Shown here piece by piece: positions 1 through 64,000 of a stretch of 64,000 nucleotides of DNA. Below the pieces are notes generated by a model. That model saw only the letters and a program-made list of their open reading frames with translations. It was not told the origin of the DNA and did no database searches. The stretch is from an uncultured Clostridia bacterium (GTDB lineage Bacteria; Bacillota; Clostridia; TANB77; CAG-508): contig CALXBX010000004.1 in assembly GCA_944386655.1 (NCBI GenBank), forward strand, positions 2,595 to 66,594, in the 5' to 3' direction. Both the position numbers and the translations under genes were made by a program. Each line of letters begins with the position of its first letter. Within the stretch, counting starts at the first letter, position 1.

Positions 1-413
1 TGCAAAATATGTTTTCCTAAGGAAATAGTATCTCCCTCTCCTACTATCACTTGCCTTTTACTCATATCCATTGGGAAAAATTGTGGAAGCATACTTGCTG
101 TTTTGCTATTTACAATCAATTGCATTTCTGGATATTTTTCTGCTAACAACTGTATGTTAGCAGAGTGGTCTGGCTCTAAATGAGAAATAACTAAATAATC
201 TACTTTTCTTCCTTCTAAGGCTTTTTCTAAATTATCTATCCACTCCCCAGTTTTTCTTTTATCTACAGTATCCATTACTACTATTTTCTCATCCTCTATT
301 ACATAGGAATTGTAGGAGACGCCGTGTGGTAAAGGATATTGGCTTTCAAATAAATCTAAGTCTTTATCATCTACTCCTATATAGGAAATATTTTGAGTTA
401 CTTTTTTCTCCAT
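1..413 (-). CDS. Flavodiiron protein (FprA-type A flavoprotein), N-terminal metallo-beta-lactamase-like domain; the 3' part lies outside the window
   Basis: Manual minus-strand translation from ATG 413-411 gives MEKKVTQNISYIGVDDKDLDLFESQYPLPHGVSYNSYVIEDEKIVVMDTVDKRKTGEWIDNLEKALEGRKVDYLVISHLEPDHSANIQLL... It carries the H-x-E-x-D-H diiron motif. A GGTGG RBS lies 7 nt upstream. The frame stays open to the window edge. Not in the supplied ORF track. Confidence 0.65.
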   Translation of the reverse strand, partial: MEKKVTQNISYIGVDDKDLDLFESQYPLPHGVSYNSYVIEDEKIVVMDTVDKRKTGEWIDNLEKALEGRKVDYLVISHLEPDHSANIQLLAEKYPEMQLIVNSKTASMLPQFFPMDMSKRQVIVGEGDTISLGKHIL

Positions 414-496
414 TGCTTGTCCACCTTTCTTTTTTCACCAAGTATATCACATCTATAGGAATTTTGTACAGCTTGTTGGAGAAATAAACTTTAATT

Positions 497-1498
497 TTAA
501 AATCTCCAAATATTATCAGCACCTCTTACCCCTGTGATATTAGAGTTTAGACAAACTAACGGACGGCACCCCAAGATGCTGCCGCTATAGCTGCTGTAGC
601 TCACACGACCGCTGCCGCTCACATACAACAAGCTGCCGGTGCTATTAGCACTCGGAGACGCCAACCAATAACCATTACAACTGCTTACTGCAGATTGATG
701 TGGAAAATACAATGTATCATTATATCCACTATCACTTGATAAAGAATAATAAGTTGTTATTGGACTCTCTATATTTCCTACATAATATCCTCTACCATTT
801 GTACTCGTGTATAATTGTGTATATCCTTTTGCACGATAACTTTCTATCCACATCTCTAACGTTGGTCCGCCTATTGCATAATCTGTATAACTACTATCTA
901 CAAATCCATCCCAATTATTCGTATTTAATAAAGTGGATACACATCTTCCATTCTCATTGGTACTATAATCTGTCCAACTTTGCCTAAATAAACTTAATGT
1001 AGAAGAATTTACAGTTTGCGCTGTTGGTGCAGGATTCCAATACAAACCATAAGTATTATAAGTAGTCATTCCTGTTCCTGCGTTATCTAAATACTCAGAT
1101 GTATTTGGTACATAATCTGCTGCTATAATAAATACATGCTCTCCATCGTTGTAAAATATTCTCCAATCATTCGTCGTATCTCCATCTCCATTTAAGTCTA
1201 TTGGATAATCTACGTAATCTCCATAATTGTTCCCGGTTACTGTTTCTGCTAAACCTTCACTTGGTTCTTCATCTTCTGCTAAATATCCATTTAATTCATC
1301 TACCAACGCATTCATTTGCTCTTCACTTGCTACTGTTGCATTTGCTGTTTCTCTTTCTGCTCTCTGTGCTTGTGTGATAATTCCATTATCTCCTACTACC
1401 ATAGCTATAGATACTCCTGCTAATATAATTAGTACGATAATGGTTACCACTAATGCAATCAGTGTAATTCCTGTTTCTTTGCTCTCATTTTTTCTCAC
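497..1498 (-). CDS. Pilin-like protein: prepilin-type N-terminal hydrophobic helix plus a ~270-aa C-terminal domain of unknown function
   Basis: The N-terminus MRKNESKETG/ITLIALVVTIIVLIILAGVSI resembles a prepilin peptidase site followed by a hydrophobic helix, but +5 is Ala rather than Glu. GTG start with GGAGGA RBS 8 nt upstream. The C-terminal part is rich in Y/N/S/T/G. Confidence 0.55.
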   Translation of the reverse strand: MRKNESKETGITLIALVVTIIVLIILAGVSIAMVVGDNGIITQAQRAERETANATVASEEQMNALVDELNGYLAEDEEPSEGLAETVTGNNYGDYVDYPIDLNGDGDTTNDWRIFYNDGEHVFIIAADYVPNTSEYLDNAGTGMTTYNTYGLYWNPAPTAQTVNSSTLSLFRQSWTDYSTNENGRCVSTLLNTNNWDGFVDSSYTDYAIGGPTLEMWIESYRAKGYTQLYTSTNGRGYYVGNIESPITTYYSLSSDSGYNDTLYFPHQSAVSSCNGYWLASPSANSTGSLLYVSGSGRVSYSSYSGSILGCRPLVCLNSNITGVRGADNIWRF

Positions 1499-1736
1499 TT
1501 TTATTTTCCTCCTATTTTTCTTATGTTTTGCAAATTTTTCTTAACTTATTCACTTTTTGTTTTATTTGTTTATGTTAATAAGTTATTATAACTATATTTC
1601 ATATCTTATTCTATTTTGTAGAAAAATACAGTGAGTGTTATTCACGGTTGTAATTCCGTTGTAAATGGTCAACAAAAAAGATGATATTGTATTATTTTTT
1701 ACAATTCATCTTTCAAACACATGAAAATTTTATAAT

Positions 1737-2762
1737 TTATATACTTTCTAATTGTGGATCCATAGAAAGTGTTATGGTTGGATTTGTAATTATCTTTTTC
1801 TTTTTCGTTTTCTTTTCATTTAATTTTAACAATTCTGTTAACTGTTTTTGTTGTTTTTTACCAAAAAATGAATAGATTTCTTTTTCATCTTTTTGAACAA
1901 TTCCTTTTATCTTTTTATTCATTTGATTTAGCTCTTTCTTTAATTGTTTTCCAATATTTTCTAATCTAGAGGCATCTGCATAAGCTGTTAATAAAATTTT
2001 TGCCAAATAATATTCATTGTATTTTTTTAATTCTTTATATCTTCTTTCAATATAATCATATCTATTATTTACAAGTTCCATATAGTCCAAAATGGTTTGT
2101 TCTGTATTATGGTTCACTATACTATCTGCTCTATTGAAATAATAATATTCTGGTTCTCCAGTTACTACTATTTTATTGCATTTTTCTAACAAATAAAAAG
2201 TAGTTCCTATATCTTCATATTTTTTACCTACAGGATATTGTATTCCATCAAACAATTCTCTTTTATATAACTTATTCCATGCATAACTTTGAATGTTCTT
2301 ATCTAATAATACTTCTTTTAATATTTGCAATTTATTATATTCTTGAATACCTTTATTAGCATTTTTTATTGTATTTTCGTTCCCTATTACATTATAGAAA
2401 TTGCAAATACATACATCTGCCTTTTTTTCTGTTATAATTTGATGCATATGTTCATACATGTGCTTATCTATCCAATCATCACTATCTACAAATCCTATAT
2501 ATTGTCCTTTTGCCTTACTAATGCCTAAATTTCTAGCCGCAGAAAGCCCTTCGTTTTCTTTATGTATCACTTCTATTCTACTATCTAACTTAGCATATCG
2601 ATCACATATTTTCCCACAATTATCTGATGAACCGTCATCTACTACTAGTATCTCGTAATTTTCAAAAGTTTGATTCGTTACACTTTGTATTGCTCTTCCT
2701 ATATATTTTTCTACATTATAAGCAGGAATAATTACACTAAATCTTATCTCTTCCTTATTCAA
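1737..2762 (-). CDS. Family 2 glycosyltransferase
   Basis: The N-terminus FSVIIPAYNVEKYIGRAIQSVTNQTFENYEILVVDDGSSDN...FVDSDDW shows typical GT2 (GT-A fold) DxD-type motifs. Confidence 0.85.
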   Translation of the reverse strand: MNKEEIRFSVIIPAYNVEKYIGRAIQSVTNQTFENYEILVVDDGSSDNCGKICDRYAKLDSRIEVIHKENEGLSAARNLGISKAKGQYIGFVDSDDWIDKHMYEHMHQIITEKKADVCICNFYNVIGNENTIKNANKGIQEYNKLQILKEVLLDKNIQSYAWNKLYKRELFDGIQYPVGKKYEDIGTTFYLLEKCNKIVVTGEPEYYYFNRADSIVNHNTEQTILDYMELVNNRYDYIERRYKELKKYNEYYLAKILLTAYADASRLENIGKQLKKELNQMNKKIKGIVQKDEKEIYSFFGKKQQKQLTELLKLNEKKTKKKKIITNPTITLSMDPQLESI

Positions 2763-2780
2763 TTTCTTTCTCTTCTTTGT

Positions 2781-3650
2781 TTATATTTTTTCATAAACAA
2801 TTAAAGTTCTCTCTTTTCCTTCTTTTTCAATAGTCTCTATACTTTCTAATAGTTCTTTTACCTTTTCCTTGCTTTCAAAAAAAGGCTCACACCCATCAGA
2901 ATAAGCACATATATAGTTTGCATTAGATAAATTAAGTTTGTAAGTGTCTACATAATATTCTGCATTTTCTTCCCCAGAAAATGCTCCATACGAAATATCA
3001 TTACCATTATATTTTTTAGACGGATTATTTCTATATTCTTTTCTAATCATAATTCTATCTTGTGAATTATTCCAATCAAACTTATTGGATTTTACATACA
3101 CATTATTTAGATAGTTTTCAAAATTTTTGTGATTATTTATTGTTGTAAAAATAATATTATAATTCTTGTCCAGTAATGTAATATGACAATCCCCCAATGA
3201 AAAGCAATATAAATTTTCTTTTATTATCTTTCCACCTACTGCTTCACAACAATAATAGTCTTCTTTTAGATAATCTATTTTTCTGTTTTTATTTATAGTT
3301 TTCAATGCATCATTACATAATTTTGTAACATCTTTCATACTTTGTTCTGAAATATCGCTTTCGGAATACTTTTCTATTTCTTTTATAAATGTCTCACATA
3401 CTATTTTAGCAGCGTCATAGGCTCCACTTGGATTTGGATATTTTTTTATCCATTCTTCTGCTTCCTGTTTTGTTTCTGGATATTCAACAGCCCTACCATA
3501 AATATCATCTCTAGTTACTCCATCTGCAACACAAAAGGCTAATCCCTGTATTTTATAATAATCTTCTACAACAGGCTTTAAATTATATCTACTAAAAATA
3601 GTATTATCTAACGTTCTATTATATTTTAATCTAAACATTTTCTTCTCCAA
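2781..3650 (-). CDS. Hypothetical protein, tentatively a PP2C/SpoIIE-like phosphatase fold
   Basis: CVADGVTRD and AYSDGCEPF resemble the PP2C metal-binding xxDGxxG and SDG motifs. The gene overlaps the upstream gene by 20 nt, consistent with an operon. The assignment is weak without a profile search. Confidence 0.35.
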   Translation of the reverse strand: MEKKMFRLKYNRTLDNTIFSRYNLKPVVEDYYKIQGLAFCVADGVTRDDIYGRAVEYPETKQEAEEWIKKYPNPSGAYDAAKIVCETFIKEIEKYSESDISEQSMKDVTKLCNDALKTINKNRKIDYLKEDYYCCEAVGGKIIKENLYCFSLGDCHITLLDKNYNIIFTTINNHKNFENYLNNVYVKSNKFDWNNSQDRIMIRKEYRNNPSKKYNGNDISYGAFSGEENAEYYVDTYKLNLSNANYICAYSDGCEPFFESKEKVKELLESIETIEKEGKERTLIVYEKI

Positions 3651-4590
3651 TTTCTTTTACCAAAATATGACTTATTGTTTCTTCTGCAAATTTATTATCA
3701 TAAACTTTTTTCTTAGCGTTTGTCGCTTTTCTTATACAATTTTCCAAATCATTTATATTGTGGCAAATTTGAATATATTCTAAATTTTGAAGCCATTTAT
3801 ATGATTCTTCTATTTTATGTGTAAGGCTAGTAAATACCACACATGGCGTTTCTGTAATTGCTGAAAATATCATACCATGAAGCCTATCTGTAATCACTAA
3901 TTCTGCACTTTGGATTTCATTAAATTTATGTTCTAAAATACTTTCTCTTTTTCTTTCTGAAATATTATTAATGATTTTAGTTCCTAAATTCATATCAGAA
4001 AATTTATATGTACTATAATGTTGCATCACATATTGATGTATAGTATCAAAAGTTTCATTATTCAATGTTTTTTCTTTATCTCTTCTAAACATTAATACTA
4101 CACCATTTCTTAACTTGTCCGCTGTTTCTTTTAATGTCATTACAATATCTGGCGTCAAATATACCTTTGCATTATAAAAATGTTTTTTCATAAATTCAAA
4201 CGACTTATTTTCTCTTGCCATTATTACTAATTTGGAATGTGCATTATATATTTTTTTAGAAATTTCCAATTCAGTACTGTCTTCAAAATACGCAGTTTGA
4301 GGAAATACTATTATTTTATTATCAGGAAAAGTTTCAATAACTTTTCTTCTTCCCTTTTCTGGCATTACGTAAGTATCTCCTATATTTCCCCCTCCATGCA
4401 ATAAAATAATGTCTTCTGTGTTTATATAGTTTTTCACTTTTTCTGCACAAATATCTAATTTTTCTTCTTGCATGATATAAACTTTATGATTAGGAAAATA
4501 CTTTTTTAGCATTTTCTCCTCTGCATATGCTATTGCTAAATCTCCTATATTTCCATGATGTGGAGTCCCCATTAGAATTATCTTTTTCAT
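3631..4590 (-). CDS. Polysaccharide pyruvyl transferase family protein
   Basis: MKKIILMGTPHHGNIGDLAI... N-terminus and the TDRLHGMIFS motif are typical of the CsaB/WcaK-type pyruvyl transferases. Confidence 0.75.
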   Translation of the reverse strand: MKKIILMGTPHHGNIGDLAIAYAEEKMLKKYFPNHKVYIMQEEKLDICAEKVKNYINTEDIILLHGGGNIGDTYVMPEKGRRKVIETFPDNKIIVFPQTAYFEDSTELEISKKIYNAHSKLVIMARENKSFEFMKKHFYNAKVYLTPDIVMTLKETADKLRNGVVLMFRRDKEKTLNNETFDTIHQYVMQHYSTYKFSDMNLGTKIINNISERKRESILEHKFNEIQSAELVITDRLHGMIFSAITETPCVVFTSLTHKIEESYKWLQNLEYIQICHNINDLENCIRKATNAKKKVYDNKFAEETISHILVKEIGEENV

Positions 4591-4599
4591 ATGCCACCT

Positions 4600-6516
4600 C
4601 TATTCTATATTATCTACTATTTGTGATAAATATTTTTTATCATATACATTATTTGTCACATTTCCTCCAGAAACTTCGTTTGTATATTTATTAGCTATTT
4701 TTTCTCTTCTTTTTGCATTTCTTTTATACCATTCATACTCTATATCAAAGTGTCCCATATCTAGTGCCTGATAACCGTCCTTTGCTAAATCATACGCTAA
4801 AACTGTTGCTGTTGGACCTAATGCTAAAATAATTAATGCATCTTTTGATTCCTTTTTTAATCTTTCTAAGATAATATTATATCTATCAAATGCATCTTCT
4901 GATGGACATATAATTCTTTTTATAGATTTACAGCCGGATAATAGGTCATTTCCCACTCCTATTCTAGTCTGTTCTCCTTCACAAATAATAACATCTCGAT
5001 TTTTCCAAATTTGTTTTAGCATTGAAAAATACTTTCCTGTTTTACTTTTGTCTTTATATCTAATATAAAGTCTCGTTAAGTTTGCTGTAATATATTCCAT
5101 ATCTTCATTCAAATATTTCATCCATGTAGTTCGTGTTCTATCCATGTTTTTTATCCAAAATTCTTCACTTTCTTCTGTTAAATTGCTAAATTCATTTATA
5201 ACATCTGGAATACCTATTAAACAGAAGTCCTGTTTGCTTGTTAAAATCTCTTCTAATCGTTTAGATAATTCTTTATTATATTCCTGAAAATCTAGTCCTT
5301 GTCCCAAAATAATATCTAACTCTCCATCTCCAAAGCGGGCAATTGATTTTCTTTCTGTTATAATTTTATTTATGGAATCTTCAATATTTAAAATCTTTAT
5401 TTTACTATTTTCCATTTTTTTTAATAATTTTTCTTTTTTATTTATTATTTCTGGATCCATTTTTTTACTTTCTATTTCTTTATATGTACTAGCACTTGGT
5501 TTTGACATTTTTTCCCTCAATTCTTTTGGTAACATTTTTCTTATTTGATTTAACATTTCACAATATTTTAATGTTTGTGGATAATCTTTTGTTACTATAG
5601 ATTCTATAATATATTGCACTGGTTTTAGTACAGTAGGTATCTTCAAATCACAACTAAGCATATAAAACCATTTCATTTTTTCTAAAACTTCTATTCTTTC
5701 CTCTTTTGTCAATAAATCTGTATCTATAAATCTATATAATATATAGTTCATACTTTTAGCATAATAATAACGATAATACTCTAGATTATTTGATTTTCTA
5801 AAATTTTCATATATGATTCTATATGCTCTATTAATTCCTAAAAAATAAGATTTAGAACAATTCGTAGAAATAGAATTAGAATCTCTTAATCTATAATTAT
5901 AAACATTTTCTGGTGTATAATATACATTTTCAGCATGAATAAAACAATCTGTAGTAAAGATTGCATCTTCTGCTGGTAATCTCTCTATAAAATGAATATT
6001 TAATTCATCTAGAAAGGTTTTTCGAAAAATTTTATTCCACACTCCAGAGTTCATTATGTAAAATGAATTTGTATAATCTTTAATAGATAATTTGAATGAC
6101 TTGTACTTTTCTTTATCAAATACTGGGTTCTGCCATTTTGTTCCATCTTCATTTGTGTTTGTATAATTTCCAATAACATAGTCTGCATTTGTTGATTCTA
6201 TACAATTATACAAGGTTTCACAAGCCGTTTCATCGAAAAAATCGTCAGAGTCAAGAAACATTATATATTTCCCTGTAGCTTTATCTAATCCTGTATTTCT
6301 AGCTCCTGATAATCCCTTATTTGCTTGATGTATTACTATAAATCTTTTGTCTTTTTTTGCATATTCTTCTGCTATTTTACTTGAATTATCTGTTGATCCA
6401 TCGTCAATTAGCAATACTTCTAAATTTTTGTACGTTTGGCAGACAACAGAATCTAATGCTTGTCGTAAATATTTTTCTACGTTATATATTGGTACTATAA
6501 TTGTAATTTTGTCCAT
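4600..6516 (-). CDS. Bifunctional glycosyltransferase: N-terminal GT2 fused to a C-terminal GT-D (DUF1792, SP_1767-type) domain
   Basis: N-terminal ITIIVPIYNVEKYLRQALDSVVCQTYKNLEVLLIDDGSTDN...LDSDDF indicates GT2. The C-terminal half contains ARFGDGELDII, characteristic of DUF1792/GT-D. Confidence 0.75.
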   Translation of the reverse strand: MDKITIIVPIYNVEKYLRQALDSVVCQTYKNLEVLLIDDGSTDNSSKIAEEYAKKDKRFIVIHQANKGLSGARNTGLDKATGKYIMFLDSDDFFDETACETLYNCIESTNADYVIGNYTNTNEDGTKWQNPVFDKEKYKSFKLSIKDYTNSFYIMNSGVWNKIFRKTFLDELNIHFIERLPAEDAIFTTDCFIHAENVYYTPENVYNYRLRDSNSISTNCSKSYFLGINRAYRIIYENFRKSNNLEYYRYYYAKSMNYILYRFIDTDLLTKEERIEVLEKMKWFYMLSCDLKIPTVLKPVQYIIESIVTKDYPQTLKYCEMLNQIRKMLPKELREKMSKPSASTYKEIESKKMDPEIINKKEKLLKKMENSKIKILNIEDSINKIITERKSIARFGDGELDIILGQGLDFQEYNKELSKRLEEILTSKQDFCLIGIPDVINEFSNLTEESEEFWIKNMDRTRTTWMKYLNEDMEYITANLTRLYIRYKDKSKTGKYFSMLKQIWKNRDVIICEGEQTRIGVGNDLLSGCKSIKRIICPSEDAFDRYNIILERLKKESKDALIILALGPTATVLAYDLAKDGYQALDMGHFDIEYEWYKRNAKRREKIANKYTNEVSGGNVTNNVYDKKYLSQIVDNIE

Positions 6517-6683
6517 AAATCCTCCCCTCGCATAACAAACTCTAACTCATATTATATCACAATAATTTCTCTAATTCAATTATTATTTGTTTTTTCCTCA
6601 CTTTATGTAATTTAATAGTGAAATATATCTTTGGCTATTGTGTTTATTTTATGACATTCTTTGTATTTGAATAATTAACATAA

Positions 6684-6716
6684 TAAAAAAAGGAAGCCTG
6701 ATTGTCTAGGTTTCCT
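6684..6716 (-). terminator. Rho-independent terminator after the RloB gene
   Basis: The minus strand has a GGAAACCT...AGGCTTCC stem (9 bp with one G-U, 8-nt loop) followed by TTTTTTTTATTA, 10 nt after the stop. Confidence 0.7.
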
Positions 6717-6725
6717 CCTTTATTT

Positions 6726-7361
6726 CTATATTATTTTATTTCTATTCATAATATATTCCACTGGTCTATAAACTGATGTATATGGATTACAATTAATATT
6801 ATTAATACTTTTTCCATTTTTAGTTTGCTCTTTTTCTAACCTTTTACTATTTTCTATGGCTATATTTGTTTTATCTTTTATAATATCATATACATTTATA
6901 TTTTTTTCATAATCTGGAATATATGTTTTTAAATCATTTATGATTTCTTTATTAGAAACAATTACTTTACTTGTATAGGAATAATGCAATCTATACCATA
7001 ATTCAAAGCATGGTATAGAAATAATCATTTCTATACCATTTTCCGATGCTAACCTTATAGCTTCATCTATTCTTTTCTGTTTACTAATATCTATATCAGC
7101 ATCAAATACACAATATATTTTATCATTATTTGCTGTGTTTATTTCCTCCTTTTTCATATAACTAATTAAACTTTTAACCATACTAACTGGATCCGTATCG
7201 TTTCCATAGGCAAATTTTAAGTTATATGGATTATCTCGTTTCTGAAAATTTCTAAAATATATTTCTTCTGTTTTATTCTTTCCTTCAAATTCAAATAATA
7301 TACTTTCTTTTGTTTTCCTATTCTTTCTATTTCTTTGAATTTGTTCTATTCTTCTGGCCAT
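6726..7361 (-). CDS. RloB-like (Toprim-like) protein, second gene of the ATPase+RloB defence pair
   Basis: The EGKNKTEEIYF, YCVFDAD and SIPCFELWYRLHY motifs match the RloB family signature (EGxxTExxYF, VFDxD, NPCFELW). The start overlaps the upstream ATPase gene by 16 nt. Confidence 0.75.
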   Translation of the reverse strand: MARRIEQIQRNRKNRKTKESILFEFEGKNKTEEIYFRNFQKRDNPYNLKFAYGNDTDPVSMVKSLISYMKKEEINTANNDKIYCVFDADIDISKQKRIDEAIRLASENGIEMIISIPCFELWYRLHYSYTSKVIVSNKEIINDLKTYIPDYEKNINVYDIIKDKTNIAIENSKRLEKEQTKNGKSINNINCNPYTSVYRPVEYIMNRNKII

Positions 7362-8605
7362 AAGTTATCACCCATAGCTATAAAAGGTATTGCACCATAT
7401 CTTCCATTAAGATATCCTTTTTGTATATTTTCTGTTTTTCTAACAGGGAAATCATCTAATGGATATAAATCTGTAGCCCCTTTCTTATAATCTTTTTCTG
7501 TAAACCATATTTGATCTCTTCTAAATAGGTTTAAACTCAATAGATTTGTGTCATGTGTATTAAATATTAATTGTGCACCATTTTTGTTATGCTCTTTGCT
7601 ATTAAATAGCTTTACAATATATTTTACTAAAAACGGATGTAAGCTTCTATCTAGTTCATCTACTATTAGTATTTTTCCTTTTTTTAAAACATGCAGTAAG
7701 ATTGGATTCAAAATAAACATATTTTGTGTACCTAATGATTCTTCTGTTAAATCTAAACTAATATTTCTTTCATTTCCCTTATCGTCTATTATATTGTGAC
7801 TAGTTATCACACTAAAATTTTTTGTACTCCTTGAAATAAATGGTCTTAACTCTGGTGGTATCATAGATAATTGTTCCTCTGAAATTTCTACATTAGAGAT
7901 ATTATATCCATTTATATTCATCTCTGCTTCATTTAAAACATGTAATGAAAAATTTCTTAGTTCTCCACTTTTATCATTATAATATTGTTCCAAAGAAATA
8001 GCTTTTAATGGTTCGTAATCAAATAGTACATTTATTCCATTTGTAATAAAATCATAAACCGGTTTTGTTTTTTCGTAATTCCAAGTAGTAGCTGTAGCTA
8101 GAAAAAATTTGTTCTCCATATTTTTATTTTCTATGTCCCTTAATTTTCTTTCTGTAATAGTATAATGGTACTTATTTACTTCTGTTCTTTCAAAAATTTC
8201 CGTTTCTCTTCCATTTGGATAATAATATAAATATTCTTCATAAATTCTATTTTGATCAGCAGAAAAGCCATATGCATATTTTATATTATCTATTACCATA
8301 ATAAATTCAAATGAAGTTGGCTTATTTATATTTTTTTCATTAAACTTAAAAGGACTTATTGGTAATTTCATTCCAGGTTGCATATTGTTTGAATTTCTCA
8401 TCATAATAATTACGGCATTTATGGCTTTCAATAAATTTGTTTTTCCTGAGGCGTTAGCTCCATATATTACTGCTGATTTTAAATATTTTTCATTTTTACA
8501 TTCTACTAAGTTTTCTGGTATTTCTTTATCAGCAGAAGCCAGCATGCTGAAAACTACTTTTTCATTTATGGACATAAAATTTTCAACACTAAATTGTACT
8601 AACAT
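7346..8605 (-). CDS. AAA_15/AAA_21-type (ABC-like) ATPase, first gene of the ATPase+RloB (AbiL-like) defence pair
   Basis: Walker A GANASGKTN, Walker B LIVDELDRSLHP and the QLIFNTHDTNLL motif are present. AAGGAGG RBS before the ATG. Confidence 0.75.
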   Translation of the reverse strand: MLVQFSVENFMSINEKVVFSMLASADKEIPENLVECKNEKYLKSAVIYGANASGKTNLLKAINAVIIMMRNSNNMQPGMKLPISPFKFNEKNINKPTSFEFIMVIDNIKYAYGFSADQNRIYEEYLYYYPNGRETEIFERTEVNKYHYTITERKLRDIENKNMENKFFLATATTWNYEKTKPVYDFITNGINVLFDYEPLKAISLEQYYNDKSGELRNFSLHVLNEAEMNINGYNISNVEISEEQLSMIPPELRPFISRSTKNFSVITSHNIIDDKGNERNISLDLTEESLGTQNMFILNPILLHVLKKGKILIVDELDRSLHPFLVKYIVKLFNSKEHNKNGAQLIFNTHDTNLLSLNLFRRDQIWFTEKDYKKGATDLYPLDDFPVRKTENIQKGYLNGRYGAIPFIAMGDNLWPEE

Positions 8606-8752
8606 ATATACCTCCTTGTATAGCCTATTATACTCTCTTTATTTAAATTTGTAAACAGGTTTTGTAATTATATTTTACTTTTTTGAATTTTTTATGCAAA
8701 TTTTTTAAATAAAATATAAAATTATTGTTTTTATGTTTGTTTTTTATATTTT

Positions 8753-10958
8753 TTAAAACTCCACAAACACATTACTTCCTTTATTTACCGTAATTCCCTT
8801 ACTTGGTGTTTGACTTTTCACTATTGTGTTTTTGGCATCTATCTCTTCTGTTTGTTCCTCTTCTGTATACATTTCCAATCCTAATTCTTTTAATACCTTA
8901 TCCGCTTCTTCTACTGTTAATCCTTCTACATTTGGCACTTCTACTTGTTCTATTACTTCTACGTTATTTTCATCATCTTTTGGAATTTCTAAATAAGGAA
9001 GTACTTCTCCAAATATTTGAGATCCTATTGGTGCTGCTACACCACCTCCTTGGTGTCCTCCTTCTCCTGTTGGATTATATAGTGTTATTAATACTGCCAC
9101 TTGTGGGTCAGATATAGGTGCTACTCCTATAAAAGAAGTAACGTATTTTCCTGTATTGACACCATCTTCTGAAGTCCCTGTTTTTCCTCCTATGCGGTAG
9201 CCTTTTACCTGTGCATTTTTTCCTGTTCCTTCTGCTACTACCGTTTCCATCATACTTAGCACATTTTTGGCAGTTTCCTCTGAAATAACTCTATCTTTTT
9301 TGATGACTTCCACTTCTTTTCTTTCTCCTGTCTGACTATCTACAATTGCTTTTACAATTCTTGGCTTCACATAAGTTCCTCCGGTTTGCAATAGTAGATA
9401 CCATGGTAATCATTTGCAAAGGTGTTACTTCAAATCTTTGCCCAAAGGCAATGGTGCCTAGTTCTACTGGTCCCACTTTATTTTCTGCTAGGAAGATGCC
9501 TTTTGCTTCTCCTGGCAGGTCTATTCCTGTTTTCCTTAAAAATCCAAATTTGTTTAAATAGCTATAATAGGTCTGTACTCCTAATTTTTGCCCTAATCCT
9601 ATAAAAACAGGGTTACAAGAATTCATTAGTGCTTGCCTTAAGCTTTCTGGTCCATGTGGTCTATAATATCTCCAACATTTCATTCTTACTCCTGCAATTT
9701 CAATCGAACCCGTACAACAAAATTCTCCTTCTTTATCTGTTGTGGTAATTCCTTCTTCTAATGCTGCAGAAGCTGTTACTAATTTAAAGGTAGAGCCTGG
9801 CTCGTAAGTATCGGATATTGCTTTATTTCTCCACATTGCTTGCAAATTTGTGTTTTTCTCTTCTGTGGTTAGGGTATCCCAAGTTAGTTTTAATTCGTCT
9901 GTATTAGGGGTATATGGTTCATTCAAATTATAATTAGGATAACCTGCCATTGCTAATATATCCCCTGTTTTGGGATTCATAATAATAATATTTCCTCCAT
10001 CTGTACACACATTATCGATACAAGCTTCTTGCAAATATTTTTCTGCAATTCCTTGAATAGTGCTATCTATACTTAAAATTAAATCGTTTCCATCTATGGC
10101 TGGAGTGTAATTTTCTTGTGTATTGTCAATATCTCCTCCCTTGGCATCTGTCATTTTGCTAATGCTACCTTTTTCTCCTTTTAATTCTTCTTCATAAATG
10201 GCTTCTATGCCATTTAGCCCTTGGTTATCGCTACCACAAAAACCAATTACTTGTGATGCTAAATTGTTAAAAGGATAATATCTTTTGGTATCCTCATCTA
10301 TATTAATTCCTGTTTCTATGCCATTTTCTTGCATCCAAACACGCAAAACATCTGCTCTTTCTTTTTCTACTTTTTTAATAATGGTTTCAATGGAGCTATT
10401 TTTCTTTACTTTTTTTAGCACCGTTTCATAATCTAATTCAAAAATATCTGAAAGTGCTTTTGCTACTTTTTCTTTATCTTCTTTTGCAATATTAACAGGA
10501 TTTACTGTAATCGTTTGTACAGTAGCACTCACTGCTAATTCTACTTTCCCTGTTGCATCATAAATGGTTCCTCTTTTAGGATTAATCTTTCTATCTAATG
10601 TTTGTTGCCTATATGCCATAGCTTGCAATTCTTCTCCTTGTACAAATTGGATATAGGCAATTCTTGTTAGTAAGGCTGCTAGAATACTAATGGCAATTAT
10701 CATTTCCCATTTCATTCTTTTCTTTCTTGTAATATTTCCTATATTTTCTTCTCTCTTTGCTTCTTTTTTCCCTAACTTTTTAAAATTGATAGGCTTTCTT
10801 TTTTTCCATTTTTCTATTTCCTTATTTCTATCTTCTTTTTTTATTTTCTTTTCTAGTTTTTCTTTTAGTATTTGCTGTGCTGTTCTTTTCTTTTTTCTTT
10901 CTTTTTCTATTTGATGATTTTGTTTTTTCAAATCTAAAACCTCACTTCTACCATACAC
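8753..10958 (-). pseudogene. Class B penicillin-binding protein (FtsI/PBP2B/SpoVD-type) of the dcw cluster, split by a 1-nt frameshift
   Basis: ORFs 9336..10958 and 8753..9391 are collinear with the intact paralog at 15401..17728. SxxK (STFK) and SxN (SCN) lie in the first ORF; KTG (GKTGT) and one PASTA domain lie in the second. The coding strand reads ATT GCA AAC C GGA GGA ACT TAT, giving IAN/GGTYVKPRIV, with an extra C at 9383/9384. The exact start is uncertain (GTG 10958 or TTG 10931). Confidence 0.8.
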
Positions 10959-11065
10959 TCTTATTTTATTTGTATTTTAGAAATGCTATTTTATGACTTT
11001 GTTTTAAGCATAAAAAAATAGAGTATATCCCCAATAATGGTTTTATATTCTATCTCTTTTCTCTA

Positions 11066-11584
11066 TTAATGAATACTTTGCGTTAATATTTCTATAATTC
11101 TATCCCACAATGTTTTATCTTCTTCTATGATAACCTCTTCTGTTGCAGATTGTACATAGTCTTTTTTGTCTAAATTGACATATACTTTTTGACTATTATC
11201 TAATTTCTGCATTCCTAGTCTTTCTTTAGCTAGCTGCTCGATATTTGTAAGATTTAAACTATTTTCTATATTTACTTTTAATTGTTCATTTTCTTTTTCT
11301 ATTGTTGCTAAATTTTTCTTTAGCGTTTCTTTTTCATTAAAGCTTTCTGTGATAAGTGAGTTTTGATAACTAATGGCAAAAAGAACAGCAAATCCAAGTA
11401 GTATATATAACACCACTTTTGCTTTTGGCCTTAAACGTACTTTTAATTTTGTTTTTTTCTTGTTCTTTGTTTTTGTGCTAGTATGCTTTTTTTGTTTTTC
11501 TTCTTGTGGTAAATCATACTCTGGTTGTATTTTTCTAGGGCTTGTCTCATACTGATAACCATTATATCTTGCCCCATTTGCCAT
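11066..11584 (-). CDS. ftsL: Cell division protein FtsL-like (single TM plus coiled coil)
   Basis: Position between rsmH and the PBP. Basic N-terminal tail, TM VVLYILLGFAVLFAISY, then a coiled coil (LKKNLATIEKENEQLKVNIE). Start chosen at ATG 11584, which has an AGGTGAG RBS 6 nt upstream. The track start at 11626 is a TTG without an RBS. Confidence 0.65.
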   Translation of the reverse strand: MANGARYNGYQYETSPRKIQPEYDLPQEEKQKKHTSTKTKNKKKTKLKVRLRPKAKVVLYILLGFAVLFAISYQNSLITESFNEKETLKKNLATIEKENEQLKVNIENSLNLTNIEQLAKERLGMQKLDNSQKVYVNLDKKDYVQSATEEVIIEEDKTLWDRIIEILTQSIH

Positions 11585-11612
11585 TTGTTTCTCACCTACC
11601 TTTCTTTTGTTT

Positions 11613-12542
11613 TTATTGTTTTTCAAATATTCTTAGTTTTGCACTCTTAGACCTTGTATTTTCTTTTTGCTCTTCTAGTCCTGCCTCTATTGGTTTTTTA
11701 TTTATCATTTTTCCTTCTGATTTACATCCACATACACAGTAAGGTAAATCTTTTGGACAAGTGCATACTCCTTCTGCTTGTACCATTGCTTTTTTTACGC
11801 TTCTATCTTCTAAGGAATGAAATGTAATAACACATAACCTTCCTTTTGACTTTAAACATTCTATAGATTGTTTTACTGTTTCAAACAATGGCTCTATTTC
11901 ATTATTCACTTCTATTCTAATAGCCTGAAAAGTTCTCTTTGCTGGATGTCCTTCTTTTTGTTTTGCTTTCGGAATAGAGTTTTCTATAATAGAAACAAGC
12001 TGCATTGTTGTTTCTATCGGCTTTTGTTTTCTTTCTTTTATTATATTTCTTACAATTTGTCTTGCAAATTTTTCTTCTCCATACTCTTGTAAGATATGAA
12101 TTAATTTTTCTTCTGAATAGGAATTTACTACATCGTAAGCTGTTAAATCTTGCGTTTGATCCATTCTCATATCTAGCTTTGCCTCTCCCATGTAACTAAA
12201 TCCTCTTGCTCTTTCATCTAATTGATAAGAAGATACTCCTAAGTCTAATAAAATACCATCTACTTTATCGATTGCTAATTCTTCCAATATATTTTTTAAA
12301 TCATCATGATTTCCATGGATATAGGTAATGTTGGAAAACTCTTTTAAATTTTCTTTGGCGGCTTCTAGTGCTTCTGTATCTCTGTCTATAGCAATTAGTC
12401 TTCCTTGGGCTGACAATTTTTTAGCAATTTCTCTGCTATGCCCTCCTCCACCGAGTGTTCCATCCACATAAATGCCATCTGGACGAATTTGCAAACCTTC
12501 TATACATTCTTTTAAAAGTACTGGTTTATGTTCAAATTTCAA
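11613..12542 (-). CDS. rsmH: 16S rRNA (cytosine1402-N4)-methyltransferase RsmH (MraW)
   Basis: The GTLGGGGHS SAM-binding motif and full-length similarity pattern to RsmH. TTG start with AGAGGTG RBS. Position downstream of mraZ. Confidence 0.9.
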   Translation of the reverse strand: MKFEHKPVLLKECIEGLQIRPDGIYVDGTLGGGGHSREIAKKLSAQGRLIAIDRDTEALEAAKENLKEFSNITYIHGNHDDLKNILEELAIDKVDGILLDLGVSSYQLDERARGFSYMGEAKLDMRMDQTQDLTAYDVVNSYSEEKLIHILQEYGEEKFARQIVRNIIKERKQKPIETTMQLVSIIENSIPKAKQKEGHPAKRTFQAIRIEVNNEIEPLFETVKQSIECLKSKGRLCVITFHSLEDRSVKKAMVQAEGVCTCPKDLPYCVCGCKSEGKMINKKPIEAGLEEQKENTRSKSAKLRIFEKQ

Positions 12543-12577
12543 TGTGTCACCTCTATTTTTGCAAATATAGCATAATC

Positions 12578-12603
12578 AGTTGGTATTATAAAATACCAAC
12601 TGT
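12578..12603. other. Perfect 10-bp-stem hairpin/palindrome just upstream of rsmH
   Basis: CAGTTGGTAT-tataaa-ATACCAACTG. No adjacent U-tract on the minus strand, so it is not a canonical terminator. Confidence 0.6.
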
Positions 12604-12690
12604 TCATGCCACTTTTTTAGTTTTTTCTTATGTATCTCTTCCCTATGTATTTTCTTATCTTTCGTAATAATATTTTCTTTTGTAATTGGC

Positions 12691-12873
12691 TTTTTATCTT
12701 ATTCCTTTGTGTCTTTTCTTTTTTATCTTTAGAAAAGCTTTTTTCTTTTTATCTTTTGTGTTTTCTGTTTTTTTCTTTAGTAAAAGGATTTTTTATTTTT
12801 ATCTTTTGTAAATTTGTTTTTTATCTTTTGTTATTTTTCTCTTTTGTGTTTTTCTTATTTTTCTTTTGTGTGG
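12691..12873. repeat. Degenerate direct repeats of TTTTTATCTTTTGT (coding-strand ACAAAAGATAAAAA) in the mraZ-rsmH spacer
   Basis: Three perfect 14-mers lie at 12746-12759, 12796-12809 and 12818-12831. Degenerate copies lie near 12691, 12719, 12841 and 12863. Confidence 0.55.
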
Positions 12874-12893
12874 TTTATATAAACTTTTGCAAG

Positions 12894-13325
12894 TTATATA
12901 CCAAGCATTGTCATATTTTCTGCAATTTCATCTGCTGAAATATTTTCTTCGCTATTATAGACTTTCCATTTGTCTTTATTCCATATTTCCAATCTAGTTC
13001 CTACACCAATAATGACTACATCTTTTTCCATATTGGCATACTCTCTTAAGTTGCTGGCAATTAGGAATCTCCCCTGTTTGTCTATTTCGCATTCTATTGC
13101 TCCTGACAAGAAAAATCTAACGAAATCTCTTGCATTTTTATTGGTAAGTGGAAGTGTTTTTAGTTTTTCTTCAAAATTTGCCCATTCTGTTTGTGAAAAT
13201 CCGAAAAGACATCCGTCTAATCCTTTGGTTACGATGAATTTTTCTCCCATATCTTCTCTTAACTTGGCTGGCATAATTAGTCTGCCTTTTGCATCAAGAG
13301 AATGCTCATATTCACCGATTAACAC
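12894..13325 (-). CDS. mraZ: Transcriptional regulator MraZ
   Basis: [24 protein letters not shown]... with duplicated SpoVT/AbrB-like halves (DAKGR / DKQGR). GTG start with AGGAGGTG RBS. Confidence 0.9.
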
Positions 13326-13352
13326 TTTGTTTCACCTCCTGGGATTTTTATT

Positions 13353-13378
13353 CCACTTTCTACCACTTCTCTCCACTT
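13353..13378 (-). promoter_or_regulatory. Putative MraZ operator: three AAGTGG direct repeats with exact 10-bp phasing
   Basis: The minus strand reads GAAGTGGAGAGAAGTGGTAGAAAGTGGAAT (plus-strand CCACTT at 13353, 13363, 13373). It lies between the predicted promoter and the mraZ RBS. Confidence 0.7.
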
Positions 13379-13385
13379 CGATTAA

Positions 13386-13414
13386 ATTGTAATACAAGTA
13401 TTTTGAAAAATCAA
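13386..13414 (-). promoter_or_regulatory. Predicted sigma-A promoter of the mraZ operon
   Basis: Minus strand: TTGATT (-35), 17-nt spacer, TACAAT (-10). The MraZ boxes begin just downstream of the expected TSS. Confidence 0.5.
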
Positions 13415-13442
13415 GTGTTTTTTTGAATTTTTTTATTTTTTA

Positions 13443-13477
13443 TGAAAAAAAAACACCTTGCCATTTTTGCAAAGTGT
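13443..13477 (-). terminator. Rho-independent terminator after the sortase gene
   Basis: Minus strand: ACACUUUGC-aaaaaug-GCAAGGUGU followed by a run of 9-10 U. Confidence 0.75.
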
Positions 13478-13510
13478 TTTTTAATTATTTATTTTATTAT
13501 TTTTGTCTTA

Positions 13511-14260
13511 TTACATTGCTCTTGCTTTCACCACTAATCTTTGTTGTCCATAATTGGTACAAGTAATTAAGGTTACTTCTTTATTTCCATTGGTTAGCTG
13601 ACTGGTACAAGCTACATCGGTTGGTTCTACTACGTATTTATCATATACTGTATATTTTAAAGTCTTTCCATCCATATCTGTTAATTCTACAGTATCACCA
13701 CTTACAATTTCGTTTAGTCTACCAAACATTTTCTTATTTTTATAGTTATGCCCCACAATACAATAATTTCCTACTTCGTTTGGACCTGGTCCCCAATATT
13801 TATTCAAAGAAATTTTTAATAACTCTTCTGATGTTTCTGATATAATAGGATAATTAATGGATAATCTTGGTATATTTAATACTGCTTCTACTGTGTAGGT
13901 TGTTCCATTGCTTGCAGTATAGGTTTGTGTTGTAATTTTATTCGTTGGTTTTATAATTTGACTATCCAAATCTGCATCATCTTCAATGGCTACTATTATT
14001 ACATCATCCGTAGTTTTTCTTGTAGTGGTATCTTCTGTAACTATTGGTTCCTTATTTTGCTCGTTTTGCAATTGTACTTCTGCCAAAATTTGCTGAGATA
14101 CTTCTTCGCTTTTATTTCTATCATATTCTGCATAGATATAATAGGAGGATAATAGACATACTACTAAAACAGAAATAAAAAACTGCAATTTATATAGTTT
14201 CTTTTTTCTGCGTAATTCTGGTGTTATATATAATTTTTGTGTTACCAAAATTTGATTCAT
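13511..14260 (-). CDS. Sortase (cysteine transpeptidase), membrane-anchored
   Basis: N-terminal TM (FFISVLVVCLLSSYYIY), the catalytic His context CIVGHNY, the TLITC Cys motif (EVTLITCTNYG) and a C-terminal Arg (VVKARA). Confidence 0.85.
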   Translation of the reverse strand: MNQILVTQKLYITPELRRKKKLYKLQFFISVLVVCLLSSYYIYAEYDRNKSEEVSQQILAEVQLQNEQNKEPIVTEDTTTRKTTDDVIIVAIEDDADLDSQIIKPTNKITTQTYTASNGTTYTVEAVLNIPRLSINYPIISETSEELLKISLNKYWGPGPNEVGNYCIVGHNYKNKKMFGRLNEIVSGDTVELTDMDGKTLKYTVYDKYVVEPTDVACTSQLTNGNKEVTLITCTNYGQQRLVVKARAM

Positions 14261-14402
14261 TTTTTCCTCCTTTTCCGTGATTTTATTATAGCATACCCAC
14301 TAGTTCTTTTTCAAGATTTTTTCTCATTCTTTTCGCTAAATTTGTTACTTCTAGATGGAACTTTCTTCTATCTTTCTAAAATGGATAAAGGTAGCAATAC
14401 AT

Positions 14403-15245
14403 CTAAACCTTTTGTGCTATTTCTGCAAACTGTTCTAATGTTAAATTTTCTCCTCGGGTTGTTTCTGGTAAATTCAATTCTTGCATAATTTCTTTTAGTT
14501 TATTTTTTTCTATTAATCCACTATTTCCTATTCCATTTAAAAGTGTTTTTCTTCTTTGCATAAAGGATGCTTTAATAAGTGAAAATAAGAATTTTTCATC
14601 TTTTACTTGTACTTTTGATTTATCTCGAAGAATTAATTGAATAACCTCCGAATCCACCTCTGGCGCTGGTATAAAACTTTGTCTTGGCACTTCTACTACT
14701 TCTTTTGTTTCACAATAATATTCTACCCCATAAGTAATCGCACCACATAATTTATCCCCTGTTTTGGCGGTTAATCTTTTTGCCACTTCTTTTTGTACCA
14801 TTACTGTAATTGTCTTTACTGGCAGTCTATCCTCTAATAATTTCATAATAATAGGTGTAGTAATATAATAAGGAAGATTAGCTACAATTTTTACTTCTCG
14901 TATATTTTCTTCTTTTTCTATATATTCTTTTAATGGTACTTTTAAGATATCTTGGTGAACAAGTTCTAAATTTTGATATAAAAAAAATCTTTCTTGTAAG
15001 ATGGGTATCATTTTTTCGTCTAGTTCTACTGCAATTACTTTTTTTGCTTTTTCTAATAGTTCTTTTGTTAAAGTACCTAATCCTGGACCTATTTCTATGA
15101 CTAAATCTTCCTTTGTAATATCTGCTGCTTCTATTGTTTTTTCTACAACAGTATCTTCTATTAAAAAGTTTTGTCCTAATTTTTTATTGGCGTGAATATG
15201 ATATTTTTTTAACAACTGCATGGTATCTCTATATACATTTTCCAT
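14403..15245 (-). CDS. rsmA: 16S rRNA (adenine1518/1519-N6)-dimethyltransferase RsmA/KsgA
   Basis: KKLGQNFL, EIGPGLGTLT and NLPYYITTPI motifs. Start preferred at ATG 15245, which has an AGAGGA RBS; the track start is 15272. Confidence 0.9.
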   Translation of the reverse strand: MENVYRDTMQLLKKYHIHANKKLGQNFLIEDTVVEKTIEAADITKEDLVIEIGPGLGTLTKELLEKAKKVIAVELDEKMIPILQERFFLYQNLELVHQDILKVPLKEYIEKEENIREVKIVANLPYYITTPIIMKLLEDRLPVKTITVMVQKEVAKRLTAKTGDKLCGAITYGVEYYCETKEVVEVPRQSFIPAPEVDSEVIQLILRDKSKVQVKDEKFLFSLIKASFMQRRKTLLNGIGNSGLIEKNKLKEIMQELNLPETTRGENLTLEQFAEIAQKV

Positions 15246-15400
15246 TTTCTTTCCTCTTTCTTTCGTTACCATTTTATCAAATTTTCTTTTCTATGTAAAT
15301 GGTTTTTGTTCTTTTCGTATATGTTAATGATGTGAATTTTTTGTGATTATATTGCTTTTTGGTAGATTTTAGGTTAGAATAGCATTGGTGAAGTAGAATT

Positions 15401-17728
15401 ATGAAAAATCAAAAGTCAAATTCTTCGAAGAGACCTAAAAAGAAAAAAGTGATTTCTTTGTCTTCTAAGAAGAAAAAAGAAAACGAGAAAAGAGTATTAA
15501 AAAAAGATTTTGCTACTCGTAAAAAAGAGCAAGAAATGAATAATAGACCTATCCCTCCTAAGAGACTTTTAAAATGTGCTGTATTTGTACTAGTTCTATT
15601 AGTTTGTTTGACAGTTCGTATTGGATTTTTACAATTTGTACAAGGAAGCGAACTAAAAGCTGCTGCTACTCGTAGTCAAACGGCTAATCGTGTTATTAGT
15701 CCTAAAAGAGGTAGTATTTATGATGCTACTGGAAAAGTTTTAGCAACTAGTGCACCAGTGGATACGGTAACTATTAATCCTAAGCTAATAAAAACAGATA
15801 ACAAAGAAAAAGTGGCAAAAGCTTTTTCGGATATTTTTGGTTTAGACTATGAAGAAACTTTGCAAAAAGTAAGCAGCGAAAAAGAAGTAGAAACCATTAT
15901 TCGAAAAGTAGAAAAAGAGCAAATCGATTCTTTAAAAACATGGATGAACGAAAACAGTATTTATTCTGGTATTAATATTGATGAGGATTCTAAAAGATAT
16001 TATCCTTATGGCACACTTGCTTCTAATTTAATTGGTTTTTGTGATACAGATAACCAAGGCTTAGAAGGTTTAGAGTTATATTGGGATTCTGTACTAACAG
16101 GTACACCTGGTAAAATTGTTAGTAGCCAAGATGCGGTAAGTGAATTTATCCCTGATGAAAATGAGACTTACATAGCAGCTGAAAATGGTAGTGATATTAC
16201 TTTATCTATAGACGCCAATATTCAGGCCATTGTAGAAAAATATTTGAAGCAAGCTTGTATTGAAAATATTTGTGGAAATGGCGGAACTGCCATTATTATG
16301 CGTCCATCTACTGGCGATATTTTAGCAATGGCTACTTATCCCGATTATGATTTAAATAATCCACGTTCTGCTCCTAGTTCTTTTGATGTAACTACTTGGA
16401 ATGCTATGTCTAGCACAGAACAGGTAAATGAACTTTATCAAGTATGGAGAAATAGGGCAGTTTCTAATACTTACGAACCTGGTTCTACTTTTAAAATTAT
16501 TACTGCTTCTGTAGGTTTAGAGGAAAATTTAGTAAGTACTGATACACCAGGCGACTTCATTTGTAATGGCTATGAGATGGTAAGTGGTACAAAAATTAAT
16601 TGTTGGAAAAAAATTACCACTCATGGTTCCCAAACTTTAAGACAAGCTCTTATGAATTCTTGTAATCCTGCTTTAATGCAATTAGGAAAGCGCATTGGTG
16701 CAGAAACTTTATATAAATATTATGAAGCTTTCGGGCTATTTAGCAAAACAGGAATTGCCACAGCAGGCGAGGTAAACAGTAATTTTTGGGATTTAGAGGA
16801 TGTAGGACCTGTGGAACTTGCTACTATGTCTTTTGGTCAGAGATTTACTATTACACCTCTTCAATTAATTACGGCTGTATCTTCTATTGCTAATGATGGT
16901 GTTTTAATGCAACCTCGTATTGTAACCCAGGTAACCAACACGGATAATAACTCTGTTACTACTATTGAACCAACTAAAGTAAGACAAGTGCTTTCTACTG
17001 ATACTTGTGATAAAATTATAGATATGCTAGAATCTGTTGTTACAGATGGTACTGGTCGTTATGGTCAAGTGGCAGGATATTCTGTTGCTGGAAAAACAGG
17101 AACTTCTGAGCCAAACCCAGCACACCCAGAAGAAGGCTATGTAGCTTCTTTTATTGGTATTTCTCCTGTAGAAGATCCAGAAGTAGTGGTATTAGTTACT
17201 TTATATAATCCACAAGGAGAAAGCAACCAAGGTGGTCAAATTGCAGGTCCTGTTGTTTCTCAAATTTTATCAGAAGTACTTCCTTATTTAGGAATTGCAT
17301 CTGATGATTTGTCACAATCTGATGCTTCCGATTCTTTAACAACAACTGTTTTACAAGATGTACGTAACAAAACTGTAGCAGAAGCTAAGAAAATATTAGA
17401 AAATGCAGGATTTACTTGTAATTTCTCTGGTACAGATACTTCTCAAATTGTGACAGACCAAGTACCAAAGCCAGGAACCTCTTTATTAAAAGATGCCACC
17501 GTTCAATTATATACTGCTACTAATAATGCAAGAGTATCACAAACGGTACCAAACTTAAAAGGAATGAGTTATGCTAGGGCAAAAAATGCTTTAGAAGCTA
17601 AAAATTTAAATATTCATGTTACTGGTTCTGGAACTGTTTTATCGCAAGACCCTATGGCTGGAACTACTGTAGAAGAAGGTACAGTTATTAATGTTACTTT
17701 GCAAAAAGAAATTCAAGATGCGCACTAG
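15401..17728 (+). CDS. Class B penicillin-binding protein (SpoVD/FtsI/PBP2B-type) with two C-terminal PASTA domains; intact paralog of the frameshifted dcw PBP
   Basis: STFK, SCN and GKTGT motifs. Two PASTA-like repeats lie at the C-terminus (VLQDVRNKTVAEAKKILENAGF...; VPNLKGMSYARAKNALEAKNL...). Lys-rich N-terminal tail followed by a TM. Confidence 0.9.
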   Translation: MKNQKSNSSKRPKKKKVISLSSKKKKENEKRVLKKDFATRKKEQEMNNRPIPPKRLLKCAVFVLVLLVCLTVRIGFLQFVQGSELKAAATRSQTANRVISPKRGSIYDATGKVLATSAPVDTVTINPKLIKTDNKEKVAKAFSDIFGLDYEETLQKVSSEKEVETIIRKVEKEQIDSLKTWMNENSIYSGINIDEDSKRYYPYGTLASNLIGFCDTDNQGLEGLELYWDSVLTGTPGKIVSSQDAVSEFIPDENETYIAAENGSDITLSIDANIQAIVEKYLKQACIENICGNGGTAIIMRPSTGDILAMATYPDYDLNNPRSAPSSFDVTTWNAMSSTEQVNELYQVWRNRAVSNTYEPGSTFKIITASVGLEENLVSTDTPGDFICNGYEMVSGTKINCWKKITTHGSQTLRQALMNSCNPALMQLGKRIGAETLYKYYEAFGLFSKTGIATAGEVNSNFWDLEDVGPVELATMSFGQRFTITPLQLITAVSSIANDGVLMQPRIVTQVTNTDNNSVTTIEPTKVRQVLSTDTCDKIIDMLESVVTDGTGRYGQVAGYSVAGKTGTSEPNPAHPEEGYVASFIGISPVEDPEVVVLVTLYNPQGESNQGGQIAGPVVSQILSEVLPYLGIASDDLSQSDASDSLTTTVLQDVRNKTVAEAKKILENAGFTCNFSGTDTSQIVTDQVPKPGTSLLKDATVQLYTATNNARVSQTVPNLKGMSYARAKNALEAKNLNIHVTGSGTVLSQDPMAGTTVEEGTVINVTLQKEIQDAH

Positions 17729-17763
17729 GTTACATTAAATTTAAAAAAATTTTCTATTTGCTT

Positions 17764-17809
17764 GCCGGAAATCTTCGTAAATTTCAAATGACTTACGAGA
17801 GTTTCCGGC
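17764..17809. terminator. Long imperfect hairpin between convergent genes, a probable bidirectional terminator
   Basis: GCCGGAAATCTTCGTAA...TTACGAGAGTTTCCGGC. The outer 8 bp are perfect and the inner stem has one mismatch and two wobbles. A T-rich flank on the plus strand follows the PBP gene. Confidence 0.55.
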
Positions 17810-17815
17810 ATCTTT

Positions 17816-18307
17816 TCATATATCTGTTAATTTTTTTCTATCTAATATTCCTTTAAGTCTTGCTTCAATCCATTTATCTGAATATCCTTTATTCCTATAA
17901 TAGTCAATTGCTCTATTAATAGCAATTTCTGGATTAAAAACTTCATCTATTCTTTCTTGCCCCAAAGATGCGAGCCATAGTTTAAATGGTTCTGCTTTTG
18001 AACTTGGAATTGATTCTATTAATCTTAAAATTCCTTCTGTATCTAATGTATCTGTGACATATTTTTTGCCATCTTTATTTGATTTTAATTTCAGTTGCAC
18101 GATTTTTTCGTGCAACTCACTTCCCTCGTCTATTAGTTTTCGTTTTAAATCGCTCCAATAATTTCTTGGAATTTTACTATCTGTTAATGCACTAATGACA
18201 TCGACGACACTAAAAAAATATTCTTCTTTTTCTGCATCCCAGATGCTTCTTATTTCTTTTCCTTCAAAAAGATTTGAAATTGTTTCCAATTTATTATTCT
18301 CCACCAT
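17816..18307 (-). CDS. Bro-N domain protein (DinD/antirepressor-like), possibly C-terminally truncated
   Basis: FEGKEIRSIWDAEKEEYFFSVVDVISALT...NYWSDLKRKL...AEPFKLWLA is typical of Bro-N/DinD-like proteins. At 163 aa it is shorter than the full-length family members I recall. Confidence 0.6.
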   Translation of the reverse strand: MVENNKLETISNLFEGKEIRSIWDAEKEEYFFSVVDVISALTDSKIPRNYWSDLKRKLIDEGSELHEKIVQLKLKSNKDGKKYVTDTLDTEGILRLIESIPSSKAEPFKLWLASLGQERIDEVFNPEIAINRAIDYYRNKGYSDKWIEARLKGILDRKKLTDI

Positions 18308-18494
18308 ACAAAATTATCTCCTTAATTAGTTTTAACTATTATATAACACCATTTATATTTTGTCAAACATTTGTTTTTAATTTGTAAAAAAGAAAGCCTT
18401 TTACTAAAGACTTCCTATCTAAGTTTTATTTCTAAAAATTTATAAAATCCTCAAAAAGCAGTTATTGTATAGTATCTATGTCTATTCTAGAATT

Positions 18495-19292
18495 TTATGG
18501 TTTTTCTTTTCTTTTTTGCATATGATAACTTACTTTTGCCAAGAGTGTATCTGGTACTATTTTGCTAAAAAAACGTGTACACTTTACACTGATTCCTGGC
18601 ATAATTAGAAATTTGTTTTTTAACATTTTATCTATTCCATATTGGGCTACTTTTTCGCTACTTGCTTGTGGCAAGTTAAACTTTACATGTGCTACATTGT
18701 TAAAATTGGTATCTACTGGACCTGGACACAACACACTTATTTTTATGCCACTTTTTTGTTTTTTTAGTTCTTCTCTTAAACTTTGTGAAAAACGAAGAAC
18801 ATAACTTTTGGTACTATAATAAGTGGTCATGAGCGGACCTGGTAAGAAACTGGCTATAGAAGATACATTTAAAATATGACCTGCATTTTTTTCTAACATA
18901 TCTTGCAAGAATAGCTTAGTTAATATATGCACTGCTTTGATATTGGTATCTATCATATTTAGTTCTGTTTCTAAACTTGTTTGCGTAAATCTACCAAACA
19001 AGCCAAATCCTGCATTATTAACCAGAATATCTATGCTTCCTACTTTTTCTTTTGTTTGCGCATATAATTTTTTACATTCTTCTTCCTTGCTTAAATCTGC
19101 TAATATAATTTCTATTTTCGGCTGTGTGTTAGCCTCAGATGGATTTGCATGGAACTTTTCTAATTCCTGTTTTAATTCTTCTAGCTTTTCTTTATTTCTT
19201 GCAGTTATTACGATGTCGTACCCTAGTTTATATAAATACCTTGCCATATCTCTTCCTATTCCAGAAGAAGCACCTGTTACTAATGCAATCAT
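18495..19292 (-). CDS. Short-chain dehydrogenase/reductase (SDR) family oxidoreductase
   Basis: MIALVTGASSGIGRDMA (TGxxxGIG), NNAG and YxxxK (YYSTKSY) motifs. Start preferred at ATG 19292. Confidence 0.85.
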   Translation of the reverse strand: MIALVTGASSGIGRDMARYLYKLGYDIVITARNKEKLEELKQELEKFHANPSEANTQPKIEIILADLSKEEECKKLYAQTKEKVGSIDILVNNAGFGLFGRFTQTSLETELNMIDTNIKAVHILTKLFLQDMLEKNAGHILNVSSIASFLPGPLMTTYYSTKSYVLRFSQSLREELKKQKSGIKISVLCPGPVDTNFNNVAHVKFNLPQASSEKVAQYGIDKMLKNKFLIMPGISVKCTRFFSKIVPDTLLAKVSYHMQKRKEKP

Positions 19293-19398
19293 TTTATTTT
19301 TTTCTTCCTTTCTCCTCAAAGTTTTTATTTTGAGATTTACACTCTTTCATTTGATAAAATCTAGGTAATTATTTGCCCCCTAATTTTTCTTTTACATT

Positions 19399-19436
19399 TA
19401 AAAAGAGGAAATAAATAATGATTTACTTATTTCCTC
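19399..19436 (-). terminator. Rho-independent terminator after ftsH
   Basis: Minus strand: GAGGAAATAA...TTATTTCCTC (10-bp perfect stem) followed by TTTTTAAATG. Confidence 0.7.
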
Positions 19437-19508
19437 CTTTACTTTTCTTATTTTTAGGAAAGATTTTTTCTGTTTAGCATTCTTTATCCTTCTTTCCTAT
19501 TTTTCTTT

Positions 19509-21311
19509 TTATTCTGCAAAAATTTCTTCGAATTCGTCTCCGTCTATCTTTTCTTTCTCTAGCAAGATACCTGCTACTTTATGCAATTTATCTACATTTG
19601 CTCTTAAAATTTCTGTTGCCATGTGGTAAGCATTATCAATAATTCTTTTTACTTCTTCATCAATAATGCCGGCAGTTTCTTCGGAGTATTCTTTTGCTTG
19701 TGCAAAATCTCTTCCTAGAAATACTTCTTCTTGTCCAGATCCTAACATGATAGTTCCAATTCTATCGCTCATTCCATATTTAGTTACCATATTTCTAGCA
19801 ATTTTGGTTGCTCTTTCTATATCGTTACTTGCTCCGGTAGAAATATCGTCTAAGATTAATTTTTCTGCTGCTCTTCCACCTAGTAAAGATACAATAGTTT
19901 CTTCCATTTCTGATTTTGACATAAAGTTTTTATCTTCTGTTGGACGGTACATTGTATACCCTCCAGCCATTCCTCTAGGTACAATTGAGATTTGATGTAC
20001 TGGATCTTGTGTTGGTAAAAATCTACTAACTACGGCATGGCCAGCTTCATGATAAGCTACTAATTTATTTTCTTTTTCGCTTCTTACTCTTGTTCTCTTT
20101 TCTGGTCCCATGGTTACTTTTACCATAGCATCTTCTATTTCCCTCATTCCTATTTCTGGTAAGTTTCTTCTAGCAGAAAGTAGTGCTGCTTCGTTTAAAA
20201 CATTCTCTAGGTCTGCTCCTGAAAATCCTGAAGTATTTTTTGCAATAATTCTTAAATCTACATCATCTGCCAATCTTTTCTTTCTAGCATGTACTTCTAA
20301 TATTTGTTCTCTTGCTTTTACATCTGGTGAACTTACTACAATTTGTCTGTCAAATCTTCCTGGTCTTAATAAAGCTTTATCTAAGATATCTGGTCTATTG
20401 GTTGCTGCTAGTACAATAACCCCCTCATTTTCTGCAAATCCATCCATTTCTACTAGCAATTGATTTAAGGTTTGTTCTCTTTCATCATGTCCACCACCAA
20501 GACCTGCACCTCTTTGACGTCCTACTGCATCAATTTCGTCGATAAATATAATGCATGGTGCTTTTTTCTTCGCTTCTTCAAACAAATCTCTTACTCTAGA
20601 TGCTCCAACACCAACAAACATTTCTACGAAGTCGGAACCACTAATAATAAAGAATGGTACTCCTGCCTCACCAGCTACAGCTCTTGCAAGAAGTGTTTTA
20701 CCAGTTCCTGGTTGTCCTACTAATAAAACTCCTTTTGGAATTCTTGCTCCCATATCTGTAAATTTCTTTGGATTTTTTAAAAATTCTACAATTTCTTCTA
20801 ATTCTTCTTTTTCTTCATCTACACCTGCTACATCTTTAAAAGTTACTTTTGCTTTATCTTGTGGAGAAACCATTCTTGCTTTGCTTTTTCCAAATGTCAT
20901 GGTTTTGCTTCCCCCATTTTGGCTTCCATTCATCATAAAGAACCAGAAAATTAGGAAGATAATTAAAATTCCAAATGGAGTAAGTAAACTTAGAATTACC
21001 ATAAAGAAAGATTCTGACCTTTCAGAAACTTCTATGGTTCCTGCTTTCATAGAGTCATTTACAGTTTCCATTAAATTATCTATACTAGGAATATTTACTT
21101 CTTTTGGTACTCTATCATTTTTCATAGTAACTTCTGCAGTTGTTCCACTAGAGTCTATTACAATTTCTTCTACTTCTCCTGCATCAATACTTGCTACTAA
21201 TTCTGAATACGCTAATTTATTACTAGAATTATCTAAAATAGAACTGACTAATACGATAAAAATAATAAATATAATCAGCCACATGGCTAGTGTTTTAATT
21301 CCGTTTTTCAA
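19509..21311 (-). CDS. ftsH: ATP-dependent zinc metalloprotease FtsH
   Basis: Two TM segments, AAA Walker A GQPGTGKT, the SRH region and the HEAGHA zinc motif. Confidence 0.95.
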
Positions 21312-21471
21312 GTTTTTTCCTCCTTACTTTTTGATAAAAAATTTCTCTTTTATCACATTATAGAAATATACCATAGAACTTGTATAATTGCAAGGGTATT
21401 TTATAAAGTTTTTTCATGCAAAATCCCTCTGTATCAAGCTTTTTACTACGGAAATACGCTTTAAAAGCAGA

Positions 21472-22500
21472 CTACTGCTCTAGGAAAAAAATTTTTCCTT
21501 TGTTTACCAATACTTTTACTTTTTTATTAGGAATTAAATATTTATTTCCTACATTTTTTTCACAAAGTTTGATAATATCTTCTATATGTATTTTTTCGAT
21601 ATCTTTTGTTGTTCCTAATAACCTATTAATAGTATATCGTATTACTCTGGATTTTATGACAAAATCTTGTTCTTTCCATTTTTTTAAGGATAATAGTATA
21701 CTGTTCTCCTGATTCGTTTCTCCTTCTAAATTTTCTTCTAATACCATAAAATCATATGCTTTTTTGGTTTGTTTTTCTAAATAGTGATTTTCTTGCCTTG
21801 CTAATTCTGACAAACGATTTAGTGTAGCTACTATATTGGGATTCCATTCTTTTTCTAGAAATGGTATTAATGTATTTCTTACTTTATTTCTGTTATATAC
21901 ATTTTCTTGATTGGATGTATCTATTTTAGGTTGCAAATTTTTTTCTTCGCAATACTGATAAATCTCTTCTTTGGTGCAATGGATAAGTGGTCTAATAAAT
22001 ACTACCTTTTTTTCGTTTTTGCGAATTGGTTCTATTCCTTTTAAACCTGCTGTACCACTACCTCTTATAATATTCATAAGCACGGTTTCTGCATTGTCGT
22101 TTGCTTGATGTGCCGTTACAATTTTTTGTGCATTTTGCTCTTGCCTCACTTCTTCAAAAAATTGATAACGTAGAAGTCTTCCCATTTCTTCTGTTCCTTT
22201 TTTCTCTTTTTGGGCTAATTCTTTTACATTTACTCTTTTTACAAAACAAGGAATTTGATGCATCTTGCAAAATTCTTCCACATAGACTGTTTCTTCCTCT
22301 GCTTCTTTACGTAGCATATGATTGACATGTGCCACTAATAGAGTACAAGAAGGAATTTGATTTTTCTCTTGTAAGGTAAGTAAGATATGCAATAAAGCCA
22401 TAGAATCTGGTCCTCCAGAAACTCCTATGACTAATTTATCCTCTTTTTTTATTAATTGATATTTTTTTATGGTTTCCAACACCTTATTTTCTAACGTCAT
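21472..22500 (-). CDS. tilS: tRNA(Ile)-lysidine synthase TilS (short form)
   Basis: The PP-loop SGGPDS (VIGVSGGPDSMALL) and its position upstream of ftsH, as in many Bacillota. No hpt lies between them here. Confidence 0.85.
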   Translation of the reverse strand: MTLENKVLETIKKYQLIKKEDKLVIGVSGGPDSMALLHILLTLQEKNQIPSCTLLVAHVNHMLRKEAEEETVYVEEFCKMHQIPCFVKRVNVKELAQKEKKGTEEMGRLLRYQFFEEVRQEQNAQKIVTAHQANDNAETVLMNIIRGSGTAGLKGIEPIRKNEKKVVFIRPLIHCTKEEIYQYCEEKNLQPKIDTSNQENVYNRNKVRNTLIPFLEKEWNPNIVATLNRLSELARQENHYLEKQTKKAYDFMVLEENLEGETNQENSILLSLKKWKEQDFVIKSRVIRYTINRLLGTTKDIEKIHIEDIIKLCEKNVGNKYLIPNKKVKVLVNKGKIFFLEQ

Positions 22501-22553
22501 TTTCTTTCCTTCTTTTTTCTTTTTTGCTTTCCCTACTTTGTGAATACTTTCTA

Positions 22554-23879
22554 TTATTCTTTATATTTATTAGCAAACTTTGTGTAATTTCCAAGCCACA
22601 ATAGTTCTACTGTTCCTGTAGAGCCTGAACGATGTTTTGCTAAGATAACTTCTGCTATGTTTTTCTTTTCACTGTCTTCGTTATAGTAATCATCTCTATA
22701 TAAGAACATAACAATATCAGCATCTTGTTCTATAGAACCAGACTCTCTTAAGTCTGATAGCATTGGTCTATGGTCCGGTCTTTGTTCTGGTGCTCTGGAT
22801 AATTGAGAAAGTGCAATGACTGGCACGTTAATTTCTTTTGCTAAAATTTTTAAAGAACGGCTAATTTCTGCAATTTCCTGTTCACGACTACTTCCTCTTT
22901 TTCCGCTTCCTTGTACTAATTGTAAATAGTCAATTACCACCAATCCTATATTTTTTTCTAATTTTAGCTTTCTGCATTTTGCTCTAATTTCCATTATGGA
23001 AATACCTGGTGTATCATCAATAAATATTTGCGCTTCTGATAATTCTCCTGATGCTTCTGCCAATTTTGTCCATTCATCATCATCTATTTTTCCGGTTCGT
23101 ACTTTATTACTATCTACCATGGCTTCACTGCACAAAATTCTATTTGCCATTTGCTCTTTTGACATTTCTAGACTGAATATCACCACAGGAATTTTTGCTC
23201 TTGTTGCCGCATAAGAAGCTATATTTAAAGCAAAAGCAGATTTTCCCATAGCAGGTCTTGCTGCCACTAAGATTAAATCCGAATTATGAAGGCCTGCAGT
23301 CTTATAATCTAAATCGGCAAATCCTGTTGGCACCCCTGTAATATGTTGTTTTTGGTTATATAACTGTTCCAACTCTGTAAAGGTATCCACTAAGATATCT
23401 TTCATGGAGCTATACCCTTTTTGATTTCTAGATTGAATGGTGTTAAATATTTTCTTTTCTGCCTGATCCATAATCATATCTACATCTTGTGTTTCGTCAT
23501 ACCCCAATTGGATAATTTCATTGGCTGTCTTTAATAAATTTCTTAATATGGACTTTTCTTCTACAATTTTAATATATTTTTCTACATTGGCTGTGGTTGG
23601 TACTTTATCTGGCAAAGTAGCCAAAAACTCGATTCCTCCTACCGCATCTAACTGTCCTAAAGAAGAAAGTTCTGCTTTTAAAGTAATAATATCCACAGGC
23701 TCTGCACGATTATATAAACTTAAAATGGCATGATAAATGATACGATTATCTTCTCTATAAAAATCTTCTTCTTTTAAGACTTCTATAGCGGAAATAATAG
23801 CTTCTTTATCTGTTAACATGCTTCCTATCACTGCTTGTTCTGCTTCTGTGTCATGTGGCGGTACCTTTCCTATATCCAT
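22554..23879 (-). CDS. dnaB: Replicative DNA helicase DnaB (DnaC in B. subtilis nomenclature)
   Basis: PPHDTEAEQAVIGSML N-terminus, Walker A ARPAMGKSAF, and the downstream RecA-like motifs (IDYLQL, SQLSR). Confidence 0.95.
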   Translation of the reverse strand: MDIGKVPPHDTEAEQAVIGSMLTDKEAIISAIEVLKEEDFYREDNRIIYHAILSLYNRAEPVDIITLKAELSSLGQLDAVGGIEFLATLPDKVPTTANVEKYIKIVEEKSILRNLLKTANEIIQLGYDETQDVDMIMDQAEKKIFNTIQSRNQKGYSSMKDILVDTFTELEQLYNQKQHITGVPTGFADLDYKTAGLHNSDLILVAARPAMGKSAFALNIASYAATRAKIPVVIFSLEMSKEQMANRILCSEAMVDSNKVRTGKIDDDEWTKLAEASGELSEAQIFIDDTPGISIMEIRAKCRKLKLEKNIGLVVIDYLQLVQGSGKRGSSREQEIAEISRSLKILAKEINVPVIALSQLSRAPEQRPDHRPMLSDLRESGSIEQDADIVMFLYRDDYYNEDSEKKNIAEVILAKHRSGSTGTVELLWLGNYTKFANKYKE

Positions 23880-23894
23880 TTGTTTTCCTTCCTA

Positions 23895-24341
23895 TTATTC
23901 TTCTACAATTTTTACTTTTACGTTTCCTATAACGCCTTCATATAGCTTAATTTCTACAGAATAAACGCCTAATGTTTTTATGGTTTCTTTTAGCATAATT
24001 TTCTTTTTGTCTACCACAATTTTATGTTCTTTATTTAGGTTTTCTGCTATTTCTTTTGCCGTTACTCCTCCAAAAATTTTTCCGTTTTCTCCTGCTTTTA
24101 CTTTTATAGTTAGTGTAATTTCTTTTAATTTACTGGCTATTTTCATAGCTTCTTCTTTCTCTTGATCTTTTTTAAATTGCCTAGATTCTTGCTTTGCTTG
24201 TAGTTTCGCCATATTCTCTTTATTGGCTTCTACTGCTAATTTTTTAGGAAATAAATAGTTTCTGGCGTATCCATCACTACTATTGATGACTTCGTCTTTT
24301 TTTCCTACTCCTTTAATATCTTCTAATAAAATTACTTTCAC
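23895..24341 (-). CDS. rplI: 50S ribosomal protein L9
   Basis: MKVILLEDIKGVGKKDEVINSSDGYARNYLFPKKLA is a canonical L9 N-terminus. GTG start. gdpP-rplI-dnaB synteny. Confidence 0.95.
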   Translation of the reverse strand: MKVILLEDIKGVGKKDEVINSSDGYARNYLFPKKLAVEANKENMAKLQAKQESRQFKKDQEKEEAMKIASKLKEITLTIKVKAGENGKIFGGVTAKEIAENLNKEHKIVVDKKKIMLKETIKTLGVYSVEIKLYEGVIGNVKVKIVEE

Positions 24342-24414
24342 TTTTTTTCTCTCCTTTCTCCTCTTACTGTCCTATATAGTTTACCTCAAAATCCGCTTTT
24401 TTTCAAGGTTCTTT

Positions 24415-24448
24415 AAGAAAAAAGATAAACCTCTAATGGGCTTATCTT
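24415..24448 (-). terminator. Putative rho-independent terminator/attenuator after gdpP
   Basis: Minus strand: AAGATAAGCC-cattaga-GGTTTATCTT (one mismatch) followed by TTTTTCTT. Confidence 0.5.
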
Positions 24449-24459
24449 TTCATCTTCTT

Positions 24460-26493
24460 TTATCCTACAATTTCGCTAAAGTATTCGTTAATTCTATTAA
24501 TTAACTCTTGTTTTACTTCTTCTATGTTCATTCCTTCTACTTGAGCACCTGCTAGTGTTATGTGACCACCGCCACCTAATTTTTCCAAAATAAGTTGCAC
24601 ATTAATGTCTCCAATAGAACGGCCACTAATACATACTTTATCTCCTAAATTGCCAATAACAAAAGATGCTGTAATATCACTAATAGTTAATAACTCGTCT
24701 GCAGCCTTGGCACAAACAATATTGGCATTTTCATCTTGTGCATCGTAAATAGAAATTCCTATGGTATCGTTTACAATTTCTGCTTTTTCTACAATTTGTG
24801 CTATTTTATTGTAAGTTGCTAAGTCACTTTGGAACCATTTTTTTACTTTGATAATATCTACGCCACATTTACGAAGATATGCTGCTGCCTCAAAAGTTCT
24901 TACACCTGTTTTAAATGTAAAGTTTTTGGTGTCCATCATGATGCCGGCATATAAGCCTTCTGTTTCTATTTCTGATAAGTTAATATCATTTTCGGAATAT
25001 TCTATCAACTCTGTTACTAGTTCACAAGCAGAAGAAGCATATACTTCATGGAAGGTTAATATAGCATTTTCTATAAAATCTGGACTTCTTCTATGGTGGT
25101 CTATCACTACAATTTTGTTAGTTCTTTCTAATAATTCTGGGACTTCCACATAATTCGTTTTGTGAGTATCTACTACAACAAGTAACGTTTGTGGTGTTAT
25201 CGTTTCTAGTGCGATATCTTTTGTAATAATTGCGTTTTGGTACTCTTCTTCTTTTTTTGCTTCTTCTAAAAAGGTTTCTAAGCTCATTCCTCCTGTTTCG
25301 TTTACTATATAGGCTTCTTTTCCTACTGTTTTTGCAATACGATAAATACCAAAACTTGCTCCCATAGCATCAATATCGCTATTTGAATGCCCCATAATCA
25401 TTACTTGCTCTGATTCTTTGATTAATTCTTCTAAGGCATGAGACACAATTCTTGCTTTTACTCTAGTTCTTTTTTCCATTTCCTGTGTTCTTCCACCAAA
25501 GAAAGTATATTTTCCATCTTTTCGAATAACGGCTTGGTCTCCTCCACGTCCTAGTGCTAAGTCTATAGCAGCTTCTGCGGATTTATATTTTTCATAATTA
25601 GATGCGCCCTCGTTAGAAATAGCAATACTTAAGGTAGATTGTAATTTCCCTGGAATTTTGATTTCTTTCATGGTATCTAAGATGTTAAAACGGTTTTCTT
25701 CTAGTTTTTCTATATATTGCTGTTCTAATATAACCACAAAAGTATCTCTATCAGATTTTACAATTAACCCTTCAAATTCTGCAGCCCAGTCATAAAGTGT
25801 TTTCTCTATTTGTGCTAATATTTGTGGTCTATCTTCACTGGAAATTCTTTGCATAATCTCTTCGTAATTATCTACCATGATAATACCAATACAAATTTGA
25901 GAATTTTCATAATTTTTAGCTAATTCTACATTTTGTGTTTCATCTATAAAATACAATGTAGCCATATATTGGGCTTCTTTGTTTTTCTCTTTTTCTTTAG
26001 ATTTTACGTATTCTCCCAATATTTTATAAGTTTTATTTCCTATTTTTACTTGTTTTTTTATTAATTCTTCTAATTCTCTTTTATTTTCTTCGCTACTATT
26101 CTCGATTTCTAATCTTAATTCTTTTACAATGTTATTTAGATAATTATGAATATCGATATTGGCAAATTCATGAATGAATTTAGAACTTTTCCATATCACA
26201 TTTCCATCTGTTTCGATAATAATAAGTGGAAATGGAGAATTGATTAATGTACTTTTTGCTGCGTTATCCACTGTTAGCGTTAAATCTTTAATATGTTCTG
26301 ATAATTCTGCTTTTCTTTTGTTATTCGTCCAATAGGCATACATTAATACTAAAGCATATAGTAAAATAGCTGGTGTAATGTATTGAATTTCGTAGCAACA
26401 CAAAATAATTAATAGTATTGCAATAATTACTAAATACACTTTTGTTTTGGACACTAGTTTGTCAAATAGTTTTCCATTATAGTTTTTCGGCAT
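24460..26493 (-). CDS. gdpP: Cyclic-di-AMP phosphodiesterase GdpP (YybT-type: 2 TM, PAS-like, degenerate GGDEF, DHH/DHHA1)
   Basis: Two N-terminal TM helices. DHH motifs (GHSNSDIDAMGAS, VVVDTH, VIDHHRR) and the DHHA1 GGGGH motif. Conserved synteny with rplI and dnaB. Confidence 0.9.
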   Translation of the reverse strand: MPKNYNGKLFDKLVSKTKVYLVIIAILLIILCCYEIQYITPAILLYALVLMYAYWTNNKRKAELSEHIKDLTLTVDNAAKSTLINSPFPLIIIETDGNVIWKSSKFIHEFANIDIHNYLNNIVKELRLEIENSSEENKRELEELIKKQVKIGNKTYKILGEYVKSKEKEKNKEAQYMATLYFIDETQNVELAKNYENSQICIGIIMVDNYEEIMQRISSEDRPQILAQIEKTLYDWAAEFEGLIVKSDRDTFVVILEQQYIEKLEENRFNILDTMKEIKIPGKLQSTLSIAISNEGASNYEKYKSAEAAIDLALGRGGDQAVIRKDGKYTFFGGRTQEMEKRTRVKARIVSHALEELIKESEQVMIMGHSNSDIDAMGASFGIYRIAKTVGKEAYIVNETGGMSLETFLEEAKKEEEYQNAIITKDIALETITPQTLLVVVDTHKTNYVEVPELLERTNKIVVIDHHRRSPDFIENAILTFHEVYASSACELVTELIEYSENDINLSEIETEGLYAGIMMDTKNFTFKTGVRTFEAAAYLRKCGVDIIKVKKWFQSDLATYNKIAQIVEKAEIVNDTIGISIYDAQDENANIVCAKAADELLTISDITASFVIGNLGDKVCISGRSIGDINVQLILEKLGGGGHITLAGAQVEGMNIEEVKQELINRINEYFSEIVG

Positions 26494-26579
26494 TTTTATC
26501 TCCCTTTATCCATTTTTACAATTACCATTTTACTCTTTTTTTACCATTTTGTCAATGTGTTGGTGGTTTACATATATAC

Positions 26580-26915
26580 CTAACGTTTTGTTACGTATTT
26601 TTGATTTTTATGATTTGGTTTTTCTGGTATGGTCATTTGTAATTTTCCACTATCTAATAAAGGTCTCATATATTTTAAATAGAAATTTCTTCTATCCTTT
26701 AATTCTAAATATTCCATTATTTCTTTTGTTGTTCTTGGTTCTTTACAAAATTCTAATATTTTATCTTGGTGGGTATCTTGGTGGGTATCTTGGTGGGTTC
26801 TTGGTCGGTCTTTTGTTTCGTTTTCAAATCCATCATGTATAAATATTGTTGTAATAAAATAATCTCTGCATCCTTCTCCTACATTTATTTCTATTATGAA
26901 ATTATACCACTCCAC
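26580..26915 (-). pseudogene. Probable C-terminal remnant of an AlbA_2/ATPase-type putative DNA-binding protein (winged-helix tail)
   Basis: The tail KILEFCKEPRTTKEIMEYLELKDRRNFYLKYMRPLLDSGKLQMTIPEKPNHKNQKYVT resembles the conserved C-terminal wHTH of longer regulator/ATPase proteins. No N-terminal domain is present. The ORF is squeezed between mtaD and gdpP. Confidence 0.4.
26763..26810. repeat. 12-nt tandem repeat (ATCTTGGTGGGT x3 plus one degenerate copy) encoding (THQD)n
   Basis: Three perfect copies lie at 26763-26798 and one degenerate copy at 26799-26810. They translate to THQDTHQDTHQD on the minus strand. Confidence 0.85.
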
Positions 26916-26924
26916 ATATGTGAT

Positions 26925-28211
26925 TTACTGTATTCGTTTCATAATCTCTCCGCATTTTTCTATCACTTCTGCTTCCTCATTTTCAAATTGTAACTGATAA
27001 TTTTCCATTATTATCTTACCATTTACAATGCTTGTTTCTACATTGTTTCCTTTTGCGTTATAAACTAAATCTGCTATAATATCATTTACTGGTTGCATAA
27101 CGATATTATTTAAGTTAACGATAATTATATCGGCAAGTTTGCCCTCTTCTATGCTTCCTATTTTCTGCTCAAGTCCTAATGCTTTTGCTCCATTTATTGT
27201 TCCCATTTTTAGTACTTCGTAAGCAGGCATTTGCACGGCATCTTCCTCTATTCCTTTTTGCAAAAGTGCTGCATATTTCATGCTTTCCCACAAGTCTAAA
27301 TTGCTACCACTTCCCTGTCCATCTGTACCAATACTTACATTAATGCCTTGTTTTACCATCTCTGCAATATTAGCTACACCGCATCCTAATTTTAAATTAC
27401 TTACTGGACAATGAGATATACTAATTTGTTTTAGCTGTGAAAGCCTTGCAATCTCTTCTTTATTTAATTTTACGCAATGAGCTAACAAGACTTTTTCATT
27501 AGAAAATAGCTCTTCTAGGACTTCTATTGGCTTTTTTCCATAACTTTCTTCTATATCTTTTACTTCTTTTGTATTTTCACAAAAATGCATATGCATAGCT
27601 AAAGCATTTTCTTTTGCAAATGCAATGCACTTTTCCACATATGGTTTACTTGCTGTGTATAATCCATGAATTCCCACATTAAAAGTCACTCTACCATCTT
27701 TTCCTTGATAATTTTTTATTAATGTTTTTAATTCCTTTAATCGATTTTCGCCTTCTTCTTCTCCTGATAAATCCATTAGTGTTCTAGTAGTTTGTAATCT
27801 AATGCCTGTGACTTCTGCCGCTTCTATAATCTGCTCTGTCATAAAATACATATCATTAATGGTAGTGGTTCCAGTTCTTATCATTTCTAAAAAAGATAAA
27901 TAAGAAGCATAATAGATATCTTGCTTTGTTAATTTATCTTCCATTGGCCAAATTTTATCTTGCAACCATGATTGTAGTGGCAAACCATCTACGGTTTCTC
28001 TGAAAATGCTCATTGGTATATGAGCATGTGTATTAATTAAGCCTGGCATTACTACCTTATTCGTGGCATCTATTATTTTTTCGTTTTGCTCTGGTTCTAA
28101 GTGTTTTCCTATTTTCTCTATTTTATTCTTTTTAATGCAGATATCCATTCCTCTTTCTATTTTTTCTCTTTTTTCACTCATCGTAATTAAAATAGCATTT
28201 TGAATCAGCAT
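26925..28211 (-). CDS. mtaD: Amidohydrolase, 5-methylthioadenosine/S-adenosylhomocysteine deaminase (MtaD-type)
   Basis: PGLINTHAHIPMSIFR (the HxH metal site) and later HMHFCE, HCV and TDG motifs are typical of MtaD/SsnA-like deaminases. Confidence 0.8.
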   Translation of the reverse strand: MLIQNAILITMSEKREKIERGMDICIKKNKIEKIGKHLEPEQNEKIIDATNKVVMPGLINTHAHIPMSIFRETVDGLPLQSWLQDKIWPMEDKLTKQDIYYASYLSFLEMIRTGTTTINDMYFMTEQIIEAAEVTGIRLQTTRTLMDLSGEEEGENRLKELKTLIKNYQGKDGRVTFNVGIHGLYTASKPYVEKCIAFAKENALAMHMHFCENTKEVKDIEESYGKKPIEVLEELFSNEKVLLAHCVKLNKEEIARLSQLKQISISHCPVSNLKLGCGVANIAEMVKQGINVSIGTDGQGSGSNLDLWESMKYAALLQKGIEEDAVQMPAYEVLKMGTINGAKALGLEQKIGSIEEGKLADIIIVNLNNIVMQPVNDIIADLVYNAKGNNVETSIVNGKIIMENYQLQFENEEAEVIEKCGEIMKRIQ

Positions 28212-28418
28212 CTTTCTTTTCCTCCTTCAAGATCTTGAACATTAGTATTCCCCCATTATTTATTATTCTAGCTAGATAAAATGTTATATATTAAAATTGT
28301 TTTATTTATATATGATTTCCAGAATATTACTAAAATTCATTTTTTTCTCCTTTCCTTTTGATTATAATCTTGCTTTTACGATAACAATATCCTATGCAAG
28401 TGGCCTAATAGCAAATTA

Positions 28419-28451
28419 TTTAAAAGGATAGATTTTTTCATAAATCTATCC
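28419..28451 (-). terminator. Rho-independent terminator at the end of the four-gene island operon
   Basis: Minus strand: GGATAGATTT-atgaaa-AAATCTATCC (10-bp perfect stem) followed by TTTTAAATAATTT. Confidence 0.6.
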
Positions 28452-28598
28452 TTTCACTTATTCTTTGATTGACATTATATAATCACATTTGTTCATAATT
28501 TTATAGATATATCATAAAATAAATAATTTAACATGTGGTGGAGTCGATTGGTTTCACACCAATTTTTGTTGAGAACAACCGTTTTAAATTACATATAA

Positions 28599-29432
28599 CT
28601 ACGACCCCATATAATCTTTTTTAGGAATAATTATTGCTAAAGGATCATCCTGATGTTTGCCTGAATAAATCTGTGCTCTTTCTAACATAGTAGGAGTATA
28701 TATCATTATTGATTCTGGCATATTATTCCTTAAAAAAGCCCCAACAATCGCCTCGCTAGATGCAATAACCTTTGATCGTGTTTCTATTTGTTCCATAGTC
28801 CAACCAAAAAGTTCGTAAAATTTTTTTCCTCTATCAATTATGCGATTTAGAATTATATTTTCTACAGGTAATGGAGTAACAATAATTCCCTCATAGCCTA
28901 CTATATCCATCAATTCTGGGAATTTATCACTTAATAATGAAAAAGATACTCCATTTGGCACATAACTTTTAAATATCTCAATGTTCTTGTTTAGATCTTC
29001 AATCATATAAAGAGTCTTTTCTGGTTGTTCCAAAGCAATATCAAAAAATATTGCCTCTGGATTATTACATTCAAATCCTAATTTCCTTGTCATATTGGTT
29101 ATTTCTAAAAGTCTTTTCAAACCATTTTTAGTAGTATTTCCCACATCATCTACCCTAAATCCTGCAACACCATCTCCTTTTATGTATGATGGGCAAAATA
29201 ATGAGTAAAATTGTATTGGTTGATTTTTTTTTAAGATTTCGCAAATTTTTTTTGTAACAAACTTATTTCTCCAACCAACTATTTCTATTGATTGTAGGTA
29301 TTTAAACCAAGTTAAAATCTTTTCATTAAAGTTAGTTAAGTTAGCTATATTTTTTATATCATCAAAATGTTCTTTAGATAATCTTTCATTTTTTAAAAAA
29401 TCATTTAATTTTTTGTTCAAATTAGCAATCAT
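28599..29432 (-). CDS. Hypothetical protein (orphan); last gene of the island operon
   Basis: 277-aa ORF with no motif I can assign (it contains FYSLFCPSYIKGDGVAGFRVDDVGN). Same strand, and 68 nt downstream of the Qng1-like gene. Confidence 0.6.
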   Translation of the reverse strand: MIANLNKKLNDFLKNERLSKEHFDDIKNIANLTNFNEKILTWFKYLQSIEIVGWRNKFVTKKICEILKKNQPIQFYSLFCPSYIKGDGVAGFRVDDVGNTTKNGLKRLLEITNMTRKLGFECNNPEAIFFDIALEQPEKTLYMIEDLNKNIEIFKSYVPNGVSFSLLSDKFPELMDIVGYEGIIVTPLPVENIILNRIIDRGKKFYELFGWTMEQIETRSKVIASSEAIVGAFLRNNMPESIMIYTPTMLERAQIYSGKHQDDPLAIIIPKKDYMGS

Positions 29433-29500
29433 TATATTTACCTCTTTACTTATTAAAGTATATTAAATTTTCTAGTTATTGTCAACTTTTTTCAAAAAAT

Positions 29501-30436
29501 TTAATAATATATTGTTTTCGTACGATGAGATAAGATTTTACTGTTTGTTGTTTTCCTTATATTCCATATTATATTATCCAATTCAATAGTTGCAATATTT
29601 ATACCCATCGACATCAAAATATCATGCATAATTTCTAGTACATATAGTGTATTTGCTCTTATCTCTACTTCCATTCGACTATTATGCCTTATTATTTTAC
29701 CCTCCTGAATAATTTTTAATAATTTGTCATCATACTTAAAAATTCCTTGGTCATATAGAACTTTAGGAATAGCATAATCAGCACCTCCAGTCAAATTGTT
29801 TATAGACTTAACATTAGTTTTAATTGTTTCTGACATTCTAAATAAATCATTAGTTAACAAAATTGCCCTCTTATTAAAATGAATTATTCTTCCATTAAAT
29901 TCACTTTTATCATCAAAATCATTAAAATTTTTTATAATATAATCCAACAATTCTTCGTCACTTGTTTTTGAAAATAACTCTTCATAAAATTTTCTACCTT
30001 TTTTTGCGATAATATTAATAGTTTTTTTTAAAAGCTTAAATCTTTTTTCTAGTAAATCTGGTACTTCATTATTTGACGTCATTATATTTTTAAATTCATA
30101 ATATTTTAGATTATTTAAATAGTCAATATTTAAAAAGTTATTATTTTTATCTAGTTCTTTTAATATTATATAAAATAAAGCTTCTGAACCAATATATTCT
30201 CTTCCCTTATATAAGACTTTCCAATTTCTATTTTTCCAAAAGCAAAAATTCATACTTTCACATATAAAACTGAATATTATAAATTTTTCTTCTGTTAAAT
30301 TAAAATCTTCTTTGTTAAACCAATAATGATATTCATATCCTTTAATTTCGTTTACAAATACATCTATCTTTGTTGTATCTATAAAAACATACTTACTATT
30401 TTCACTAATAAATTTTATTGTTTCAATATCCTTCAT
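29501..30436 (-). CDS. Qng1/DUF2419 family protein (queuosine 5'-phosphate N-glycosylase/hydrolase-like)
   Basis: Collinear matches to the eukaryotic Qng1 (C9orf64) signature: FISENSKYVFID, MNFCFW, FNKRAILLTND, GADYAIPKVL, EVEIRANTLYVLE and the C-terminal HRTKTIYY. Confidence 0.8.
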   Translation of the reverse strand: MKDIETIKFISENSKYVFIDTTKIDVFVNEIKGYEYHYWFNKEDFNLTEEKFIIFSFICESMNFCFWKNRNWKVLYKGREYIGSEALFYIILKELDKNNNFLNIDYLNNLKYYEFKNIMTSNNEVPDLLEKRFKLLKKTINIIAKKGRKFYEELFSKTSDEELLDYIIKNFNDFDDKSEFNGRIIHFNKRAILLTNDLFRMSETIKTNVKSINNLTGGADYAIPKVLYDQGIFKYDDKLLKIIQEGKIIRHNSRMEVEIRANTLYVLEIMHDILMSMGINIATIELDNIIWNIRKTTNSKILSHRTKTIYY

Positions 30437-30457
30437 TTTATAACCAACCTTAGTAAA

Positions 30458-31090
30458 TTAATCAATAACTTGTGGCATCGGTAAATCAAATGTAACATGG
30501 TTATATTTTTCTATTTTCTGTTCTTTACACAATTCAGAATATTTGTCATCCCATGATAGTCTATATGCTTTTTTTATATCCATGTTTAATTTTTTTACCC
30601 ATTTTCTTACAATTTTTTGTGGTTCCTCAGAGTCACTCTTATTTTCAATTTCAACAGCAATTCCAAATGGATATTCATCCACAGCAATTTCCACTTCATT
30701 ATTTGTAAATATCGTTCTATATCTTTCATAACTTTCAATTGATTTCATTTTCAAAACATTTTCAATTATAAACATTAAATTCTCATATTCGTTATAATTA
30801 ATATTAAGTTCAACTTCTTCTTCTTTATTTATATCTGTTTCTGTTGTAGATGGTAATCTTTTCTTCCAGCTTAGTTTACATTCTGAAATGAAATCATTTT
30901 TTGTAATCCTTACTCTAAATCTCCCATCTACTTTCTTAGTGTAAAAGCTCATTTCTCTACAAGGATGATCAAATTGTAATGTTTTTTCATAGCATCTATT
31001 TTGCATTGATAGACCTTCGACATTTTTTATTTTTTCTATTAATTTTTCTAGCTCTTCTCTAGCAAAATAAAATCTCACCTCATATTCCAT
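30458..31090 (-). CDS. CYTH domain protein (triphosphate tunnel metalloenzyme / class IV adenylyl cyclase-like)
   Basis: N-terminal MEYEVRFYF (an ExExK-type motif with Arg in place of Lys), FRVRITKN, and the C-terminal VDEYPFGIAVEIE resembling the LDxVxGLGxFxEIE strand of CyaB/ThTPase proteins. Confidence 0.65.
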   Translation of the reverse strand: MEYEVRFYFAREELEKLIEKIKNVEGLSMQNRCYEKTLQFDHPCREMSFYTKKVDGRFRVRITKNDFISECKLSWKKRLPSTTETDINKEEEVELNINYNEYENLMFIIENVLKMKSIESYERYRTIFTNNEVEIAVDEYPFGIAVEIENKSDSEEPQKIVRKWVKKLNMDIKKAYRLSWDDKYSELCKEQKIEKYNHVTFDLPMPQVID

Positions 31091-31092
31091 AT

Positions 31093-32634
31093 TTATTTTT
31101 CTCCTTTATCTAACATTAATTCATATATCGCCAACTCCTCTTGAATTGCCACTTCCAAATCTGCAAATCTTAAATTATAGTTAGTAAAATTCTCATCTTC
31201 ATAATTTGAGTTTGAAACTACTTCATTAAATACATTTCTGTCAAGACTTTTATTTAAATCGTTAATGAATTTTTTTATATTTTCTTTTTTTCCAAATACA
31301 TTCATTATTCTACTTTCAATATTAGGTAATTTTTTTATATATATGTTAATCCCAGGTATCTGCCTTTCTGAAATGGTTGTTATCATTTCAACTCTTTTTA
31401 CATAATCATATTCATTGTTTTCAAAAAAGGAACGTAACTTAGACAAACTTATCTCATCCTGAAAAATTTGAGTTTTTTCTTCATTAAAAGTTTTTTGTTC
31501 TACATGCACCTGCCCTTTTAAAAATATACACCCCTTTCCAATTGTATTAAGAACTTTACTGGATCTTATCCTAACTGATTTATTGCTAGTTTTGCTTTCA
31601 AAATAATACATTTTTTCTAAAGAAATCCTATCAAATATATTCTTTCCATACATATTTTGAATAGCTTTAAAAATGCTACTATTTACTCTACACGAAAAAT
31701 TATTTTGTATTTTTATAACTGATTCGTCAACAATATAACGTTTTTCAATTCCACAAATAATCTTATCATAGACATCTAAAAACTTTTTCTTTATTCTGGA
31801 ATCTAATATATAATTTTTATCATTATTAATTTTATCTACAATACTGACAAGTGTAGATAATGTTCTACTATTATACTTTCTGTCAGATATCAACTGGATA
31901 ATTTTATCAATTGTTCCTTCTTCAAACTCATGAGTTTCATTTAATATTTTTATTAAATATTCTGATAAATTATCAGGATTCACATCTTTATCTTTATTTT
32001 CAATATACTTAATTACTTTTAATCCGCTTTCCTTTAGTACTTTTAATTTTCTTTCACTCTCTGAAATTAAAATAAATTTTTCATCTGATAATCCTAACAT
32101 CTCTATTATTTTATAGACAATTCCATAACTTCTAAAATCATTAAAATTATTATTTCCGATTAATATTCTTTGTGCATCATCACGATTTTTTACCCCTATA
32201 AATTTTCCGTCTGTATTGCGTCCTGACACTTGTAATTCAAGTTCTTTTAATTTGTAATGTAACCCCCAACCTTGCGCCTCTTGTGGCAAATGAATAAATA
32301 TACCATTTTTTTGTTCAATTAATTTTATAGAATTAATACGTTGTATTTCACAATCACAGTGAGAATCACCATACATTCCTAATAAACATTCGCTTTGAAT
32401 CCTTAAAAAAATTTCTTTGTCTTTAAATATTTCTTTTAATTTTGAAACATAATCTATGTCTTTTTCAGCAATCCAATCATTTATTTTATTATCTTTTATT
32501 AATAATAATACATTCTCATTTGTCAATCCATATTCTTTTATTTCATTTTTATCTGCTTTATAACATACTGACAAAACACTTCCATTAAACAACTTATTCT
32601 TTTGTTGTAAATAAAATGAGATTTTATCGTTCAT
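31093..32634 (-). CDS. GTP cyclohydrolase II-like domain (residues ~75-215) fused to a ~300-aa C-terminal region of unknown function
   Basis: LRIQSECLLGMYGDSHCDCEIQ...IFIHLPQEAQGWGLHYKL...FRSYGIVYKIIEMLGL...LISESERKLKVLKESGLKV is collinear with RibA (RVHSECLTGD...RCDCG...QEGRGIGL...R.Y.....L..LG...L.TNNP.K...L...G). The next gene starts 2 nt after the stop. Confidence 0.65.
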   Translation of the reverse strand: MNDKISFYLQQKNKLFNGSVLSVCYKADKNEIKEYGLTNENVLLLIKDNKINDWIAEKDIDYVSKLKEIFKDKEIFLRIQSECLLGMYGDSHCDCEIQRINSIKLIEQKNGIFIHLPQEAQGWGLHYKLKELELQVSGRNTDGKFIGVKNRDDAQRILIGNNNFNDFRSYGIVYKIIEMLGLSDEKFILISESERKLKVLKESGLKVIKYIENKDKDVNPDNLSEYLIKILNETHEFEEGTIDKIIQLISDRKYNSRTLSTLVSIVDKINNDKNYILDSRIKKKFLDVYDKIICGIEKRYIVDESVIKIQNNFSCRVNSSIFKAIQNMYGKNIFDRISLEKMYYFESKTSNKSVRIRSSKVLNTIGKGCIFLKGQVHVEQKTFNEEKTQIFQDEISLSKLRSFFENNEYDYVKRVEMITTISERQIPGINIYIKKLPNIESRIMNVFGKKENIKKFINDLNKSLDRNVFNEVVSNSNYEDENFTNYNLRFADLEVAIQEELAIYELMLDKGEK

Positions 32635-32883
32635 ATTAAATACTCCTATTTTTTTGTATATTATACTATTAATTCCATTGATTGTAAACAGCTACTGACA
32701 AATTATACTAGAAAGTTAATTAAATTATATAAAATAAGAACAAGTAAGAATTTAAGTTTTATTGAACAAATAATTTATTTCTTGATTTAATATATAATAT
32801 TACTAATTATACATTATTTGGTCTATTAAACATATTTAATTATCATTTACTTTAGATATTTTAAAAAAATGGCTAAAATAACT

Positions 32884-32913
32884 AAGGCAGAAAACTTAGG
32901 AAGTTTTCTGCCT
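32884..32913 (-). terminator. Rho-independent terminator after rpoC
   Basis: Minus strand: AGGCAGAAAACTT-cct-AAGTTTTCTGCCT (13-bp perfect stem) followed by TAGTTATTTTAG, 25 nt after the rpoC stop. Confidence 0.7.
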
Positions 32914-32937
32914 AGATTATATTGACAATCAGCCTTT

Positions 32938-35900
32938 TTATTCTTGTGTAGTTACCGGTTCTTCTTTTTGTTCTTGGTCCTGTGCTTCTTTTTCTTCTGC
33001 TGGTTCTTCGTCTGTACTAATTCTTGTGTTTTTAAATTTATTTAGTCCTGTTCCTGCTGGAATTAGTTTTCCGATGATAACGTTTTCTTTTAGTCCTACT
33101 AATTCGTCTACTTTTCCTTTAATAGCTGCTTCTGTTAATACTCTTGTTGTTTCTTGGAAGGATGCTGCTGATAAGAAGCTATCTGTTGCAAGAGATGCTT
33201 TGGTAATTCCTAGCAATACTCGTTTTCCTGTTGCTGGACGTTTTCCTTCTTCTATTGCTTTTTCGTTTACGTCTTGGAACTCGTACATATCTACTAGAGA
33301 TCCAGCAAATAGGTTTGTATCTCCATTATCTTCTACTCTTACTTTCTTAAGCATTTGTCTTCCAATAACTTCTATATGTTTATCGTTAATATCTACACCT
33401 TGGTTTCTATATACTTTTTGTACTTCTTGTACTAAGTAGTTATATACTCCTTCTGGTCCTTTGATAACAAGTAATTCGTTTGGATTGATAGATCCTTCTG
33501 TTAATGGCTGTCCTGCAACGACCTCGTCTCCATCTCTTACTTTTAGTTTAGATCCAAATGGTATCACATAGGTTCTACTATCGTCTTTTGCAGTAACAAT
33601 TACTTCTTTTCTCTTCTTTTCATCTGAGATTTTAACAGTTCCATCGATTTCTGAGATAATAGCAAGTCCCTTTGGTTTTCTAGCTTCGAATAATTCCTCG
33701 ACTCTAGGAAGACCTTGTGTAATATCTGCTACACCAGCAACACCACCAGAGTGAATGGTTCTCATAGTAAGCTGTGTACCTGGCTCACCAATAGATTGTG
33801 CTGCAATTATTCCAACTGCTTCTCCTATGCTGACTTCGTCACGTGCTGCAAGTCCCATACCATAACATTTTGCACATACTCCGTTTTTGGTTCTACATCC
33901 AAATACGCTACGTACTCTTACTTTTTCAATACCGGCTTCTACAATCTTATCTGCTGTTTTATCATTAATCATGGTATTGGTATCTACAATAATTTCTCCT
34001 GTTTCTGGATGTTTAATATCTTCTAATGGATATCTGCCAATTAGTCTTTCTTGCAAGCTCTCAATTACTTGATTTCCGTCTTTGATGGCTTCTAATTCAA
34101 TACCATCATGTGTTCCACAATCATGTTCTCTTACAATAATATCTTGTGATACGTCTACTAATCTTCTTGTTAAATATCCAGAGTCTGCTGTTCTTAGCGC
34201 TGTATCGGATAATCCTTTACGTGCTCCGTGTGCTGAAATGAAGTACTCTAGGGCATCTAGTCCTTCACGGAAAGAAGAACGAATTGGTATTTCTACTGTT
34301 TTACCAGTGGTACTTGCCATAAGTCCTCTCATACCTGCAATTTGTTTTAATTGGTCTAAGTTACCACGTGCTCCAGAATCAGACATCATAAATACTGGAT
34401 TTAATTTTGAGAAGTTTGCTTTCATAGCATCTTTTACTTCGTCTGTTGCTTTTTCCCAAATTTTAATAACAGAATTGTATCTTTCTTCTTCTGTAATTAA
34501 ACCACGTCTATATTGTTTTGATACATTATCTACTTCTACTTGTGCTTTTTCCAAAATGGTTTTCTTTTCTTCTGGCACTTTTACATCATCAATGGATACG
34601 GTAATACCAGCAAGTGTAGAGTATTTATATCCGGTTGCTTTAATGTAGTCTAATAATTCTGCTGAACGGCTAAGTCCATGTTTATTAATACTCTTTTCTA
34701 CAATTTTTCCTAATTGTTTTTTATTGACTACAAAATTGATTTCTGGTTCGAATTCGTTTTCTTCTTTGCTTCTATCTACAAAGCCTAAATCTTGAGGAAT
34801 TCCTTTATTGTAGATAATTCTTCCTACAGTTGTTTCTACTTTTTTATGCTTTTCTACTCCATTTTCTACTTTGCTCATTCTTACGAAAACTTTTGCATGC
34901 ATACCTACATCCTTGTTTTCATAGCTAATGATGGCTTCTTCTGGAGAGGAGAAATAAGTACCTTCTCCTTTTTCTCCCTCTACTTCCATGGTTAAGTAGT
35001 AACTTCCTAAAATCATATCCTGTGTAGGAACAGTTACTGGTTTACCATCTTGAGGTTTTAATAGGTTGTTTACAGATAACATTAAATATCTTGCTTCTGC
35101 TTGTGCCTCTGGTGATAGTGGTACGTGAATTGCCATTTGGTCACCATCGAAGTCGGCATTGAATGCTGTACATACTAATGGATGTAGTTTAATAGCTCTT
35201 CCTTCTACTAACACTGGTTCAAAGGCTTGTATTCCTAGTCTATGTAGTGTTGGCGCACGGTTTAGCATAACAGGATGGTCTTTGATAACATCTTCTAAGA
35301 TATCCCATACTTCTGGGCGTAATCTTTCTACCATTCTTTTTGCATTTTTAATATTATGTGCAATTCCTCTAGAAACTAGTTCCTTCATAACAAATGGTTT
35401 GAACAACTCTACTGCCATCTCTTTTGGCACACCACATTGATACAATTTAAGTTCTGGTCCTACTACAATAACAGAACGTCCTGAATAGTCTACACGTTTT
35501 CCAAGTAGGTTTTGACGGAAACGTCCTTGTTTTCCTTTTAGCATATCGGATAAAGATTTTAAAGGTCTATTTCCTGCTCCTGTTACTGGTCTTCCACGTC
35601 TACCATTATCGATTAAGGCATCTACGGATTCTTGTAACATTCTTTTTTCGTTACGTTTAATGATTTCTGGTGCTCCTAATTCGATTAATCTTTTTAGACG
35701 GTTATTTCTATTGATAACTCTTCTATATAAGTCATTTAAGTCTGATGTAGCAAATCTACCACCATCTAATTGTACCATTGGTCTTAAATCTGGTGGAATA
35801 ACTGGTACTACATTCATAATCATCCATTCTGGACGATTTCCTGATAAACGAAATGCCTCTACGGTATCTAACCTTTTAATTAATTTTGCTTTCTTTTGCT

Positions 35901-36501
35901 CACTAGCTGTTTCTAACTCTTTCTTTAAGCTAGCAGATAATTTTTCTACGTCAATTTCTTTTAGTAATTTTTCTAGCGCTTCTGCACCCATTTCTGCTTT
36001 AAAGCTACCAGTTCCATATTTTTCTACTGCCTCATGATATTCTTTTTCTGTTAGCACTTGTGTTTTCATAAGGCCAGATGTTCCTTTATCTGTTACGATA
36101 TAGGATGCAAAATAAATAATTTTTTCTAGATTTCTTGGTGAGATATCTAGCATTAATGCAATTCTACTTGGAATGCCTTTAAAATACCAAATATGTGCTA
36201 CTGGTGCTGCAAGTTCAATATGCCCCATTCTTTCACGTCTTACTTTAGATTTGGTAACTTCTACACCACATCTATCGCACACAATTCCTTTATATCTTAC
36301 TCTTTTATATTTACCACAATGACATTCCCAGTCTTTAGTTGGTCCAAATATTCTTTCACAAAATAGACCATCTTTTTCTGGTTTTAAGGTCCTATAGTTA
36401 ATGGTTTCTGGTTTTTTTACTTCTCCTTTTGACCATTCTCTTATTTTTTCATCTGATGCTAAACCTATTTTGATTTTATCAAACATCTCTAATTCATCCA
36501 A
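32938..36501 (-). CDS. rpoC: DNA-directed RNA polymerase subunit beta'
   Basis: Full-length RpoC motifs (NADFDGDQM, zinc fingers, trigger loop). The start is moved to TTG 36501 ([16 protein letters not shown]...), which has a GGGGGG RBS 9 nt upstream. The track's 38-aa N-terminal extension is unlike RpoC. Confidence 0.95.
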
Positions 36502-36646
36502 TTTAGCTTGCCCCCCTGATTTTATTTCTTTCCTTTTAGAGGCTTCTTCGAAAAGAAAAAGTACAACACCGCTCGAACAATTCCCTCTTGTCTGCTTTTT
36601 CTTTTCTGCCCGCATACCTCTTTTTATTCAGTTATTCTTTGGATTT

Positions 36647-39600
36647 TTACTCTAATCCATCATTTTCTAGGTTATCTTCTGCTAAATCATTTCCAAATAA
36701 ATCGTCTTCATCTTCTAATCCTGCAAATAATTCATCAGACTCTTCTCCATCTAAAAGCATATCTTCGCTATCTTCGTCTGCTTCTATATAGCTATCTTCT
36801 AATTCGCTTTCATCTAGTACATCAGAGCCTACTTTGCTTTCTTCATAATCAATTCCCTCATCAATATGTTCTTTTAGCTCTAATTCTTGGTTATCTTCAG
36901 AATATAGACGAATATCTAAGCCTAAAGATTGTAATTCTTTAATTAATACTTTGAAGGATTCTGGTACTCCTGGTTCTGGTACATTTTCTCCTTTTACAAT
37001 AGCTTCGTAGGTCTTTACACGTCCTACTACATCGTCTGATTTTACAGTTAGCATTTCTTGTAATGTGTAAGCTGCACCATATGCCTCTAATGCCCAAACT
37101 TCCATCTCTCCAAATCTTTGTCCACCAAATTGTGCTTTACCACCAAGTGGTTGTTGCGTTACTAAAGAGTATGGACCTGTAGAACGAGCATGGATTTTAT
37201 CATCTACTAAGTGGTGTAATTTTAACATATACATAACACCAACGGTTACAGGATTGTCAAATGCTTCTCCTGTACGTCCATCATAAAGAGTAGCTTTTCC
37301 ATCTGGTCTTAAACCTGCTTGTACTAGTAATTCTTCTATTTCTTTATCGGTTGCACCATCAAATACTGGTGTTGCCACTTTCCATCCTAAAGCTTTTGCT
37401 GCCATACCTAAGTGTACTTCTAATACTTGTCCTAAGTTCATACGAGATGGGATACCTTGAGGGTTTAATACAATGTCTACTGGTGTTCCATCTTCTAAGA
37501 ATGGCATATCCTCTACAGGAAGAATTCTAGAAATAACACCTTTGTTACCATGACGTCCCGCCATTTTATCTCCTACAGAGATTTTTCTCTTTGTAGCAAT
37601 ATAGCAACGGATAATTTGGTTAACTCCTGGTCCTAATTCATCAGAATTATCTCTTGTAAAGATTTTAACATCTACAATGGTTCCTGCTTCTCCATGTGGT
37701 ACACGAAGGGAAGTATCTCTTACTTCTCTTGCCTTTTCCCCAAAGATAGCACGAAGTAATCTTTCTTCTGCAGTTAGTTCTGTCTCTCCTTTTGGCGTTA
37801 CTTTTCCTACTAAAATATCGCCCGGTCTTACTTCTGCACCAATACGAATAATTCCGTTTTCGTCTAGGTCTTTTAATCCGTCATCTCCCACGTTTGGAAT
37901 ATCACGTGTGATTTCTTCTGGACCTAATTTGGTATCACGACATTCGCAGTCATATTCTTCAATATGAATAGATGTATACACATCTTCTTTTACTAATCTT
38001 TCACTAATTAATACAGCATCCTCGTAGTTGTATCCTTCCCATGTACTAAAAGCAATTAATACATTTCTTCCTAGTGCCATTTCTCCATTTTTGGTAGATG
38101 GTCCATCTGCTAAAATGTCTCCTGCTTTTACTTTCTCGCCTCTGGTTACTACTGGTCTTTGGTTGATACAAGTTCCGCCATTGGTTCTTTTAAATTTACG
38201 AAGTCTGTAGGTATCTATTTCGTTTTTACTATTTCTTACTTTTACTTCGTCTGCTGTTACTTTTTCTACAATACCATCATTCTTTGCTGTAACAGTAATT
38301 CCAGAATCTCTTGCTGCTCTATACTCAATGCCTGTTCCTACAATAGGAGCTTCTGGCATTAAAAGAGGCACTGCTTGACGTTGCATGTTAGAACCCATTA
38401 AAGAACGTTTTACGTCATCATGCTCCAAGAATGGTATCATGGCAGCTGCTACAGAAACTAATTGTTTTGGAGAAACATCTACATAGTCTACTTGTGATGC
38501 ATCTACCTCTGTAATTTCTGCTCTATGACGTACACGAATTCTTTTATTTACAAATCTGCCCTCTGCATCAATTGGTTCTGATGCTTGTGCAATAATGTAA
38601 TTGTCTTCTTCATCTGCTGGCATATATTCTACAATATCTGTTACTTTACCTGTTTCATGGTCTACTTTGCGGTATGGTGTTTCAATAAATCCATATTCGT
38701 TAATAATCGCAAAAGAAGATAATGCAGAAATAAGTCCAATGTTTGGTCCTTCTGGAGACTCTACTGGGCAAAGTCTTCCATAGTGTGTATAGTGAATATC
38801 ACGTACCTCAAATCCTGCTCTTTCACGAGAAAGTCCTCCTGGTCCTAATGCAGAAATTCTTCTTTTATGGGTAAGCTCAGATAATGGGTTAGTTTGATCC
38901 ATAAATTGTGATAATTGTGAGCTTCCAAAGAATTCTCTAATAGAGGATGTAATTGGTTTTGTGTTAATTAAAGTTTGTGGTGTAACAACGTCTAAGTCTT
39001 GAATCGTCATTCTTTCACGCACTACTCTTTCTAGTCTGGTTAAACCAATTCTAAATTGATTTTGTAATAATTCTCCTACACATCTAATACGTCTATTTCC
39101 TAAATGGTCGATATCATCTACATTTCCTAATCCATGGTCTAAGTTTAGTAAATAGCTGATAGAAGCAATGATATCTTCATTTGTAATATGTTTTGGAATT
39201 AATTCCTCTTTTCTTTCTTCTAATACTTTATGTAAGTCTTTTTCGTCTGTATTGTCTAAAATGGATTTTAATACTTCGTAATTAACGTCTTCTTTAAAAT
39301 GTAGGTCTGAGATATCCACATTTGTTACAAATTTGTGGATATTGACAGTTCCATTTCCAATAATACGAACTTTTTCTTCTCCCACTTTTACATCTACAAT
39401 ATTAATACCAGTATCTTGAATTTCTCTTGCTACATCTTTTTCGATAATGTTTCCTTTTTCTACTAATACCTCGCCTGTAGATGGATCAATAATATCTTCA
39501 AAAGCTTCTTTTCCTGCAATTCTAGAAGCTAAACTTAATTTTTTATTGAATTTATATCTTCCTACTTTTGCTAAATCATATCTTCTTTCGTCGAAGAATA

Positions 39601-40369
39601 AACCATTAAACAAATTCCTTGCAGCATCTACTGTTGGAAGTTCTCCTGGTCTTAATTTTTTATAAATTTCAATTAAAGATTCCTCTTGCGTTTTGATGGT
39701 ATCTTTTTGAATCGTTGCTACTAATTTTGGTTCTTCACCAAATAAAGATAGAATTTGTTCATCTGTCACTATTCCAATTGCTCTTAAAAGGTTCGTTACT
39801 GGAATTTTTCTGGTTCTATCTACTCTAGCCCAAAATACATCGTTTCCGTCTGTTTCATATTCAATCCATGCACCACGAATTGGCATAACTGTAGAAGTGT
39901 AAATCTTCTTTCCGGATTTATCGAATTCGTAAGCATAGTAACATCCTGGTGAACGAACTAACTGGCTAACAACAACTCTTTCTGCACCATTGATAATAAA
40001 AGTACCGCTATCTGTCATGACTGGGAAATCACCAAGATAAATTTCTTGCTCTTTAATTTCACCTGTTTCACGATTGATTAAACGTACTTTTACGTGCAAT
40101 CTTGTAGAATAAGTAGCATCTCTTTCTTTTGCTTCTTCTACAGAATATTTTGTTTTGTCTTCCATGTAATAATCGAAAAATTCAAGAACTAAATTTCCAG
40201 AATAGTCTACAATTGGGGAAATATCTTTTAGAACTTCTCCTAGTCCCTCTTCGATAAACCAATCGTAGGAATCCTTTTGCACTTTAATTAAGTTTGGCAT
40301 TTCTATAAAATCGCCAATTTTTGCAAATGTTTTACGTGTACATTTTTCATGTTTGATATCTTTTACCAA
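36647..40369 (-). CDS. rpoB: DNA-directed RNA polymerase subunit beta, with a ~70-aa acidic C-terminal tail
   Basis: Full-length RpoB motifs. The start is set at TTG 40369 (GGGGTG RBS 6 nt upstream), giving [38 protein letters not shown], the usual N-terminal length. Confidence 0.95.
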
Positions 40370-40841
40370 AACCAATCACCCCTAAAAAGATTTTAAAGCA
40401 GATTTTGAGATTTAAGCTTTAGAATACAAAGCTACTTTTGTGAATAAAATTTCTATTTCCAAAGAAGTCCTTCTCTTACTTTCTTTTTCTTTATAGTTAC
40501 TTGCTTTTACTGCTTATCAAAAACTTTCTTCTGTAAAGAGAAAGAACTAAGATTCCTCTTCTTTTTCCATTTACGTAAACAATTTACAAGACCACAAAAA
40601 GGTATGTTGGCAATTTTTCTTTTTTTGCCAACTACCTTTTTGTATTCTTTTCTATTTTTTTCTTATGGTTTTTTTATATTTAATTTTTATCAACCCCACT
40701 ATGAGAATTCATTAGGAGTTATTTTTGTTTTATCTCATCTCGCTCAAAAAGGATAAAACTCCAAATACTAATTTAGTATACATCATTTTGCAATAGCTTG
40801 TCAATGTTTTTTTAGTAATTTTTGTAAGTTTTTATTTCTTT

Positions 40842-41216
40842 TTAGTTACTTTTCCTCCACTCTTTTTTCATTTCTATTTCTTCCCTTTCATCATGTTCTT
40901 CTTGTTCCACATCCATCAAATAAATTTTATTATGAAAAGAACCTTTTTTGCTATTTTTTATTTGTCTAGCATTTTCTACCTCTTCCATTGATATTTTTCT
41001 TTTTTTCATTACAGCAAATATAACTTCCATTAAATCAGCTAATTCTTCTACTGAATGTTCCTCTATAAATTCATGTGCCTCTTCCAATATCTTTTTGTCT
41101 AATTCTTGCAAATATTCTTTATCGTTTAATATTTTATAATTACAACTTCTTCCTTCTATCGAATTGATGTTTTCAGGTATTTTATCTCTTACTAATTTAT
41201 TGTAAACATATTTCAT
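40842..41216 (-). CDS. MazG-like / phosphoribosyl-ATP pyrophosphohydrolase-like nucleotide pyrophosphohydrolase
   Basis: MKYVYNKLVRDKIPENI...EEAHEFIEE...EELADLMEVI shows the all-alpha NTP-PPase EExxE/D motifs. Start at ATG 41216 with a GGGGGA RBS. Confidence 0.7.
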   Translation of the reverse strand: MKYVYNKLVRDKIPENINSIEGRSCNYKILNDKEYLQELDKKILEEAHEFIEEHSVEELADLMEVIFAVMKKRKISMEEVENARQIKNSKKGSFHNKIYLMDVEQEEHDEREEIEMKKEWRKSN

Positions 41217-41261
41217 TTTTATCATCCCCCGTTTCATCATGCTTTTATGATAAAACAAATT

Positions 41262-42524
41262 TTAGTCTAATTTGGTTCCGCAGTTACTACAGAATTTTGC
41301 TCCTTCTTCATAGGTTTCTCCGCAGTTTGGGCATTTTCTTTCTTGTGGCTTTGGTTTGCCACAGTTTGGACAAAACATTCCTTGATTATTTTTATTTCCA
41401 CATTCGCAGGTCCAACTAGTTTGTGTTTGGTTTTCTATATTTTTTTCTACCTTTGTTTCTGTGGTTTGTTCTGTATTTGTTTTATTCGTAAATTCCGTTT
41501 GCTCTGTTGTACTTGCCCTATTACTTAGGTCCATTCTACTATTTTCTGTATTTTGCCATGCACTTGCACCCACGTTGGTATTTCCTGTTGCCATATTTAC
41601 CATACCTAATCCCATAAATCCATTCATACTACCACTTGTATTTTGGGCAGCACTTTTGATTGCTTCTGAATAAGCTCCTACCATTCTTCCTTGTTGCATA
41701 TAACTATTAGAACTTAATTCGTAATCATCTATTTTTTGTTTGGACTCTTCATCCAAAGTAACAGATTCTACTGCAAATCCATCTATCTGGATGCCTCTTT
41801 TTCTCATTGGTTCATCAAAGATTTCTTGGTCCATAATTTCTTTGATTTCATCTGTTTGGCTTGGCATTTCTAATACTGGTACTTTATGTTTTTCTGTTCC
41901 TAACTCGTTTACAATATTTTGGAACACTGCCATTACTTCTGTTCTGCATTGCTCTACTAATTTATCTTTTCTATATTCTTCTGCTACTCCTGCTACATTT
42001 TGCATAAATAGAGCAGGATTGATAATACGAAATGTATATTTGCCATAACATTTGATTTGTACTCTTAGTGGTACTATGGTATTTGTCATTTGGTTTGGTA
42101 TTGGATGTGACCAATCTTGAAAAGGGATTGGTGAAGCTGTACCAAATTTATTATCCATTATTTCCTTTATATTAAAGAAAAATACTGCTTGTTCTTTTGC
42201 ACTAGCTCCATCATAGGTAAATCTCTCCCACATTTCTTTAAATGTTTTTCCAAATTGACCTGCAAAGAAGGATGGTGTAGAAGAGCTGTCAAATACATAC
42301 ACTCCTTCTTCTGCTGTTGCATCAAGCACTCTTCCATTATCATAAATAATGGCGCATTGCCCTGGTGCTACAATAATGGTACTTTTATTAGAAATCACGC
42401 CTTGTGGTGTTGTTATTTTTTTCATTAAAATTTCGTTTCCTAAATCTTCGCAACGAATAGCCTCCTTCCATTGGTCATGTAAGGTACTACCTATTGCATT
42501 TTTGGCTGCTTTAATCAATCCCAT
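41262..42524 (-). CDS. SPFH/Band-7_1 (YdjI-like, 'virion core protein-like') protein with C-terminal double zinc ribbons
   Basis: The N-terminus MGLIKAAKNAIGSTLHDQWKEAIRCEDLGNEILMKK... is typical of the YdjI-type SPFH family. The C-terminus carries CECGNKNNQGMFCPNCG...CPNCGETYEEGAKFCSNCG. Confidence 0.65.
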   Translation of the reverse strand: MGLIKAAKNAIGSTLHDQWKEAIRCEDLGNEILMKKITTPQGVISNKSTIIVAPGQCAIIYDNGRVLDATAEEGVYVFDSSSTPSFFAGQFGKTFKEMWERFTYDGASAKEQAVFFFNIKEIMDNKFGTASPIPFQDWSHPIPNQMTNTIVPLRVQIKCYGKYTFRIINPALFMQNVAGVAEEYRKDKLVEQCRTEVMAVFQNIVNELGTEKHKVPVLEMPSQTDEIKEIMDQEIFDEPMRKRGIQIDGFAVESVTLDEESKQKIDDYELSSNSYMQQGRMVGAYSEAIKSAAQNTSGSMNGFMGLGMVNMATGNTNVGASAWQNTENSRMDLSNRASTTEQTEFTNKTNTEQTTETKVEKNIENQTQTSWTCECGNKNNQGMFCPNCGKPKPQERKCPNCGETYEEGAKFCSNCGTKLD

Positions 42525-42552
42525 CTTTTTTTCCTCCTCTTTTTCTTTTATT

Positions 42553-43491
42553 TTAATATCTTTTTAATGGTTCTAAATTGGCAAGAACCCAACCATAATC
42601 GTCTGTGGTAATTACACTTCCGCAATACTCACATTTTCCAGAAGAAGTAATTTTTGTTGGTGCTCCACAGTTTGGACAATTTGTTGTTTTTACCTCTATA
42701 TCTCCTTCTGGAGTAAGTGTTCCTTTTTTCCTTTCGAAGGTTAATTTGTATAAATTGTTTCTATCTTCTGTTTTATTTCCTTCTAATACTTCTTTTGTGG
42801 TAGCATCTATAATATAGTCTTTCATAATAGCTCTTAGGGCAATTTCTAGAATATCTTTTTCTCCATCTTGTCTGAAGGAATATAGATAAGCAAACTGTAC
42901 AGAAATTCTATCTACTACATTAATACGGTTTGTATCTATGTACCCCTTTACTTGTGCAGCATGTTGTTCAAATAGAGCTTTTGTTTCATAAGGTCTCATT
43001 GGCTCCCAATCTCTTGCTGTCCATGCATTTTGCAATTTTACAAATAAATCTTTACTCCAAGCAGTCATTTTTTCTTCGGAGAAATTTGGATCTATTTGCC
43101 TAATTTGTGCAGCCCATTTTTTGGAGTCTTCTGGACTTACTCCATTTTGATAATCTACTGGCCTTCTTGGTATATGTCGTGGCATAGTAGGTCTTCCTTG
43201 TTTTCTCTTTTTTATAGTATAAATAACAATTGCTGCTAATATAATCAGTCCTATCCATGCATTATCTCCTAAGAAAATAAATCCTCCTAAGCTTCCTGAG
43301 GAATAGTCACTATCCCAATCACTATCCCAGCTACTGCTTCCCCAGTCACTAGAACTCCAATCACTACTGGAAGAACTGCCACTATCATATCTATCAAAGC
43401 TTCCTACATCTGCTTTTGAATTCGTAGCAATTCCTAAAATGACTCCTATTAGGATAATAAAATAGATTATCTTCATTCTACTTTTTTTCAT
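42553..43491 (-). CDS. Tim44-like domain protein with signal peptide, S/D/W-rich linker, TM and C-terminal zinc ribbon
   Basis: Signal-like N-terminus, low-complexity SSSSSDWSSSDWGSSSWDSDWDSDY, TM WIGLIILAAIVIYTI, a Tim44-like core (AWTARDWEPMRPYETKALFEQHAAQV) and CPNCGAP...CEYCGS. Confidence 0.6.
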   Translation of the reverse strand: MKKSRMKIIYFIILIGVILGIATNSKADVGSFDRYDSGSSSSSDWSSSDWGSSSWDSDWDSDYSSGSLGGFIFLGDNAWIGLIILAAIVIYTIKKRKQGRPTMPRHIPRRPVDYQNGVSPEDSKKWAAQIRQIDPNFSEEKMTAWSKDLFVKLQNAWTARDWEPMRPYETKALFEQHAAQVKGYIDTNRINVVDRISVQFAYLYSFRQDGEKDILEIALRAIMKDYIIDATTKEVLEGNKTEDRNNLYKLTFERKKGTLTPEGDIEVKTTNCPNCGAPTKITSSGKCEYCGSVITTDDYGWVLANLEPLKRY

Positions 43492-43591
43492 ATTTTTCTA
43501 CCTTTTTCTTTCTAATTTACTTTTATTATACAAATATTTTTTGAATTACACAACGTTTTTTGCGATTATTTTTTGATTTACAATTTAAAAA

Positions 43592-43633
43592 CTAGAAAAA
43601 ATAGCTTTAGATTCTTTTATATCTAAAACTATT
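43592..43633 (-). terminator. Rho-independent terminator after the giant surface-protein gene
   Basis: Minus strand: AATAGTTTTAGAT-ataaaaga-ATCTAAAGCTATT followed by TTTTTCTAGTTTTT. Confidence 0.7.
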
Positions 43634-43639
43634 CTTTGT

Positions 43640-43679
43640 TGCAATTTAAGGAACGTCCCTAAGTTGCACCTAAGTTGCA
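43640..43679. repeat. 29-nt quasi-palindromic element (copy a) plus an 11-nt half-repeat
   Basis: TGCAATTTAAGGAACGTCCCTAAGTTGCA followed by CCTAAGTTGCA. It contains the TAG stop (43670-43672) of the giant ORF. Confidence 0.9.
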
Positions 43680-46600
43680 TTTTTGTGCCATTTTAAGAAT
43701 ATTCCTAATGCTCCTACTACTAGTAGACCTATCGCTACTAAAAGGATTATGTTCTTTGTTGTCTCTCCTGTTTTAATAGTCATTACTACTTCTGCCTCTG
43801 ATGTATCTCCTTCTTTACTTGCATCCTCATAATTTGCTGGATTACTTGTTTTTACTATCTCTGCTATATTTTTCTTTGTTCCAAAATGATTTTCTCCTGG
43901 TATCCAACTTAATACGACTGTTAGTTCTTTAGTTTCTCCTGGTTTTAATGCTACTTCTGCAACTAAGTTTCCTTCTGCATTTCGTTTCCACTCACTTGCT
44001 GTTCCTTCTTCTACTTGGAAATTACTTGGTAGGTTTTCTGCTACTATCGCTGTTCCTTCTATCTCTCCTATATTGCTTACCTTTATTCCATACGTTATTT
44101 TTAATCTTGTTGTATTTATTTTGCTTCCTACTATCTCTATTTTGTCTATTTTTTCATCTATTCCTGCTTCTTGTTTTCCGTCTTTTTCTATTTGTTTTAT
44201 GGCTTTATCTATGCTCATATTGAATTCTTGTTTTCGATAGTAATAGATGATTTCTATATCTTCCTGTGTATAGGTTCCCTCTTCATTCTCTGGAATTTGG
44301 TTTTCTACTAGGTTATAGTACGGAATTTCTTTTGCTTCTGTCTGATAGTTTTCTCCTACATACCCTTTCATTTGTTCTCTATAGGTTTTGTACTCTCCTG
44401 TCTCTTCTTCCTTGTACAAAATTTCTTCTTTTGTATCTATATCCACATATTTTGCAGTTATTGTTCCACTTGGGATCTTCTCATAATAGTAAATAACATA
44501 AGTATCTTCTTTCTTCATTTTTCCCTCTTTATTACTTGGTTCTGGCTCTGCCGCTCTATAATTAGTGATTGTTTTTCTATTTGTTGTGTAGTTATCTCCT
44601 ACAAAACCTTCTAGAATTTCTTCTGGATACAATTCTTTGTTGTTACTATCATCCTCTTGGGTATCATCTTTTTCCAGATATTTTACAATGACTTTGGCTG
44701 GTATCCTTTTGTAAATATACGTTACTTCTATGGATTCTTCTGTTAATTTTCCTTGTGTTGTTCTTTCTACTTTTACGTATTCATAGCCATAAATTTCTTT
44801 TTGCTCTGTCTCATAGTTATCTCCTACTTTTCCTCCTATGATTTCATCTTCTAATAGCTTATTTCCTTCTTCATCTTCATAATGTACAATCACTCCTCCT
44901 GCTGTTGTTCTTTCATAATAGTAGATGACCTCTATGCTACCTTCTATCATATTTCCTGTTGCATTTTCACTTTTTTTCACATAAGTGTAACCCGGTATTT
45001 CTTTTTGTTCTGTAGTATAAGCATCTCCCACAAGGCCTTCTATTTCGTATCTATAAGTTTTCTCTACTGGTGCTTGTCCTTCTTGTTCTTCTAAGTAGGT
45101 GATTTCTTTTCCTGTTTCTTTGTCTATGTACTTTACTATAACTTTTCCTGGTATTTCTGTTTTGGTACTATAACTATCTTCTACGCTGTTGGTTTGCTCT
45201 GTCTCATATAAATCTACTGTTCCTGTTACTTGGTTTGCCATATTTCTTTGCGTAGCATCTAAATCGCTATATACTAAATTAATTTCTTTTTCTATATTTA
45301 CTTTATAGGCTCCATTGGTATATGTATTTACATGCTCTATGGTTTCTGTCCAGGTTATGGTTTGTGTTTCCTCATCATAGTTTCCTTCTGCTAAGTTAAT
45401 TTGTTCTAATAATTCACCTGCTTCATTTGTTGCTAACTTGTATGGCAAAGTATCTACTACTTTTACTACCACTTCTCCTATGTAGTCTGTTATAGTTGCG
45501 TTATATGTTATATGATAGCGTACTTCTTCTTGTGAGCTTGTTATCTTATCTAGTCCTGTTTTTTCTATGCTACTTTGCATTTCTGTATTCATTAGTTTGT
45601 ATTTATTCGTTACTGTAAATTTTTCATTTGGTGTTATGCCATCTGTTATATCATTTAGTTTTGTATTTGTGATTACTGGTACATCATAGTATTCTAAATC
45701 TCCTTTATTCGTTTCTGTTTCTACGACACTATATTCTATTTCTTTTCCTTCTTGTGTGTATTTTGGCAAATCTGCATAGGTATATGTCCAATGATTTTCT
45801 TCATTTAAAATAACCTTTTCTAATTCTTGTCCATTGTAATTTGTGTTTCCATTTGCCGTTAATTGTACTGTTACACTCTCTGGTCTATTTCCTTTTGTAT
45901 CTTCATTGTCATCCCATACTTTTTCTACTTGTTTTGCTACTTTGTATTCTTGCTCTACTTCTACACTATCTGCTGCAATATTGTTTAATCTTTCTCCTCC
46001 CGGATTAGTACTATGTCCTTCTGGATAATATACTTGGATACTTCCTGTTGCTTCGTTAAGTAGTGGCTCTATTACATTTTGATTTTGGTATACTACCTTA
46101 ATTTCTTTTTCTATTGTCTCATCATAAATTCCCTTTTCAAAGGTATTTATTTCTATTTCGTCTTTCCATGTAATTGTTTTTTCTGCACTATTGTAGGTTC
46201 CTCCTGCTAAATTTATTCTAGAGTCTACTTGTTTTAGTTCTGCTGGTAATTTATCTATTATTGTAATACTTGCTTTTCCTTTGTAATTATTTATTACTAC
46301 TCTATATCTTATTTTATAGGTTACTACCTCATTTTCTTCTGTTATTTTTTCTGTTGTGGCTGTTTTCTCTAATCCTGAACCTATTTGTGCCTCTTTTAAT
46401 TGATAATAATAGATAACTTCTATTGACTCTTTTGTCATGTTACCTTCTGATTTCTCTGGCATTTTATTTACACATTCATAGTTTTCATTTATTTTTTCAG
46501 ATGGATTTGTATCATAGCTTTGTCCTACTATTCCTTCTATTGTTTCGTCTGCTATCACTCCTCCTGCTTTGGATGGGACTTTTATTTTTGTTTTTCCTCC

Positions 46601-49600
46601 TGCTTCTTCATCATAGATGTAATGGTGTACTACTACCTTTGCCGGAATCTCTACTTTTACCTCATGTGTATCTGCTTTAGTTTCTTCTTTTACCTCTATT
46701 TCCTCTTTTACTGGTTCATTTGGATTTTCTGGGTTTTCTTTTTCTATTTCTTGTGTTAATACTATTTCCGCTTCTGCATTATTACTAATTGTTCCACTCA
46801 ATGTATTTTCATTTGGATAGTTATATTTTAATAATAGGGTTTTATTAATATCTATTTGCTGTATTCTTTCTGCGTTTTGATAAGTATTTATTTTTCCTAA
46901 TTCTATCTCCCATGTAATTGTTTTTTCTGTAGCATTATAACTTCCACCCTCTAATTCAGAGTTTGCTTCATCTATCTCGTATGGCAAATAGTCTACTATT
47001 TTTACTTTTCCTTTTCCTACAAAATCTTGGATGCTTGCTGTGTAGTTTATTGTATAGCTTACTTTTTCTTCTGTACTTGTTATTTTGTCTGCTCCCGTTT
47101 TTTCTATATTGCTACTTAGTTCTATCTTTGGCACTTCATAATTTGTTTCTGTTGTATTAGTTTCTTTTCCATCTACTGTTGCCACATTCTTTATTATTTT
47201 TTCTACATTATCATAATCGACTGTTACTTCAAAGCTTACTTCCTTTTCTTCTCCTCCTGCTATTTCTGCTACGTTCCATGTAATTACGTTTCCCGCATTT
47301 AAACTGATCTCTCCATTATTATTGATTTGATAAATCGTGGTTCCTTCTGGTACAGTATCTTTGATTGCTACCCTTTCTATTTTTTCTGCACCTACATTGT
47401 TTATTGTAATCGTGTATTTTATTCTATCTCCTGCCGTTACACTTTCTTCTGCTATCTCTTCATTTCCTTCCCCTCTTATGATTTCTGCTTTTTTATTGTA
47501 AATAAATACTGGTATTTCTGTTGTATTTGTCTCTTCTTCTCCACTTTCTGGATTATCTGGATTTTTATCTATTATAGCTATATTGCTTATGCTTCTTCTT
47601 GCTACCTCTCCTATTTCATCCACGGTTACTTCAAAACTTATGCTTCCTTCTCCCGGTGTTACTTCGTTTGTTCTTGCTGGCACATTGATTCTAATTCCAG
47701 CATTTAAGTTACTTGCTGTTTTGGATGTATCTGCTACATTGTTTATTTTTATACTTCCATTTACAAAACTCGTTCCTTCTGGAATACTATCTTTTACCAC
47801 TACATCTTGTCCTAATTCTCCATTATTTTGTAGTTTTATGGTGTATGTTATCTTTTCTCCCTCTACCACATAACTTAGTCCGTTTTCCGTTGTAGCTATT
47901 TTTTCACTATAGATTACTGCTCCTTTATAGCTATTCGTTATCTTTACTTTTTGCACCTCTTGTGTTTCTTGCGTATATTCTATTTTTCCTTCATAATAGT
48001 TTAAATTTCCTTCTTTTACTTCCTCTACTGTATATCGTATTTCTTCTCCTTGCTTATTGTATTTTGGTAAGTCGGTAAATGTCCATTCCCATGTATTTTC
48101 ATCATTATTTACTTTATTACTACTATTCAATACTTTTTCTGCTACTATTTCTTCTCCATTTTTTACTTGTATTTTTACTTCTTGAGGTATTCCATATATA
48201 TTGTTCGTGTGATTCCATACTTTGGTTACTTCTACCTCTTTTATAAATTCTGTTTGCGTTATTGCTATCGATGGTTCTGTTGTATCTTCTTGTTTTGGTG
48301 TTTCTAGTTCCACAGTTGTTTTTGCTTTTGCTTCAAAACTCGTTTTACTATAGTCCATATTTCTGTACACTACGGTTATTGTTTTTTCTTTATTTATTTC
48401 TTTCGTGCCTTCTGCATAAGTATCTATATTTTGTATGGTTTCTGTCCATGTTATGGTATGGCTTATGTTATTATATATTCCTCCATTTAACTCTGATTTT
48501 GCCTCGTCTATTTCGTATGGTAATGTTGCCACTATGGTTATCCTTGCATCTCCTATATATGTATTTACCTCTACATGACTGTTTATGGTATATTTTACTT
48601 CTCCTTCCTCTTTAGTTAATTTTTCTGTTCCTGTTATTTGTATTTCATTTTTTATTCCTGCTTCTTTTAATTGATAATAATAGATGACCTCTATTTCTTC
48701 TAGCGTCATATTTCCACTTGTATTATTTGTTTTCCCTACACATTCATAATTTTTTGGTATATTTTGTGCTTCTGTTGTGTTATATACATCATCTACTTGC
48801 CCGTTTATTACTACATCTGCACTTATTTTATTGGTTGTTCCTTCTATATAATGATGTACAACTACTCTTGCTTCTTTTCTTACATACCATACTTTTATGA
48901 CATTTTCTTCTTCATTTGCTCCTATAGTTAATGGCAAGTTTTCTACTTTTTCTAATTCATATTTCTCGGTTATTTTAGGTTCGTATTCTGTTATTTCTGC
49001 TTCATATGTCCCTGTATATACTTCTGTTTTGCTTTCATCTTTTATTCCATCGTAGTAATATTCTACTCTATACTCTATATCTGTTCTTCTGCTGTAGTAG
49101 AATATAATTTCATTAACTCCTACTCCTATTTCTATGCTTTGGGTAGTTGGTGTTATTGCATTATATCCTGCTATATTCACTGCGCTTTCTTCTATTACTT
49201 CTTTATAGGTTCTATTATTTACTGTCTTTTCTTCTTGTAATTTTTTATTCGTTCCCTGTTCTAAATATTTTACTGTATAGCTTAAATCTGTTCTCTTGGC
49301 ATAGTAAAAGTTGATTTCATTTCCACTTTCTTTTATCTCTATCGTTTGCGTAGTTGGTGCTACTGCATTGTATCCTTCTATCGCTATTGCCGTTTCTTCT
49401 ATCTCTTCTCCTATGGCTTTATCTCCTATTACTTTGCTGTTGGCTAATTTCGTATTTGTTCCCTCTTCATAATAGTTTACCGTATAAGTATAGGTTGCAA
49501 GTTTTACTTTTACTGTCTTTCCTATATTTCCTACTGCATCTACTGGAGCCACATACACATATTTTACTTTACTCATATTGCTTGTATCTATTTGGTTTTC

Positions 49601-51385
49601 TTCTGTATAGGTTCCACTATCCTCCGTTATTTGCGTTCCATTATCTTCTAAGCTTGTAACATATCTATATCCTACTACTCCTGAACCCTCTCCTAATGTA
49701 GCATGTCTGTCATTTGCCTCTAATAGGATTGTTTTATTTTGTAGTTCTGCCTTCGTTATAGTTGGAGCTGTTCCATCTAATTTACCTATATCTACTTTTA
49801 CGACTTGTTCGTTTCCTAACGCATCTTTTAAATAGATAGCTGCCGTTACTTTGTCGTATACATCTCCATAAAAATTGTATGTTCTTGTATAGTTATCTCC
49901 TTTCCCATTTGCCTCTTGATAATCATTTATGTTATTAAAGGCTATTTGCACTCCTCCTACTCCTAAGTCTTGTGCATGAAAGGTTATTTGCTTATTTTTA
50001 CTCCACTGACTTGTGTGGTCTTCTTCTGTATTCGTTAAGCTTGGTGCTTTGGCATCTATGTATTGAACAGTTACTGCCCCGTCTTCTAAAACTGTTGTAT
50101 TATCACATAAGTCTTTAACTTGTACATATACATTTCTTGGTTCTCTTATTTCTGCTACTATATCAAAAGTTCTAGTATATCTAGTTCCATTTTGTGAAGC
50201 AGCTCCCCAATCAGAAAGTACTGTACCGTCTGCATCTACTAATCTCATATATATGGTATTATTGGCTGGATTCCACGTATCTTCATAAACTGCTGTCACT
50301 GTTGCTTTTTGGCTATAGTTATCTATGGTTCCATTTCCTTCTGATATTACCGACACTTTTGTTGGAACATAATTGTCTGATTTTACATACACTCTACCTA
50401 AGTGTAAAGTATATGAATTTACCCCATTATAGGCATAACCATTACAATGAATATCTACTTCATATCTTCCTGGCGCTGTTATGTTTTCATCATATGTCAC
50501 TGTAGCTGAAAATTTATATGTATTAGAAGAAATCTGTTCATATTCTACTTCAGAATATGTAGCTCCATTAATTGGATCACAAGAGCCTGCTTCTATTTGT
50601 GAAAAATTTATAGTTACTCCATCTTGTAAAGTAGTTACAAAAGTATATTTAACACTATTTTCTGCTACAACTTGTGTTTCTATGGTGTATGTTGCCATCA
50701 CTTTTCCACAATTCAAGCATTCAGACGCTACATTCTCTTCTATACTATAATCCGAAGCAGCTGATGCGTGAACACTTCCATCTTTATAGGCTCCACAAAC
50801 TACACATGTTCCACTAATACCCGTTCCACAACCTAATTCATTTCCGTTAACATCATAACACTTACTTCTTGTAATTTCCTGACCACAAACCGTACAAAAT
50901 ATACCATGATAACTCCTATCTCCAAACACTCTCCATTCAGACAGAGTATGTTCCACTTTAGGTAATGTTATACTATATCCACAACCTGCAGTACAGCTTT
51001 CATGTTGATAACCTAAATTTTGTGCACATCCCGCTGTTCCAGTTATTTCCTTATTATGTGCTTCTCTATTTTGTATATCTCCACAAATCCAACATTCTTC
51101 CCAATGGTAATTGTCATCGTATTTTTTCTCATAGATATGTGTGTGTGCAGTATCATCTCCTGTTACTAATCCTGTTAAATCTATACTTGTTATCCCTACT
51201 TCTCTTGTTGTAGTATTGGAGTTTTCTTCTAGTGTATATTTCATCTGTTCTTGTGCTTCTACAATTATGTTTTGCACAGATTTACTTTGGGTAATCACAA
51301 TGAAAATAAGCACTGCTAGCATTAGTAGCATTGCTATTATGGCTTTTCTTTTTAATCCATTCCTTTTCCCTTGCTCTGCCTTCAT
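43670..51385 (-). CDS. Giant (~2570 aa) cell-surface adhesin-like protein: Cys/His-rich N-terminal modules, at least 9 MucBP-like repeats, CnaB-type and DUF11-type domains, C-terminal sorting-signal-like tail
   Basis: Signal anchor MKAEQGKRNGLKRKAIIAMLLMLAVLIFIV. MucBP-like units (e.g. KVIVKYIDKETGKEI...IEVIYYYER). CnaB-like units (VTKVWNHTNN...YTVEEV; VEKVWDDNEDTKGNRPESVTVQL...YSVVE). DUF11-like units (YTIKLQNNGELGQDVVVKDSIPEGTSFV). The tail is IKTGETT followed by a hydrophobic stretch and KWHK. Start at ATG 51385, with the GGAGGAGG RBS inside the track's TTG-extended start. Confidence 0.85.
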   Translation of the reverse strand: MKAEQGKRNGLKRKAIIAMLLMLAVLIFIVITQSKSVQNIIVEAQEQMKYTLEENSNTTTREVGITSIDLTGLVTGDDTAHTHIYEKKYDDNYHWEECWICGDIQNREAHNKEITGTAGCAQNLGYQHESCTAGCGYSITLPKVEHTLSEWRVFGDRSYHGIFCTVCGQEITRSKCYDVNGNELGCGTGISGTCVVCGAYKDGSVHASAASDYSIEENVASECLNCGKVMATYTIETQVVAENSVKYTFVTTLQDGVTINFSQIEAGSCDPINGATYSEVEYEQISSNTYKFSATVTYDENITAPGRYEVDIHCNGYAYNGVNSYTLHLGRVYVKSDNYVPTKVSVISEGNGTIDNYSQKATVTAVYEDTWNPANNTIYMRLVDADGTVLSDWGAASQNGTRYTRTFDIVAEIREPRNVYVQVKDLCDNTTVLEDGAVTVQYIDAKAPSLTNTEEDHTSQWSKNKQITFHAQDLGVGGVQIAFNNINDYQEANGKGDNYTRTYNFYGDVYDKVTAAIYLKDALGNEQVVKVDIGKLDGTAPTITKAELQNKTILLEANDRHATLGEGSGVVGYRYVTSLEDNGTQITEDSGTYTEENQIDTSNMSKVKYVYVAPVDAVGNIGKTVKVKLATYTYTVNYYEEGTNTKLANSKVIGDKAIGEEIEETAIAIEGYNAVAPTTQTIEIKESGNEINFYYAKRTDLSYTVKYLEQGTNKKLQEEKTVNNRTYKEVIEESAVNIAGYNAITPTTQSIEIGVGVNEIIFYYSRRTDIEYRVEYYYDGIKDESKTEVYTGTYEAEITEYEPKITEKYELEKVENLPLTIGANEEENVIKVWYVRKEARVVVHHYIEGTTNKISADVVINGQVDDVYNTTEAQNIPKNYECVGKTNNTSGNMTLEEIEVIYYYQLKEAGIKNEIQITGTEKLTKEEGEVKYTINSHVEVNTYIGDARITIVATLPYEIDEAKSELNGGIYNNISHTITWTETIQNIDTYAEGTKEINKEKTITVVYRNMDYSKTSFEAKAKTTVELETPKQEDTTEPSIAITQTEFIKEVEVTKVWNHTNNIYGIPQEVKIQVKNGEEIVAEKVLNSSNKVNNDENTWEWTFTDLPKYNKQGEEIRYTVEEVKEGNLNYYEGKIEYTQETQEVQKVKITNSYKGAVIYSEKIATTENGLSYVVEGEKITYTIKLQNNGELGQDVVVKDSIPEGTSFVNGSIKINNVADTSKTASNLNAGIRINVPARTNEVTPGEGSISFEVTVDEIGEVARRSISNIAIIDKNPDNPESGEEETNTTEIPVFIYNKKAEIIRGEGNEEIAEESVTAGDRIKYTITINNVGAEKIERVAIKDTVPEGTTIYQINNNGEISLNAGNVITWNVAEIAGGEEKEVSFEVTVDYDNVEKIIKNVATVDGKETNTTETNYEVPKIELSSNIEKTGADKITSTEEKVSYTINYTASIQDFVGKGKVKIVDYLPYEIDEANSELEGGSYNATEKTITWEIELGKINTYQNAERIQQIDINKTLLLKYNYPNENTLSGTISNNAEAEIVLTQEIEKENPENPNEPVKEEIEVKEETKADTHEVKVEIPAKVVVHHYIYDEEAGGKTKIKVPSKAGGVIADETIEGIVGQSYDTNPSEKINENYECVNKMPEKSEGNMTKESIEVIYYYQLKEAQIGSGLEKTATTEKITEENEVVTYKIRYRVVINNYKGKASITIIDKLPAELKQVDSRINLAGGTYNSAEKTITWKDEIEINTFEKGIYDETIEKEIKVVYQNQNVIEPLLNEATGSIQVYYPEGHSTNPGGERLNNIAADSVEVEQEYKVAKQVEKVWDDNEDTKGNRPESVTVQLTANGNTNYNGQELEKVILNEENHWTYTYADLPKYTQEGKEIEYSVVETETNKGDLEYYDVPVITNTKLNDITDGITPNEKFTVTNKYKLMNTEMQSSIEKTGLDKITSSQEEVRYHITYNATITDYIGEVVVKVVDTLPYKLATNEAGELLEQINLAEGNYDEETQTITWTETIEHVNTYTNGAYKVNIEKEINLVYSDLDATQRNMANQVTGTVDLYETEQTNSVEDSYSTKTEIPGKVIVKYIDKETGKEITYLEEQEGQAPVEKTYRYEIEGLVGDAYTTEQKEIPGYTYVKKSENATGNMIEGSIEVIYYYERTTAGGVIVHYEDEEGNKLLEDEIIGGKVGDNYETEQKEIYGYEYVKVERTTQGKLTEESIEVTYIYKRIPAKVIVKYLEKDDTQEDDSNNKELYPEEILEGFVGDNYTTNRKTITNYRAAEPEPSNKEGKMKKEDTYVIYYYEKIPSGTITAKYVDIDTKEEILYKEEETGEYKTYREQMKGYVGENYQTEAKEIPYYNLVENQIPENEEGTYTQEDIEIIYYYRKQEFNMSIDKAIKQIEKDGKQEAGIDEKIDKIEIVGSKINTTRLKITYGIKVSNIGEIEGTAIVAENLPSNFQVEEGTASEWKRNAEGNLVAEVALKPGETKELTVVLSWIPGENHFGTKKNIAEIVKTSNPANYEDASKEGDTSEAEVVMTIKTGETTKNIILLVAIGLLVVGALGIFLKWHKNAT

Positions 51386-51433
51386 GTTTTCCTCCTCCAA
51401 AGACTATCTTGCCATTAAATAATTATATATATT

Positions 51434-51462
51434 ATTATATCTTGTTATAGAGCGGGCGTAAA
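51434..51462 (-). promoter_or_regulatory. Candidate promoter of the giant surface-protein gene
   Basis: Minus strand: TTTACG (-35), 17-nt spacer, TATAAT (-10), about 45 nt upstream of the start codon. Confidence 0.35.
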
Positions 51463-51722
51463 TTATCCTATTCCTTATAGAATTGCTATAGGCTAGCAGC
51501 GTATTTACGGAAATAAGCTTTTCTTCTCATTTATTAAATATTTTTTACTTTTTTGTTACAATTTCGTTTTTTATACATTATTTTCTCTATTTTTGCTGTT
51601 TTATTTGTTTATTCTTTTCCTACTATTTTATGGCTTTACACGTTTTCTCTTCTAAAATCGTTTTTGCGCAAAAAATAGAGACTCTACCACTGTCCGTAGT
51701 AAATTCTCTACTTTCTATTTTT

Positions 51723-51760
51723 TGAACTTTAAGGAACGTCCCTAAAGTTCACAAAGTTCA
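51723..51760. repeat. 29-nt quasi-palindromic element (copy b, arm variant) plus a 9-nt half-repeat
   Basis: TGAACTTTAAGGAACGTCCCTAAAGTTCA followed by CAAAGTTCA. The half-repeat supplies the TGA stop of the histidine kinase (51758-51760). Confidence 0.9.
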
Positions 51761-53767
51761 TTTTTTCTGTCTTTCAAATTCTATAATCACTTTGAATAAA
51801 TCTCCATCTAGATAAATTTCAAACCTTCCACCTTGTAGGTTGGTTAAACTCTCTGCAATGGAAAGACCCAGGCCGCTTCCTTCTGTATTTCTAGAGGCTT
51901 CTCCTCTCACAAATCTTTGCTTTAGCTCTTCTGCTGATATATTTAGCTTTTCTTTGGATATATTTTTCATTTGTATTTGTACTTTTCCTTCTACTAAGAA
52001 TACATCTATATAAACTCTGGAGGATTCTAATGCGTATTTTACAATATTACCATATAAGTTTTCTAGTACACGGTATAGGTATCTGCTATCTGCTTTAATT
52101 AGGCAGTCTTCTTTTGGCATATATGTGTTTAGCTCTAAATGTTTTTCTTCAAATTTATCTTCGAATTCGCCAGATACTTGTTTGATTAGTTCTTTTACAT
52201 CTAATATTTCCATGTTCAATTTTATATTGCCAGAAGATGCTTTAGAGGCTTCTACCAAATCCTCTGTTAGCCTTTTTAATCTTTGTGATTTATTATCTAA
52301 TACCTCTAAATATTCTTTTGCTTTTTCGCTTGGCATTTCTTCTTTTTTTAGCAAGTCTACGTAGTTAATAATAGAGGTAAGTGGTGTTTTGATATCATGA
52401 GATACATTGGTTATTAATTCTGTTTTCATTCTTTCACTTTTCAAACTTTTTTCTACAGCACTTGAAAATCCTTTTGCTATATCATTCACGTAGGTGGCAA
52501 TTTGTTTGAACTCTTTATCTAGTTTTGTGGTATCGATGGTAACTTCTTCTTTTCCTTCATAAATGTCTTTTAGTGCCTGCTCTATTGTTTTTATTTGTTT
52601 CATGTATTGAGCGATTTTATAAAAGGAAAATCCCCAAAAAACTGGTAACAATATTATCCAAAATCCATCATGGAAGAATAGGACGATAAGGAAACTAATG
52701 AAAATAATTCCTACATAAACAATGGCTACCTTGCTCATAATAGAGGTATTCGAGAAGATAAGGTTCTCCATATTTCTTTTTATCCAACGATAAATTTTGG
52801 CAATCCATAATTCTTTAAATAGTGTTTTGGCTTTTAATCTTTTTATTGTGGTAGTTGCTACAGTAGCTAAGATGGCATAACCAACAAAATAGCTGATAAT
52901 ACTAAGCGATAAAAACACTATATTCAAACTTGTGCTTGTTACTGCATTGGCCACTACCATTACTATTCCTAAAAGTAAAAATGCAATGATGCATACTAAT
53001 TCATAGGAAATTTTATCTAAGGAATTTAAATAGATTCCTTCTGCTCCTTTTTTGTGTCCTATCGCCCAAATGAAATACATAACAATTAAAATCAATAATA
53101 CACTTGTAATAGGGATGGCATACAAAGGAACTTGTTTTAGACCAATCATGGTTTCGTAAAGTGTTTTTTCTAAATAGTAACTATTTCCTACTTCTACTTG
53201 TTCTTCATCAAAATCAATATAAAAATCTAAACCTAATTGTTTAAGTTGTTCTAATTGGTCTAATCCATAATCATAACGTATATTATATTCGTCAATTTTT
53301 TCTATATCGGTTTGTATGTTTCCCGATTCGTAATACCAATAATATTTTCCTTGTTTTATATTTTCTATTTCTTGCTCATAATTGTCTGTTTTTATATTGG
53401 TAAAGATAATTTGACTTTGCCTATCTACAATAATAAAACGAAAATATTGATAAAATCCACTATAATAATCGGATGATTGATAATAAATTTTTTCTTCCCC
53501 ATCTTGTATTAAAGAATAACTAGTATCACTCACTCGAAAAGGAATTTCAGCATACATCCTTGATATACTATAATAAATACTACGTATTCTTCCATAATAA
53601 TTATTGGCAAAATTGGTGGTTTGATAATAATCATTCACGGTCATATCATAAGTATTCTCTCTTTGGAATGATAAATAAATGCCACTAAGCATCAAAATTA
53701 AAAATAAGATAGGTGTCAATACGTAGCATAATACTTTTAAACTGGCAGATTGTTTTAATTTTTCCAC
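51758..53767 (-). CDS. Sensor histidine kinase (large extracytoplasmic domain, multiple TMs, HisKA + HATPase_c)
   Basis: H-box VSHDIKTPLTSI, N-box ENLYGNIVKYA and G-box GSGLGLSIA. GTG start with AAGGAG RBS. Confidence 0.9.
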   Translation of the reverse strand: MEKLKQSASLKVLCYVLTPILFLILMLSGIYLSFQRENTYDMTVNDYYQTTNFANNYYGRIRSIYYSISRMYAEIPFRVSDTSYSLIQDGEEKIYYQSSDYYSGFYQYFRFIIVDRQSQIIFTNIKTDNYEQEIENIKQGKYYWYYESGNIQTDIEKIDEYNIRYDYGLDQLEQLKQLGLDFYIDFDEEQVEVGNSYYLEKTLYETMIGLKQVPLYAIPITSVLLILIVMYFIWAIGHKKGAEGIYLNSLDKISYELVCIIAFLLLGIVMVVANAVTSTSLNIVFLSLSIISYFVGYAILATVATTTIKRLKAKTLFKELWIAKIYRWIKRNMENLIFSNTSIMSKVAIVYVGIIFISFLIVLFFHDGFWIILLPVFWGFSFYKIAQYMKQIKTIEQALKDIYEGKEEVTIDTTKLDKEFKQIATYVNDIAKGFSSAVEKSLKSERMKTELITNVSHDIKTPLTSIINYVDLLKKEEMPSEKAKEYLEVLDNKSQRLKRLTEDLVEASKASSGNIKLNMEILDVKELIKQVSGEFEDKFEEKHLELNTYMPKEDCLIKADSRYLYRVLENLYGNIVKYALESSRVYIDVFLVEGKVQIQMKNISKEKLNISAEELKQRFVRGEASRNTEGSGLGLSIAESLTNLQGGRFEIYLDGDLFKVIIEFERQKK

Positions 53768-53781
53768 TTTTTCTCCTTTCT

Positions 53782-53850
53782 CTCTGCAATTTAGGGACGT
53801 TCTTTAAATTGCAATAAGTGCAATTTAAAGAACGTCCCTAAATTGCAGAG
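53782..53850. repeat. 69-nt perfect palindrome made of two inverted copies of the element (copies c1/c2)
   Basis: CTCTGCAATTTAGGGACGTTCTTTAAATTGCA-ATAAG-TGCAATTTAAAGAACGTCCCTAAATTGCAGAG. The 32-nt arms are exact reverse complements. It starts 10 nt after the RR stop and ends 3 nt before the HK RBS. Confidence 0.95.
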
Positions 53851-53860
53851 CATTATTTCT

Positions 53861-54568
53861 TTATTCTTCTATTTTTTCTATTTTATAGCCAATTCCCCAT
53901 ATTACCTTTAAATATTTTGGTTCTTTGGGATTAATTTCTATTTTTTCTCGAATGTGTCTTATATGTACAGCAATTAAGTTTTCTGCTCCATAAGCTTCGT
54001 CTTCCCATACATTTTCATAAATTTGTTCTATCGAATATACTTTTCCTTTGTTTTTTAGTAAGAACTTTAGAATATTATACTCTGTAGGTGTTAGTTTTAC
54101 TTCTCTTCCTTCTACAGTTACTTGTTTTGTGCTGTCGTCTAGCCTTAGCTCTCCACTTTTGTAAATATAATCTTGTTCTTCTTCCTTTTTACTTAAAGAA
54201 CCTAAAGAAGTATACCTTCTAATTTGGGAATTTACTCTTGCAATTAGTTCCAATGGATTAAAAGGTTTTGTAACATAATCGTCTGCTCCTGTATTTAAAC
54301 CTTCTATTTTATCATAATCTTCTGATTTTGCAGAAAGCATAATAATAGGAATTCCTTTTTCTTTTCTTACTTCTTTGGCTACTTGCATACCATCCATCTC
54401 TGGCATCATAATATCTAGTATCAACAAATGGATTTCTTTTTCTTTGATAATCTGCATGGCTTGCTTTCCATTATATGCTTTTTCTATTTCATACCCTTCT
54501 CTACTTAAATAAATTTCAATGGCTTTTACAATTTCTTTATCATCATCACATATTAAAATACGGTACAT
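53861..54568 (-). CDS. OmpR/PhoB-family response regulator
   Basis: Receiver domain (ILICDDD...ILDIMMPEMDG...LSAK) and a winged-helix C-terminus (LTPTEYNILKFL...IWGIGYKI). Confidence 0.9.
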   Translation of the reverse strand: MYRILICDDDKEIVKAIEIYLSREGYEIEKAYNGKQAMQIIKEKEIHLLILDIMMPEMDGMQVAKEVRKEKGIPIIMLSAKSEDYDKIEGLNTGADDYVTKPFNPLELIARVNSQIRRYTSLGSLSKKEEEQDYIYKSGELRLDDSTKQVTVEGREVKLTPTEYNILKFLLKNKGKVYSIEQIYENVWEDEAYGAENLIAVHIRHIREKIEINPKEPKYLKVIWGIGYKIEKIEE

Positions 54569-54597
54569 TTCTTCTTCCCCTTTCTTAGATATTTTCT

Positions 54598-54625
54598 AGT
54601 ATAACATAGTTTTCTTAAGAACCAA
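54598..54625 (-). promoter_or_regulatory. Candidate promoter of the RR-HK operon
   Basis: Minus strand: TTGGTT (-35), 16-nt spacer, extended -10 TGtTATACT, about 30 nt upstream of the RR start. Confidence 0.4.
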
Positions 54626-54648
54626 GTATAAATTTTATTAACATTTTA

Positions 54649-54677
54649 TGAACAATAGGGACGTTCCTTAAAGTCCA
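54649..54677. repeat. 29-nt element (copy d), inverted partner of copy e
   Basis: TGAACAATAGGGACGTTCCTTAAAGTCCA. Its reverse complement differs from copy e at 1 of 29 positions. Confidence 0.9.
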
Positions 54678-54745
54678 TAAAATAAAAATTCTTATAATTA
54701 AAATAAACGCTCCAAATGGCACACTTTTCTCAAAGGGAAAAGCCC

Positions 54746-54774
54746 TGAACTTTAAGGAACGTCCCTATTGTTCA
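54746..54774. repeat. 29-nt element (copy e)
   Basis: TGAACTTTAAGGAACGTCCCTATTGTTCA. It encodes the last six codons (NNRDVP) and the TAA stop of the AI-2E transporter ORF. Confidence 0.9.
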
Positions 54775-55900
54775 AAGCTTTTATTTTTCTGGTGCGGTAA
54801 TCTATATATTCATCTAAAGATACTTTTATAATAGCACTTATTGGAACAGATAAGAAAATTCCTATCATGCCAAAGTAAGCACCTCCCACTGTTACTGCAA
54901 ATATGACTAACAACGGGTTTATTTTTAAGGAGTTCCCTACTATTTTTGGATTAATAATATTGGCATCTATTTGTTGTAGAATAATAACTACCACTAGCAT
55001 CCAAATGGTTTGTTCTATTCCACCTGTGAAGAAGGTGATAATTCCTGCTATGATAACTGCTATAATGGCTCCAATGTAGGGTATCATATTGAATAGTCCT
55101 ATCATAAACCCTAGCAGTGGTGCATATTTTATGCCCATAATACTCATAGCAATGGAAGTAAGTATTCCTACCACAATGGCATCTATAAATTGCCCTGCTA
55201 AAAATTTGAAAAATATTTGATTAGAACGATTAAAATATTTATTCATATTACGATAGATACGTGGTCTGAAAGTGACTCCAGCTAATTTTTTAAAGAATTG
55301 TAAGATACTACTTCTACCAATTAACAAATATACGGATACGATAATTGCTACAAAGGTATTTACAATACCATTGGCAAAGCTAACTGCTCCTTGCAAATAT
55401 TGTGTTAGTGCTTCTACATTTAAAATTTCTTTAATATCTATACTTTGAATAGCATTCATAATTCCTGTCATTACATTTGTTTTAAAGAAATTGTCTTCTG
55501 GTAAATTATCGATGGCATGAATAGCCATATCGTAATAACTATGGAAGTTATTTGCCAAGTCTAAAATACTTTCTAGAATTGGTGGAATTATCCATGTAAA
55601 TAACAATATAATTAATAGCAAAGTAATAAGATATACTGTGATGACACTAAATGTTCTTGCTTTTTTGCGAATCCATTTATTTTTTGTTTTTTTATAAAAT
55701 TCTTCGACTTTTCTGCATGGCAAGTATAAAATATAGGCAATTAAAAGTCCTATAAAGAATGGTGCTAGCACTTGAAATAATGTACCAATCCAGTTTGTAA
55801 TTTCTCCAAAATTATCAAATATTTTATAGACAAAAATGACGGCTACGGCAAAAGTAAACCAATACAGCCATTTTGTCCACGTTCTAGGCTTTTTCTCCAA
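54752..55900 (-). CDS. AI-2E family transporter (PerM/YhhT-like permease)
   Basis: 382 aa with about 8 TM helices and the typical C-terminal GGxxFGxxGxxLxxP pattern (GGAYFGMIGIFLSVPI). Confidence 0.8.
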   Translation of the reverse strand: MEKKPRTWTKWLYWFTFAVAVIFVYKIFDNFGEITNWIGTLFQVLAPFFIGLLIAYILYLPCRKVEEFYKKTKNKWIRKKARTFSVITVYLITLLLIILLFTWIIPPILESILDLANNFHSYYDMAIHAIDNLPEDNFFKTNVMTGIMNAIQSIDIKEILNVEALTQYLQGAVSFANGIVNTFVAIIVSVYLLIGRSSILQFFKKLAGVTFRPRIYRNMNKYFNRSNQIFFKFLAGQFIDAIVVGILTSIAMSIMGIKYAPLLGFMIGLFNMIPYIGAIIAVIIAGIITFFTGGIEQTIWMLVVVIILQQIDANIINPKIVGNSLKINPLLVIFAVTVGGAYFGMIGIFLSVPISAIIKVSLDEYIDYRTRKIKALNNRDVP

Positions 55901-55928
55901 TTTTCTTCTCTCCTTATCCTTTTCTATT

Positions 55929-56687
55929 TTAAGGGTTTTCTATTTCTATACCAACTGGGCAATGGTCACTCCCCATTACCTCTGCATAGATTTTACTATC
56001 TTTTATTTTGCTTTCTAATCGTTTGGATACAATAAAATAATCGATTCTCCATCCTGCATTTTTTTCTCTTGCATGAAACATATAGGACCACCAAGAATAA
56101 GCTTCTGTTTTTTCTGGGTATAAATAGCGAAAAGTATCTGTAAAACCGGAAGATAGCAAGGCTGTCATTTTATTTCTTTCTTCATCGGTAAATCCTGCAT
56201 TATGATGATTGGTACTTGGATTTTTTAAGTCTATCTCCTCATGTGCCACATTGAAATCTCCACAATAAATGACTGGCTTTTTCTTATCTAAATTTATTAG
56301 ATATTCTCGCATAGCATCTTCCCAAACCATACGATAGTCTAGTCTCTCTAATTCTCTTTTGGAATTTGGAGTATAGCAATTTACAAAATAGAAGTTTTCG
56401 TACTCTAAAGTAATTACTCTTCCTTCTGTATCATGCTCTTCTATTCCTATTCCATAAGTTACTTGCAATGGTTTCTTTTTGGTGAATACGGCTGTTCCAG
56501 AATAGCCTTTTTTTATGGCACTATTCCAATATTGTTCATATCCTTCTAATTCCAGGTTTACTTGACCTTCTTGCAATTTGGTTTCTTGCAGTGCAAAAAT
56601 ATCGGCATCTATTTCTTGGAAAAAGTTCATAAATCCTTTATTTAGGGCTGCCCTTAATCCATTTACATTCCATGATATACATTTCAT
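55929..56687 (-). CDS. xth: Exodeoxyribonuclease III (Xth/ExoA)
   Basis: MKCISWNVNGLRA, QETK, GDFN and SDHCPV motifs. Start preferred at ATG 56687, which has a GGAGGA RBS. Confidence 0.9.
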   Translation of the reverse strand: MKCISWNVNGLRAALNKGFMNFFQEIDADIFALQETKLQEGQVNLELEGYEQYWNSAIKKGYSGTAVFTKKKPLQVTYGIGIEEHDTEGRVITLEYENFYFVNCYTPNSKRELERLDYRMVWEDAMREYLINLDKKKPVIYCGDFNVAHEEIDLKNPSTNHHNAGFTDEERNKMTALLSSGFTDTFRYLYPEKTEAYSWWSYMFHAREKNAGWRIDYFIVSKRLESKIKDSKIYAEVMGSDHCPVGIEIENP

Positions 56688-56805
56688 GCTTTCTCTATCC
56701 TCCATTATATTTTTTACTATTTTCTCGTGCTATTTAGAGGCAACATACCTCTTTTTATGTTCTTTATTTTACTATAGAAAACGGGATAAATCAATATTTA
56801 TGCAT

Positions 56806-56840
56806 ACAAAAAATAGCCTTAAGTAATTCTTAAAGCTATT
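56806..56840 (-). terminator. Rho-independent terminator after the G5/3D-domain gene
   Basis: Minus strand: AATAGCTTTAAG-aatta-CTTAAGGCTATT followed by TTTTTGTATG. Confidence 0.7.
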
Positions 56841-56850
56841 TCTCCATATT

Positions 56851-56899
56851 TGCAATTTAAGGAACGTCCCTAAATTGCAAGGAACGTCCCTAAATTGCA
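56851..56899. repeat. 29-nt element (copy f) plus a tandem 20-nt partial copy
   Basis: TGCAATTTAAGGAACGTCCCTAAATTGCA followed directly by AGGAACGTCCCTAAATTGCA. It abuts the TAA stop at 56900-56902. Confidence 0.9.
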
Positions 56900-57889
56900 T
56901 TAAAATTCATATATATAACATTCCAAATTTTTTCTACCAAATTGTAAACATTCGTTATGTGTAGACATGAATATGTCTATTTTGTTGTTAGAAATAGCTC
57001 CTCCTCTATCTTGTACTACAAACCATCCTCCATTTGGTTTATTTTTAAAATATGGAATATAAATAATCGTTCCTATTTTATACCCTTTTCCTGCGGCAAT
57101 GGTATACCAAGCGGATGCTTTTGCTCCTGATGAAGTAATTCCATTTGTCTTTCCACAACATTTTACACAAGCATCATAAGCAGATGTATTCATTGTTTTT
57201 ACTTTTGGTGTAATGCCTTCTACTTTTTTTGCTAAACTAGAAGATGCTGTAAGTGCTGGGTTTGTACTTGCTGTTCTTTCTGTACCTCTTGATGTTACTT
57301 GCACCGTTCTTACTTGTACAATTTTATCTACTGGTTCTTTGATAATAGTAGAAGAGATTTCTGTTCTTTCTATTTCTACATCATTTTGATATTTTACTTT
57401 GTACTTCACTTCTTTTAATCCATTTTCACCTTTTTGAATTACCTGATTTTGCTTTGTTCCTTCTCCTGTTGCTTCTTTTGTAATGGTCTCAAAAGGTATT
57501 TCTACTTGTTCTGTAATAATTTTTTCTACAATCGTATCATAAGTTGCTAAAATTTCTTCTGTTGTAACAACAGCTTCTGTTTTTGCAATCTCTTGCTCTT
57601 CCTCTGTTTTTTTCACAATTTTAATTGTTTTATTATCTGGTAATTCTTCTTGTTTATCTGGTGTTACTGTTTCATCTTCTAATAATACGATGTGATTTTC
57701 TTCCAAGATTTCTCCAACCGTTGTTTTAGATGTTAAAACTGTCATTTCATAATCATTGGAAAGTATTATTTTTACGCTTGTTAAACTTGCATTGGATGCC
57801 ATAACACCTATACTTGTCATAAATATAAGTATTAAGCAGATTCCTAATATTTTTATTAGTGATATCGATGCTTTATCATCTTTCTTCAT
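56900..57889 (-). CDS. DUF348/G5/3D-domain cell-wall protein (YabE/RpfB-like)
   Basis: TM anchor. DUF348-like segment (VKIILSNDYEMTVLTSKTTVGEILEE), G5-like segment (ETITKEATGEGTKQNQVIQKGENGLKEVKYKV) and a 3D domain (GGWFVVQDRGGAI...IDIFM). Start at ATG 57889 with AAGGAGGG RBS. The track start at 57964 lies upstream of the promoter. Confidence 0.8.
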   Translation of the reverse strand: MKKDDKASISLIKILGICLILIFMTSIGVMASNASLTSVKIILSNDYEMTVLTSKTTVGEILEENHIVLLEDETVTPDKQEELPDNKTIKIVKKTEEEQEIAKTEAVVTTEEILATYDTIVEKIITEQVEIPFETITKEATGEGTKQNQVIQKGENGLKEVKYKVKYQNDVEIERTEISSTIIKEPVDKIVQVRTVQVTSRGTERTASTNPALTASSSLAKKVEGITPKVKTMNTSAYDACVKCCGKTNGITSSGAKASAWYTIAAGKGYKIGTIIYIPYFKNKPNGGWFVVQDRGGAISNNKIDIFMSTHNECLQFGRKNLECYIYEF

Positions 57890-57925
57890 AAAAATATTTT
57901 CCCTCCTTATTTTTGCAACAATGTC

Positions 57926-57954
57926 ATTATACCATTTTCTTTTTCTCGTGTCAA
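57926..57954 (-). promoter_or_regulatory. Consensus sigma-A promoter of the G5/3D gene
   Basis: Minus strand: TTGACA, 17-nt spacer, TGgTATAAT (perfect -35, extended -10). Confidence 0.7.
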
Positions 57955-58193
57955 ATTTTGGCACATTCTACTTTTTCTTACAGCCTTCTGCGTTTTGCAT
58001 TTTTGCATTATGTTTCCTTCTTTGTTTTCGCTTTTATTATCCACTATATTATATGATGCTTGTACGAAAAAAATGACTTTTTTATTTCTATTTATCACAT
58101 ATTTTTTACAAAGATTTCATATACTAGCTATTGTACGAACAAAAAAGATATGATATACTAATATCACTTTAAAATAAGGAGGATATATTAGTT

Positions 58194-58751
58194 ATGGGAT
58201 GGATTATATTAGCCATTGTTGTTATTTTAGTAATTGCTGTTATTTTGATTTATAACAGTTTGGTATCTAAAAGGCAAAATGTAAAAAATGCATGGAGTCA
58301 AATTGATGTACAACTACAAAGAAGATTCGATTTAATTCCTAATTTAGTAGAAACTGTAAAAGGCTACATGACACATGAGAAAGACGTATTAGAAAAAGTA
58401 ACTTCTCTTCGTTCTTCTTGGGCAGAGGCAAATACCGTTGCAGAAAAATCTGCTTTAGATAACGAACTATCTAGTGCTTTAAAAACGATTTTAGCGGTTT
58501 CTGAAAATTATCCAGATCTAAAGGCAAATCAAAGTTTTGCTGATTTACAAGAAGAATTAAGAACAACAGAAAATAAAATTTCTTTTTCTAGACAGTTTTA
58601 TAATGATACCGTTACTATTTATAATACAAAGTTGGAAACTTTCCCTTCTAACGTAATTGCTTCTATGTTTGGCTTTAAAGAAGAAAGTCTATTTGAAGCA
58701 GAAAGTGATGAAGCAAGAAAAAATGTAAAAGTAGATTTTAGTCAAAAATAA
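58194..58751 (+). CDS. lemA: LemA family protein
   Basis: N-terminal TM, then [39 protein letters not shown]..., a canonical LemA sequence. AAGGAGG RBS. Confidence 0.9.
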
Positions 58752-58855
58752 GGAAGGAAATAAAAAACAAGGACGGCGGAGGATTACTTCTCCGTCCAAT
58801 TTTCTTCTATATTTAGCAATGGGCATTTACATACATACTAAAAGGAGGATTTTTT

Positions 58856-59752
58856 ATGTTTCAAGATATTAAACGAAATAAAATAAAAACTGGAATTATT
58901 GTTAGTATTTTTATTATTTTAGTAACACTACTTATCTATTATGTTTGTATGGCTTTTGAACTAGGACCTATTTCTATTGTAATTGCTCTTATTTTTTCTT
59001 TCTTAAGTGCTTGGTCTTCTTATTACTATAGCGACAAAATTATTCTTTCACTTAATAAAGCAAGACCTGCAACAAAAGAAGAAAATCAAAAATTAGTGAA
59101 TATTTTAGATGCCTTAGTAGTTTCTTCTGGTCTTAGTGTAACTCCAAAATTATATGTTATGGAAGACGCACAGCCTAATGCTTTTGCTACAGGAAGGAAT
59201 CCGGAGCATAGTATTATTTGCGTTACTACTGGTTTATTAGAAAAATTGGATTACTACGAGCTAGAAGGTGTTATTGGACATGAACTTGCTCACATTAAAA
59301 ATTATGACATTTTACTTTCTGCTGTTGTCACAGTTATGGTAGGATTAGTGGTTATGTTAGCAGATATTATGACGAGAGCTTTCTTTTGGGGTGGTCTTCG
59401 CGACCATGATGACGATGACAGCAAGGCTAGCGCTATTCTTATGTTAGTTGGACTTATTTTTCTAATTCTATCTCCTATTTTTGCTCAACTAATGAAACTA
59501 GCCATTTCTCGTAGACGTGAATTTTTAGCAGATGCTACTTCTGTTCAATTTACAAGAAACCCTCAAGGTTTAATTTCTGCTTTAAGGAAGTTAGAAGACG
59601 ATCAGAATCCATTAAAAACTGCAAATAATTCTACTGCTCATATGTATATTGTAAGTCCTTTTAAGAAAAAGGATAAAAGAAGTAGTTCTAGTCTTTGGTC
59701 AACACATCCTTCTACAGAAGATAGAATTGCTGCTTTGGAAAATTTAAAATAG
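58856..59752 (+). CDS. htpX: M48-family zinc metalloprotease HtpX-like
   Basis: HELAHIKN zinc motif, 4 TM segments and REFLADA. Paired with lemA, as is common. Confidence 0.85.
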   Translation: MFQDIKRNKIKTGIIVSIFIILVTLLIYYVCMAFELGPISIVIALIFSFLSAWSSYYYSDKIILSLNKARPATKEENQKLVNILDALVVSSGLSVTPKLYVMEDAQPNAFATGRNPEHSIICVTTGLLEKLDYYELEGVIGHELAHIKNYDILLSAVVTVMVGLVVMLADIMTRAFFWGGLRDHDDDDSKASAILMLVGLIFLILSPIFAQLMKLAISRRREFLADATSVQFTRNPQGLISALRKLEDDQNPLKTANNSTAHMYIVSPFKKKDKRSSSSLWSTHPSTEDRIAALENLK

Positions 59753-59763
59753 CTTTACTCAAA

Positions 59764-59797
59764 AATAGCCTTAGATTTTTATCTAAAGCTATTTTTT
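59764..59797. terminator. Bidirectional rho-independent terminator between htpX and the convergent small ORF
   Basis: AAAAATAGCCTTAGAT-tttt-ATCTAAAGCTATTTTTTATTT. The stem has one mismatch, with an A-run on the left and a T-run on the right. Confidence 0.7.
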
Positions 59798-59863
59798 ATT
59801 TGATGACATATTTTTTCGGTTGTTTCTCTTAATTTTATTATAATGACTACTGCTAAAATTTAA

Positions 59864-60067
59864 TTAATTTAATTCCTCTCTCAAAAATTTTTGTAAATCT
59901 TCTTTATTTAAATTTTTTAAAGCCTCTCTTCTTTCTTCTGTATAATCTCCCTTTCCATCACTATACATTTGTATAAACTTTATCATACCTTCAACACCTA
60001 ACTTGTCTTTTAAAGCTTTAAGCCCATCTCTTCTTATTTTTTCTAGCTCTCTGATGGTTACTGCCAT
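59864..60067 (-). CDS. Small hypothetical protein (67 aa) translationally abutting the PIN gene; possible TA partner
   Basis: The ATG at 60067 immediately follows the PIN TAA (TAAATG). The product is helical and charged. No recognisable DNA-binding motif. Confidence 0.4.
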   Translation of the reverse strand: MAVTIRELEKIRRDGLKALKDKLGVEGMIKFIQMYSDGKGDYTEERREALKNLNKEDLQKFLREELN

Positions 60068-60509
60068 TTACATCACCTCCATAACAAATTCTATTGGATT
60101 TATAACTTTTATTTTTAAATTTGCTTTTTTCGAAGCATTAATCAATTGCTTATCTACCGTTATAAAATAATCCACTTCTTTACTTTCTGCATAAGCTATA
60201 TGATAAGCATCCATATAATGAATATGATATTTTTCTAATTCTTCTACTCTCTTATCTAATTCGTATGTATATGGAATATTTTCTAATTCTAATCCGTCAT
60301 ATAAATCCTCTACCTGTCTTCTTTTATCTCCATCTGAAATTCTGCTTATTTCATAATCAATAGCTCTACTTTTATATATTATAATTTTATTATTTACATA
60401 CATATTTATAATAGAATCTATTGCTCCGCGATTCTAAATTTATTTTTTCTTGTTTTAAATCATCAAATGGTCTATTATAACAGCAATTATCCAAATATAA
60501 CTTTAACAT
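60068..60509 (-). pseudogene. PIN-domain (VapC-like) ribonuclease gene interrupted by a frameshift
   Basis: ATG 60509 opens MLKLYLDNCCYNRPFDDLKQEKINLES..., the conserved N-terminal strand with the first PIN Asp. That frame stops at 60390. The rest of the domain (..GAIDSIINMYVNNKIIIYKS...MDAYHIAYAE...DYFITVDKQLI) continues in another frame as ORF 60068..60403. The junction is near 60422-60431. Confidence 0.65.
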
Positions 60510-60579
60510 TATACTAACCTCTCTTTCTATTATAGCATATTTTCTTAAATTTATCTATTTTAAAAAATATTTTTTGGGG

Positions 60580-61371
60580 TTATTTGTGGAAAATTTCAAA
60601 TATTCTTTCCGCATTTTGATAGGTTATTTTTGCCACCTCTTCTAAGGAAATATTTTTTACATTTGCTATTTTCTGTGCAATATATTTCACATTTCTACAA
60701 TCATTTCTTTTTCCTCTTAATGGTTCTGGCGACAAATAAGGGCTATCTGTTTCTATGAGCAAACGTTCCATTGGGACCATTTGTATGACTTTCTCTGCAT
60801 TTTTTGCATTTTTAAAAGTAACTGGACCTGCAAAAGAAATAAAATAACCTAATTTTAATGCCTCTTTGATAAGTTCTCTATTCATAGGGCAACAATGGAA
60901 AATCCCCTTTTTCTGTACTGGGTGTTCTTTTAACATTTTGATAGTATCTTCCACCGCTTCTCTGGTATGAATTACAATTGGTAACTGATAATGATTGGCA
61001 AGTTCTATTTGCTTAGCAAACATCTCTTTTTGTATTTGTTTGTTTTCTTTGTTCCAATAATAATCTAATCCAATTTCTCCTACAGCTACTATTTTATTTG
61101 TTTTGGCTGTTTGTAGCATTTCTTCTATTTCTTGTAATAGTGTAGCCTCTTGCTCTTGTGTTTCTGGTACATCGTTTGGTGAAATACCGCAAATGGTATA
61201 AATATATGGATATTTTTTTGCTATTTCTATCGCTTTTAAGGAAGATGCTACATTGTAACCAGCACAAATATATTTGGTAATTCCCTCCTCAAAGCTTGTC
61301 TGTATGATATTATCTCTATCTTCATCAAACTTTTCATCATTATAATGAGCATGTGAATCAAAGAACTCCAT
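60580..61371 (-). CDS. tatD: TatD family metal-dependent hydrolase/DNase
   Basis: FFDSHAHY, EIGLDY, VIHTRE and ETDSPYL motifs. Confidence 0.9.
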   Translation of the reverse strand: MEFFDSHAHYNDEKFDEDRDNIIQTSFEEGITKYICAGYNVASSLKAIEIAKKYPYIYTICGISPNDVPETQEQEATLLQEIEEMLQTAKTNKIVAVGEIGLDYYWNKENKQIQKEMFAKQIELANHYQLPIVIHTREAVEDTIKMLKEHPVQKKGIFHCCPMNRELIKEALKLGYFISFAGPVTFKNAKNAEKVIQMVPMERLLIETDSPYLSPEPLRGKRNDCRNVKYIAQKIANVKNISLEEVAKITYQNAERIFEIFHK

Positions 61372-61419
61372 GTTTCTCTTCTCCTATTTCTATTCTTTAT
61401 TTTTTTATCTTCTCTACTG

Positions 61420-61803
61420 TTATTCTTTCCATAAAACAACTACTTGTGCCATAGCATATTGTTTACAATGGGAAATACTAATGTCTATATTTGCTATATT
61501 AGCTGTTTTTATTTTTTCCTCATCCAATCCCACCTGTGGTCGTCCTGATTCATCATTTTTTAATTCTATGCTTTTCCATTCTATGGCATACTTGTCTGGT
61601 ATTTCGCAAGAAAGTGCCTTAAATACGGCTTCTTTTGCCGCAAACCTTGCTGCATAATGCTGATATTTATTTTGATTTTTCTTTTCACAATAGTCTATTT
61701 CTTGTTTTGTATATATTCGACTTATAAAGGCGTCTTTTTGCTCTAGTATTGCTTCTTTTATTCTATCTATTTCTATGATATCACATCCACAAGTTATTTT
61801 CAT
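61420..61803 (-). CDS. acpS: Holo-[acyl-carrier-protein] synthase
   Basis: MKITCGCDIIEIDRI and FAAKEAVFKAL motifs. Start at ATG 61803 with AAGGAAG RBS. The track extension runs into repeat copy g. Confidence 0.85.
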   Translation of the reverse strand: MKITCGCDIIEIDRIKEAILEQKDAFISRIYTKQEIDYCEKKNQNKYQHYAARFAAKEAVFKALSCEIPDKYAIEWKSIELKNDESGRPQVGLDEEKIKTANIANIDISISHCKQYAMAQVVVLWKE

Positions 61804-61813
61804 TTTTCTTCCT

Positions 61814-61842
61814 TGCAATTTAGGGACGTTCCTTAAATTGCA
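61814..61842. repeat. 29-nt element (copy g), exact inverted partner of copy h
   Basis: TGCAATTTAGGGACGTTCCTTAAATTGCA. It directly abuts the acpS RBS. Confidence 0.9.
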
Positions 61843-61912
61843 TTTTCCTTTCTATGAACTTTGTTAAATATCCACTTTTTACATTAAATATAGTCTATTC
61901 ATTTTTTATTAC

Positions 61913-61952
61913 TGCAATTTAAGGAACGTCCCTAAATTGCACCTAAATTGCA
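61913..61952. repeat. 29-nt element (copy h) plus an 11-nt half-repeat
   Basis: TGCAATTTAAGGAACGTCCCTAAATTGCA followed by CCTAAATTGCA, 4 nt after the TGA stop of ORF 61957..63192. Confidence 0.9.
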
Positions 61953-61956
61953 AAGC

Positions 61957-63192
61957 TCATTTAAAATATAATGTAAAAATATTTATGACTAGGCCTCCAA
62001 ATAGTGCTAGTAGTATGCCTGCCAACACATATGCCATTTTTGTATTTTTCTCTATATTTCTCTCTTTATACACGATATCATACTTTACTTTGATCGCCAT
62101 ATATAAATCCTGCAATTCTAATACTTGTTCCCATTTTTTGCACAAGTCACTTCCTATAATATCGTCTGTTACTTCTTCTATCCATATACTTTGTGTAAAA
62201 TCTGTAAATTTTTTATTGATTTCTGAAAAGTTTTTATTTTTTTCTAATTCATAATTTAATTTTTTGAAATATATTTTTTTATATAAAGCTAATAGATAAG
62301 TATATAAATATTCATTCTCAAATGTAAAAGGTAACTTTGTATAATTTTCTGTATATATAGCAGAAGCAAGCAGTGTTGCCCCTTGTTTTGTACAACCTAG
62401 TTTTGCATATTTTAGATTTGGTAATACATGTTCTTCTGTATTTTCTATTGTTACTTGTGTATTACTTGGTAAGATATAACTAAATTTTAAAAAGTCATCT
62501 TGCAATGTAGCAAATGGTTTTGTTTCGTTCCAACATTCTTGTTCTAAACAAACATAAGAATATGTGAAAAACTTTTCATTTTCTAAATTCATTGCTTTTG
62601 CTTCTCTACAATTTCCTGTTATTTCTTTTATAAAATGAGATAATTCTTTTCTATCTTTAAAATTGCTACTTTGCAAATGTATATTTTCATAATTTTTTAA
62701 ATTGCTACATTCTGCATGGATATCTCTAAATTTGTAATTAAAATTTAGCACATCTGCTAAGGTATTTTCTCCTTCTATGATGGTTTTCATTAGTAAGAAA
62801 CCTATTCCAGTTTGAAAACAAACAATTTCTATTTTAGGTACCGTAAAGAATATAGTATCTTCTTTTCCTACCCTTCCTTGTACATCTTTCTTTAGTTCGT
62901 ACTCAAATATCGTACATGGTTTTTGCGCTAATAGCAACGCTTTTGTATTTATTGAAAATTCATCAAATTGCTTTTGTTTTTCTTTATCCCATGTGAAAGA
63001 AGGAAATAAATAATCTCTTACTCTTGGCATGAAATAGGTATACAAATGCATATCTTTTTCTCTTTCAAATATTTTTAATTTGCAATGTTTATCTTTTAAT
63101 AGTTTTAATATATATTTATCATAATTTTCTTCTGGTATGATAAATGGATATATAAAATAAGAATATTGATATTTTATCTTTTGCTCTGGCAT
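61957..63192 (-). CDS. Hypothetical protein, 411 aa, with a single C-terminal TM helix
   Basis: Long uninterrupted ORF. The C-terminal AYVLAGILLALFGGLVINIFTLYF is hydrophobic. No catalytic motif recognised. Confidence 0.6.
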   Translation of the reverse strand: MPEQKIKYQYSYFIYPFIIPEENYDKYILKLLKDKHCKLKIFEREKDMHLYTYFMPRVRDYLFPSFTWDKEKQKQFDEFSINTKALLLAQKPCTIFEYELKKDVQGRVGKEDTIFFTVPKIEIVCFQTGIGFLLMKTIIEGENTLADVLNFNYKFRDIHAECSNLKNYENIHLQSSNFKDRKELSHFIKEITGNCREAKAMNLENEKFFTYSYVCLEQECWNETKPFATLQDDFLKFSYILPSNTQVTIENTEEHVLPNLKYAKLGCTKQGATLLASAIYTENYTKLPFTFENEYLYTYLLALYKKIYFKKLNYELEKNKNFSEINKKFTDFTQSIWIEEVTDDIIGSDLCKKWEQVLELQDLYMAIKVKYDIVYKERNIEKNTKMAYVLAGILLALFGGLVINIFTLYFK

Positions 63193-63265
63193 GTTTCTCT
63201 TCCCTCCTTAGTGAGAAAAAGGACGCTTTTTTTAAGTGAATTTTTTCTTCCTTCTTCTACGTCCT

Positions 63266-64000
63266 TTATTTGGTATAATAATATGCGTTAATGTCTTCTG
63301 CTAAATGCCACTGACCTATAAAGTCTACTACTAAATTGTTTTCTAATGTATAGGTTGGTTCTACTACTACATTTCCCTGTGCATCTATAGCTCCCCATTT
63401 TCCGTCTTTTTTTACTGCTACATAACCATAGTTATTTTGTTCTGTAGCATCATCATAAATATAATTTATTACTACCACACCTTCCCCATTTACATAGCCA
63501 TATTTTCCATCTTGTTTGCTTAAGAATAGTGTGTTGGTAGATAATATCTCTGTATTTGGTTTTTGTTCTAATCTAAAATTATAATATTGATAGTCTTCTC
63601 CTACTCTTACACGAATATAGTTTTTATTTGTATTAATTTCACTAACAATTCCGGTTACTTTTACTGCAAAATTTCTATCTAACAATTCAGATTGTCCATC
63701 GCTATTTTCTGCTTGTATGAAGTCTGCTTCTCTATGGTATACGATACTTGCATAATTAAAATCCATTTTAGTTTGATTGCTTGTATCTATCATACCATAT
63801 TTCCCTTCTTTCTGTGCTATATAATTAGTATCAAAAGCATATGTTAATGAAGTGTATTCTACTGGAATTAATTCTTGTCCATTTTCTGTAACTACTCCAT
63901 ATGTTCCATTTTTTTGTATTGTAATGGCATTTGGCTGGATTTCTACTACACTATCGAAGCCACCCTCTATTTTTACGTTTTCGTCTTCATCAATTACTTT
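63266..64000 (-). CDS. WG-repeat (KWG-like) protein; the 5' end lies outside the window
   Basis: Repeats such as KDGKWGAIDAQGNVVVEPTY, QDGKYGYVNGEGVVVINYIY, KNGTYGVVTENGQELIPVEY and KEGKYGMIDT. The frame stays open upstream of the track's ATG to the window edge (manual translation of 63794-64000). Confidence 0.7.
   Translation of the reverse strand, partial: KVIDEDENVKIEGGFDSVVEIQPNAITIQKNGTYGVVTENGQELIPVEYTSLTYAFDTNYIAQKEGKYGMIDTSNQTKMDFNYASIVYHREADFIQAENSDGQSELLDRNFAVKVTGIVSEINTNKNYIRVRVGEDYQYYNFRLEQKPNTEILSTNTLFLSKQDGKYGYVNGEGVVVINYIYDDATEQNNYGYVAVKKDGKWGAIDAQGNVVVEPTYTLENNLVVDFIGQWHLAEDINAYYYTK

Follow-up and report, generated by a model that had tools for sequence, protein, structure and literature searches.

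A four-gene operon downstream of rpoC is one variant of a wider undescribed module with a CYTH protein and a rare enzyme family at its core

Four co-directional genes lie downstream of rpoC in the 64,000-nucleotide stretch of DNA from an uncultured Clostridia bacterium that was analyzed here (contig CALXBX010000004.1; hereafter the window), and they raise the question of what a GTP cyclohydrolase II (GCH-II)-like protein (P1), a CYTH protein (P2), a Qng1-like protein (P3) and a protein regarded as an orphan (P4) would do together. The original prediction was that they constitute an undescribed system for processing guanine-type nucleotides. Its family assignments were essentially right, with four corrections, and neither the literature nor the family libraries searched contained a description of the combination, which it did not recognize as any described pathway.

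The four genes form a real operon (Table 1). The open reading frames agree exactly with those predicted, with intergenic gaps of 2, 21 and 68 nt, and Shine-Dalgarno-like sequences are found at all four genes. The predicted bracketing by the rpoC terminator and the operon's own terminator was also confirmed, with 5 terminator-like sites observed vs. 0.4 expected in shuffles. Promoter-like sites were not enriched in this AT-rich DNA (46 observed vs. 39.8 expected in shuffles), so the candidates before P1 and, within the 68-nt gap, before P4 are only suggestive. Because the former is only ~26 nt 5' of the P1 start codon, a riboswitch would have no room before P1, and an Rfam search returned no match.

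Table 1. Positions of the operon, its genes and associated features in the window
Feature	Position	Strand	Description
Four-gene operon P1-P2-P3-P4	28599-32634	minus	Coordinates as predicted
P1	31093-32634	minus	513 aa; fusion of GCH-II-like domain, helical linker and predicted CYTH-fold domain
P2	30458-31090	minus	210 aa; CYTH/TTM triphosphate phosphohydrolase, core component
P3	29501-30436	minus	311 aa; Qng1-family nucleotide N-glycosidase, remodelled specificity pocket, accessory component
P4	28599-29432	minus	277 aa; rare unnamed enzyme family, signature core component
P1 GCH-II-like catalytic domain	31915-32634	minus	P1 residues 1-240
P1 predicted degenerate triphosphate-tunnel (CYTH-fold) domain	31096-31752	minus	P1 residues ~295-513
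rpoC intrinsic terminator	32885-32913	minus	Upstream cassette boundary; 13-bp stem, 5 GC pairs, T-run
Operon-closing terminator-like hairpin	28423-28454	minus	13-bp stem, then T-rich TTTTAAATAATTT on minus strand
Sigma-70-like promoter candidate before P1	32660-32688	minus	TTTACA-17-TATAAT, 11/12; consensus match only
Internal sigma-70-like promoter candidate before P4	29457-29485	minus	TTGACA-17-TATACT; consensus match only

The operon had been judged more AT-rich than its flanks, which holds for total GC (its genes have 0.22–0.28, the remaining genes of the window 0.306 ± 0.033, and rpoB/rpoC 0.35). The third-position GC of its genes (0.16–0.20), however, equals the window norm (0.193 ± 0.030), and a second block at positions 1737–8605 is as AT-rich as the operon. 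The AT-richness stems from proteins with many F, Y, N, K and I residues; it does not point to a foreign origin, and nothing in the composition speaks for recent acquisition. As predicted, the operon occupies the slot after rpoC where rpsL, rpsG and fusA normally lie, and none of these three genes is found downstream of rpoC in the window. Past the operon follow genes for an Amidohydro_1 protein, a Fic-like C-terminal fragment, GdpP, L9, DnaB, TilS and FtsH. The first of these neighbors, originally called mtaD, does encode an amidohydrolase of the MtaD/TRZ-ATZ group, but it scores under every curated NCBIfam cut-off.

Residues 71–211 of P1 match Pfam PF00925 (GTP_cyclohydro2; E 1.5e-14), in agreement with its GCH-II-like assignment. 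P1 keeps the zinc ligands C83, C93 and C95, a triad invariant across the P1 family, as well as R78, Q118, E119, K128, D166 and R168, which correspond to R49, Q91, E92, K101, D126 and R128 of RibA; the R128 equivalent is likewise invariant. The Pfam match and intact zinc site would also be expected if P1 were the RibA of this organism and the operon served riboflavin biosynthesis, but this is hardly credible. P1 reaches 60 bits with the NCBIfam RibA model, whose cut-off is 148, and, family-wide, Y105, R94 and R90 of RibA are replaced (L132, Q121 and P117 in P1), H51 and Y88 are changed to Q and H, and ~10–13 residues are inserted. Moreover, the GCH-II-like domain is fused to a domain of predicted CYTH fold, ribB, ribD, ribH and ribE are not near the module in any locus, and FolE or FolE2 takes the same module position in other lineages.

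The C-terminal part of P1, described originally as an uncharacterized extension of ~300 residues, is instead predicted to be a helical linker followed by a degenerate CYTH/TTM-fold domain. The AF2 model of P1 (pLDDT 82.6) has long antiparallel strands at residues 297–448, and Foldseek matched it with probability 1.0 to both GCH-II (4rl4, 2bz0) and CYTH/TTM (1yem, 2een, 7nsa) structures, the latter being placed on residues ~295–513 from the secondary structure of the model. This domain has neither the ExExK nor the ExE motif, and profile comparison with P2 revealed no profile-level similarity. The full-length architecture is retained in P1 homologues down to 45% identity.

P2 is a CYTH/TTM protein, as predicted. 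Its family has the invariant residues E2/E4/R6, R57/R59/R61, K76/R78, E90/E92/E94, D138/E139 and E147/E149, Pfam CYTH is matched by 3 of 16 members, and the best PDB profile matches are to AtTTM3. P2 is also homologous over its full length (E 1e-20, 26–30% identity) to Patescibacterial proteins that match PF01928. With no HF motif and with both Glu of ExE retained, P2 should be a hydrolase rather than a cyclase (criteria of PMC8233210).

The membership of P3 in the Qng1 family is clear from its matches to PF10343 (E 7e-47) and to PDB entries of Qng1/QNG1, including 7ugk (E 4e-31). It retains the equivalents of StQng1 F75, K199, D231, Y232, E267, D298, W302, H316 and the C-terminal Tyr, and the catalytic, ribose-binding and guanine-face residues are preserved. 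With all catalytic residues present, P3 could be imagined to free queuine or a preQ-type base from nucleotides of tRNA turnover, with the other proteins assisting. FolE, which also catalyzes the first step of preQ0 synthesis, occurs in type B modules. A transporter encoded beside a bacterial qng1 was found to carry preQ0/preQ1, which hints at a broader specificity of the Qng1 family (PMC11130926). This salvage role, one of those originally proposed, is nevertheless very unlikely: in all eight operon-linked Qng1-like proteins, S/T, E and N stand in place of the queuosine-pocket residues Y93, W94 and W299 of StQng1, only 7 of the 28 species-level loci described below have an adjacent Qng1, and no gene for Tgt, QueD, QueE, QueC or a Q-precursor transporter is beside any variant. 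The Qng1-like P3 is accessory to the module.

P4 has no match in Pfam, NCBIfam, PADLOC, PHROGs or PDB sequences. It is not, however, an orphan, but a conserved family and the invariant partner of CYTH: 62 alignment positions are invariant, including FCPSYxKG, GFRxDxxGxT, EQ, RGxKFY, SxE and YTPxxLERAxxYSG. The family is rare, with just 106 clusters (50% identity) among 1.84 billion representatives. In the AF2 model (pLDDT 90.1, pTM 0.89), N-terminal helices accompany a Rossmann-like domain that is predicted to be IsnA/PvcA-like; the best Foldseek matches are IsnA/PvcA isonitrile synthases (TM ~0.5–0.55), followed by TyrRS and cyclodipeptide synthases, and the likeness to IsnA is at the fold level only (TM ~0.5), without sequence signal. 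IsnA-type enzymes are described as condensing an amine with ribulose-5-phosphate (PMC7949033).

Co-occurrence was surveyed in about 40 loci, and counts were made on 28 species-level loci anchored on P4. The combination recurs in many genomes, but the four families are not an obligatory quartet. CYTH lies just upstream of P4, with Qng1 between them in some cases, in every one of these 28 loci that is long enough to judge, and a cyclohydrolase is adjacent in 23 of them. The lead enzyme is P1, FolE (GCH-I), a GCHY-1/FolE2-type (IB) enzyme or a near-canonical GCH-II, while two loci (L012 and L036) have CYTH-P4 without a neighboring cyclohydrolase. Across the loci surveyed, the invariant core of the module is CYTH plus P4, usually headed by a GTP cyclohydrolase, and the operon in the window represents one of its architectures (type A with Qng1). 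A gene for a SIS phosphosugar-binding protein is directly 5' of P1 in two loci. The hosts are uncultured gut Firmicutes (small-genome MAGs) and Patescibacteria.

In close relatives the cassette lies in unrelated genomic contexts; it has moved between these relatives, in which it is found beside HicB, zeta-toxin, ArdC-N and an IS91 fragment. Serine-recombinase-like ORF fragments were also seen there by eye. Together with an IS66 element inserted in the Fusibacter locus and the patchy distribution, these neighbors would suit an anti-phage or inter-bacterial effector taking GTP or dGTP apart upon infection by opening the ring, removing the triphosphate and cleaving the glycosidic bond, as the enzymes jointly could in principle. 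We consider this original suggestion improbable, as nothing found supports it positively: PADLOC and PHROGs gave no match for any of the four proteins, P1–P4 have no recognizable sensor or regulatory domain, and the promoter-like site before P1 looks constitutive. Moreover, housekeeping genes flank the cassette in the window, phage and plasmid collections are virtually free of the module (the CYTH-P4 pair occurs on 2 of 2.9 million viral contigs), and in the Patescibacteria-type loci L007, L038 and L039 it adjoins greA, NTP-building kinases and the biosynthetic-type partners DegT aminotransferase and aa-tRNA-dependent transferase.

NMP or NDP kinases often adjoin or are fused to module genes. 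P4 is fused to ADK-like kinases (n = 3) and to NDK (n = 1), and ADK is also fused to GCH-II and FolE. Where E. coli Adk has Gln92, the 12 module-linked ADK-like kinases all carry Glu, which favors a non-adenine, guanine-like NMP as their substrate. As the fusions look like consecutive enzymes, the order could be reversed: P4 would make a guanine-type NMP from a base or nucleoside, the Glu92-type and NDK kinases would raise it to the triphosphate, and the cyclohydrolase and CYTH would consume or destroy it, either to supply pterin synthesis with salvaged guanine where reduced genomes are auxotrophic for purines or to remove non-canonical guanine nucleotides, while P3 clears the corresponding modified NMP. 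Such house-cleaning would fit the ITPase-like NTPase (PF01931) found in L038 and L039, where no CYTH was called, the NUDIX and Ham1-like genes near some loci, the small genomes of the hosts and the absence of hprT between tilS and ftsH in the window. The alignment and AF2 model of P4 also contain a GxTT helix N-cap after a beta-strand, which is typical of phosphate binding. Yet Foldseek indicates neither a PRTase nor a kinase fold for P4, which also lacks P-loop and PP-loop motifs, the variant in the window has no kinase gene, and the need for a dedicated cyclohydrolase is left unexplained; we regard the reversed order as rather unlikely.

The module probably makes or degrades a GTP-derived compound. 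Tentatively, and with less than even confidence, we favor a route that starts from GTP and leads to a metabolite of the ring-opened pyrimidine or pterin type. The structure of the genes, their family and fold assignments, the residue patterns, the co-occurrence and the domain fusions were shown here, whereas all substrates, products and the step order of this route are inferred. The zinc site of P1 would open the imidazole ring of GTP or of a closely related guanine nucleotide, and its product probably differs from that of RibA in formyl and/or polyphosphate processing because Tyr105, Arg94 and Arg90 are replaced; the degenerate tunnel domain may grip the polyphosphate tail. Two-metal hydrolysis by P2 of the triphosphate or the released polyphosphate would give a ring-opened 2-amino-4-oxopyrimidine ribosylamine 5'-monophosphate. 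P4 would catalyze a shared, variant-independent step on a phosphopentose-bearing, guanine-derived intermediate. P3 would cleave the N-glycosidic bond of a guanine-face nucleoside 5'-monophosphate other than queuosine phosphate, either releasing the free aminopyrimidine or clearing a reactive intermediate. Several observations count against this GTP-initiated route: the two loci without a cyclohydrolase, the lack of known downstream pterin, flavin or queuosine genes beside any module variant, the fold-level-only likeness of P4 to IsnA, and the mobile-element and toxin-antitoxin genes beside the Firmicutes cassette, which would be uncommon neighbors of a housekeeping pathway. Nor can P4 simply be the missing Amadori/cyclization enzyme, because it is also found in FolE-headed modules, where the ring is already closed. 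The fusions of P4 to kinases agree no less well with P4 making an NMP upstream of the cyclohydrolase.

The proposed route has counterparts in known systems. The clearing role of P3 would be like that of COG3236, which clears reactive riboflavin intermediates. FolE with FolQ and RibA with TrpF are known to converge on one product, and the step of P4 would similarly let GCH-I-headed and GCH-II-headed modules reach one product. RibA and TrpF together form dihydroneopterin monophosphate, bypassing FolE and FolQ (PMC4161248). In the proposed vicine pathway, GTP is acted on by GCH-II and N-glycosidic hydrolysis then yields a free aminopyrimidine (bioRxiv 10.1101/2020.02.26.966523).

The four-gene operon on the minus strand of the window encodes a protein with a GCH-II-like (RibA-type GTP cyclohydrolase) domain fused to a CYTH-fold domain (P1), a CYTH/TTM protein (P2), a Qng1/DUF2419 homolog (P3) and a protein first labeled an orphan (P4). 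A P4-anchored scan with one genome per species recovered 28 loci, all of them in MAGs, and these loci, together with individual look-ups, define the architectures listed below. Their constant element is CYTH plus P4, and the usual partner is a GTP cyclohydrolase of any type; the assemblage is hereafter called the module. The four-family combination of the original prediction does recur elsewhere, as type A with Qng1, but its constant part is CYTH and P4, and Qng1 is optional. That the module is real and widespread in poorly understood bacteria is well supported. No description of this gene combination was found in the full-text searchable literature, and the view that it corresponds to no described pathway held for the libraries as well; the module proteins carry either no database name or "hypothetical protein" only.

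Architectures of the module (parentheses, gene present in some loci; double colon, fusion; P4', distant P4 branch; GCHY-1, GCH-IB type; ADK and NDK, nucleotide kinases)
Type	Gene order	Loci
A	P1 - P2 - (Qng1) - P4	15 of 28 species-level loci, 7 with Qng1; also the window, L004, L041, L042/L043
B	FolE - CYTH - P4 - (ADK-like kinase)	8 of 28 species-level loci and L007; Patescibacteria-type
B'	GCHY-1 - CYTH - P4::ADK	L040
C	(Qng1) - GCHY-1 - P4' - P1 - P2	Fusibacter sp. JL216-2 (CP192292), gut metagenome contigs
D	ADK - P4::LPG_synthase_C - DegT aminotransferase - ADK::GCH-II - PF01931 NTPase	L038, L039
Other	GCH-II - NDK::P4	L037
Minimal	CYTH - P4	L012, L036

The four co-directional reading frames of the window, their gaps of 2, 21 and 68 nt and the terminators on both sides were all borne out. 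Each gene start carries a Shine-Dalgarno-like sequence, and five terminator-like sites were observed where 0.4 would be expected by chance. The two promoter-like sites are only suggestive, AT-rich DNA being full of such sites. Rfam gave zero matches at the gathering threshold over the whole window and, at E <= 1 on 28150-33000, nothing except a chance match to a miRNA model. A riboswitch or leader RNA ahead of P1 was rejected because Rfam was empty and the distance from promoter to ATG is too short to hold one.

Features of the operon and its surroundings in the window
Feature	Position	Strand	Description
P1	31093-32634	minus	513 aa
P2	30458-31090	minus	210 aa
P3	29501-30436	minus	311 aa
P4	28599-29432	minus	277 aa
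Terminator of rpoC	32913-32885	minus	strong hairpin then T-run
Operon-closing hairpin	28423-28454	minus	T-rich stretch follows on minus strand
Promoter-like site	ends ~26 nt before P1 ATG	minus	11/12 match
Second promoter-like site	gap before P4	minus	
Non-coding stretch	28212-28598		~390 nt, P4 stop to amidohydrolase start; second hairpin at 28538-28557 and a 12-codon ORF; no Rfam match
Short ORF	26580-26915	minus	111 aa, between amidohydrolase gene and gdpP; THQD tandem repeat inside
tilS, ftsH	19509-22500	minus	tilS (PP-loop, 342 aa) then directly ftsH, only ~160 nt apart
AT-rich block	1737-8605	minus	six genes, GC 0.23-0.27, very rich in F, Y, N, K, I
Giant ORF	43670-51400	minus	2576 aa, a few genes upstream of rpoB, past the Tim44-like gene
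Genes preceding rpoB	40842-43491	minus	not rplJ/rplL but three others: 138-aa protein without Pfam match, SPFH/zinc-ribbon protein, Tim44-like protein

The operon had also been singled out as AT-rich. The GC of its genes (0.22-0.28; mean of the window genes, 0.306 +/- 0.033) is indeed lower than that of their neighbours, but their third-position GC (0.16-0.20) is normal for the window (0.193 +/- 0.030), and the six-gene block near the start of the window is equally AT-rich. The contrast is one of amino-acid composition against the very conserved rpoB and rpoC and does not indicate foreign origin; a compositional signature of horizontal transfer was rejected because third-position GC is normal. 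The neighbouring genes are of the housekeeping kind (MtaD/TRZ-ATZ-group amidohydrolase, Fic-like fragment, GdpP, L9, DnaB, TilS and FtsH), and the rpoBC operon is separated from its usual neighbours on both sides. The amidohydrolase ("mtaD"), which falls under every curated cut-off, was rejected as a part of the system: the terminator and a 390-nt gap separate it from the operon, and it is missing from all other loci. The 111-aa ORF has the look of a gene remnant, its sole match being to PF21247, which covers the C-terminal part of Fic-like proteins (E 1e-14). In many Firmicutes hprT sits between tilS and ftsH; its absence here may be relevant to the way this organism salvages guanine.

The cassette appears in unrelated neighbourhoods. 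In the relatives whose P1 is 83% and 73% identical, the same four genes stand in the same order, adjoining HicB, zeta-toxin, NT5C and SSB genes in one and an ArdC-N gene, an IS91 fragment and FTHFS in the other. An IS66 element splits the Fusibacter locus, and in the Patescibacteria-type loci L007, L038 and L039 the module adjoins greA. Carriage by phages or plasmids was rejected: the pair was found in only 2 of 2.9 million IMG/VR contigs, near contig ends and in a version without the GCH-II domain, flanked in both copies by ORFs that by eye resemble recombinase fragments, and it was found neither among INPHARED phage genomes nor among PLSDB plasmids. The mobility of the cassette would suit a defence system, and an anti-phage role had been proposed at the outset; the search for a positive signal came up empty, however, with no PADLOC-DB 2.0 family at E <= 1 and no PHROGs match for any of the four proteins. 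Annotation as a defence system was rejected, and we regard a defensive role as quite unlikely.

P1 matches PF00925 (GTP_cyclohydro2) over residues 71-211 with 54.3 bits (cut-off 23.3), spanning positions 38-164 of the 165 in the profile, and aligns with solved RibA structures. Its zinc Cys triad C83, C93 and C95 (C54, C65 and C67 of E. coli RibA) is invariant among 24 homologs of at least 45% identity, which also keep the equivalents of RibA R49, Q91, E92, K101, D126, R128 and K154. P1 R168 and D166, invariant in the family, correspond to RibA Arg128, the proposed nucleophile, and to Asp126. At five positions, RibA Y105/R94/R90/H51/Y88 are uniformly replaced by L/Q/P/Q/H in these homologs, the first three being L132, Q121 and P117 of P1; Tyr105, Arg94 and Arg90 of RibA reportedly have catalytic roles. 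The domain also carries an insertion of about 10-13 residues relative to RibA. In L037 and L038, the GCH-II proteins linked to P4 retain Y105 and R94. That P1 is simply the ribA of riboflavin synthesis, a case raised in the original prediction, is scarcely credible, since P1 lies far under the curated NCBIfam RibA cut-offs (60.4 versus 148 bits for NF001591 and 46.3 versus 205.85 for TIGR00505) and Y105, R94 and R90 are replaced family-wide.

The reading of P1 as a GCH-II-like fusion stands, but its ~300-aa extension, first described as uncharacterised, has a CYTH/TTM fold by Foldseek. The AlphaFold model (pLDDT 82.6) matches GCH-II structures, and its beta-rich C-terminal part matches the CYTH/TTM structures 1yem, 2een, 7nsa and 2aca (probability 1.0, E ~1e-6, target-normalised TM 0.60-0.70); the match was placed on residues ~295-465 by inference from the secondary structure of the model. 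The ExExK and ExE motifs are missing from the conserved columns of this domain, and it was rejected as a duplicate of P2 because hhalign against the P2 profile gave no significant similarity (probability 0.2). From the model, this domain would be a degenerate tunnel, for which binding is a likelier role than catalysis. In L009 (2799-4339), L010 (2780-4327), L011 (2791-4388) and L026 (3826-5367), P1 is broken into two ORFs, owing either to frameshifts introduced during assembly or to genuine decay of the cyclohydrolase domain into a pseudogene, with P2 and P4 intact.

The window P2 itself has no Pfam match. Its TTM pattern, invariant in 16 homologs, comprises E2/E4/R6, R57/R59/R61, K76/R78, E90/E92/E94, D138/E139 and E147/E149; the N-terminal E2-x-E4-x-R6 is ExExK with Arg for Lys, the Patescibacterial orthologs carry ExExK, and R57/R59/R61 form a basic ladder. 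PF01928 (CYTH) is matched by 3 of the 16 homologs (best E 5e-4), the best PDB profile matches are AtTTM3, and full-length homology (E 1e-20) extends to Patescibacterial proteins with recorded PF01928 matches. Through this full-length homology P2 can be assigned transitively to the CYTH family, as originally proposed, and the motif pattern points there as well. In class IV cyclases an HF motif precedes ExExK by four residues and the second Glu of ExE is replaced by Ala; both Glu of the C-terminal ExE are present in hydrolase-type TTM proteins (PMC8233210). P2 begins M1-E2 and hence has no HF motif, and it keeps the full Arg ladder and E149. These criteria predict P2 to be a phosphohydrolase of the two-metal type, and its assignment to the class IV adenylate cyclases (CyaB) was rejected. 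In L013, a second, canonical-looking CYTH protein (2557-3051, 164 aa, starting MEIERKFKV) is encoded about 1 kb downstream of the P2-P4 pair.

P3 scores 160.7 bits against PF10343 (cut-off 25) and matches solved Qng1 structures (7ugk, E 4e-31; 7uk3, E 1e-28). Residue roles are known for Qng1/QNG1, the queuosine-5'-phosphate N-glycosidase (PMC9881137). All eight operon-linked proteins keep StQng1 D231, K199, F75, Y232, D298, W302, E267, H316 and the C-terminal Y323, among them the nucleophile Asp, the HhH Lys, the ribose-stacking Phe/Tyr, the guanine-face Asp/Trp and the C-terminal Tyr. P3 has in common with Qng1 a clear sequence homology and these catalytic, ribose and guanine-face residues, whereas the pocket for the cyclopentenediol and aminomethyl group of Q is changed in all eight (Y93 to Ser/Thr, W94 to Glu, W299 to Asn); this comparison covers Y93, W94 and W299, W48, P46 and H53 lying beyond the StQng1 segment used. 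The context of P3 differs as well: it is encoded with GTP cyclohydrolase, CYTH and P4 and not with tgt or Q transporters. The Qng1 assignment therefore holds for family and catalytic residues but not for the three aromatics of the Q pocket. These sequence features set P3 apart as a distinct Qng1 subfamily, one that probably acts on some guanine-face nucleoside 5'-phosphate different from Q-5'-MP. Salvage of queuosine, or of 7-deazaguanine nucleotides more generally as first suggested, draws on the membership of P3 in the Qng1 family; with the Q pocket remodelled and Qng1 dispensable, queuosine salvage is very unlikely.

P4 had no match in Pfam (E <= 1), NCBIfam, PADLOC or PHROGs, and single-sequence and profile searches of the PDB were both empty, the latter without PvcA or IsnA. 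It is not an orphan, however, but a rare conserved family, with 62 invariant residues among homologs of at least 53% identity; an exhaustive HMMER search of 1.84 billion representatives yielded no more than 106 clusters at 50% identity. A pocket in P4 is lined by R93, D95, T100, E135, Q136, R201, K204, Y206, R219, E227, R235, E251 and R252. Its AlphaFold model (pLDDT 90.1, pTM 0.89) comprises N-terminal helices and a Rossmann-like domain. The best Foldseek match (E 1.6e-5, probability 1.0) is to the IsnA/PvcA isonitrile synthases (PDB 9dhm, 9dh4 and 3e59), which may share this arrangement. The match has a TM of 0.50-0.55, an rmsd of 5.4-6 A and 9-12% identity, with no sequence-level signal; TyrRS and cyclodipeptide synthases score close behind, followed by PP-loop enzymes. 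Judged from the model, any resemblance would be at the fold level only. IsnA/PvcA bind an amine and ribulose-5-phosphate and so offer a plausible chemical parallel should the P4 substrate be a ribosylamine or a pentulose phosphate. They differ from P4 also in that no isonitrile-tailoring genes (e.g., for PvcB-type oxygenases) are near P4. Assignment to the isonitrile synthases by sequence profile (PF05141) was rejected, there being no Pfam match at E <= 1 and none in the PDB profile search. A phosphoribosyltransferase with "DDVGNTT" as its PRPP motif was also rejected, since the acidic residues are missing in the P4' branch and the fold is not PRTase-like.

Nucleotide kinases are frequent in the module and often fused to P4 or the cyclohydrolase. 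All 12 module-linked ADK-like kinases have Glu at the E. coli Adk Gln92 position; this suggests a guanine-like NMP, not AMP, as substrate. Module-linked FolE/FolE2-type proteins fall under their NCBIfam cut-offs (L007 6807-7436, 144.6 versus 162; L002 6348-7121, 144.5 versus 215) and may also be functionally divergent cyclohydrolases. No flanking gene recurs beyond the module, except one for a SIS-domain (phosphosugar-binding or isomerase) protein that overlaps the P1 start in two loci (L019 2875-3783 and L024 395-1345). The type D clusters (L038 6252-11784 and L039 6261-11822) contain P4::LPG_synthase_C, with an aminoacyl-tRNA-dependent transferase domain, a DegT-type aminotransferase and an ADK::GCH-II fusion, and polysaccharide-synthesis genes adjoin that of L039; this suggests that in some lineages the product is decorated, possibly aminoacylated. 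In L002, a tight set of four genes (2163-4953) that lies some 470 nt ahead of the type C module, with a LysR-type regulator gene upstream of the set on the opposite strand, encodes a CoaE-like kinase, a CTP_transf_like nucleotidyltransferase, a metallo-beta-lactamase-fold (Apyc1-like) phosphodiesterase and a PHP phosphoesterase, and may extend the pathway.

The most economical reading is a GTP-initiated pathway. P1 would open the imidazole ring of GTP, P2 would hydrolyse the triphosphate or the released polyphosphate, P4 would perform a step common to all variants and P3, if present, would split the guanine-face nucleotide so formed at its N-glycosidic bond. Two precedents described below, the chlamydial pterin bypass and the proposed vicine route, lend this scheme coherence. 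Modules headed by FolE retain P4 as well, so that P4 would not be merely a cyclisation enzyme; this retention is the main weakness of the model. The kinase fusions fit equally well a salvage or house-cleaning role in which P4 acts upstream and makes the NMP, which we hold to be rather unlikely. For the GTP-initiated pathway, our tentative proposal, somewhat short of an even chance, is that CYTH-P4 marks an unrecognised route to a GTP-derived metabolite common to Patescibacteria and uncultured gut Firmicutes. P4 would be a new family that acts, by chemistry assigned to no protein yet, on an intermediate that is either a ring-opened guanine or a pterin phosphate; the Qng1 paralog would have a new substrate; P1 would be a new type of GTP cyclohydrolase with its tunnel domain handling polyphosphate; and the pathway would end in a new compound of pyrimidine or pterin type that serves as cofactor, signal or antimetabolite.

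The routes to folate, biopterin, riboflavin, queuosine and further metabolites made from GTP begin with GTP cyclohydrolases. The association of any cyclohydrolase type with the same two partners suggests either a missing branch of GTP metabolism or non-orthologous replacement of known steps, and there is a substantial chance, if a little less than even, that the module is a truly new branch. Its hosts, Patescibacteria and uncultured small-genome gut Firmicutes, are those whose metabolism is least understood. Three predictions follow from the finding: a Qng1 paralog with a substrate different from queuosine phosphate, an adenylate-kinase subfamily in which Glu replaces the Gln that reads adenine, and a GCH-II paralog without Tyr105. 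It should be noted that the module genes are not to be automatically annotated as ribA, cyaB or a queuosine salvage protein.

Every component but P4 belongs to a known superfamily, and the logic of cyclohydrolase-initiated nucleotide pathways is known; undescribed in the libraries and the searchable literature are the gene combination, the P4 family, the GCH-II::CYTH-fold fusion, the polar-pocket Qng1 subfamily and the Glu92 kinase subfamily. In Chlamydia, RibA and an Amadori-rearranging TrpF yield dihydroneopterin monophosphate, bypassing FolE and the pyrophosphatase FolQ (PMC4161248). As proposed for the module, the pterin pathway and this bypass start with GTP ring opening by a GCH-I- or GCH-II-type enzyme, and the pathway includes a polyphosphate-removal step, in which the CYTH protein would fit as a FolQ-like phosphohydrolase. 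The Amadori-type step of the bypass joins two cyclohydrolase types, matching the exchangeable lead enzymes of the module; the bypass thus indicates that GCH-I- and GCH-II-type enzymes can head one pathway and that there is a place for a phosphohydrolase. In contrast, FolQ is a Nudix protein and TrpF a TIM barrel, whereas the module has CYTH and a new Rossmann-like family; folB, folK and folP are not near the module, P4 is retained even with FolE, and pterin synthesis has no role for an N-glycosidase such as P3.

In the route proposed for vicine in plants, GCH-II acts on GTP and N-glycosidic hydrolysis by COG3236 then yields a free aminopyrimidine (bioRxiv 10.1101/2020.02.26.966523, which cites Frelin et al. 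2015). The succession of a GCH-II-type enzyme and an N-glycosidase (YbiA-type COG3236) that frees ribose-5-phosphate is the same logic as that proposed here for P1 and P3. P3, however, belongs to the Qng1 (HhH-glycosylase-like) family, not to COG3236, and is dispensable in most variants, and the module is without a deaminase or glycosyltransferase. Pyrimidine degradation by the fungal URC pathway involves URC1/urg1 of the GCH-II family, the UPRT URC6/urg2 and the DUF1688 protein URC4/urg3 (PMC2174524, PMC7530994), and there too the gene of a divergent GCH-II paralog lies in a cluster with that of a protein which strips the ribosyl remnant off a base whose ring has been opened. The operon was nevertheless rejected as a URC cluster: the match of P3, a Qng1-family protein, to DUF1688 is weak (E 0.005, 16.1 bits, under the cut-off of 25), and the window operon, like every related locus examined, lacks a UPRT. 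CYTH and P4 are also without URC counterparts, and with its guanine-face Asp P3 would be expected to take a 2-amino-4-oxo base, not uracil. By analogy, the fungal URC pathway would be a looser parallel to the module than the chlamydial pterin bypass and the plant vicine route.

Follow-up and report, generated by a model that had tools for sequence, protein, structure and literature searches.

A 29-nt hairpin repeat of uncultured gut Clostridia, a probable REP-type substrate of a RAYT/TIRYT-type Y1 transposase

Background

The described systems closest to the repeat analysed here are the REP/BIME-RAYT system of E. coli (TnpA-REP; Nunvar 2010; Ton-Hoang 2012), represented by the PDB structure 4ER8, in which the RAYT is bound to a REP hairpin, and the REPIN-RAYT system of Pseudomonas (Bertels and Rainey 2011, PMC3116915). 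These proteobacterial systems comprise short imperfect palindromes present many times outside genes, mostly directly downstream of them, inverted doublets able to form long hairpins, and a Y1 HUH transposase gene between inverted copies. In classical REPs an unpaired tag, GTAG or CGTC, sits at the stem foot.

TIRtrons and their enzymes, the TIRYTs (Di Nocera 2013, PMC3733652), correspond to subclass 2.1 of TnpA-Y1 (Quentin 2018, PMC6006769). TIRYTs are RAYT-like, longer than classical RAYTs and equipped with a C-terminal HTH, and their genes are flanked by inverted repeats sharing the motif GGGGWSAS; a subset of these repeats is self-complementary and occurs as dimers and in moderate abundance (Di Nocera 2013, PMC3733652). 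No REP-like sequences were reported adjacent to subclass 2.1 genes (Quentin 2018, PMC6006769).

Here we present a 29-nt imperfect palindrome, designated E, from a 64,000-nt stretch of an uncultured Clostridia genome (the window). It shares the three REP/RAYT features named above and, like the TIRtrons, is associated with a transposase of TIRYT size with an HTH and inverted flanks, a likeness drawn from the published description.

Results

An earlier note on this DNA had described E as a family of 29-nt quasi-palindromes, and the searches bear this out. The full 29-mer TGCAATTTAAGGAACGTCCCTAAATTGCA matched the window six times at up to three mismatches (0 expected), and the core RGAACGTCCC ten times against 0.02 expected (+ strand: 43650, 51733, 53829, 54756, 56861, 56881 and 61923; - strand: 53794, 54658 and 61823), at eight loci within 43.6-62 kb (Table 1). 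An 18-mer search at three mismatches recovered the identical ten copies, and neither search found any in the first 43 kb, as had been stated. This clumping, with no copies in 43 kb and then 8 of 13 gaps filled, counts against the REP/RAYT reading developed below. An assembly artefact is excluded, as ten independent assemblies from other samples have these copies at identical places. The four partial duplications were also found. The gene labels MucBP/Cna_B adhesin, HisKA kinase and AI-2E transporter hold, and E does supply the stop codons of all three, those of the adhesin and kinase within partial arm copies and that of the transporter within a full copy. Separate terminators had been proposed for copies a and f and, tentatively, for b; they are present, as long AT-rich hairpins with a U-run, after the first two, and on the coding strand no separate hairpin and U-run follows copy b.

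Table 1. Copies of E and associated features in the window
Feature	Position	Strand	Context	Evidence
AT-rich hairpin then U-run, intrinsic-terminator-like, separate from E	43596..43637	-	downstream of copy a on coding strand	
Copy a, TGCAA arms, one arm mismatch	43640..43668	+	GGGACG hairpin on coding (-) strand, 1 nt past adhesin stop	motif searches
11-nt repeat of 3' arm, CCTAAGTTGCA	43669..43679	+	contains adhesin TAG (43670-43672, - strand)	
Copy b, TGAAC arms	51723..51751	+		
9-nt 3'-arm remnant, CAAAGTTCA	51752..51760	+	contains histidine-kinase TGA (51758-51760)	
Tight doublet: - copy 53785-53813, 5-nt spacer, + copy 53819-53847	53785..53847	both	between response-regulator stop and kinase SD; folds as 29-bp hairpin	
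Doublet: - copy 54649-54677, 68-nt spacer, + copy 54746-54774	54649..54774	both	arms pair incompletely inside each copy, the two copies mirror one another; right copy contains final codons and TAA (54752-54754) of AI-2E transporter	
Hairpin and U-run, terminator-like, separate from E	56808..56844	-	downstream of copy f on coding strand	
Copy f, consensus	56851..56879	+		
20-nt tandem partial copy	56880..56899	+	abuts TAA (56900-56902) of G5/3D-domain gene	
Doublet: - copy 61814-61842, 70-nt spacer, + copy 61913-61941	61814..61941	both	- copy ends 10 nt before ACPS ATG, AGGAAG between; + copy after stop of 411-aa gene	
11-nt repeat of 3' arm, CCTAAATTGCA	61942..61952	+	4 nt from stop at 61957-61959	

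The motif is not confined to this region. A genome scan recovered at least 108 stretches with E, nearly all from uncultured Clostridia MAGs of 25-33% GC and many species, so that E is a dispersed, clade-wide repeat, present in dozens of low-GC MAGs from the gut.

As the earlier note had observed, the window encodes no RAYT- or TnpA-like (Y1) transposase detectable by tblastn. The enzyme was found elsewhere: related genomes carry, between inverted copies of exactly E, a gene for a ~255-aa Y1 HUH transposase with a C-terminal HTH. This protein scored 40.5 bits with Pfam Y1_Tnp (cut-off 23) and only 17 bits with the NCBIfam IS200 model (cut-off 55); its 65 bits with NCBIfam REP_Tyr_transpos lie below the curated cut-off of 80, which counts against the REP/RAYT reading. 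Residues H60, H62 and Y120 (YIHNNP) are invariant. The best Foldseek match of its AlphaFold model (pLDDT 85.6) was the E. coli RAYT structure, 4ER8 (E=4.9e-6), with the HUH/Y1 fold of the IS200/IS605 family at ranks 2-30.

Three of the randomly ascertained E loci contain the transposase gene flanked by E, and at least 11 further distinct loci have inverted hairpins around the gene. Among the metagenomic homologue loci examined, inverted flanking hairpins were present at 33 of 36, 29 of them with GGGACG/CGTCCC. In nearly all hairpin-flanked loci GGGACG lies upstream and CGTCCC downstream of the gene, the conserved-motif sides pointing outward. Each lineage's gene is bracketed by that lineage's own hairpin version, and the apical GGGACG/CGTCCC is the one motif common to nearly all of them. 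The neighbours of the gene are constant across species (in the order ruvB, glycosyltransferase gene, transposase gene, queH), as expected of a vertically inherited RAYT. In L209-L211 the gene lies between TGCAA and TGAAC copies, exactly the window's types; these come from samples ERZ28616147 and ERZ24773359, which also contain the window's strain, at similar coverage. Linked to the window genome by shared samples, coverage and element types rather than by one contig, L209-L211 are likely its own transposase locus.

The resemblance to REP/BIME elements or IS200/IS605 ends suggested in the earlier note thus gains support from transposase genes flanked by E itself, and in our view E is likely to be of the REP type and to serve as the cognate DNA substrate for a single-strand Y1 (HUH) transposase of the RAYT/TIRYT type.

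E forms a hairpin on one strand, reading TGAACTTTAGGGACGTTCCTTAAAGTTCA. Across 47 distinct copies 88% of cells were paired, and the outer arms co-vary: double-changed cells number 65, compared with 18.6 in shuffles (0/500), and slid controls give low values. Of 185 copies, 122 have a perfect 13-bp stem on the GGGACG strand and none has one on the opposite strand; folded as RNA, the two strands reach -14.8 and -10.9 kcal/mol, respectively. A T21-to-C variant, found in ~24 copies, still allows G·T pairing on the GGGACG strand. At least two arm types, each self-complementary, coexist within one genome, and hybrid-arm copies exist. Compensatory arm changes had been taken earlier as the argument for a hairpin; the arms do co-vary, but such covariation, taken by itself, is also compatible with a dimeric protein site. 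A single-strand hairpin is favoured because multiple arm types coexist per genome and the variants keep G·T on one strand only; together with the shared apex, this upholds the earlier reading of a hairpin with a sequence-specific apex. The palindrome of two 9-bp half-sites and the position of some copies directly upstream of genes would also suit the operator of a dimeric regulator, an explanation whose probability we regard as close to negligible: most copies lie at 3' ends of unrelated genes, several self-complementary arm types coexist in one genome, variant tolerance differs between strands, and the density is high, at roughly one copy per 6-8 kb.

E had been described as glued to stop codons, which holds for gene ends as part of a wider rule, valid also for singletons, that one fixed side of E faces the nearest gene, end or start. 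The 3' side (CGTCCC-TAAA-arm) is turned to a gene end in 108 cases, with 82 overlapping it or no more than 11 nt away, and to a gene start in 65, of which 32 lie 11-28 nt before the start codon; distances from the 5' side are broad, about 30-150 nt. TGAAC-type copies carry stop codons in all three frames on both strands.

This placement bears on whether E serves chiefly the host, as an RNA element that selection keeps at mRNA 3' ends for termination or as a barrier to 3'-exonucleases and at 5' ends as a stabiliser, rather than being spread by a transposase. The mRNA strand at gene ends does bear the perfect 13-bp hairpin, a T-run follows 27-40% of copies (16% background), upstream copies end 1-8 nt before the SD, and copy b (51723) is 29/29 identical at the orthologous gene end in L008, where the neighbouring kinase gene is only ~72% identical, an identity that could reflect host-level selection. 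However, a U-run is missing from most copies, a and f each precede a separate terminator, the strand presented by copies upstream of genes is the weaker one, and one doublet is located within a two-component operon, in which terminating transcription would do harm. Nor would a host RNA element explain the fixed geometry of neighbouring copies, or why dozens of lineages have the same motif on both sides of a Y1 transposase gene. We therefore judge it unlikely as the main explanation; RNA function could be a secondary, co-opted role of E.

Neighbouring copies were oriented (-,+) in 40 cases, (+,-) in none and in tandem in 12. Half of all copies sit in inverted doublets of fixed geometry, which fold as 29-bp hairpins, and singles are as common as doublets. 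The doublets span 63-190 nt, with perfect terminal inverted repeats around spacers of 5-130 nt. Short doublets have exactly the geometry of the transposase loci (inverted copy, spacer, copy) with the gene absent, and are REPIN-like or miniature derivatives. Their spacers are mostly unrelated within a genome, a poor fit to doublets copied as whole units that counts against the REP/RAYT reading. In length and terminal repeats the doublets also resemble Correia or RUP-type elements, as if they were ordinary MITEs whose movement relies on the DDE transposase of an IS at another site of the genome; this is highly improbable, since target-site duplications are absent from their flanks, internal sequences are mostly unrelated, single copies equal doublets in frequency, every terminal repeat is a hairpin by itself, and the gene associated with E is of the Y1 rather than the DDE type.

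Ten strains with an overall identity of 99.6-99.98% (one with a ~91% stretch) were compared. All four resolved differences fall at E copies; the copies are sites of strain length variation and of one gene-sized presence/absence difference. Strains L199 and L202 carry 865 nt of an ankyrin gene at 51752..51760, with direct copies of E at its two ends, and have a singlet in place of the doublet 53785..53847, an exact 34-nt difference. The partial copy 56880..56899 is present in the window, L198 and L204 and absent from L197, L199, L200 and L070, L196 having a scaffold gap there; synteny with L070 breaks exactly at a copy. No clean pair of empty and filled sites with a target duplication was found, which counts against the REP/RAYT reading, and all these differences could come from slippage or homologous recombination between copies, without a transposase.

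The ankyrin segment and the synteny break, with the hybrid arms, the position of copies at gene borders and a quasi-palindrome with an asymmetric centre, as in hix, lox and dif, might indicate a conservative site-specific recombination site, integron- or inverton-like, bordering shuffled or inverted gene cassettes. We find this very doubtful: in no locus was a tyrosine or serine recombinase gene seen beside the copies, the gene consistently bracketed encodes a Y1 HUH enzyme, inverted pairs enclose 5-130-nt spacers rather than genes, no spacer was inverted among the ten strains, and direct repeats of 29 nt can delete without a dedicated enzyme.

Discussion

As a REP-type substrate, E departs from REP/RAYT systems in several respects. 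It has no unpaired GTAG or CGTC tag at the stem foot, which counts against the assignment, and carries its invariant GGGACG in the apex instead; its placement relative to genes is strictly polar, its enzyme bears a C-terminal HTH and scores under the NCBIfam RAYT cut-off, and its hosts are low-GC Clostridia. At the flanks of the transposase gene the sequence is (A/G)GGGACGT; some lineages have GGGGACAC or GGGGACAG there, a full fit to the TIRtron motif; the commonest core, GGGACGTT, agrees at only 6/8 positions. Unlike the subclass 2.1 genes of Quentin 2018, those found here are flanked by repeats that are abundant REP-like hairpins.

With IS200/IS605 elements (IS608, ISDra2 and palindrome-associated derivatives) the E system shares the HUH/Y1 fold and a putative subterminal hairpin substrate, recognised as single-stranded DNA and with strand-specific imperfections. 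IS200-type ends, however, consist of two unlike hairpins on one strand rather than inverted copies, the IS200 enzyme has ~130-150 aa and no HTH, and the E system has no tnpB gene. The MITEs RUP/BOX (S. pneumoniae), Correia/NEMIS (Neisseria) and ERIC, from Gram-positive and other bacteria, are likewise small, gene-adjoining, co-transcribed hairpins that sometimes supply stops; their conserved interiors, target duplications (TA for Correia) and DDE-type partners were not observed for E.

We propose that the enzyme binds the E hairpin in transiently single-stranded DNA, reads GGGACG in its apex, and cuts and rejoins there or nearby, which would multiply copies and doublets. Copies may persist only where harmless, directly past stop codons and directly upstream of ribosome-binding sites, and such survival in a compact genome would account for their glued appearance. 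Likely side effects for the host are recombination hot spots and, at the 3' ends of mRNAs, a stable hairpin of 13 bp, which would be terminator-like in roughly one third of copies. The system is probably of the REP/RAYT kind, TIRtron-type, and so belongs with genomic parasites or passengers of a sort already known; what is new is the family and its host group, the uncultured gut Clostridia, both previously undescribed.

The repeat family and its distribution

Element E, the 29-nt quasi-palindromic repeat of the window, is a REP-type hairpin family with REPIN-like doublets, found in a clade of uncultured low-GC gut Clostridia. The finding is real and strongly non-random. Primary searches of the window returned six matches to the 29-mer at no more than three mismatches, where none was expected, and ten matches to the core RGAACGTCCC against 0.02 expected, all between 43,650 and 61,932. 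An 18-mer search allowing three mismatches recovered the same ten copies and no others, in agreement with the earlier note, which had counted ten full copies and none in the first 43 kb. The four partial duplications it had described were confirmed as repeats of the 3' arm, and its gene labels (a MucBP/Cna_B adhesin, a HisKA kinase, a response regulator and an AI-2E transporter) were upheld, as was its observation that E supplies stop codons: the TAG of the adhesin and the TGA of the kinase lie in arm remnants, and the TAA of the transporter lies inside a full copy. Throughout, E is oriented by the strand reading GGAACGTCCC. The coordinates are collected in the table.

Coordinates of E copies and associated features in the window and in related loci (L-numbers)
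Feature	Location	Remark
Copy a	window 43640..43668	
Partial 3'-arm repeat	window 43669-43679	
Surface-protein gene	window 43670-51400	2576 aa; domains MucBP, Cna_B, DUF11
Copy b	window 51723..51751	
Site of 865-nt segment	window 51751/51752	
865-nt segment in strain L202	L202 4240-5104	
865-nt segment in strain L199	L199 ~12810-13660	
Partial 3'-arm repeat	window 51752-51760	
Tight doublet	window 53785..53847	copy on -, spacer, copy on +
Doublet	window 54649..54774	copy on -, spacer, copy on +
Copy f	window 56851..56879	
Partial 3'-arm repeat, 20 nt, tandem	window 56880-56899	
Region joined to adhesin 3' end in L070	window 58081	
Stretch of ~380 nt lacking in L199	window near 60.2-60.6 kb	
Doublet	window 61814..61941	copy on -, spacer, copy on +
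Partial 3'-arm repeat	window 61942-61952	
Gene-order break with L070	window 43640; L070 1830 and 1977	at first base of copy a
Run of N in L196	L196 4928-5027	exactly within tandem partial copies matching window 56851-56899
E copy inside 3' end of transposase gene	L097 3368-3396	

The copies are clumped. Their density in the window is one per 6.4 kb, with the ten lying within 18 kb, and the ~24 intergenic gaps of 50 nt or longer in positions 1-43500 are all empty, compared with 8 of 13 occupied in 43500-64000 (Fisher p=3e-5). Comparable clumps were seen in other genomes, with seven copies in 8 kb in L035 and ten in 7.3 kb in L097. Identical copies occupy identical places in ten independent assemblies from other samples, and E is therefore not an assembly artefact. 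Rfam 15 gave no match at gathering score anywhere in the window; at E<=1 the only matches were spurious plant miRNA-precursor models, which are long hairpins, placed on the doublets and far below threshold.

A pattern search across genomes showed that E is not confined to the window, being dispersed in many low-GC Clostridia metagenome-assembled genomes (MAGs). The pattern TTTAARGAACGTCCCTA, run against prokaryotic genomes at one per species, matched at least 108 stretches. Among the matches listed, nearly all are MAGs of 25-33% GC labelled uncultured Clostridia or Clostridium, representing many species and recovered from human, chicken, rabbit, mouse and deer guts. About a dozen high-GC matches (Desulfobacterales, Bathyarchaeia, Bacteroidetes and others, each single) were set aside as chance, on our own rough estimate that ~140 17-mer matches would arise by chance in the ~1.2e12 bases scanned. 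Also among the matches listed, 96 low-GC stretches together with the window hold 186 copies, nearly all intergenic or overlapping only the last codons of a gene. With the ascertaining copy of each stretch left out, the density is about one per 8 kb; if the density of the window held genome-wide, a genome would have a few hundred copies. Assemblers break at E repeats, so that copy numbers in MAGs are probably too low. One run of N in L196 falls at such a repeat (table).

Structure of the hairpin

The centre of E is nearly constant, a constancy that is partly imposed by the search pattern; a search with the arms only found the same centre in 81 of 97 TGAAC-type hairpins, the remainder differing by one or two bases. 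The invariant CGTCCC/GGGACG is located inside the hairpin apex. The outer five base pairs vary by lineage yet stay complementary (TGAAC/GTTCA, TGCAA/TTGCA, GGGAT/ATCCC, GTCAC/GTGAC, TGAAA/TTTCA and others). The compensatory arm changes that the earlier note had seen between window copies extend beyond the window: among 47 distinct copies, 65 double-changed cells were counted against 18.6 in shuffles (0 of 500 reached 65), and pairing was kept in 88% of cells, falling far lower when the partner was slid by one to three columns.

Covariation between species would, taken alone, also fit a dimeric protein site. A single-strand hairpin is favoured because several self-complementary arm types coexist in one genome, the window itself having both TGCAA and TGAAC, and because the common variants are transitions that leave a G·T pair on the GGGACG strand, with an A·C mismatch arising on the other. 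Of 185 copies, 122 form a perfect 13-bp stem on the GGGACG strand; none does so on the opposite strand. The change T21 to C, which keeps G·T on the GGGACG strand, is present in ~24 copies, and the mirror change A9 to G, equally excluded by the search pattern, in only 2. Folded as RNA, the GGGACG strand reaches -14.8 kcal/mol versus -10.9 for its opposite. An unpaired GTAG/CGTC tag at the stem foot was looked for in the flanks of 184 oriented copies, which show only an A-rich 5' side.

Orientation relative to genes

E is polar, with its 3' side (…CGTCCCTAAAGTTCA) adjoining the gene border and its 5' side facing 30-150 nt of other intergenic DNA. The 3' side meets the end of an opposite-strand gene in 108 cases, of which 48 have the gene end inside E, with overlaps of 3, 10 or 23 nt that correspond to TGA, TAG and TAA of the three frames; a further 34 gene ends are separated from E by 0-11 nt. 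In another 65 cases the 3' side precedes the start of a same-strand gene, at a distance of 11-28 nt in 32 of them, with the ribosome-binding site in between. The same polarity is kept by 85 singletons. Stop codons as the cause of this polarity were considered and rejected, since the TGAAC type has stops in all three frames on both strands; TGCAA copies are without the TGA frame.

Termination was also considered as the role of these gene-end hairpins. Since the 5' side of E is often an A-run, 27-40% of copies have a T-run after the GGGACG strand (background 16%), and only that minority resemble terminators. A terminator scan of the window flags just one E copy, on the non-coding strand, and copies a and f are backed by separate terminators. 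The earlier note had placed such terminators behind copies a, f and possibly b: an AT-rich hairpin with a U-run on the coding strand was found for a and f, and none for b.

Copies within 250 nt of each other are arranged as (-,+) pairs in 40 cases, as tandems in 12 and as (+,-) pairs in none. The (-,+) pairs fold as 29-bp stems of -31 to -33 kcal/mol as DNA, and their spacers, of 5-131 nt, are mostly unrelated within a genome. No target-site duplication was visible at doublet borders, which together with the unrelated spacers led us to reject a DDE-type MITE. The idea of an inverton, with a promoter between inverted sites, was likewise discarded, since recombinase genes are absent from the vicinity, some spacers measure only 5 nt, and none of ten strains has a spacer in flipped orientation. 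Variants of doublet partners were shared (mirrored) in nine instances and private in nine, a weakly informative count. The pair of the GGGAT lineage forms a long palindrome that encloses a second, degenerate pair (AAGGAGTGTCCC). The pair 54649/54746, which is not self-pairing, is simply a long inverted repeat; its origin by inversion between two palindromic copies was rejected, as the product predicted by hand mismatches the observed arms.

A Y1 transposase bracketed by E copies

The earlier note had seen no RAYT or TnpA-like gene in the window, and tblastn with the transposase described here finds none there. The search for such a gene elsewhere succeeded in related genomes, in L097 and, by tblastn, in L035 and L032. 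In L097, a 276-aa ORF lies between two 105-nt inverted repeats, each consisting of E, 47 nt and E. It scores 40.5 bits against Pfam Y1_Tnp (cut-off 23). Its best NCBIfam model is the REP-associated tyrosine transposase (REP_Tyr_transpos), at 65 bits (E=5e-18) and below the curated 80, and the IS200 model gives 17 bits (cut-off 55). In this genome one E copy lies inside the 3' end of the transposase gene, and the protein is ~20 residues longer (P0011, 18 member sequences).

The transposase family has more than 2,000 homologues of ~255 aa, in which the HUH histidines H60 and H62 and Y120, within YIHNNP, are invariant. A C-terminal helical domain is conserved as well, with sub-threshold helix-turn-helix (HTH) matches to Sigma70_r4 in 15 of 23 members and to HTH_23 in 4 of 23. 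The AlphaFold model (pLDDT 85.6) has as its best fold match in the PDB 4ER8 (E=4.9e-6, target TM 0.69), a structure of the E. coli RAYT in complex with its REP hairpin, followed by the IS608, ISDra2 and IS200 transposases; a sequence search of the enzyme against PDB chains did not reach 4ER8.

The gene order ruvB, glycosyltransferase, transposase, queH is constant across species whose enzymes are 54-66% identical, and these constant neighbours fit a vertically inherited single-site gene better than a hopping insertion sequence. In three species (L097, L109 and L111) the gene adjoins an NMO/FabK-like gene, on differing sides. Additionally, a leader motif, GGGGGCAAA (or GGGGGACAAA), was observed ~25-45 nt upstream of the transposase start in six loci (L032, L035, L109, L111, L114, L209) and may serve to regulate the gene; the lineages that keep it have proteins only ~50-65% identical.

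Bracketing by inverted E copies was seen in related genomes (L097, L035, L032, L109-L114, L206-L214). Both L032 and L035 have GGGACG upstream of the gene and an E copy directly downstream, which reads CGTCCC in L032 and is a doublet with an outer copy reading CGTCCC in L035. In L035, L032 and L209 the flanking copy also supplies the stop codon of the transposase. The gene is enclosed by inverted hairpin repeats at 33 of 36 metagenomic loci whose homologues are 37-64% identical, and at 29 of those 33 the upstream repeat reads GGGACG and the downstream one CGTCCC. Outside this motif, loop and arms vary by lineage (TGCCA, GTTGTCAA, TGGAAA, GTGATCC, GTATAC and others). Because the apex singled out in the earlier note contains the one feature common to nearly all versions, that feature is likely to be the motif that is recognised or cleaved. 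In a variant subgroup (L130-L141, L166), with an enzyme ~43% identical, double inverted repeats carry CCGGAACC in place of CGTCCC, which suggests a change of recognition motif. The flanking copies have their 5' sides inward to the gene and their 3' sides outward. The short doublets share this geometry and resemble the gene-bearing unit with its gene taken out.

One locus, that of the 257-aa protein P0015 (L209-L211), probably ties the enzyme to the organism of the window. Its upstream flank has one TGCAA-type and one TGAAC-type copy, and its downstream flank is the exact window consensus, TGCAATTTAAGGAACGTCCCTAAATTGCA, from which the gene takes its TAA stop. Samples ERZ28616147 and ERZ24773359, the source of this locus, also contain contigs 99.8-99.98% identical to the window, and in the BRZ_GV assembly the coverage of the P0015 locus and of the window strain is similar (3.6x versus 4.1x). 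The organism of the window thus likely, if not provenly, encodes the P0015 enzyme, the link being by sample and not by contig.

Structural variation at E copies

Ten strains were compared, nine of them 99.6-99.98% identical to the window over the whole aligned length and L199 likewise apart from one stretch at ~91%. Four structural differences were resolved between 51.7 and 62 kb, all at E copies. Three assemblies have the 20-nt tandem partial copy and three are without it; in one more, a scaffold gap falls at its position. Two strains have only a single copy in place of the tight doublet, a difference of exactly 34 nt. Two strains, L202 and L199, otherwise more than 99.6% identical to the window around the site, have an extra 865 nt between the kinase and adhesin genes. 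This segment has a 203-aa ankyrin-repeat ORF on the opposite strand and is bounded by two direct E copies, where the window instead has one copy and a 9-nt arm remnant. At 61.8 kb, within its divergent stretch, L199 has a single copy of the other arm type instead of the doublet. As side observations, L199 also lacks ~380 nt (table), and strain L197 has a small gap inside the adhesin gene; in place of the window's one gene, a 681-aa ORF was called there, with another ORF behind it that runs off the locus.

Comparison with more distant relatives, which the earlier note had suggested as a check for mobility, also revealed presence and absence: L070, 86% identical, has one copy not found in the window and is without another that the window has, and L008 is without a doublet present there. 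Such differences between species, like the polymorphism among strains, are only indirect signs that copies move. Gene order breaks with L070 exactly at an E copy (table), the 3' end of the adhesin being joined in L070 to the region matching window 58081. No clean empty site could be defined against L070 or L008, the intergenic DNA being too diverged to set insertion borders, and an E copy can exceed the adjacent gene in conservation.

Sixteen of 184 copies have an extra 3'-arm remnant on their gene side, compared with one for the 5' arm; five further remnants, of the other arm type, were found by eye in the flanks, and E copies with hybrid arms exist. The remnants and hybrid arms would be consistent with joining within or beside the conserved centre. 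Slippage or homologous exchange between copies is a possible alternative source of both.

Discussion

The repeat family is now largely explained. E is probably the cognate of a Y1 transposase of the RAYT/TIRYT type, and the system would work like REP/BIME-RAYT and REPIN-RAYT. As in those systems, E is a short imperfect palindrome in dispersed, mostly extragenic copies, related E-bearing genomes have a Y1 HUH gene with inverted flanking repeats (the REPtron arrangement), and inverted doublets of fixed geometry form long hairpins, like REPINs and BIMEs. HUH and Y120 are present and the fold points to RAYT, with the NCBIfam score under its cut-off. Unlike REPs, E is without the GTAG/CGTC tag at the stem foot and has its motif in the apex. 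The system also differs from IS200/IS605: the enzyme is ~255 aa rather than the about 130-150 aa of TnpA and scores far below the cut-off of the IS200 model, the ends are inverted copies of one hairpin and not two different same-strand hairpins, and the gene is flanked by conserved housekeeping genes, with no tnpB in the flanks.

The closest described relatives of the E system are the TIRtrons and their TIRYTs, longer RAYT-like proteins with a C-terminal HTH and flanking inverted repeats sharing GGGGWSAS, some of which are self-complementary, moderately abundant and dimeric (PMC3733652). Quentin et al. equate TIRYTs with subclass 2.1 of the Y1 enzymes (PMC6006769). The E enzyme is likewise RAYT-like with an added C-terminal HTH domain. 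The commonest E flank, (A/G)GGGACGT, fits six of the eight positions of GGGGWSAS and GGGGACGT fits in part; the motif is fully matched by the GGGGACAC and GGGGACAG forms, seen in inner copies, L155 and L212.

The survey of Di Nocera mentions no Firmicutes or Clostridia (PMC3733652). In Quentin et al., Clostridia appear solely under the IS200-type subclass 1.1, and no REP-like sequences are reported beside subclass 2.1 genes (PMC6006769). Bertels et al. describe RAYT group 1 as 'also found in the Clostridia' and tie abundant repeats only to groups 2 and 3 (PMC5581495). Text searches of the literature, covering one library and so falling short of proof, found no description of the E family, and a full-text search with the core sequence gave only unrelated eukaryotic and primer matches.

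The notable features of the family are its apex motif, the HTH-bearing subclass of its enzyme, its strictly polar placement and the presence of copies at gene-sized polymorphisms. A more far-reaching reading, which we consider unlikely, is that E and its enzyme are not just a parasite but a domesticated genome-structuring pair, the result being an integron-like HUH cassette system in reduced gut Clostridia. The strict facing of the CGTCCC side towards the nearest gene would then mean that oriented hairpins bracket the transcription units, the strong strand lying at the 3' ends of mRNAs and the weakened one before ribosome-binding sites. E sites would serve as Y1 break-and-join points at which gene-sized segments are gained, lost and swapped, and the ankyrin-gene segment between direct copies would be one example.

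What is known of abundant REP/REPIN repeats and their matching RAYTs comes almost wholly from Proteobacteria. The E family would show that HTH-bearing enzymes have REP-like hairpin partners at a density comparable to that of E. coli REPs, and would single out GGGACG, within the apex of the hairpin, as a sharply defined candidate for the recognition motif. It would also offer a natural lineage series in which arms, loop and enzyme have diverged together. Furthermore, it would account for many of the odd gene ends seen in widespread uncultured gut bacteria, and for many of their assembly breaks and strain-level indels.

Follow-up and report, generated by a model that had tools for sequence, protein, structure and literature searches.

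The window analysed here is a stretch of 64,000 nt from the genome of an uncultured Clostridia bacterium (G000, a 1.58-Mb assembly of 30.6% GC in 74 contigs, i.e., a fragmented metagenome bin). It contains a two-component operon in which a response regulator (RR) gene precedes a histidine kinase (HK) gene (Table 1). A repeat search of the junction recovers a perfect palindrome of 69 nt, whose two 32-nt arms (53782-53813 and 53819-53850) are 100% complementary and enclose the 5-nt centre ATAAG. The distances given in the original prediction were confirmed, with 10 nt (53851-53860) between the RR stop codon and the palindrome and 3 nt between the palindrome and the AAGGAG Shine-Dalgarno (SD) sequence; the 5' end of the unit at 53785..53813 lies 6 nt from the latter. 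Gene-strand RNA of the palindrome folds into a single 32-bp stem with a minimum free energy of -52.9 kcal/mol (z = -12.9 versus shuffles). The stem is not followed by a U-tract, the mRNA strand reading AGAAAGGAG immediately after it, and there is no terminator-like site across 53500-54800. Classical intrinsic termination, one of the roles initially suggested for the stem, is therefore unlikely. A scan of the whole window against Rfam gave 0 matches at the gathering score. A promoter-like match at 53880-53852 was discarded, its score of 9/12 being at noise level (10 sites found versus 5.9 +/- 3 expected).

Table 1. Coordinates of the RR-HK junction and of related repeat units in the window
Feature	Position	Strand	Remarks
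Palindrome: doublet, both REP-like units convergent and of one subfamily	53782..53850	.	repeat search and fold
Unit TGCAATTTAGGGACGTTCTTTAAATTGCA, 29 nt	53785..53813	+	antisense to operon; carries minority GTTCTTT variant
Second 29-nt unit, identical	53819..53847	-	sense to operon; 13 nt past RR stop
10 nt AGAAATAATG (gene strand)	53851..53860	-	filled alleles only
AAGGAG, HK Shine-Dalgarno	53773..53778	-	plus-strand CTCCTT; 5 nt before GTG
RR gene, OmpR-family	53861..54568	-	Pfam Response_reg and Trans_reg_C; stop 53861-53863
HK gene, GTG start, intact	51758..53767	-	Pfam HisKA and HATPase_c
Subfamily B unit	51723..51751	-	sense-oriented, 6 nt past HK stop; G009 has a unit at the equivalent place
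Unit 5' of RR gene	54649..54677	+	partner of 54746-54774, sharing its private ACAAT variant; this genome only
Unit supplying last codons and stop of AI-2E transporter	54746..54774	-	orthologous in G045, G009 and G044
Full unit and 20-nt partial duplicate	56851..56899	-	3' of G5/3D gene stop
Convergent pair of one subfamily (units at 61814 and 61913)	61814..61941	.	29/29 identical; unique 70-nt spacer
Unit and 11-nt partial duplicate	43640..43679	-	after a gene stop

Each arm of the palindrome contains a 29-nt unit with the consensus TGCAATTTAGGGACGTTC(C/T)TTAAATTGCA, which matches six places in the window when up to 3 mismatches are allowed, where shuffled sequences are expected to yield 0.00. 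The suggestion that two element copies in inverted orientation make up the palindrome was borne out, and the element is dispersed at the scale of the genome: G000 carries 117-123 copies of the unit on more than 40 contigs (about 1 per 13 kb), with 88 occurrences of the exact 16-mer core and 0 of the reversed control. A single unit is a 13-bp hairpin with a 3-nt loop and folds with -14.7 kcal/mol in the orientation that forms a G.U pair and -10.8 kcal/mol in the other, which has an A.C mismatch. The copies fall into two subfamilies of about equal size, A and B, with compensating changes in their basal stems (TGCAATTT...AAATTGCA in A, TGAACTTT...AAAGTTCA in B), while the apex TAGGGACGTTCCTTA / GGGACGTTCC is nearly invariant. 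Covarying stems combined with a near-invariant apex are a signature of selection on the hairpin form. A reading of the palindrome as an operator for the OmpR-type RR was ruled out, given that the unit is dispersed some 120 times and its stems covary. A literature search with the core GGGACGTTCC returned unrelated matches only. Across 117 oriented units, no flank position is conserved in the manner of a GTAG/CGTC-type foot tetranucleotide; the CGTC motif of the unit sits at the apex of the hairpin, not at its foot, and the commonest flanking 5-mers (TTAGG, AACTT, and TTCCT) are fragments of partly duplicated units. Such partial direct duplicates, comprising an arm or the first 20 nt, adjoin full units at 56880-56899, 61942-61952, and 43669-43679, with, for instance, CCTAAATTGCA present twice. 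The unit-derived 5' flanks suggest nested insertion or slippage at fixed positions within the unit.

The units are predominantly extragenic. According to a simple long-ORF calling procedure (1380 ORFs, 85% of the genome coding), 89 are intergenic, 25 overlap the 3' ends of genes, and about 4 lie inside ORFs. The 25 overlapped ORFs take their last codons and stop from a unit, which is sense-oriented in 22 of these 25 cases; the C-terminus of the AI-2E transporter (...NNRDVP-stop) is encoded in this way, and the stop of the transposase gene described below likewise falls within a unit. In co-directional gene contexts, sense units lie at a median of 13 nt past the upstream stop codon (30 of 42 within 25 nt), and of 24 antisense units, 11 adjoin the SD sequence of the next gene, no more than 30 nt from its start codon. 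Similar placement is seen in the genome G058, where 3 nt separate the end of a unit from AGGAGG or GAAGGAG. The RR-HK doublet is the limiting case of this arrangement, a very short spacer with a unit in each of its two slots. RNA-derived contigs of two metatranscriptome runs (X22 and X23) hold units from other loci, e.g., the region of the 61913 pair, indicating that at least some units are transcribed, be it in this organism or in close relatives; the only two metatranscriptome runs with words of the RR gene do not reach the RR-HK junction and carry units of other loci only.

The way in which units combine also follows rules. Among the 36 pairs of adjacent units no more than 250 nt apart, 23 are inverted, and all 23 of these are convergent (+ then -), with 0 divergent. 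Members of inverted pairs belong to the same subfamily in 19 of 23 cases (binomial p = 0.003), and where a same-subfamily pair bears a private variant, both arms bear it (5/5 pairs: GTTCTTT at RR-HK, ACAAT at 54649/54746, AAGTTGCA on C31, and TTTGGGG on C36 and C59). Direct tandem pairs, in contrast, always mix the subfamilies: 9 of 9 join one A and one B unit (p = 0.004), in either order and 7-38 nt apart (e.g., C10:2849/2887, C12:20397/20433, and C43:2582/2632 of G000), and no direct pair of a single subfamily exists genome-wide. There is no conserved interior between paired units, the 23 pair spacers (5-133 nt) all being different, and a BLAST search with one of them returned only the self-match. 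A second tight intercistronic doublet, of mixed subfamilies, is located on C43. The ACAAT unit at 54746-54774 is found in four genomes, whereas its inverted partner at 54649-54677, with the same variant, is found in this genome alone. The gain of a partner next to a resident unit indicates that partners can be copied from, or converted by, their neighbour, and such copying or conversion accounts for the perfect symmetry at RR-HK as well as for a mirrored substitution at the same site in G045 (see below). In the sister genomes G009, G044, and G045 (L006, L007, and L005, respectively), the region upstream of RR where the partner sits here is a fast-diverging stretch, which looks like a decayed hairpin of another family (GCCAAAAGGGGTAGACCTGTTTGAC), resembling the GGGACG-type hairpins that flank related transposase genes.

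The genome encodes a single intact Y1_Tnp transposase (C43:1761-2540(-), 259 aa), with the HUH motif in the form HAH (HAHFL) and the tyrosine motif YIHNNPVKA; residues H62 and H64 of the former and Y122 are invariant in 11 homologues. The protein scores 44.5 bits against Pfam Y1_Tnp (cut-off 23) and 66.4 bits against NCBIfam REP_Tyr_transpos, below the cut-off of 80. A phmmer search against PDB sequences gave no match. For an AF2 model made from the 11 homologues (pLDDT 84), the best fold match in the PDB is 4ER8 (E 3.7e-6, TMt 0.70), a structure of the REP-associated tyrosine transposase of E. coli in complex with a REP hairpin; the TnpA proteins of IS608 and ISDra2 come next. Beyond the ~150 aa typical of core RAYTs, residues ~150-259 form a helical part (pLDDT 80-90) with weak, below-cut-off matches to HTH_Crp_2 and Sigma70_r4 (E 1e-3 to 3e-3). 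The gene is enclosed by a convergent bracket of family units, A at 1742-1770(+), B at 2582-2610(-), and A at 2632-2660(-), the first of which overlaps the gene and supplies its stop codon; unit-bracketed genes are also found in G058 and G059. Homologues in other uncultured Clostridia metagenome-assembled genomes, with 33-60% identity in the best-matching segment, have inverted hairpins of their own on either side, with different stems and GGGACG/CGTCCC in common. Very probably, this RAYT/TIRYT-type transposase copies the unit family. A second Y1_Tnp-like frame, at C23:4584-4956 of G000, contains 5 stop codons and is a pseudogene, with no family units on its contig.

The core was looked for in 60 further genomes from the same genus and order, in 40 of them with the exact TAGGGACGTTCCTTAA and in 19 with the C/T-tolerant TAGGGACGTTCYTTAA. 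Besides the genome under study with its 88 exact copies, the core was present only in G009 (20 exact, 27 C/T-tolerant), G044 (31 C/T-tolerant), G045 (54 C/T-tolerant), and G002 (2 C/T-tolerant). G058 encodes a transposase homologue of 60% identity next to queH, as in G000, and carries 49 copies of the 14-mer GGGACGTTCYTTAA, whose units nearly all occur in convergent pairs, some only 10-12 nt apart. The transposase clade is present in 34 of 42 genomes of the genus at 26-52% identity. Most congeners have 1-7 paralogues of this HTH-bearing Y1 clade but no copy of the G000 unit; each Y1 paralogue may have its own hairpin family. No copy of the transposase was detected in the unit-carrying sisters G009, G044, and G045. 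In G045 (L048, C141), comparison with C43:1742-2660 shows a clean loss of an A unit and the 780-nt gene from the interval that separates queH from the B and A units, and the two leftover units next to queH are decaying, with the mutated cores AAGAAACG and AAGGAATG. The queH neighbourhood was not found in G009 and G044, so that the absence of the transposase from these two may reflect incomplete bins. Units persist (27-54 core copies) in genomes that have apparently lost the enzyme. Given the sisters without a detectable transposase and the clean deletion in G045, the present-day mobility of the units is uncertain.

Comparison of the junction among related strains, as proposed originally, uncovered an insertion polymorphism. 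In G009 and G044, whose HK orthologues are 93% and 91% identical to that of G000, the junction is empty, with a 14-nt spacer, TAG-AGAAAGGAGAAAA(C/T)-GTG (also written TAG-AGAAAGGAGAAAAC/T-GTG). The spacer of the genome under study measures 93 nt, the additional 79 nt being the palindrome and the 10-nt AGAAATAATG, which is confined to filled alleles and arrived together with the doublet. The site is also filled in G045 (HK 94% identical), where both 29-nt units have AAGTTGCA for AAATTGCA, a mirrored difference, the loop of the doublet is ATTAT, and an additional 13-nt partial unit is present on the RR side. The AAGGAG sequence is conserved in all three sisters, and congeners with HK identity of 59% or less have ordinary short spacers and no unit. 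These alignments are best explained by entry of the doublet and the 10 nt into a 14-nt spacer in an ancestor that this species shares with one sister. The two species with a filled site both have an intact HK, which means that the insertion is tolerated at the least; survival of the doublet through a speciation event would also fit a beneficial role. AGAAA flanks a 74-nt insert on both sides (AGAAA-TAATGCTC...GAG-AGAAA-GGAG; 53851-53860 with 53768-53781), a pair that resembles a 5-bp target duplication, which is not expected of Y1 transposases; the counterpart in G045 is AAAAA/AGAAA.

Population data were drawn from Logan contigs of chicken-gut and other metagenomes, in which k=31 contigs break at the repeat, as expected. 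Contigs of 64-65 nt that span the centre of the palindrome (53784/5-53848) were nonetheless recovered from four runs (X2, X4, X7, and X9) belonging to at least 3 studies, with no differences and at a depth approximately that of the flanks. In a further run, X1, the left-flank contig joins 53784 straight to 53819 at a depth equal to that of the flank; in this allele, 34 nt (one unit and the loop) have been lost between the 9-nt direct repeats TGCAATTTA, and the sense unit 53819..53847 is kept. The palindrome is real and polymorphic in nature, and the heterogeneity that was to be sought in the reads takes the form of a single-unit allele. The view that the perfect symmetry reflects recent formation or active upkeep proved right in spirit, considering the empty site in two sisters, the substitution mirrored in both arms in G045, and the 34-nt deletion in X1.

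Small operon-embedded repeats whose long inverted arms are transcribed along with the neighbouring genes are familiar from the Correia/NEMIS elements of Neisseria and from other MITEs such as BOX, RUP, and ERIC. Repeats of these kinds form long dsRNA stems, for which RNase III processing has been reported, and alter the expression of neighbouring cistrons. Their interiors are conserved, they are accompanied by target-site duplications, and their transposases are of the DDE type or unknown. Unlike these MITEs, the RR-HK doublet consists of two 29-nt hairpin units alone, and its processing is putative. The closer likeness is to the REP/BIME elements and TnpA-REP (RayT) of E. coli and the REPIN-RAYT system of Pseudomonas, which likewise comprise short, high-copy, extragenic, and lineage-specific hairpin units (PMC2817692, PMC3116915, PMC3479197, PMC5581495). 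As in REP/RAYT systems, a single-copy Y1 HUH transposase gene is bracketed here by inverted units, inverted doublets with co-varying arms are frequent, and units occupy 3' UTRs and operon spacers. There are also differences: the host belongs to a low-GC lineage of uncultured Clostridia; there is no GTAG-type foot tetranucleotide, the conserved GGGACG lying at the apex; direct tandem pairs always mix both subfamilies; pair interiors are unique DNA, with no conserved spacer travelling with the doublet as in REPINs; and the 259-aa protein, with its putative C-terminal HTH-like domain and a score under the NCBIfam RAYT cut-off, departs from core RAYTs.

TIRtrons and their TIRYT transposases have flanking inverted repeats with the motif GGGGWSAS, which can form dispersed, dimer-organised families (Di Nocera et al. 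2013, PMC3733652), and the TIRYT equivalent is TnpA-REP subclass 2.1, whose C-terminal domain is of the DnaA-C/HTH kind (Quentin et al. 2018, PMC6006769). The C43 system appears to resemble them in having a RAYT-like Y1 domain joined to a C-terminal, putatively HTH-like region and gene-flanking inverted G-rich repeats. The G-rich motif of the flanking repeats is AGGGACGT here and GGGGACGG, AGGGACGG, or GGGGCGTC in relatives, fitting GGGGWSAS at 6-7 of 8 positions, with G and not A at position 7. Quentin et al. report subclass 2.1 genes to be free of neighbouring REP-like sequences (PMC6006769); unlike subclass 2.1 as published, the flanking repeat here is itself a hairpin, amplified to ~120 copies. 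Firmicutes are unmentioned in PMC3733652 and PMC6006769, and the only mentions of Clostridia concern the unrelated subclass 1.1 (PMC6006769) and RAYT Group 1 (PMC5581495). The HTH-bearing TIRYT/subclass 2.1 branch fits the C43 protein better than the core RAYT equivalog does, and the system is of the REP/RAYT type (TIRYT-like), in a lineage of uncultured gut Clostridia.

The best explanation for the observed repeat identity, copy number, extragenic bias, transposase association, insertion polymorphism, and pairing rules is that the palindrome is, in all likelihood, a tight convergent doublet of a RAYT-copied, REP-like hairpin repeat that was inserted in a sublineage, any regulatory effect being a side effect. 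Following the paradigm of IS200/IS605 and TnpA-REP, single-stranded hairpins would be the intermediates through which this enzyme, or an ancestor of it, mobilises the units. Inverted pairs would arise not by two independent insertions but by copying of the neighbouring unit and/or homogenisation of the fold-back, and the arms would be identical for this very reason. On the polycistronic mRNA, the doublet is predicted to fold into the 32-bp stem and would abolish the close coupling between RR stop and HK start (93 nt versus 14 nt). Perfect duplexes of this size are typical substrates of RNase III, which G000 encodes, and the stem is plausibly such a substrate as well as a barrier to 3' exonucleases. 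REPs no more than ~15 nt from a stop codon can reportedly impede terminating ribosomes, as Liang, Rudd and Deutscher are said to have found in 2015. An influence of the stem on the RR:HK ratio is plausible, and the net expected effect is probably to raise RR relative to HK. Such an effect would be a tolerated by-product of a selfish or neutral insertion, rather than an evolved switch. In E. coli, REPs within operons act as leaky terminators and as mRNA stabilisers of the upstream message (bioRxiv 10.64898/2026.03.23.713779).

Several other readings of the palindrome have to be weighed. That it is a fold-back chimera of assembly or amplification is next to impossible: perfect palindromes are a known class of artefact and the genome is a fragmented bin of 74 contigs, but centre-spanning k-mer contigs at flank depth in four runs from at least 3 studies, together with a doublet at the equivalent site in the independent species genome G045, led us to reject it. 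The original prediction favoured a dedicated cis-regulatory RNA structure, acting through processing, attenuation, or stability and selected for the RR:HK ratio or for conditional HK translation. We regard this as quite unlikely, even though the stem is very stable and placed immediately between the RR stop and the HK SD sequence, has been kept in two species with intact HK, and occurs in a genome encoding RNase III, and even though operon REPs of E. coli favour expression of the upstream gene (bioRxiv 10.64898/2026.03.23.713779). The doublet is part of a family of ~120 REP-like copies situated at unrelated genes, and it is positioned as the family is in general, with the sense unit following the stop and the antisense unit preceding the SD sequence; moreover, in G009 and G044 the orthologous operon gets by on a 14-nt spacer without any hairpin, all more distant congeners are free of the unit, a single-unit allele is in circulation, and the U-tract is absent. 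Recognition of the palindrome as an operator by a dimeric DNA-binding protein, for example by the HTH of the transposase-like protein in the role of a global regulator, is very unlikely. The nearly invariant apex GGGACGTTCC above covarying basal stems, the C-terminal HTH-like domain of the associated protein, and the many units adjoining ribosome-binding sites or stop codons would suit an operator, yet stem covariation speaks of selection on a single-stranded hairpin and not on duplex sequence, the units are strictly oriented relative to genes, and the 25 units overlapping gene 3' ends occupy no usual operator position.

Another reading is that of a classical REPIN or MITE, in which the doublet would have come preformed as one mobile unit from a donor copy elsewhere. 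This is possible but doubtful. Both arms are identical down to the minority T variant, the genomes pass from empty to doublet without a single-unit intermediate, and the units of G058 are nearly all in convergent pairs, some of them very tight; on the other hand, there is no second doublet copy with the same centre, the 23 pair spacers all differ, and the partner in the AI-2E/RR intergenic region copied a private variant of the resident unit, which points to local copying. A further scenario, which we judge unlikely, has convergent pairs of one subfamily made in place, not hopping as REPINs do, and used by the host as operon 'punctuation'. Here, the HTH-bearing RAYT-like enzyme, or template switching at the hairpin during replication, would set an inverted copy of a resident unit at the opposite end of the intergenic spacer, so that one unit directly follows the upstream stop and the other directly precedes the downstream SD sequence. 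The bracket units would then serve as a 3'-end protector and a 5'-UTR hairpin, respectively, and at RR-HK, where the two slots touch, they would yield an RNase III site uncoupling HK from RR.

If the palindrome is, as we favour, a doublet of a transposase-copied repeat, an eye-catching perfect symmetry becomes ordinary repeat biology, and a special regulatory device is unnecessary. The results document a REP/RAYT-type system in uncultured gut Clostridia with small genomes; for these bacteria, REP families linked to this HTH-bearing transposase clade are unreported in PMC3733652 and PMC6006769. At one two-component junction, four natural alleles are available, namely, empty, single unit, doublet, and doublet with a partial unit. 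This allelic series offers a clean system in which to measure the effect of a REP hairpin or doublet on the expression of a Gram-positive operon, and could reveal how palindromic doublets arise, how their arms are homogenised, and how they are lost.
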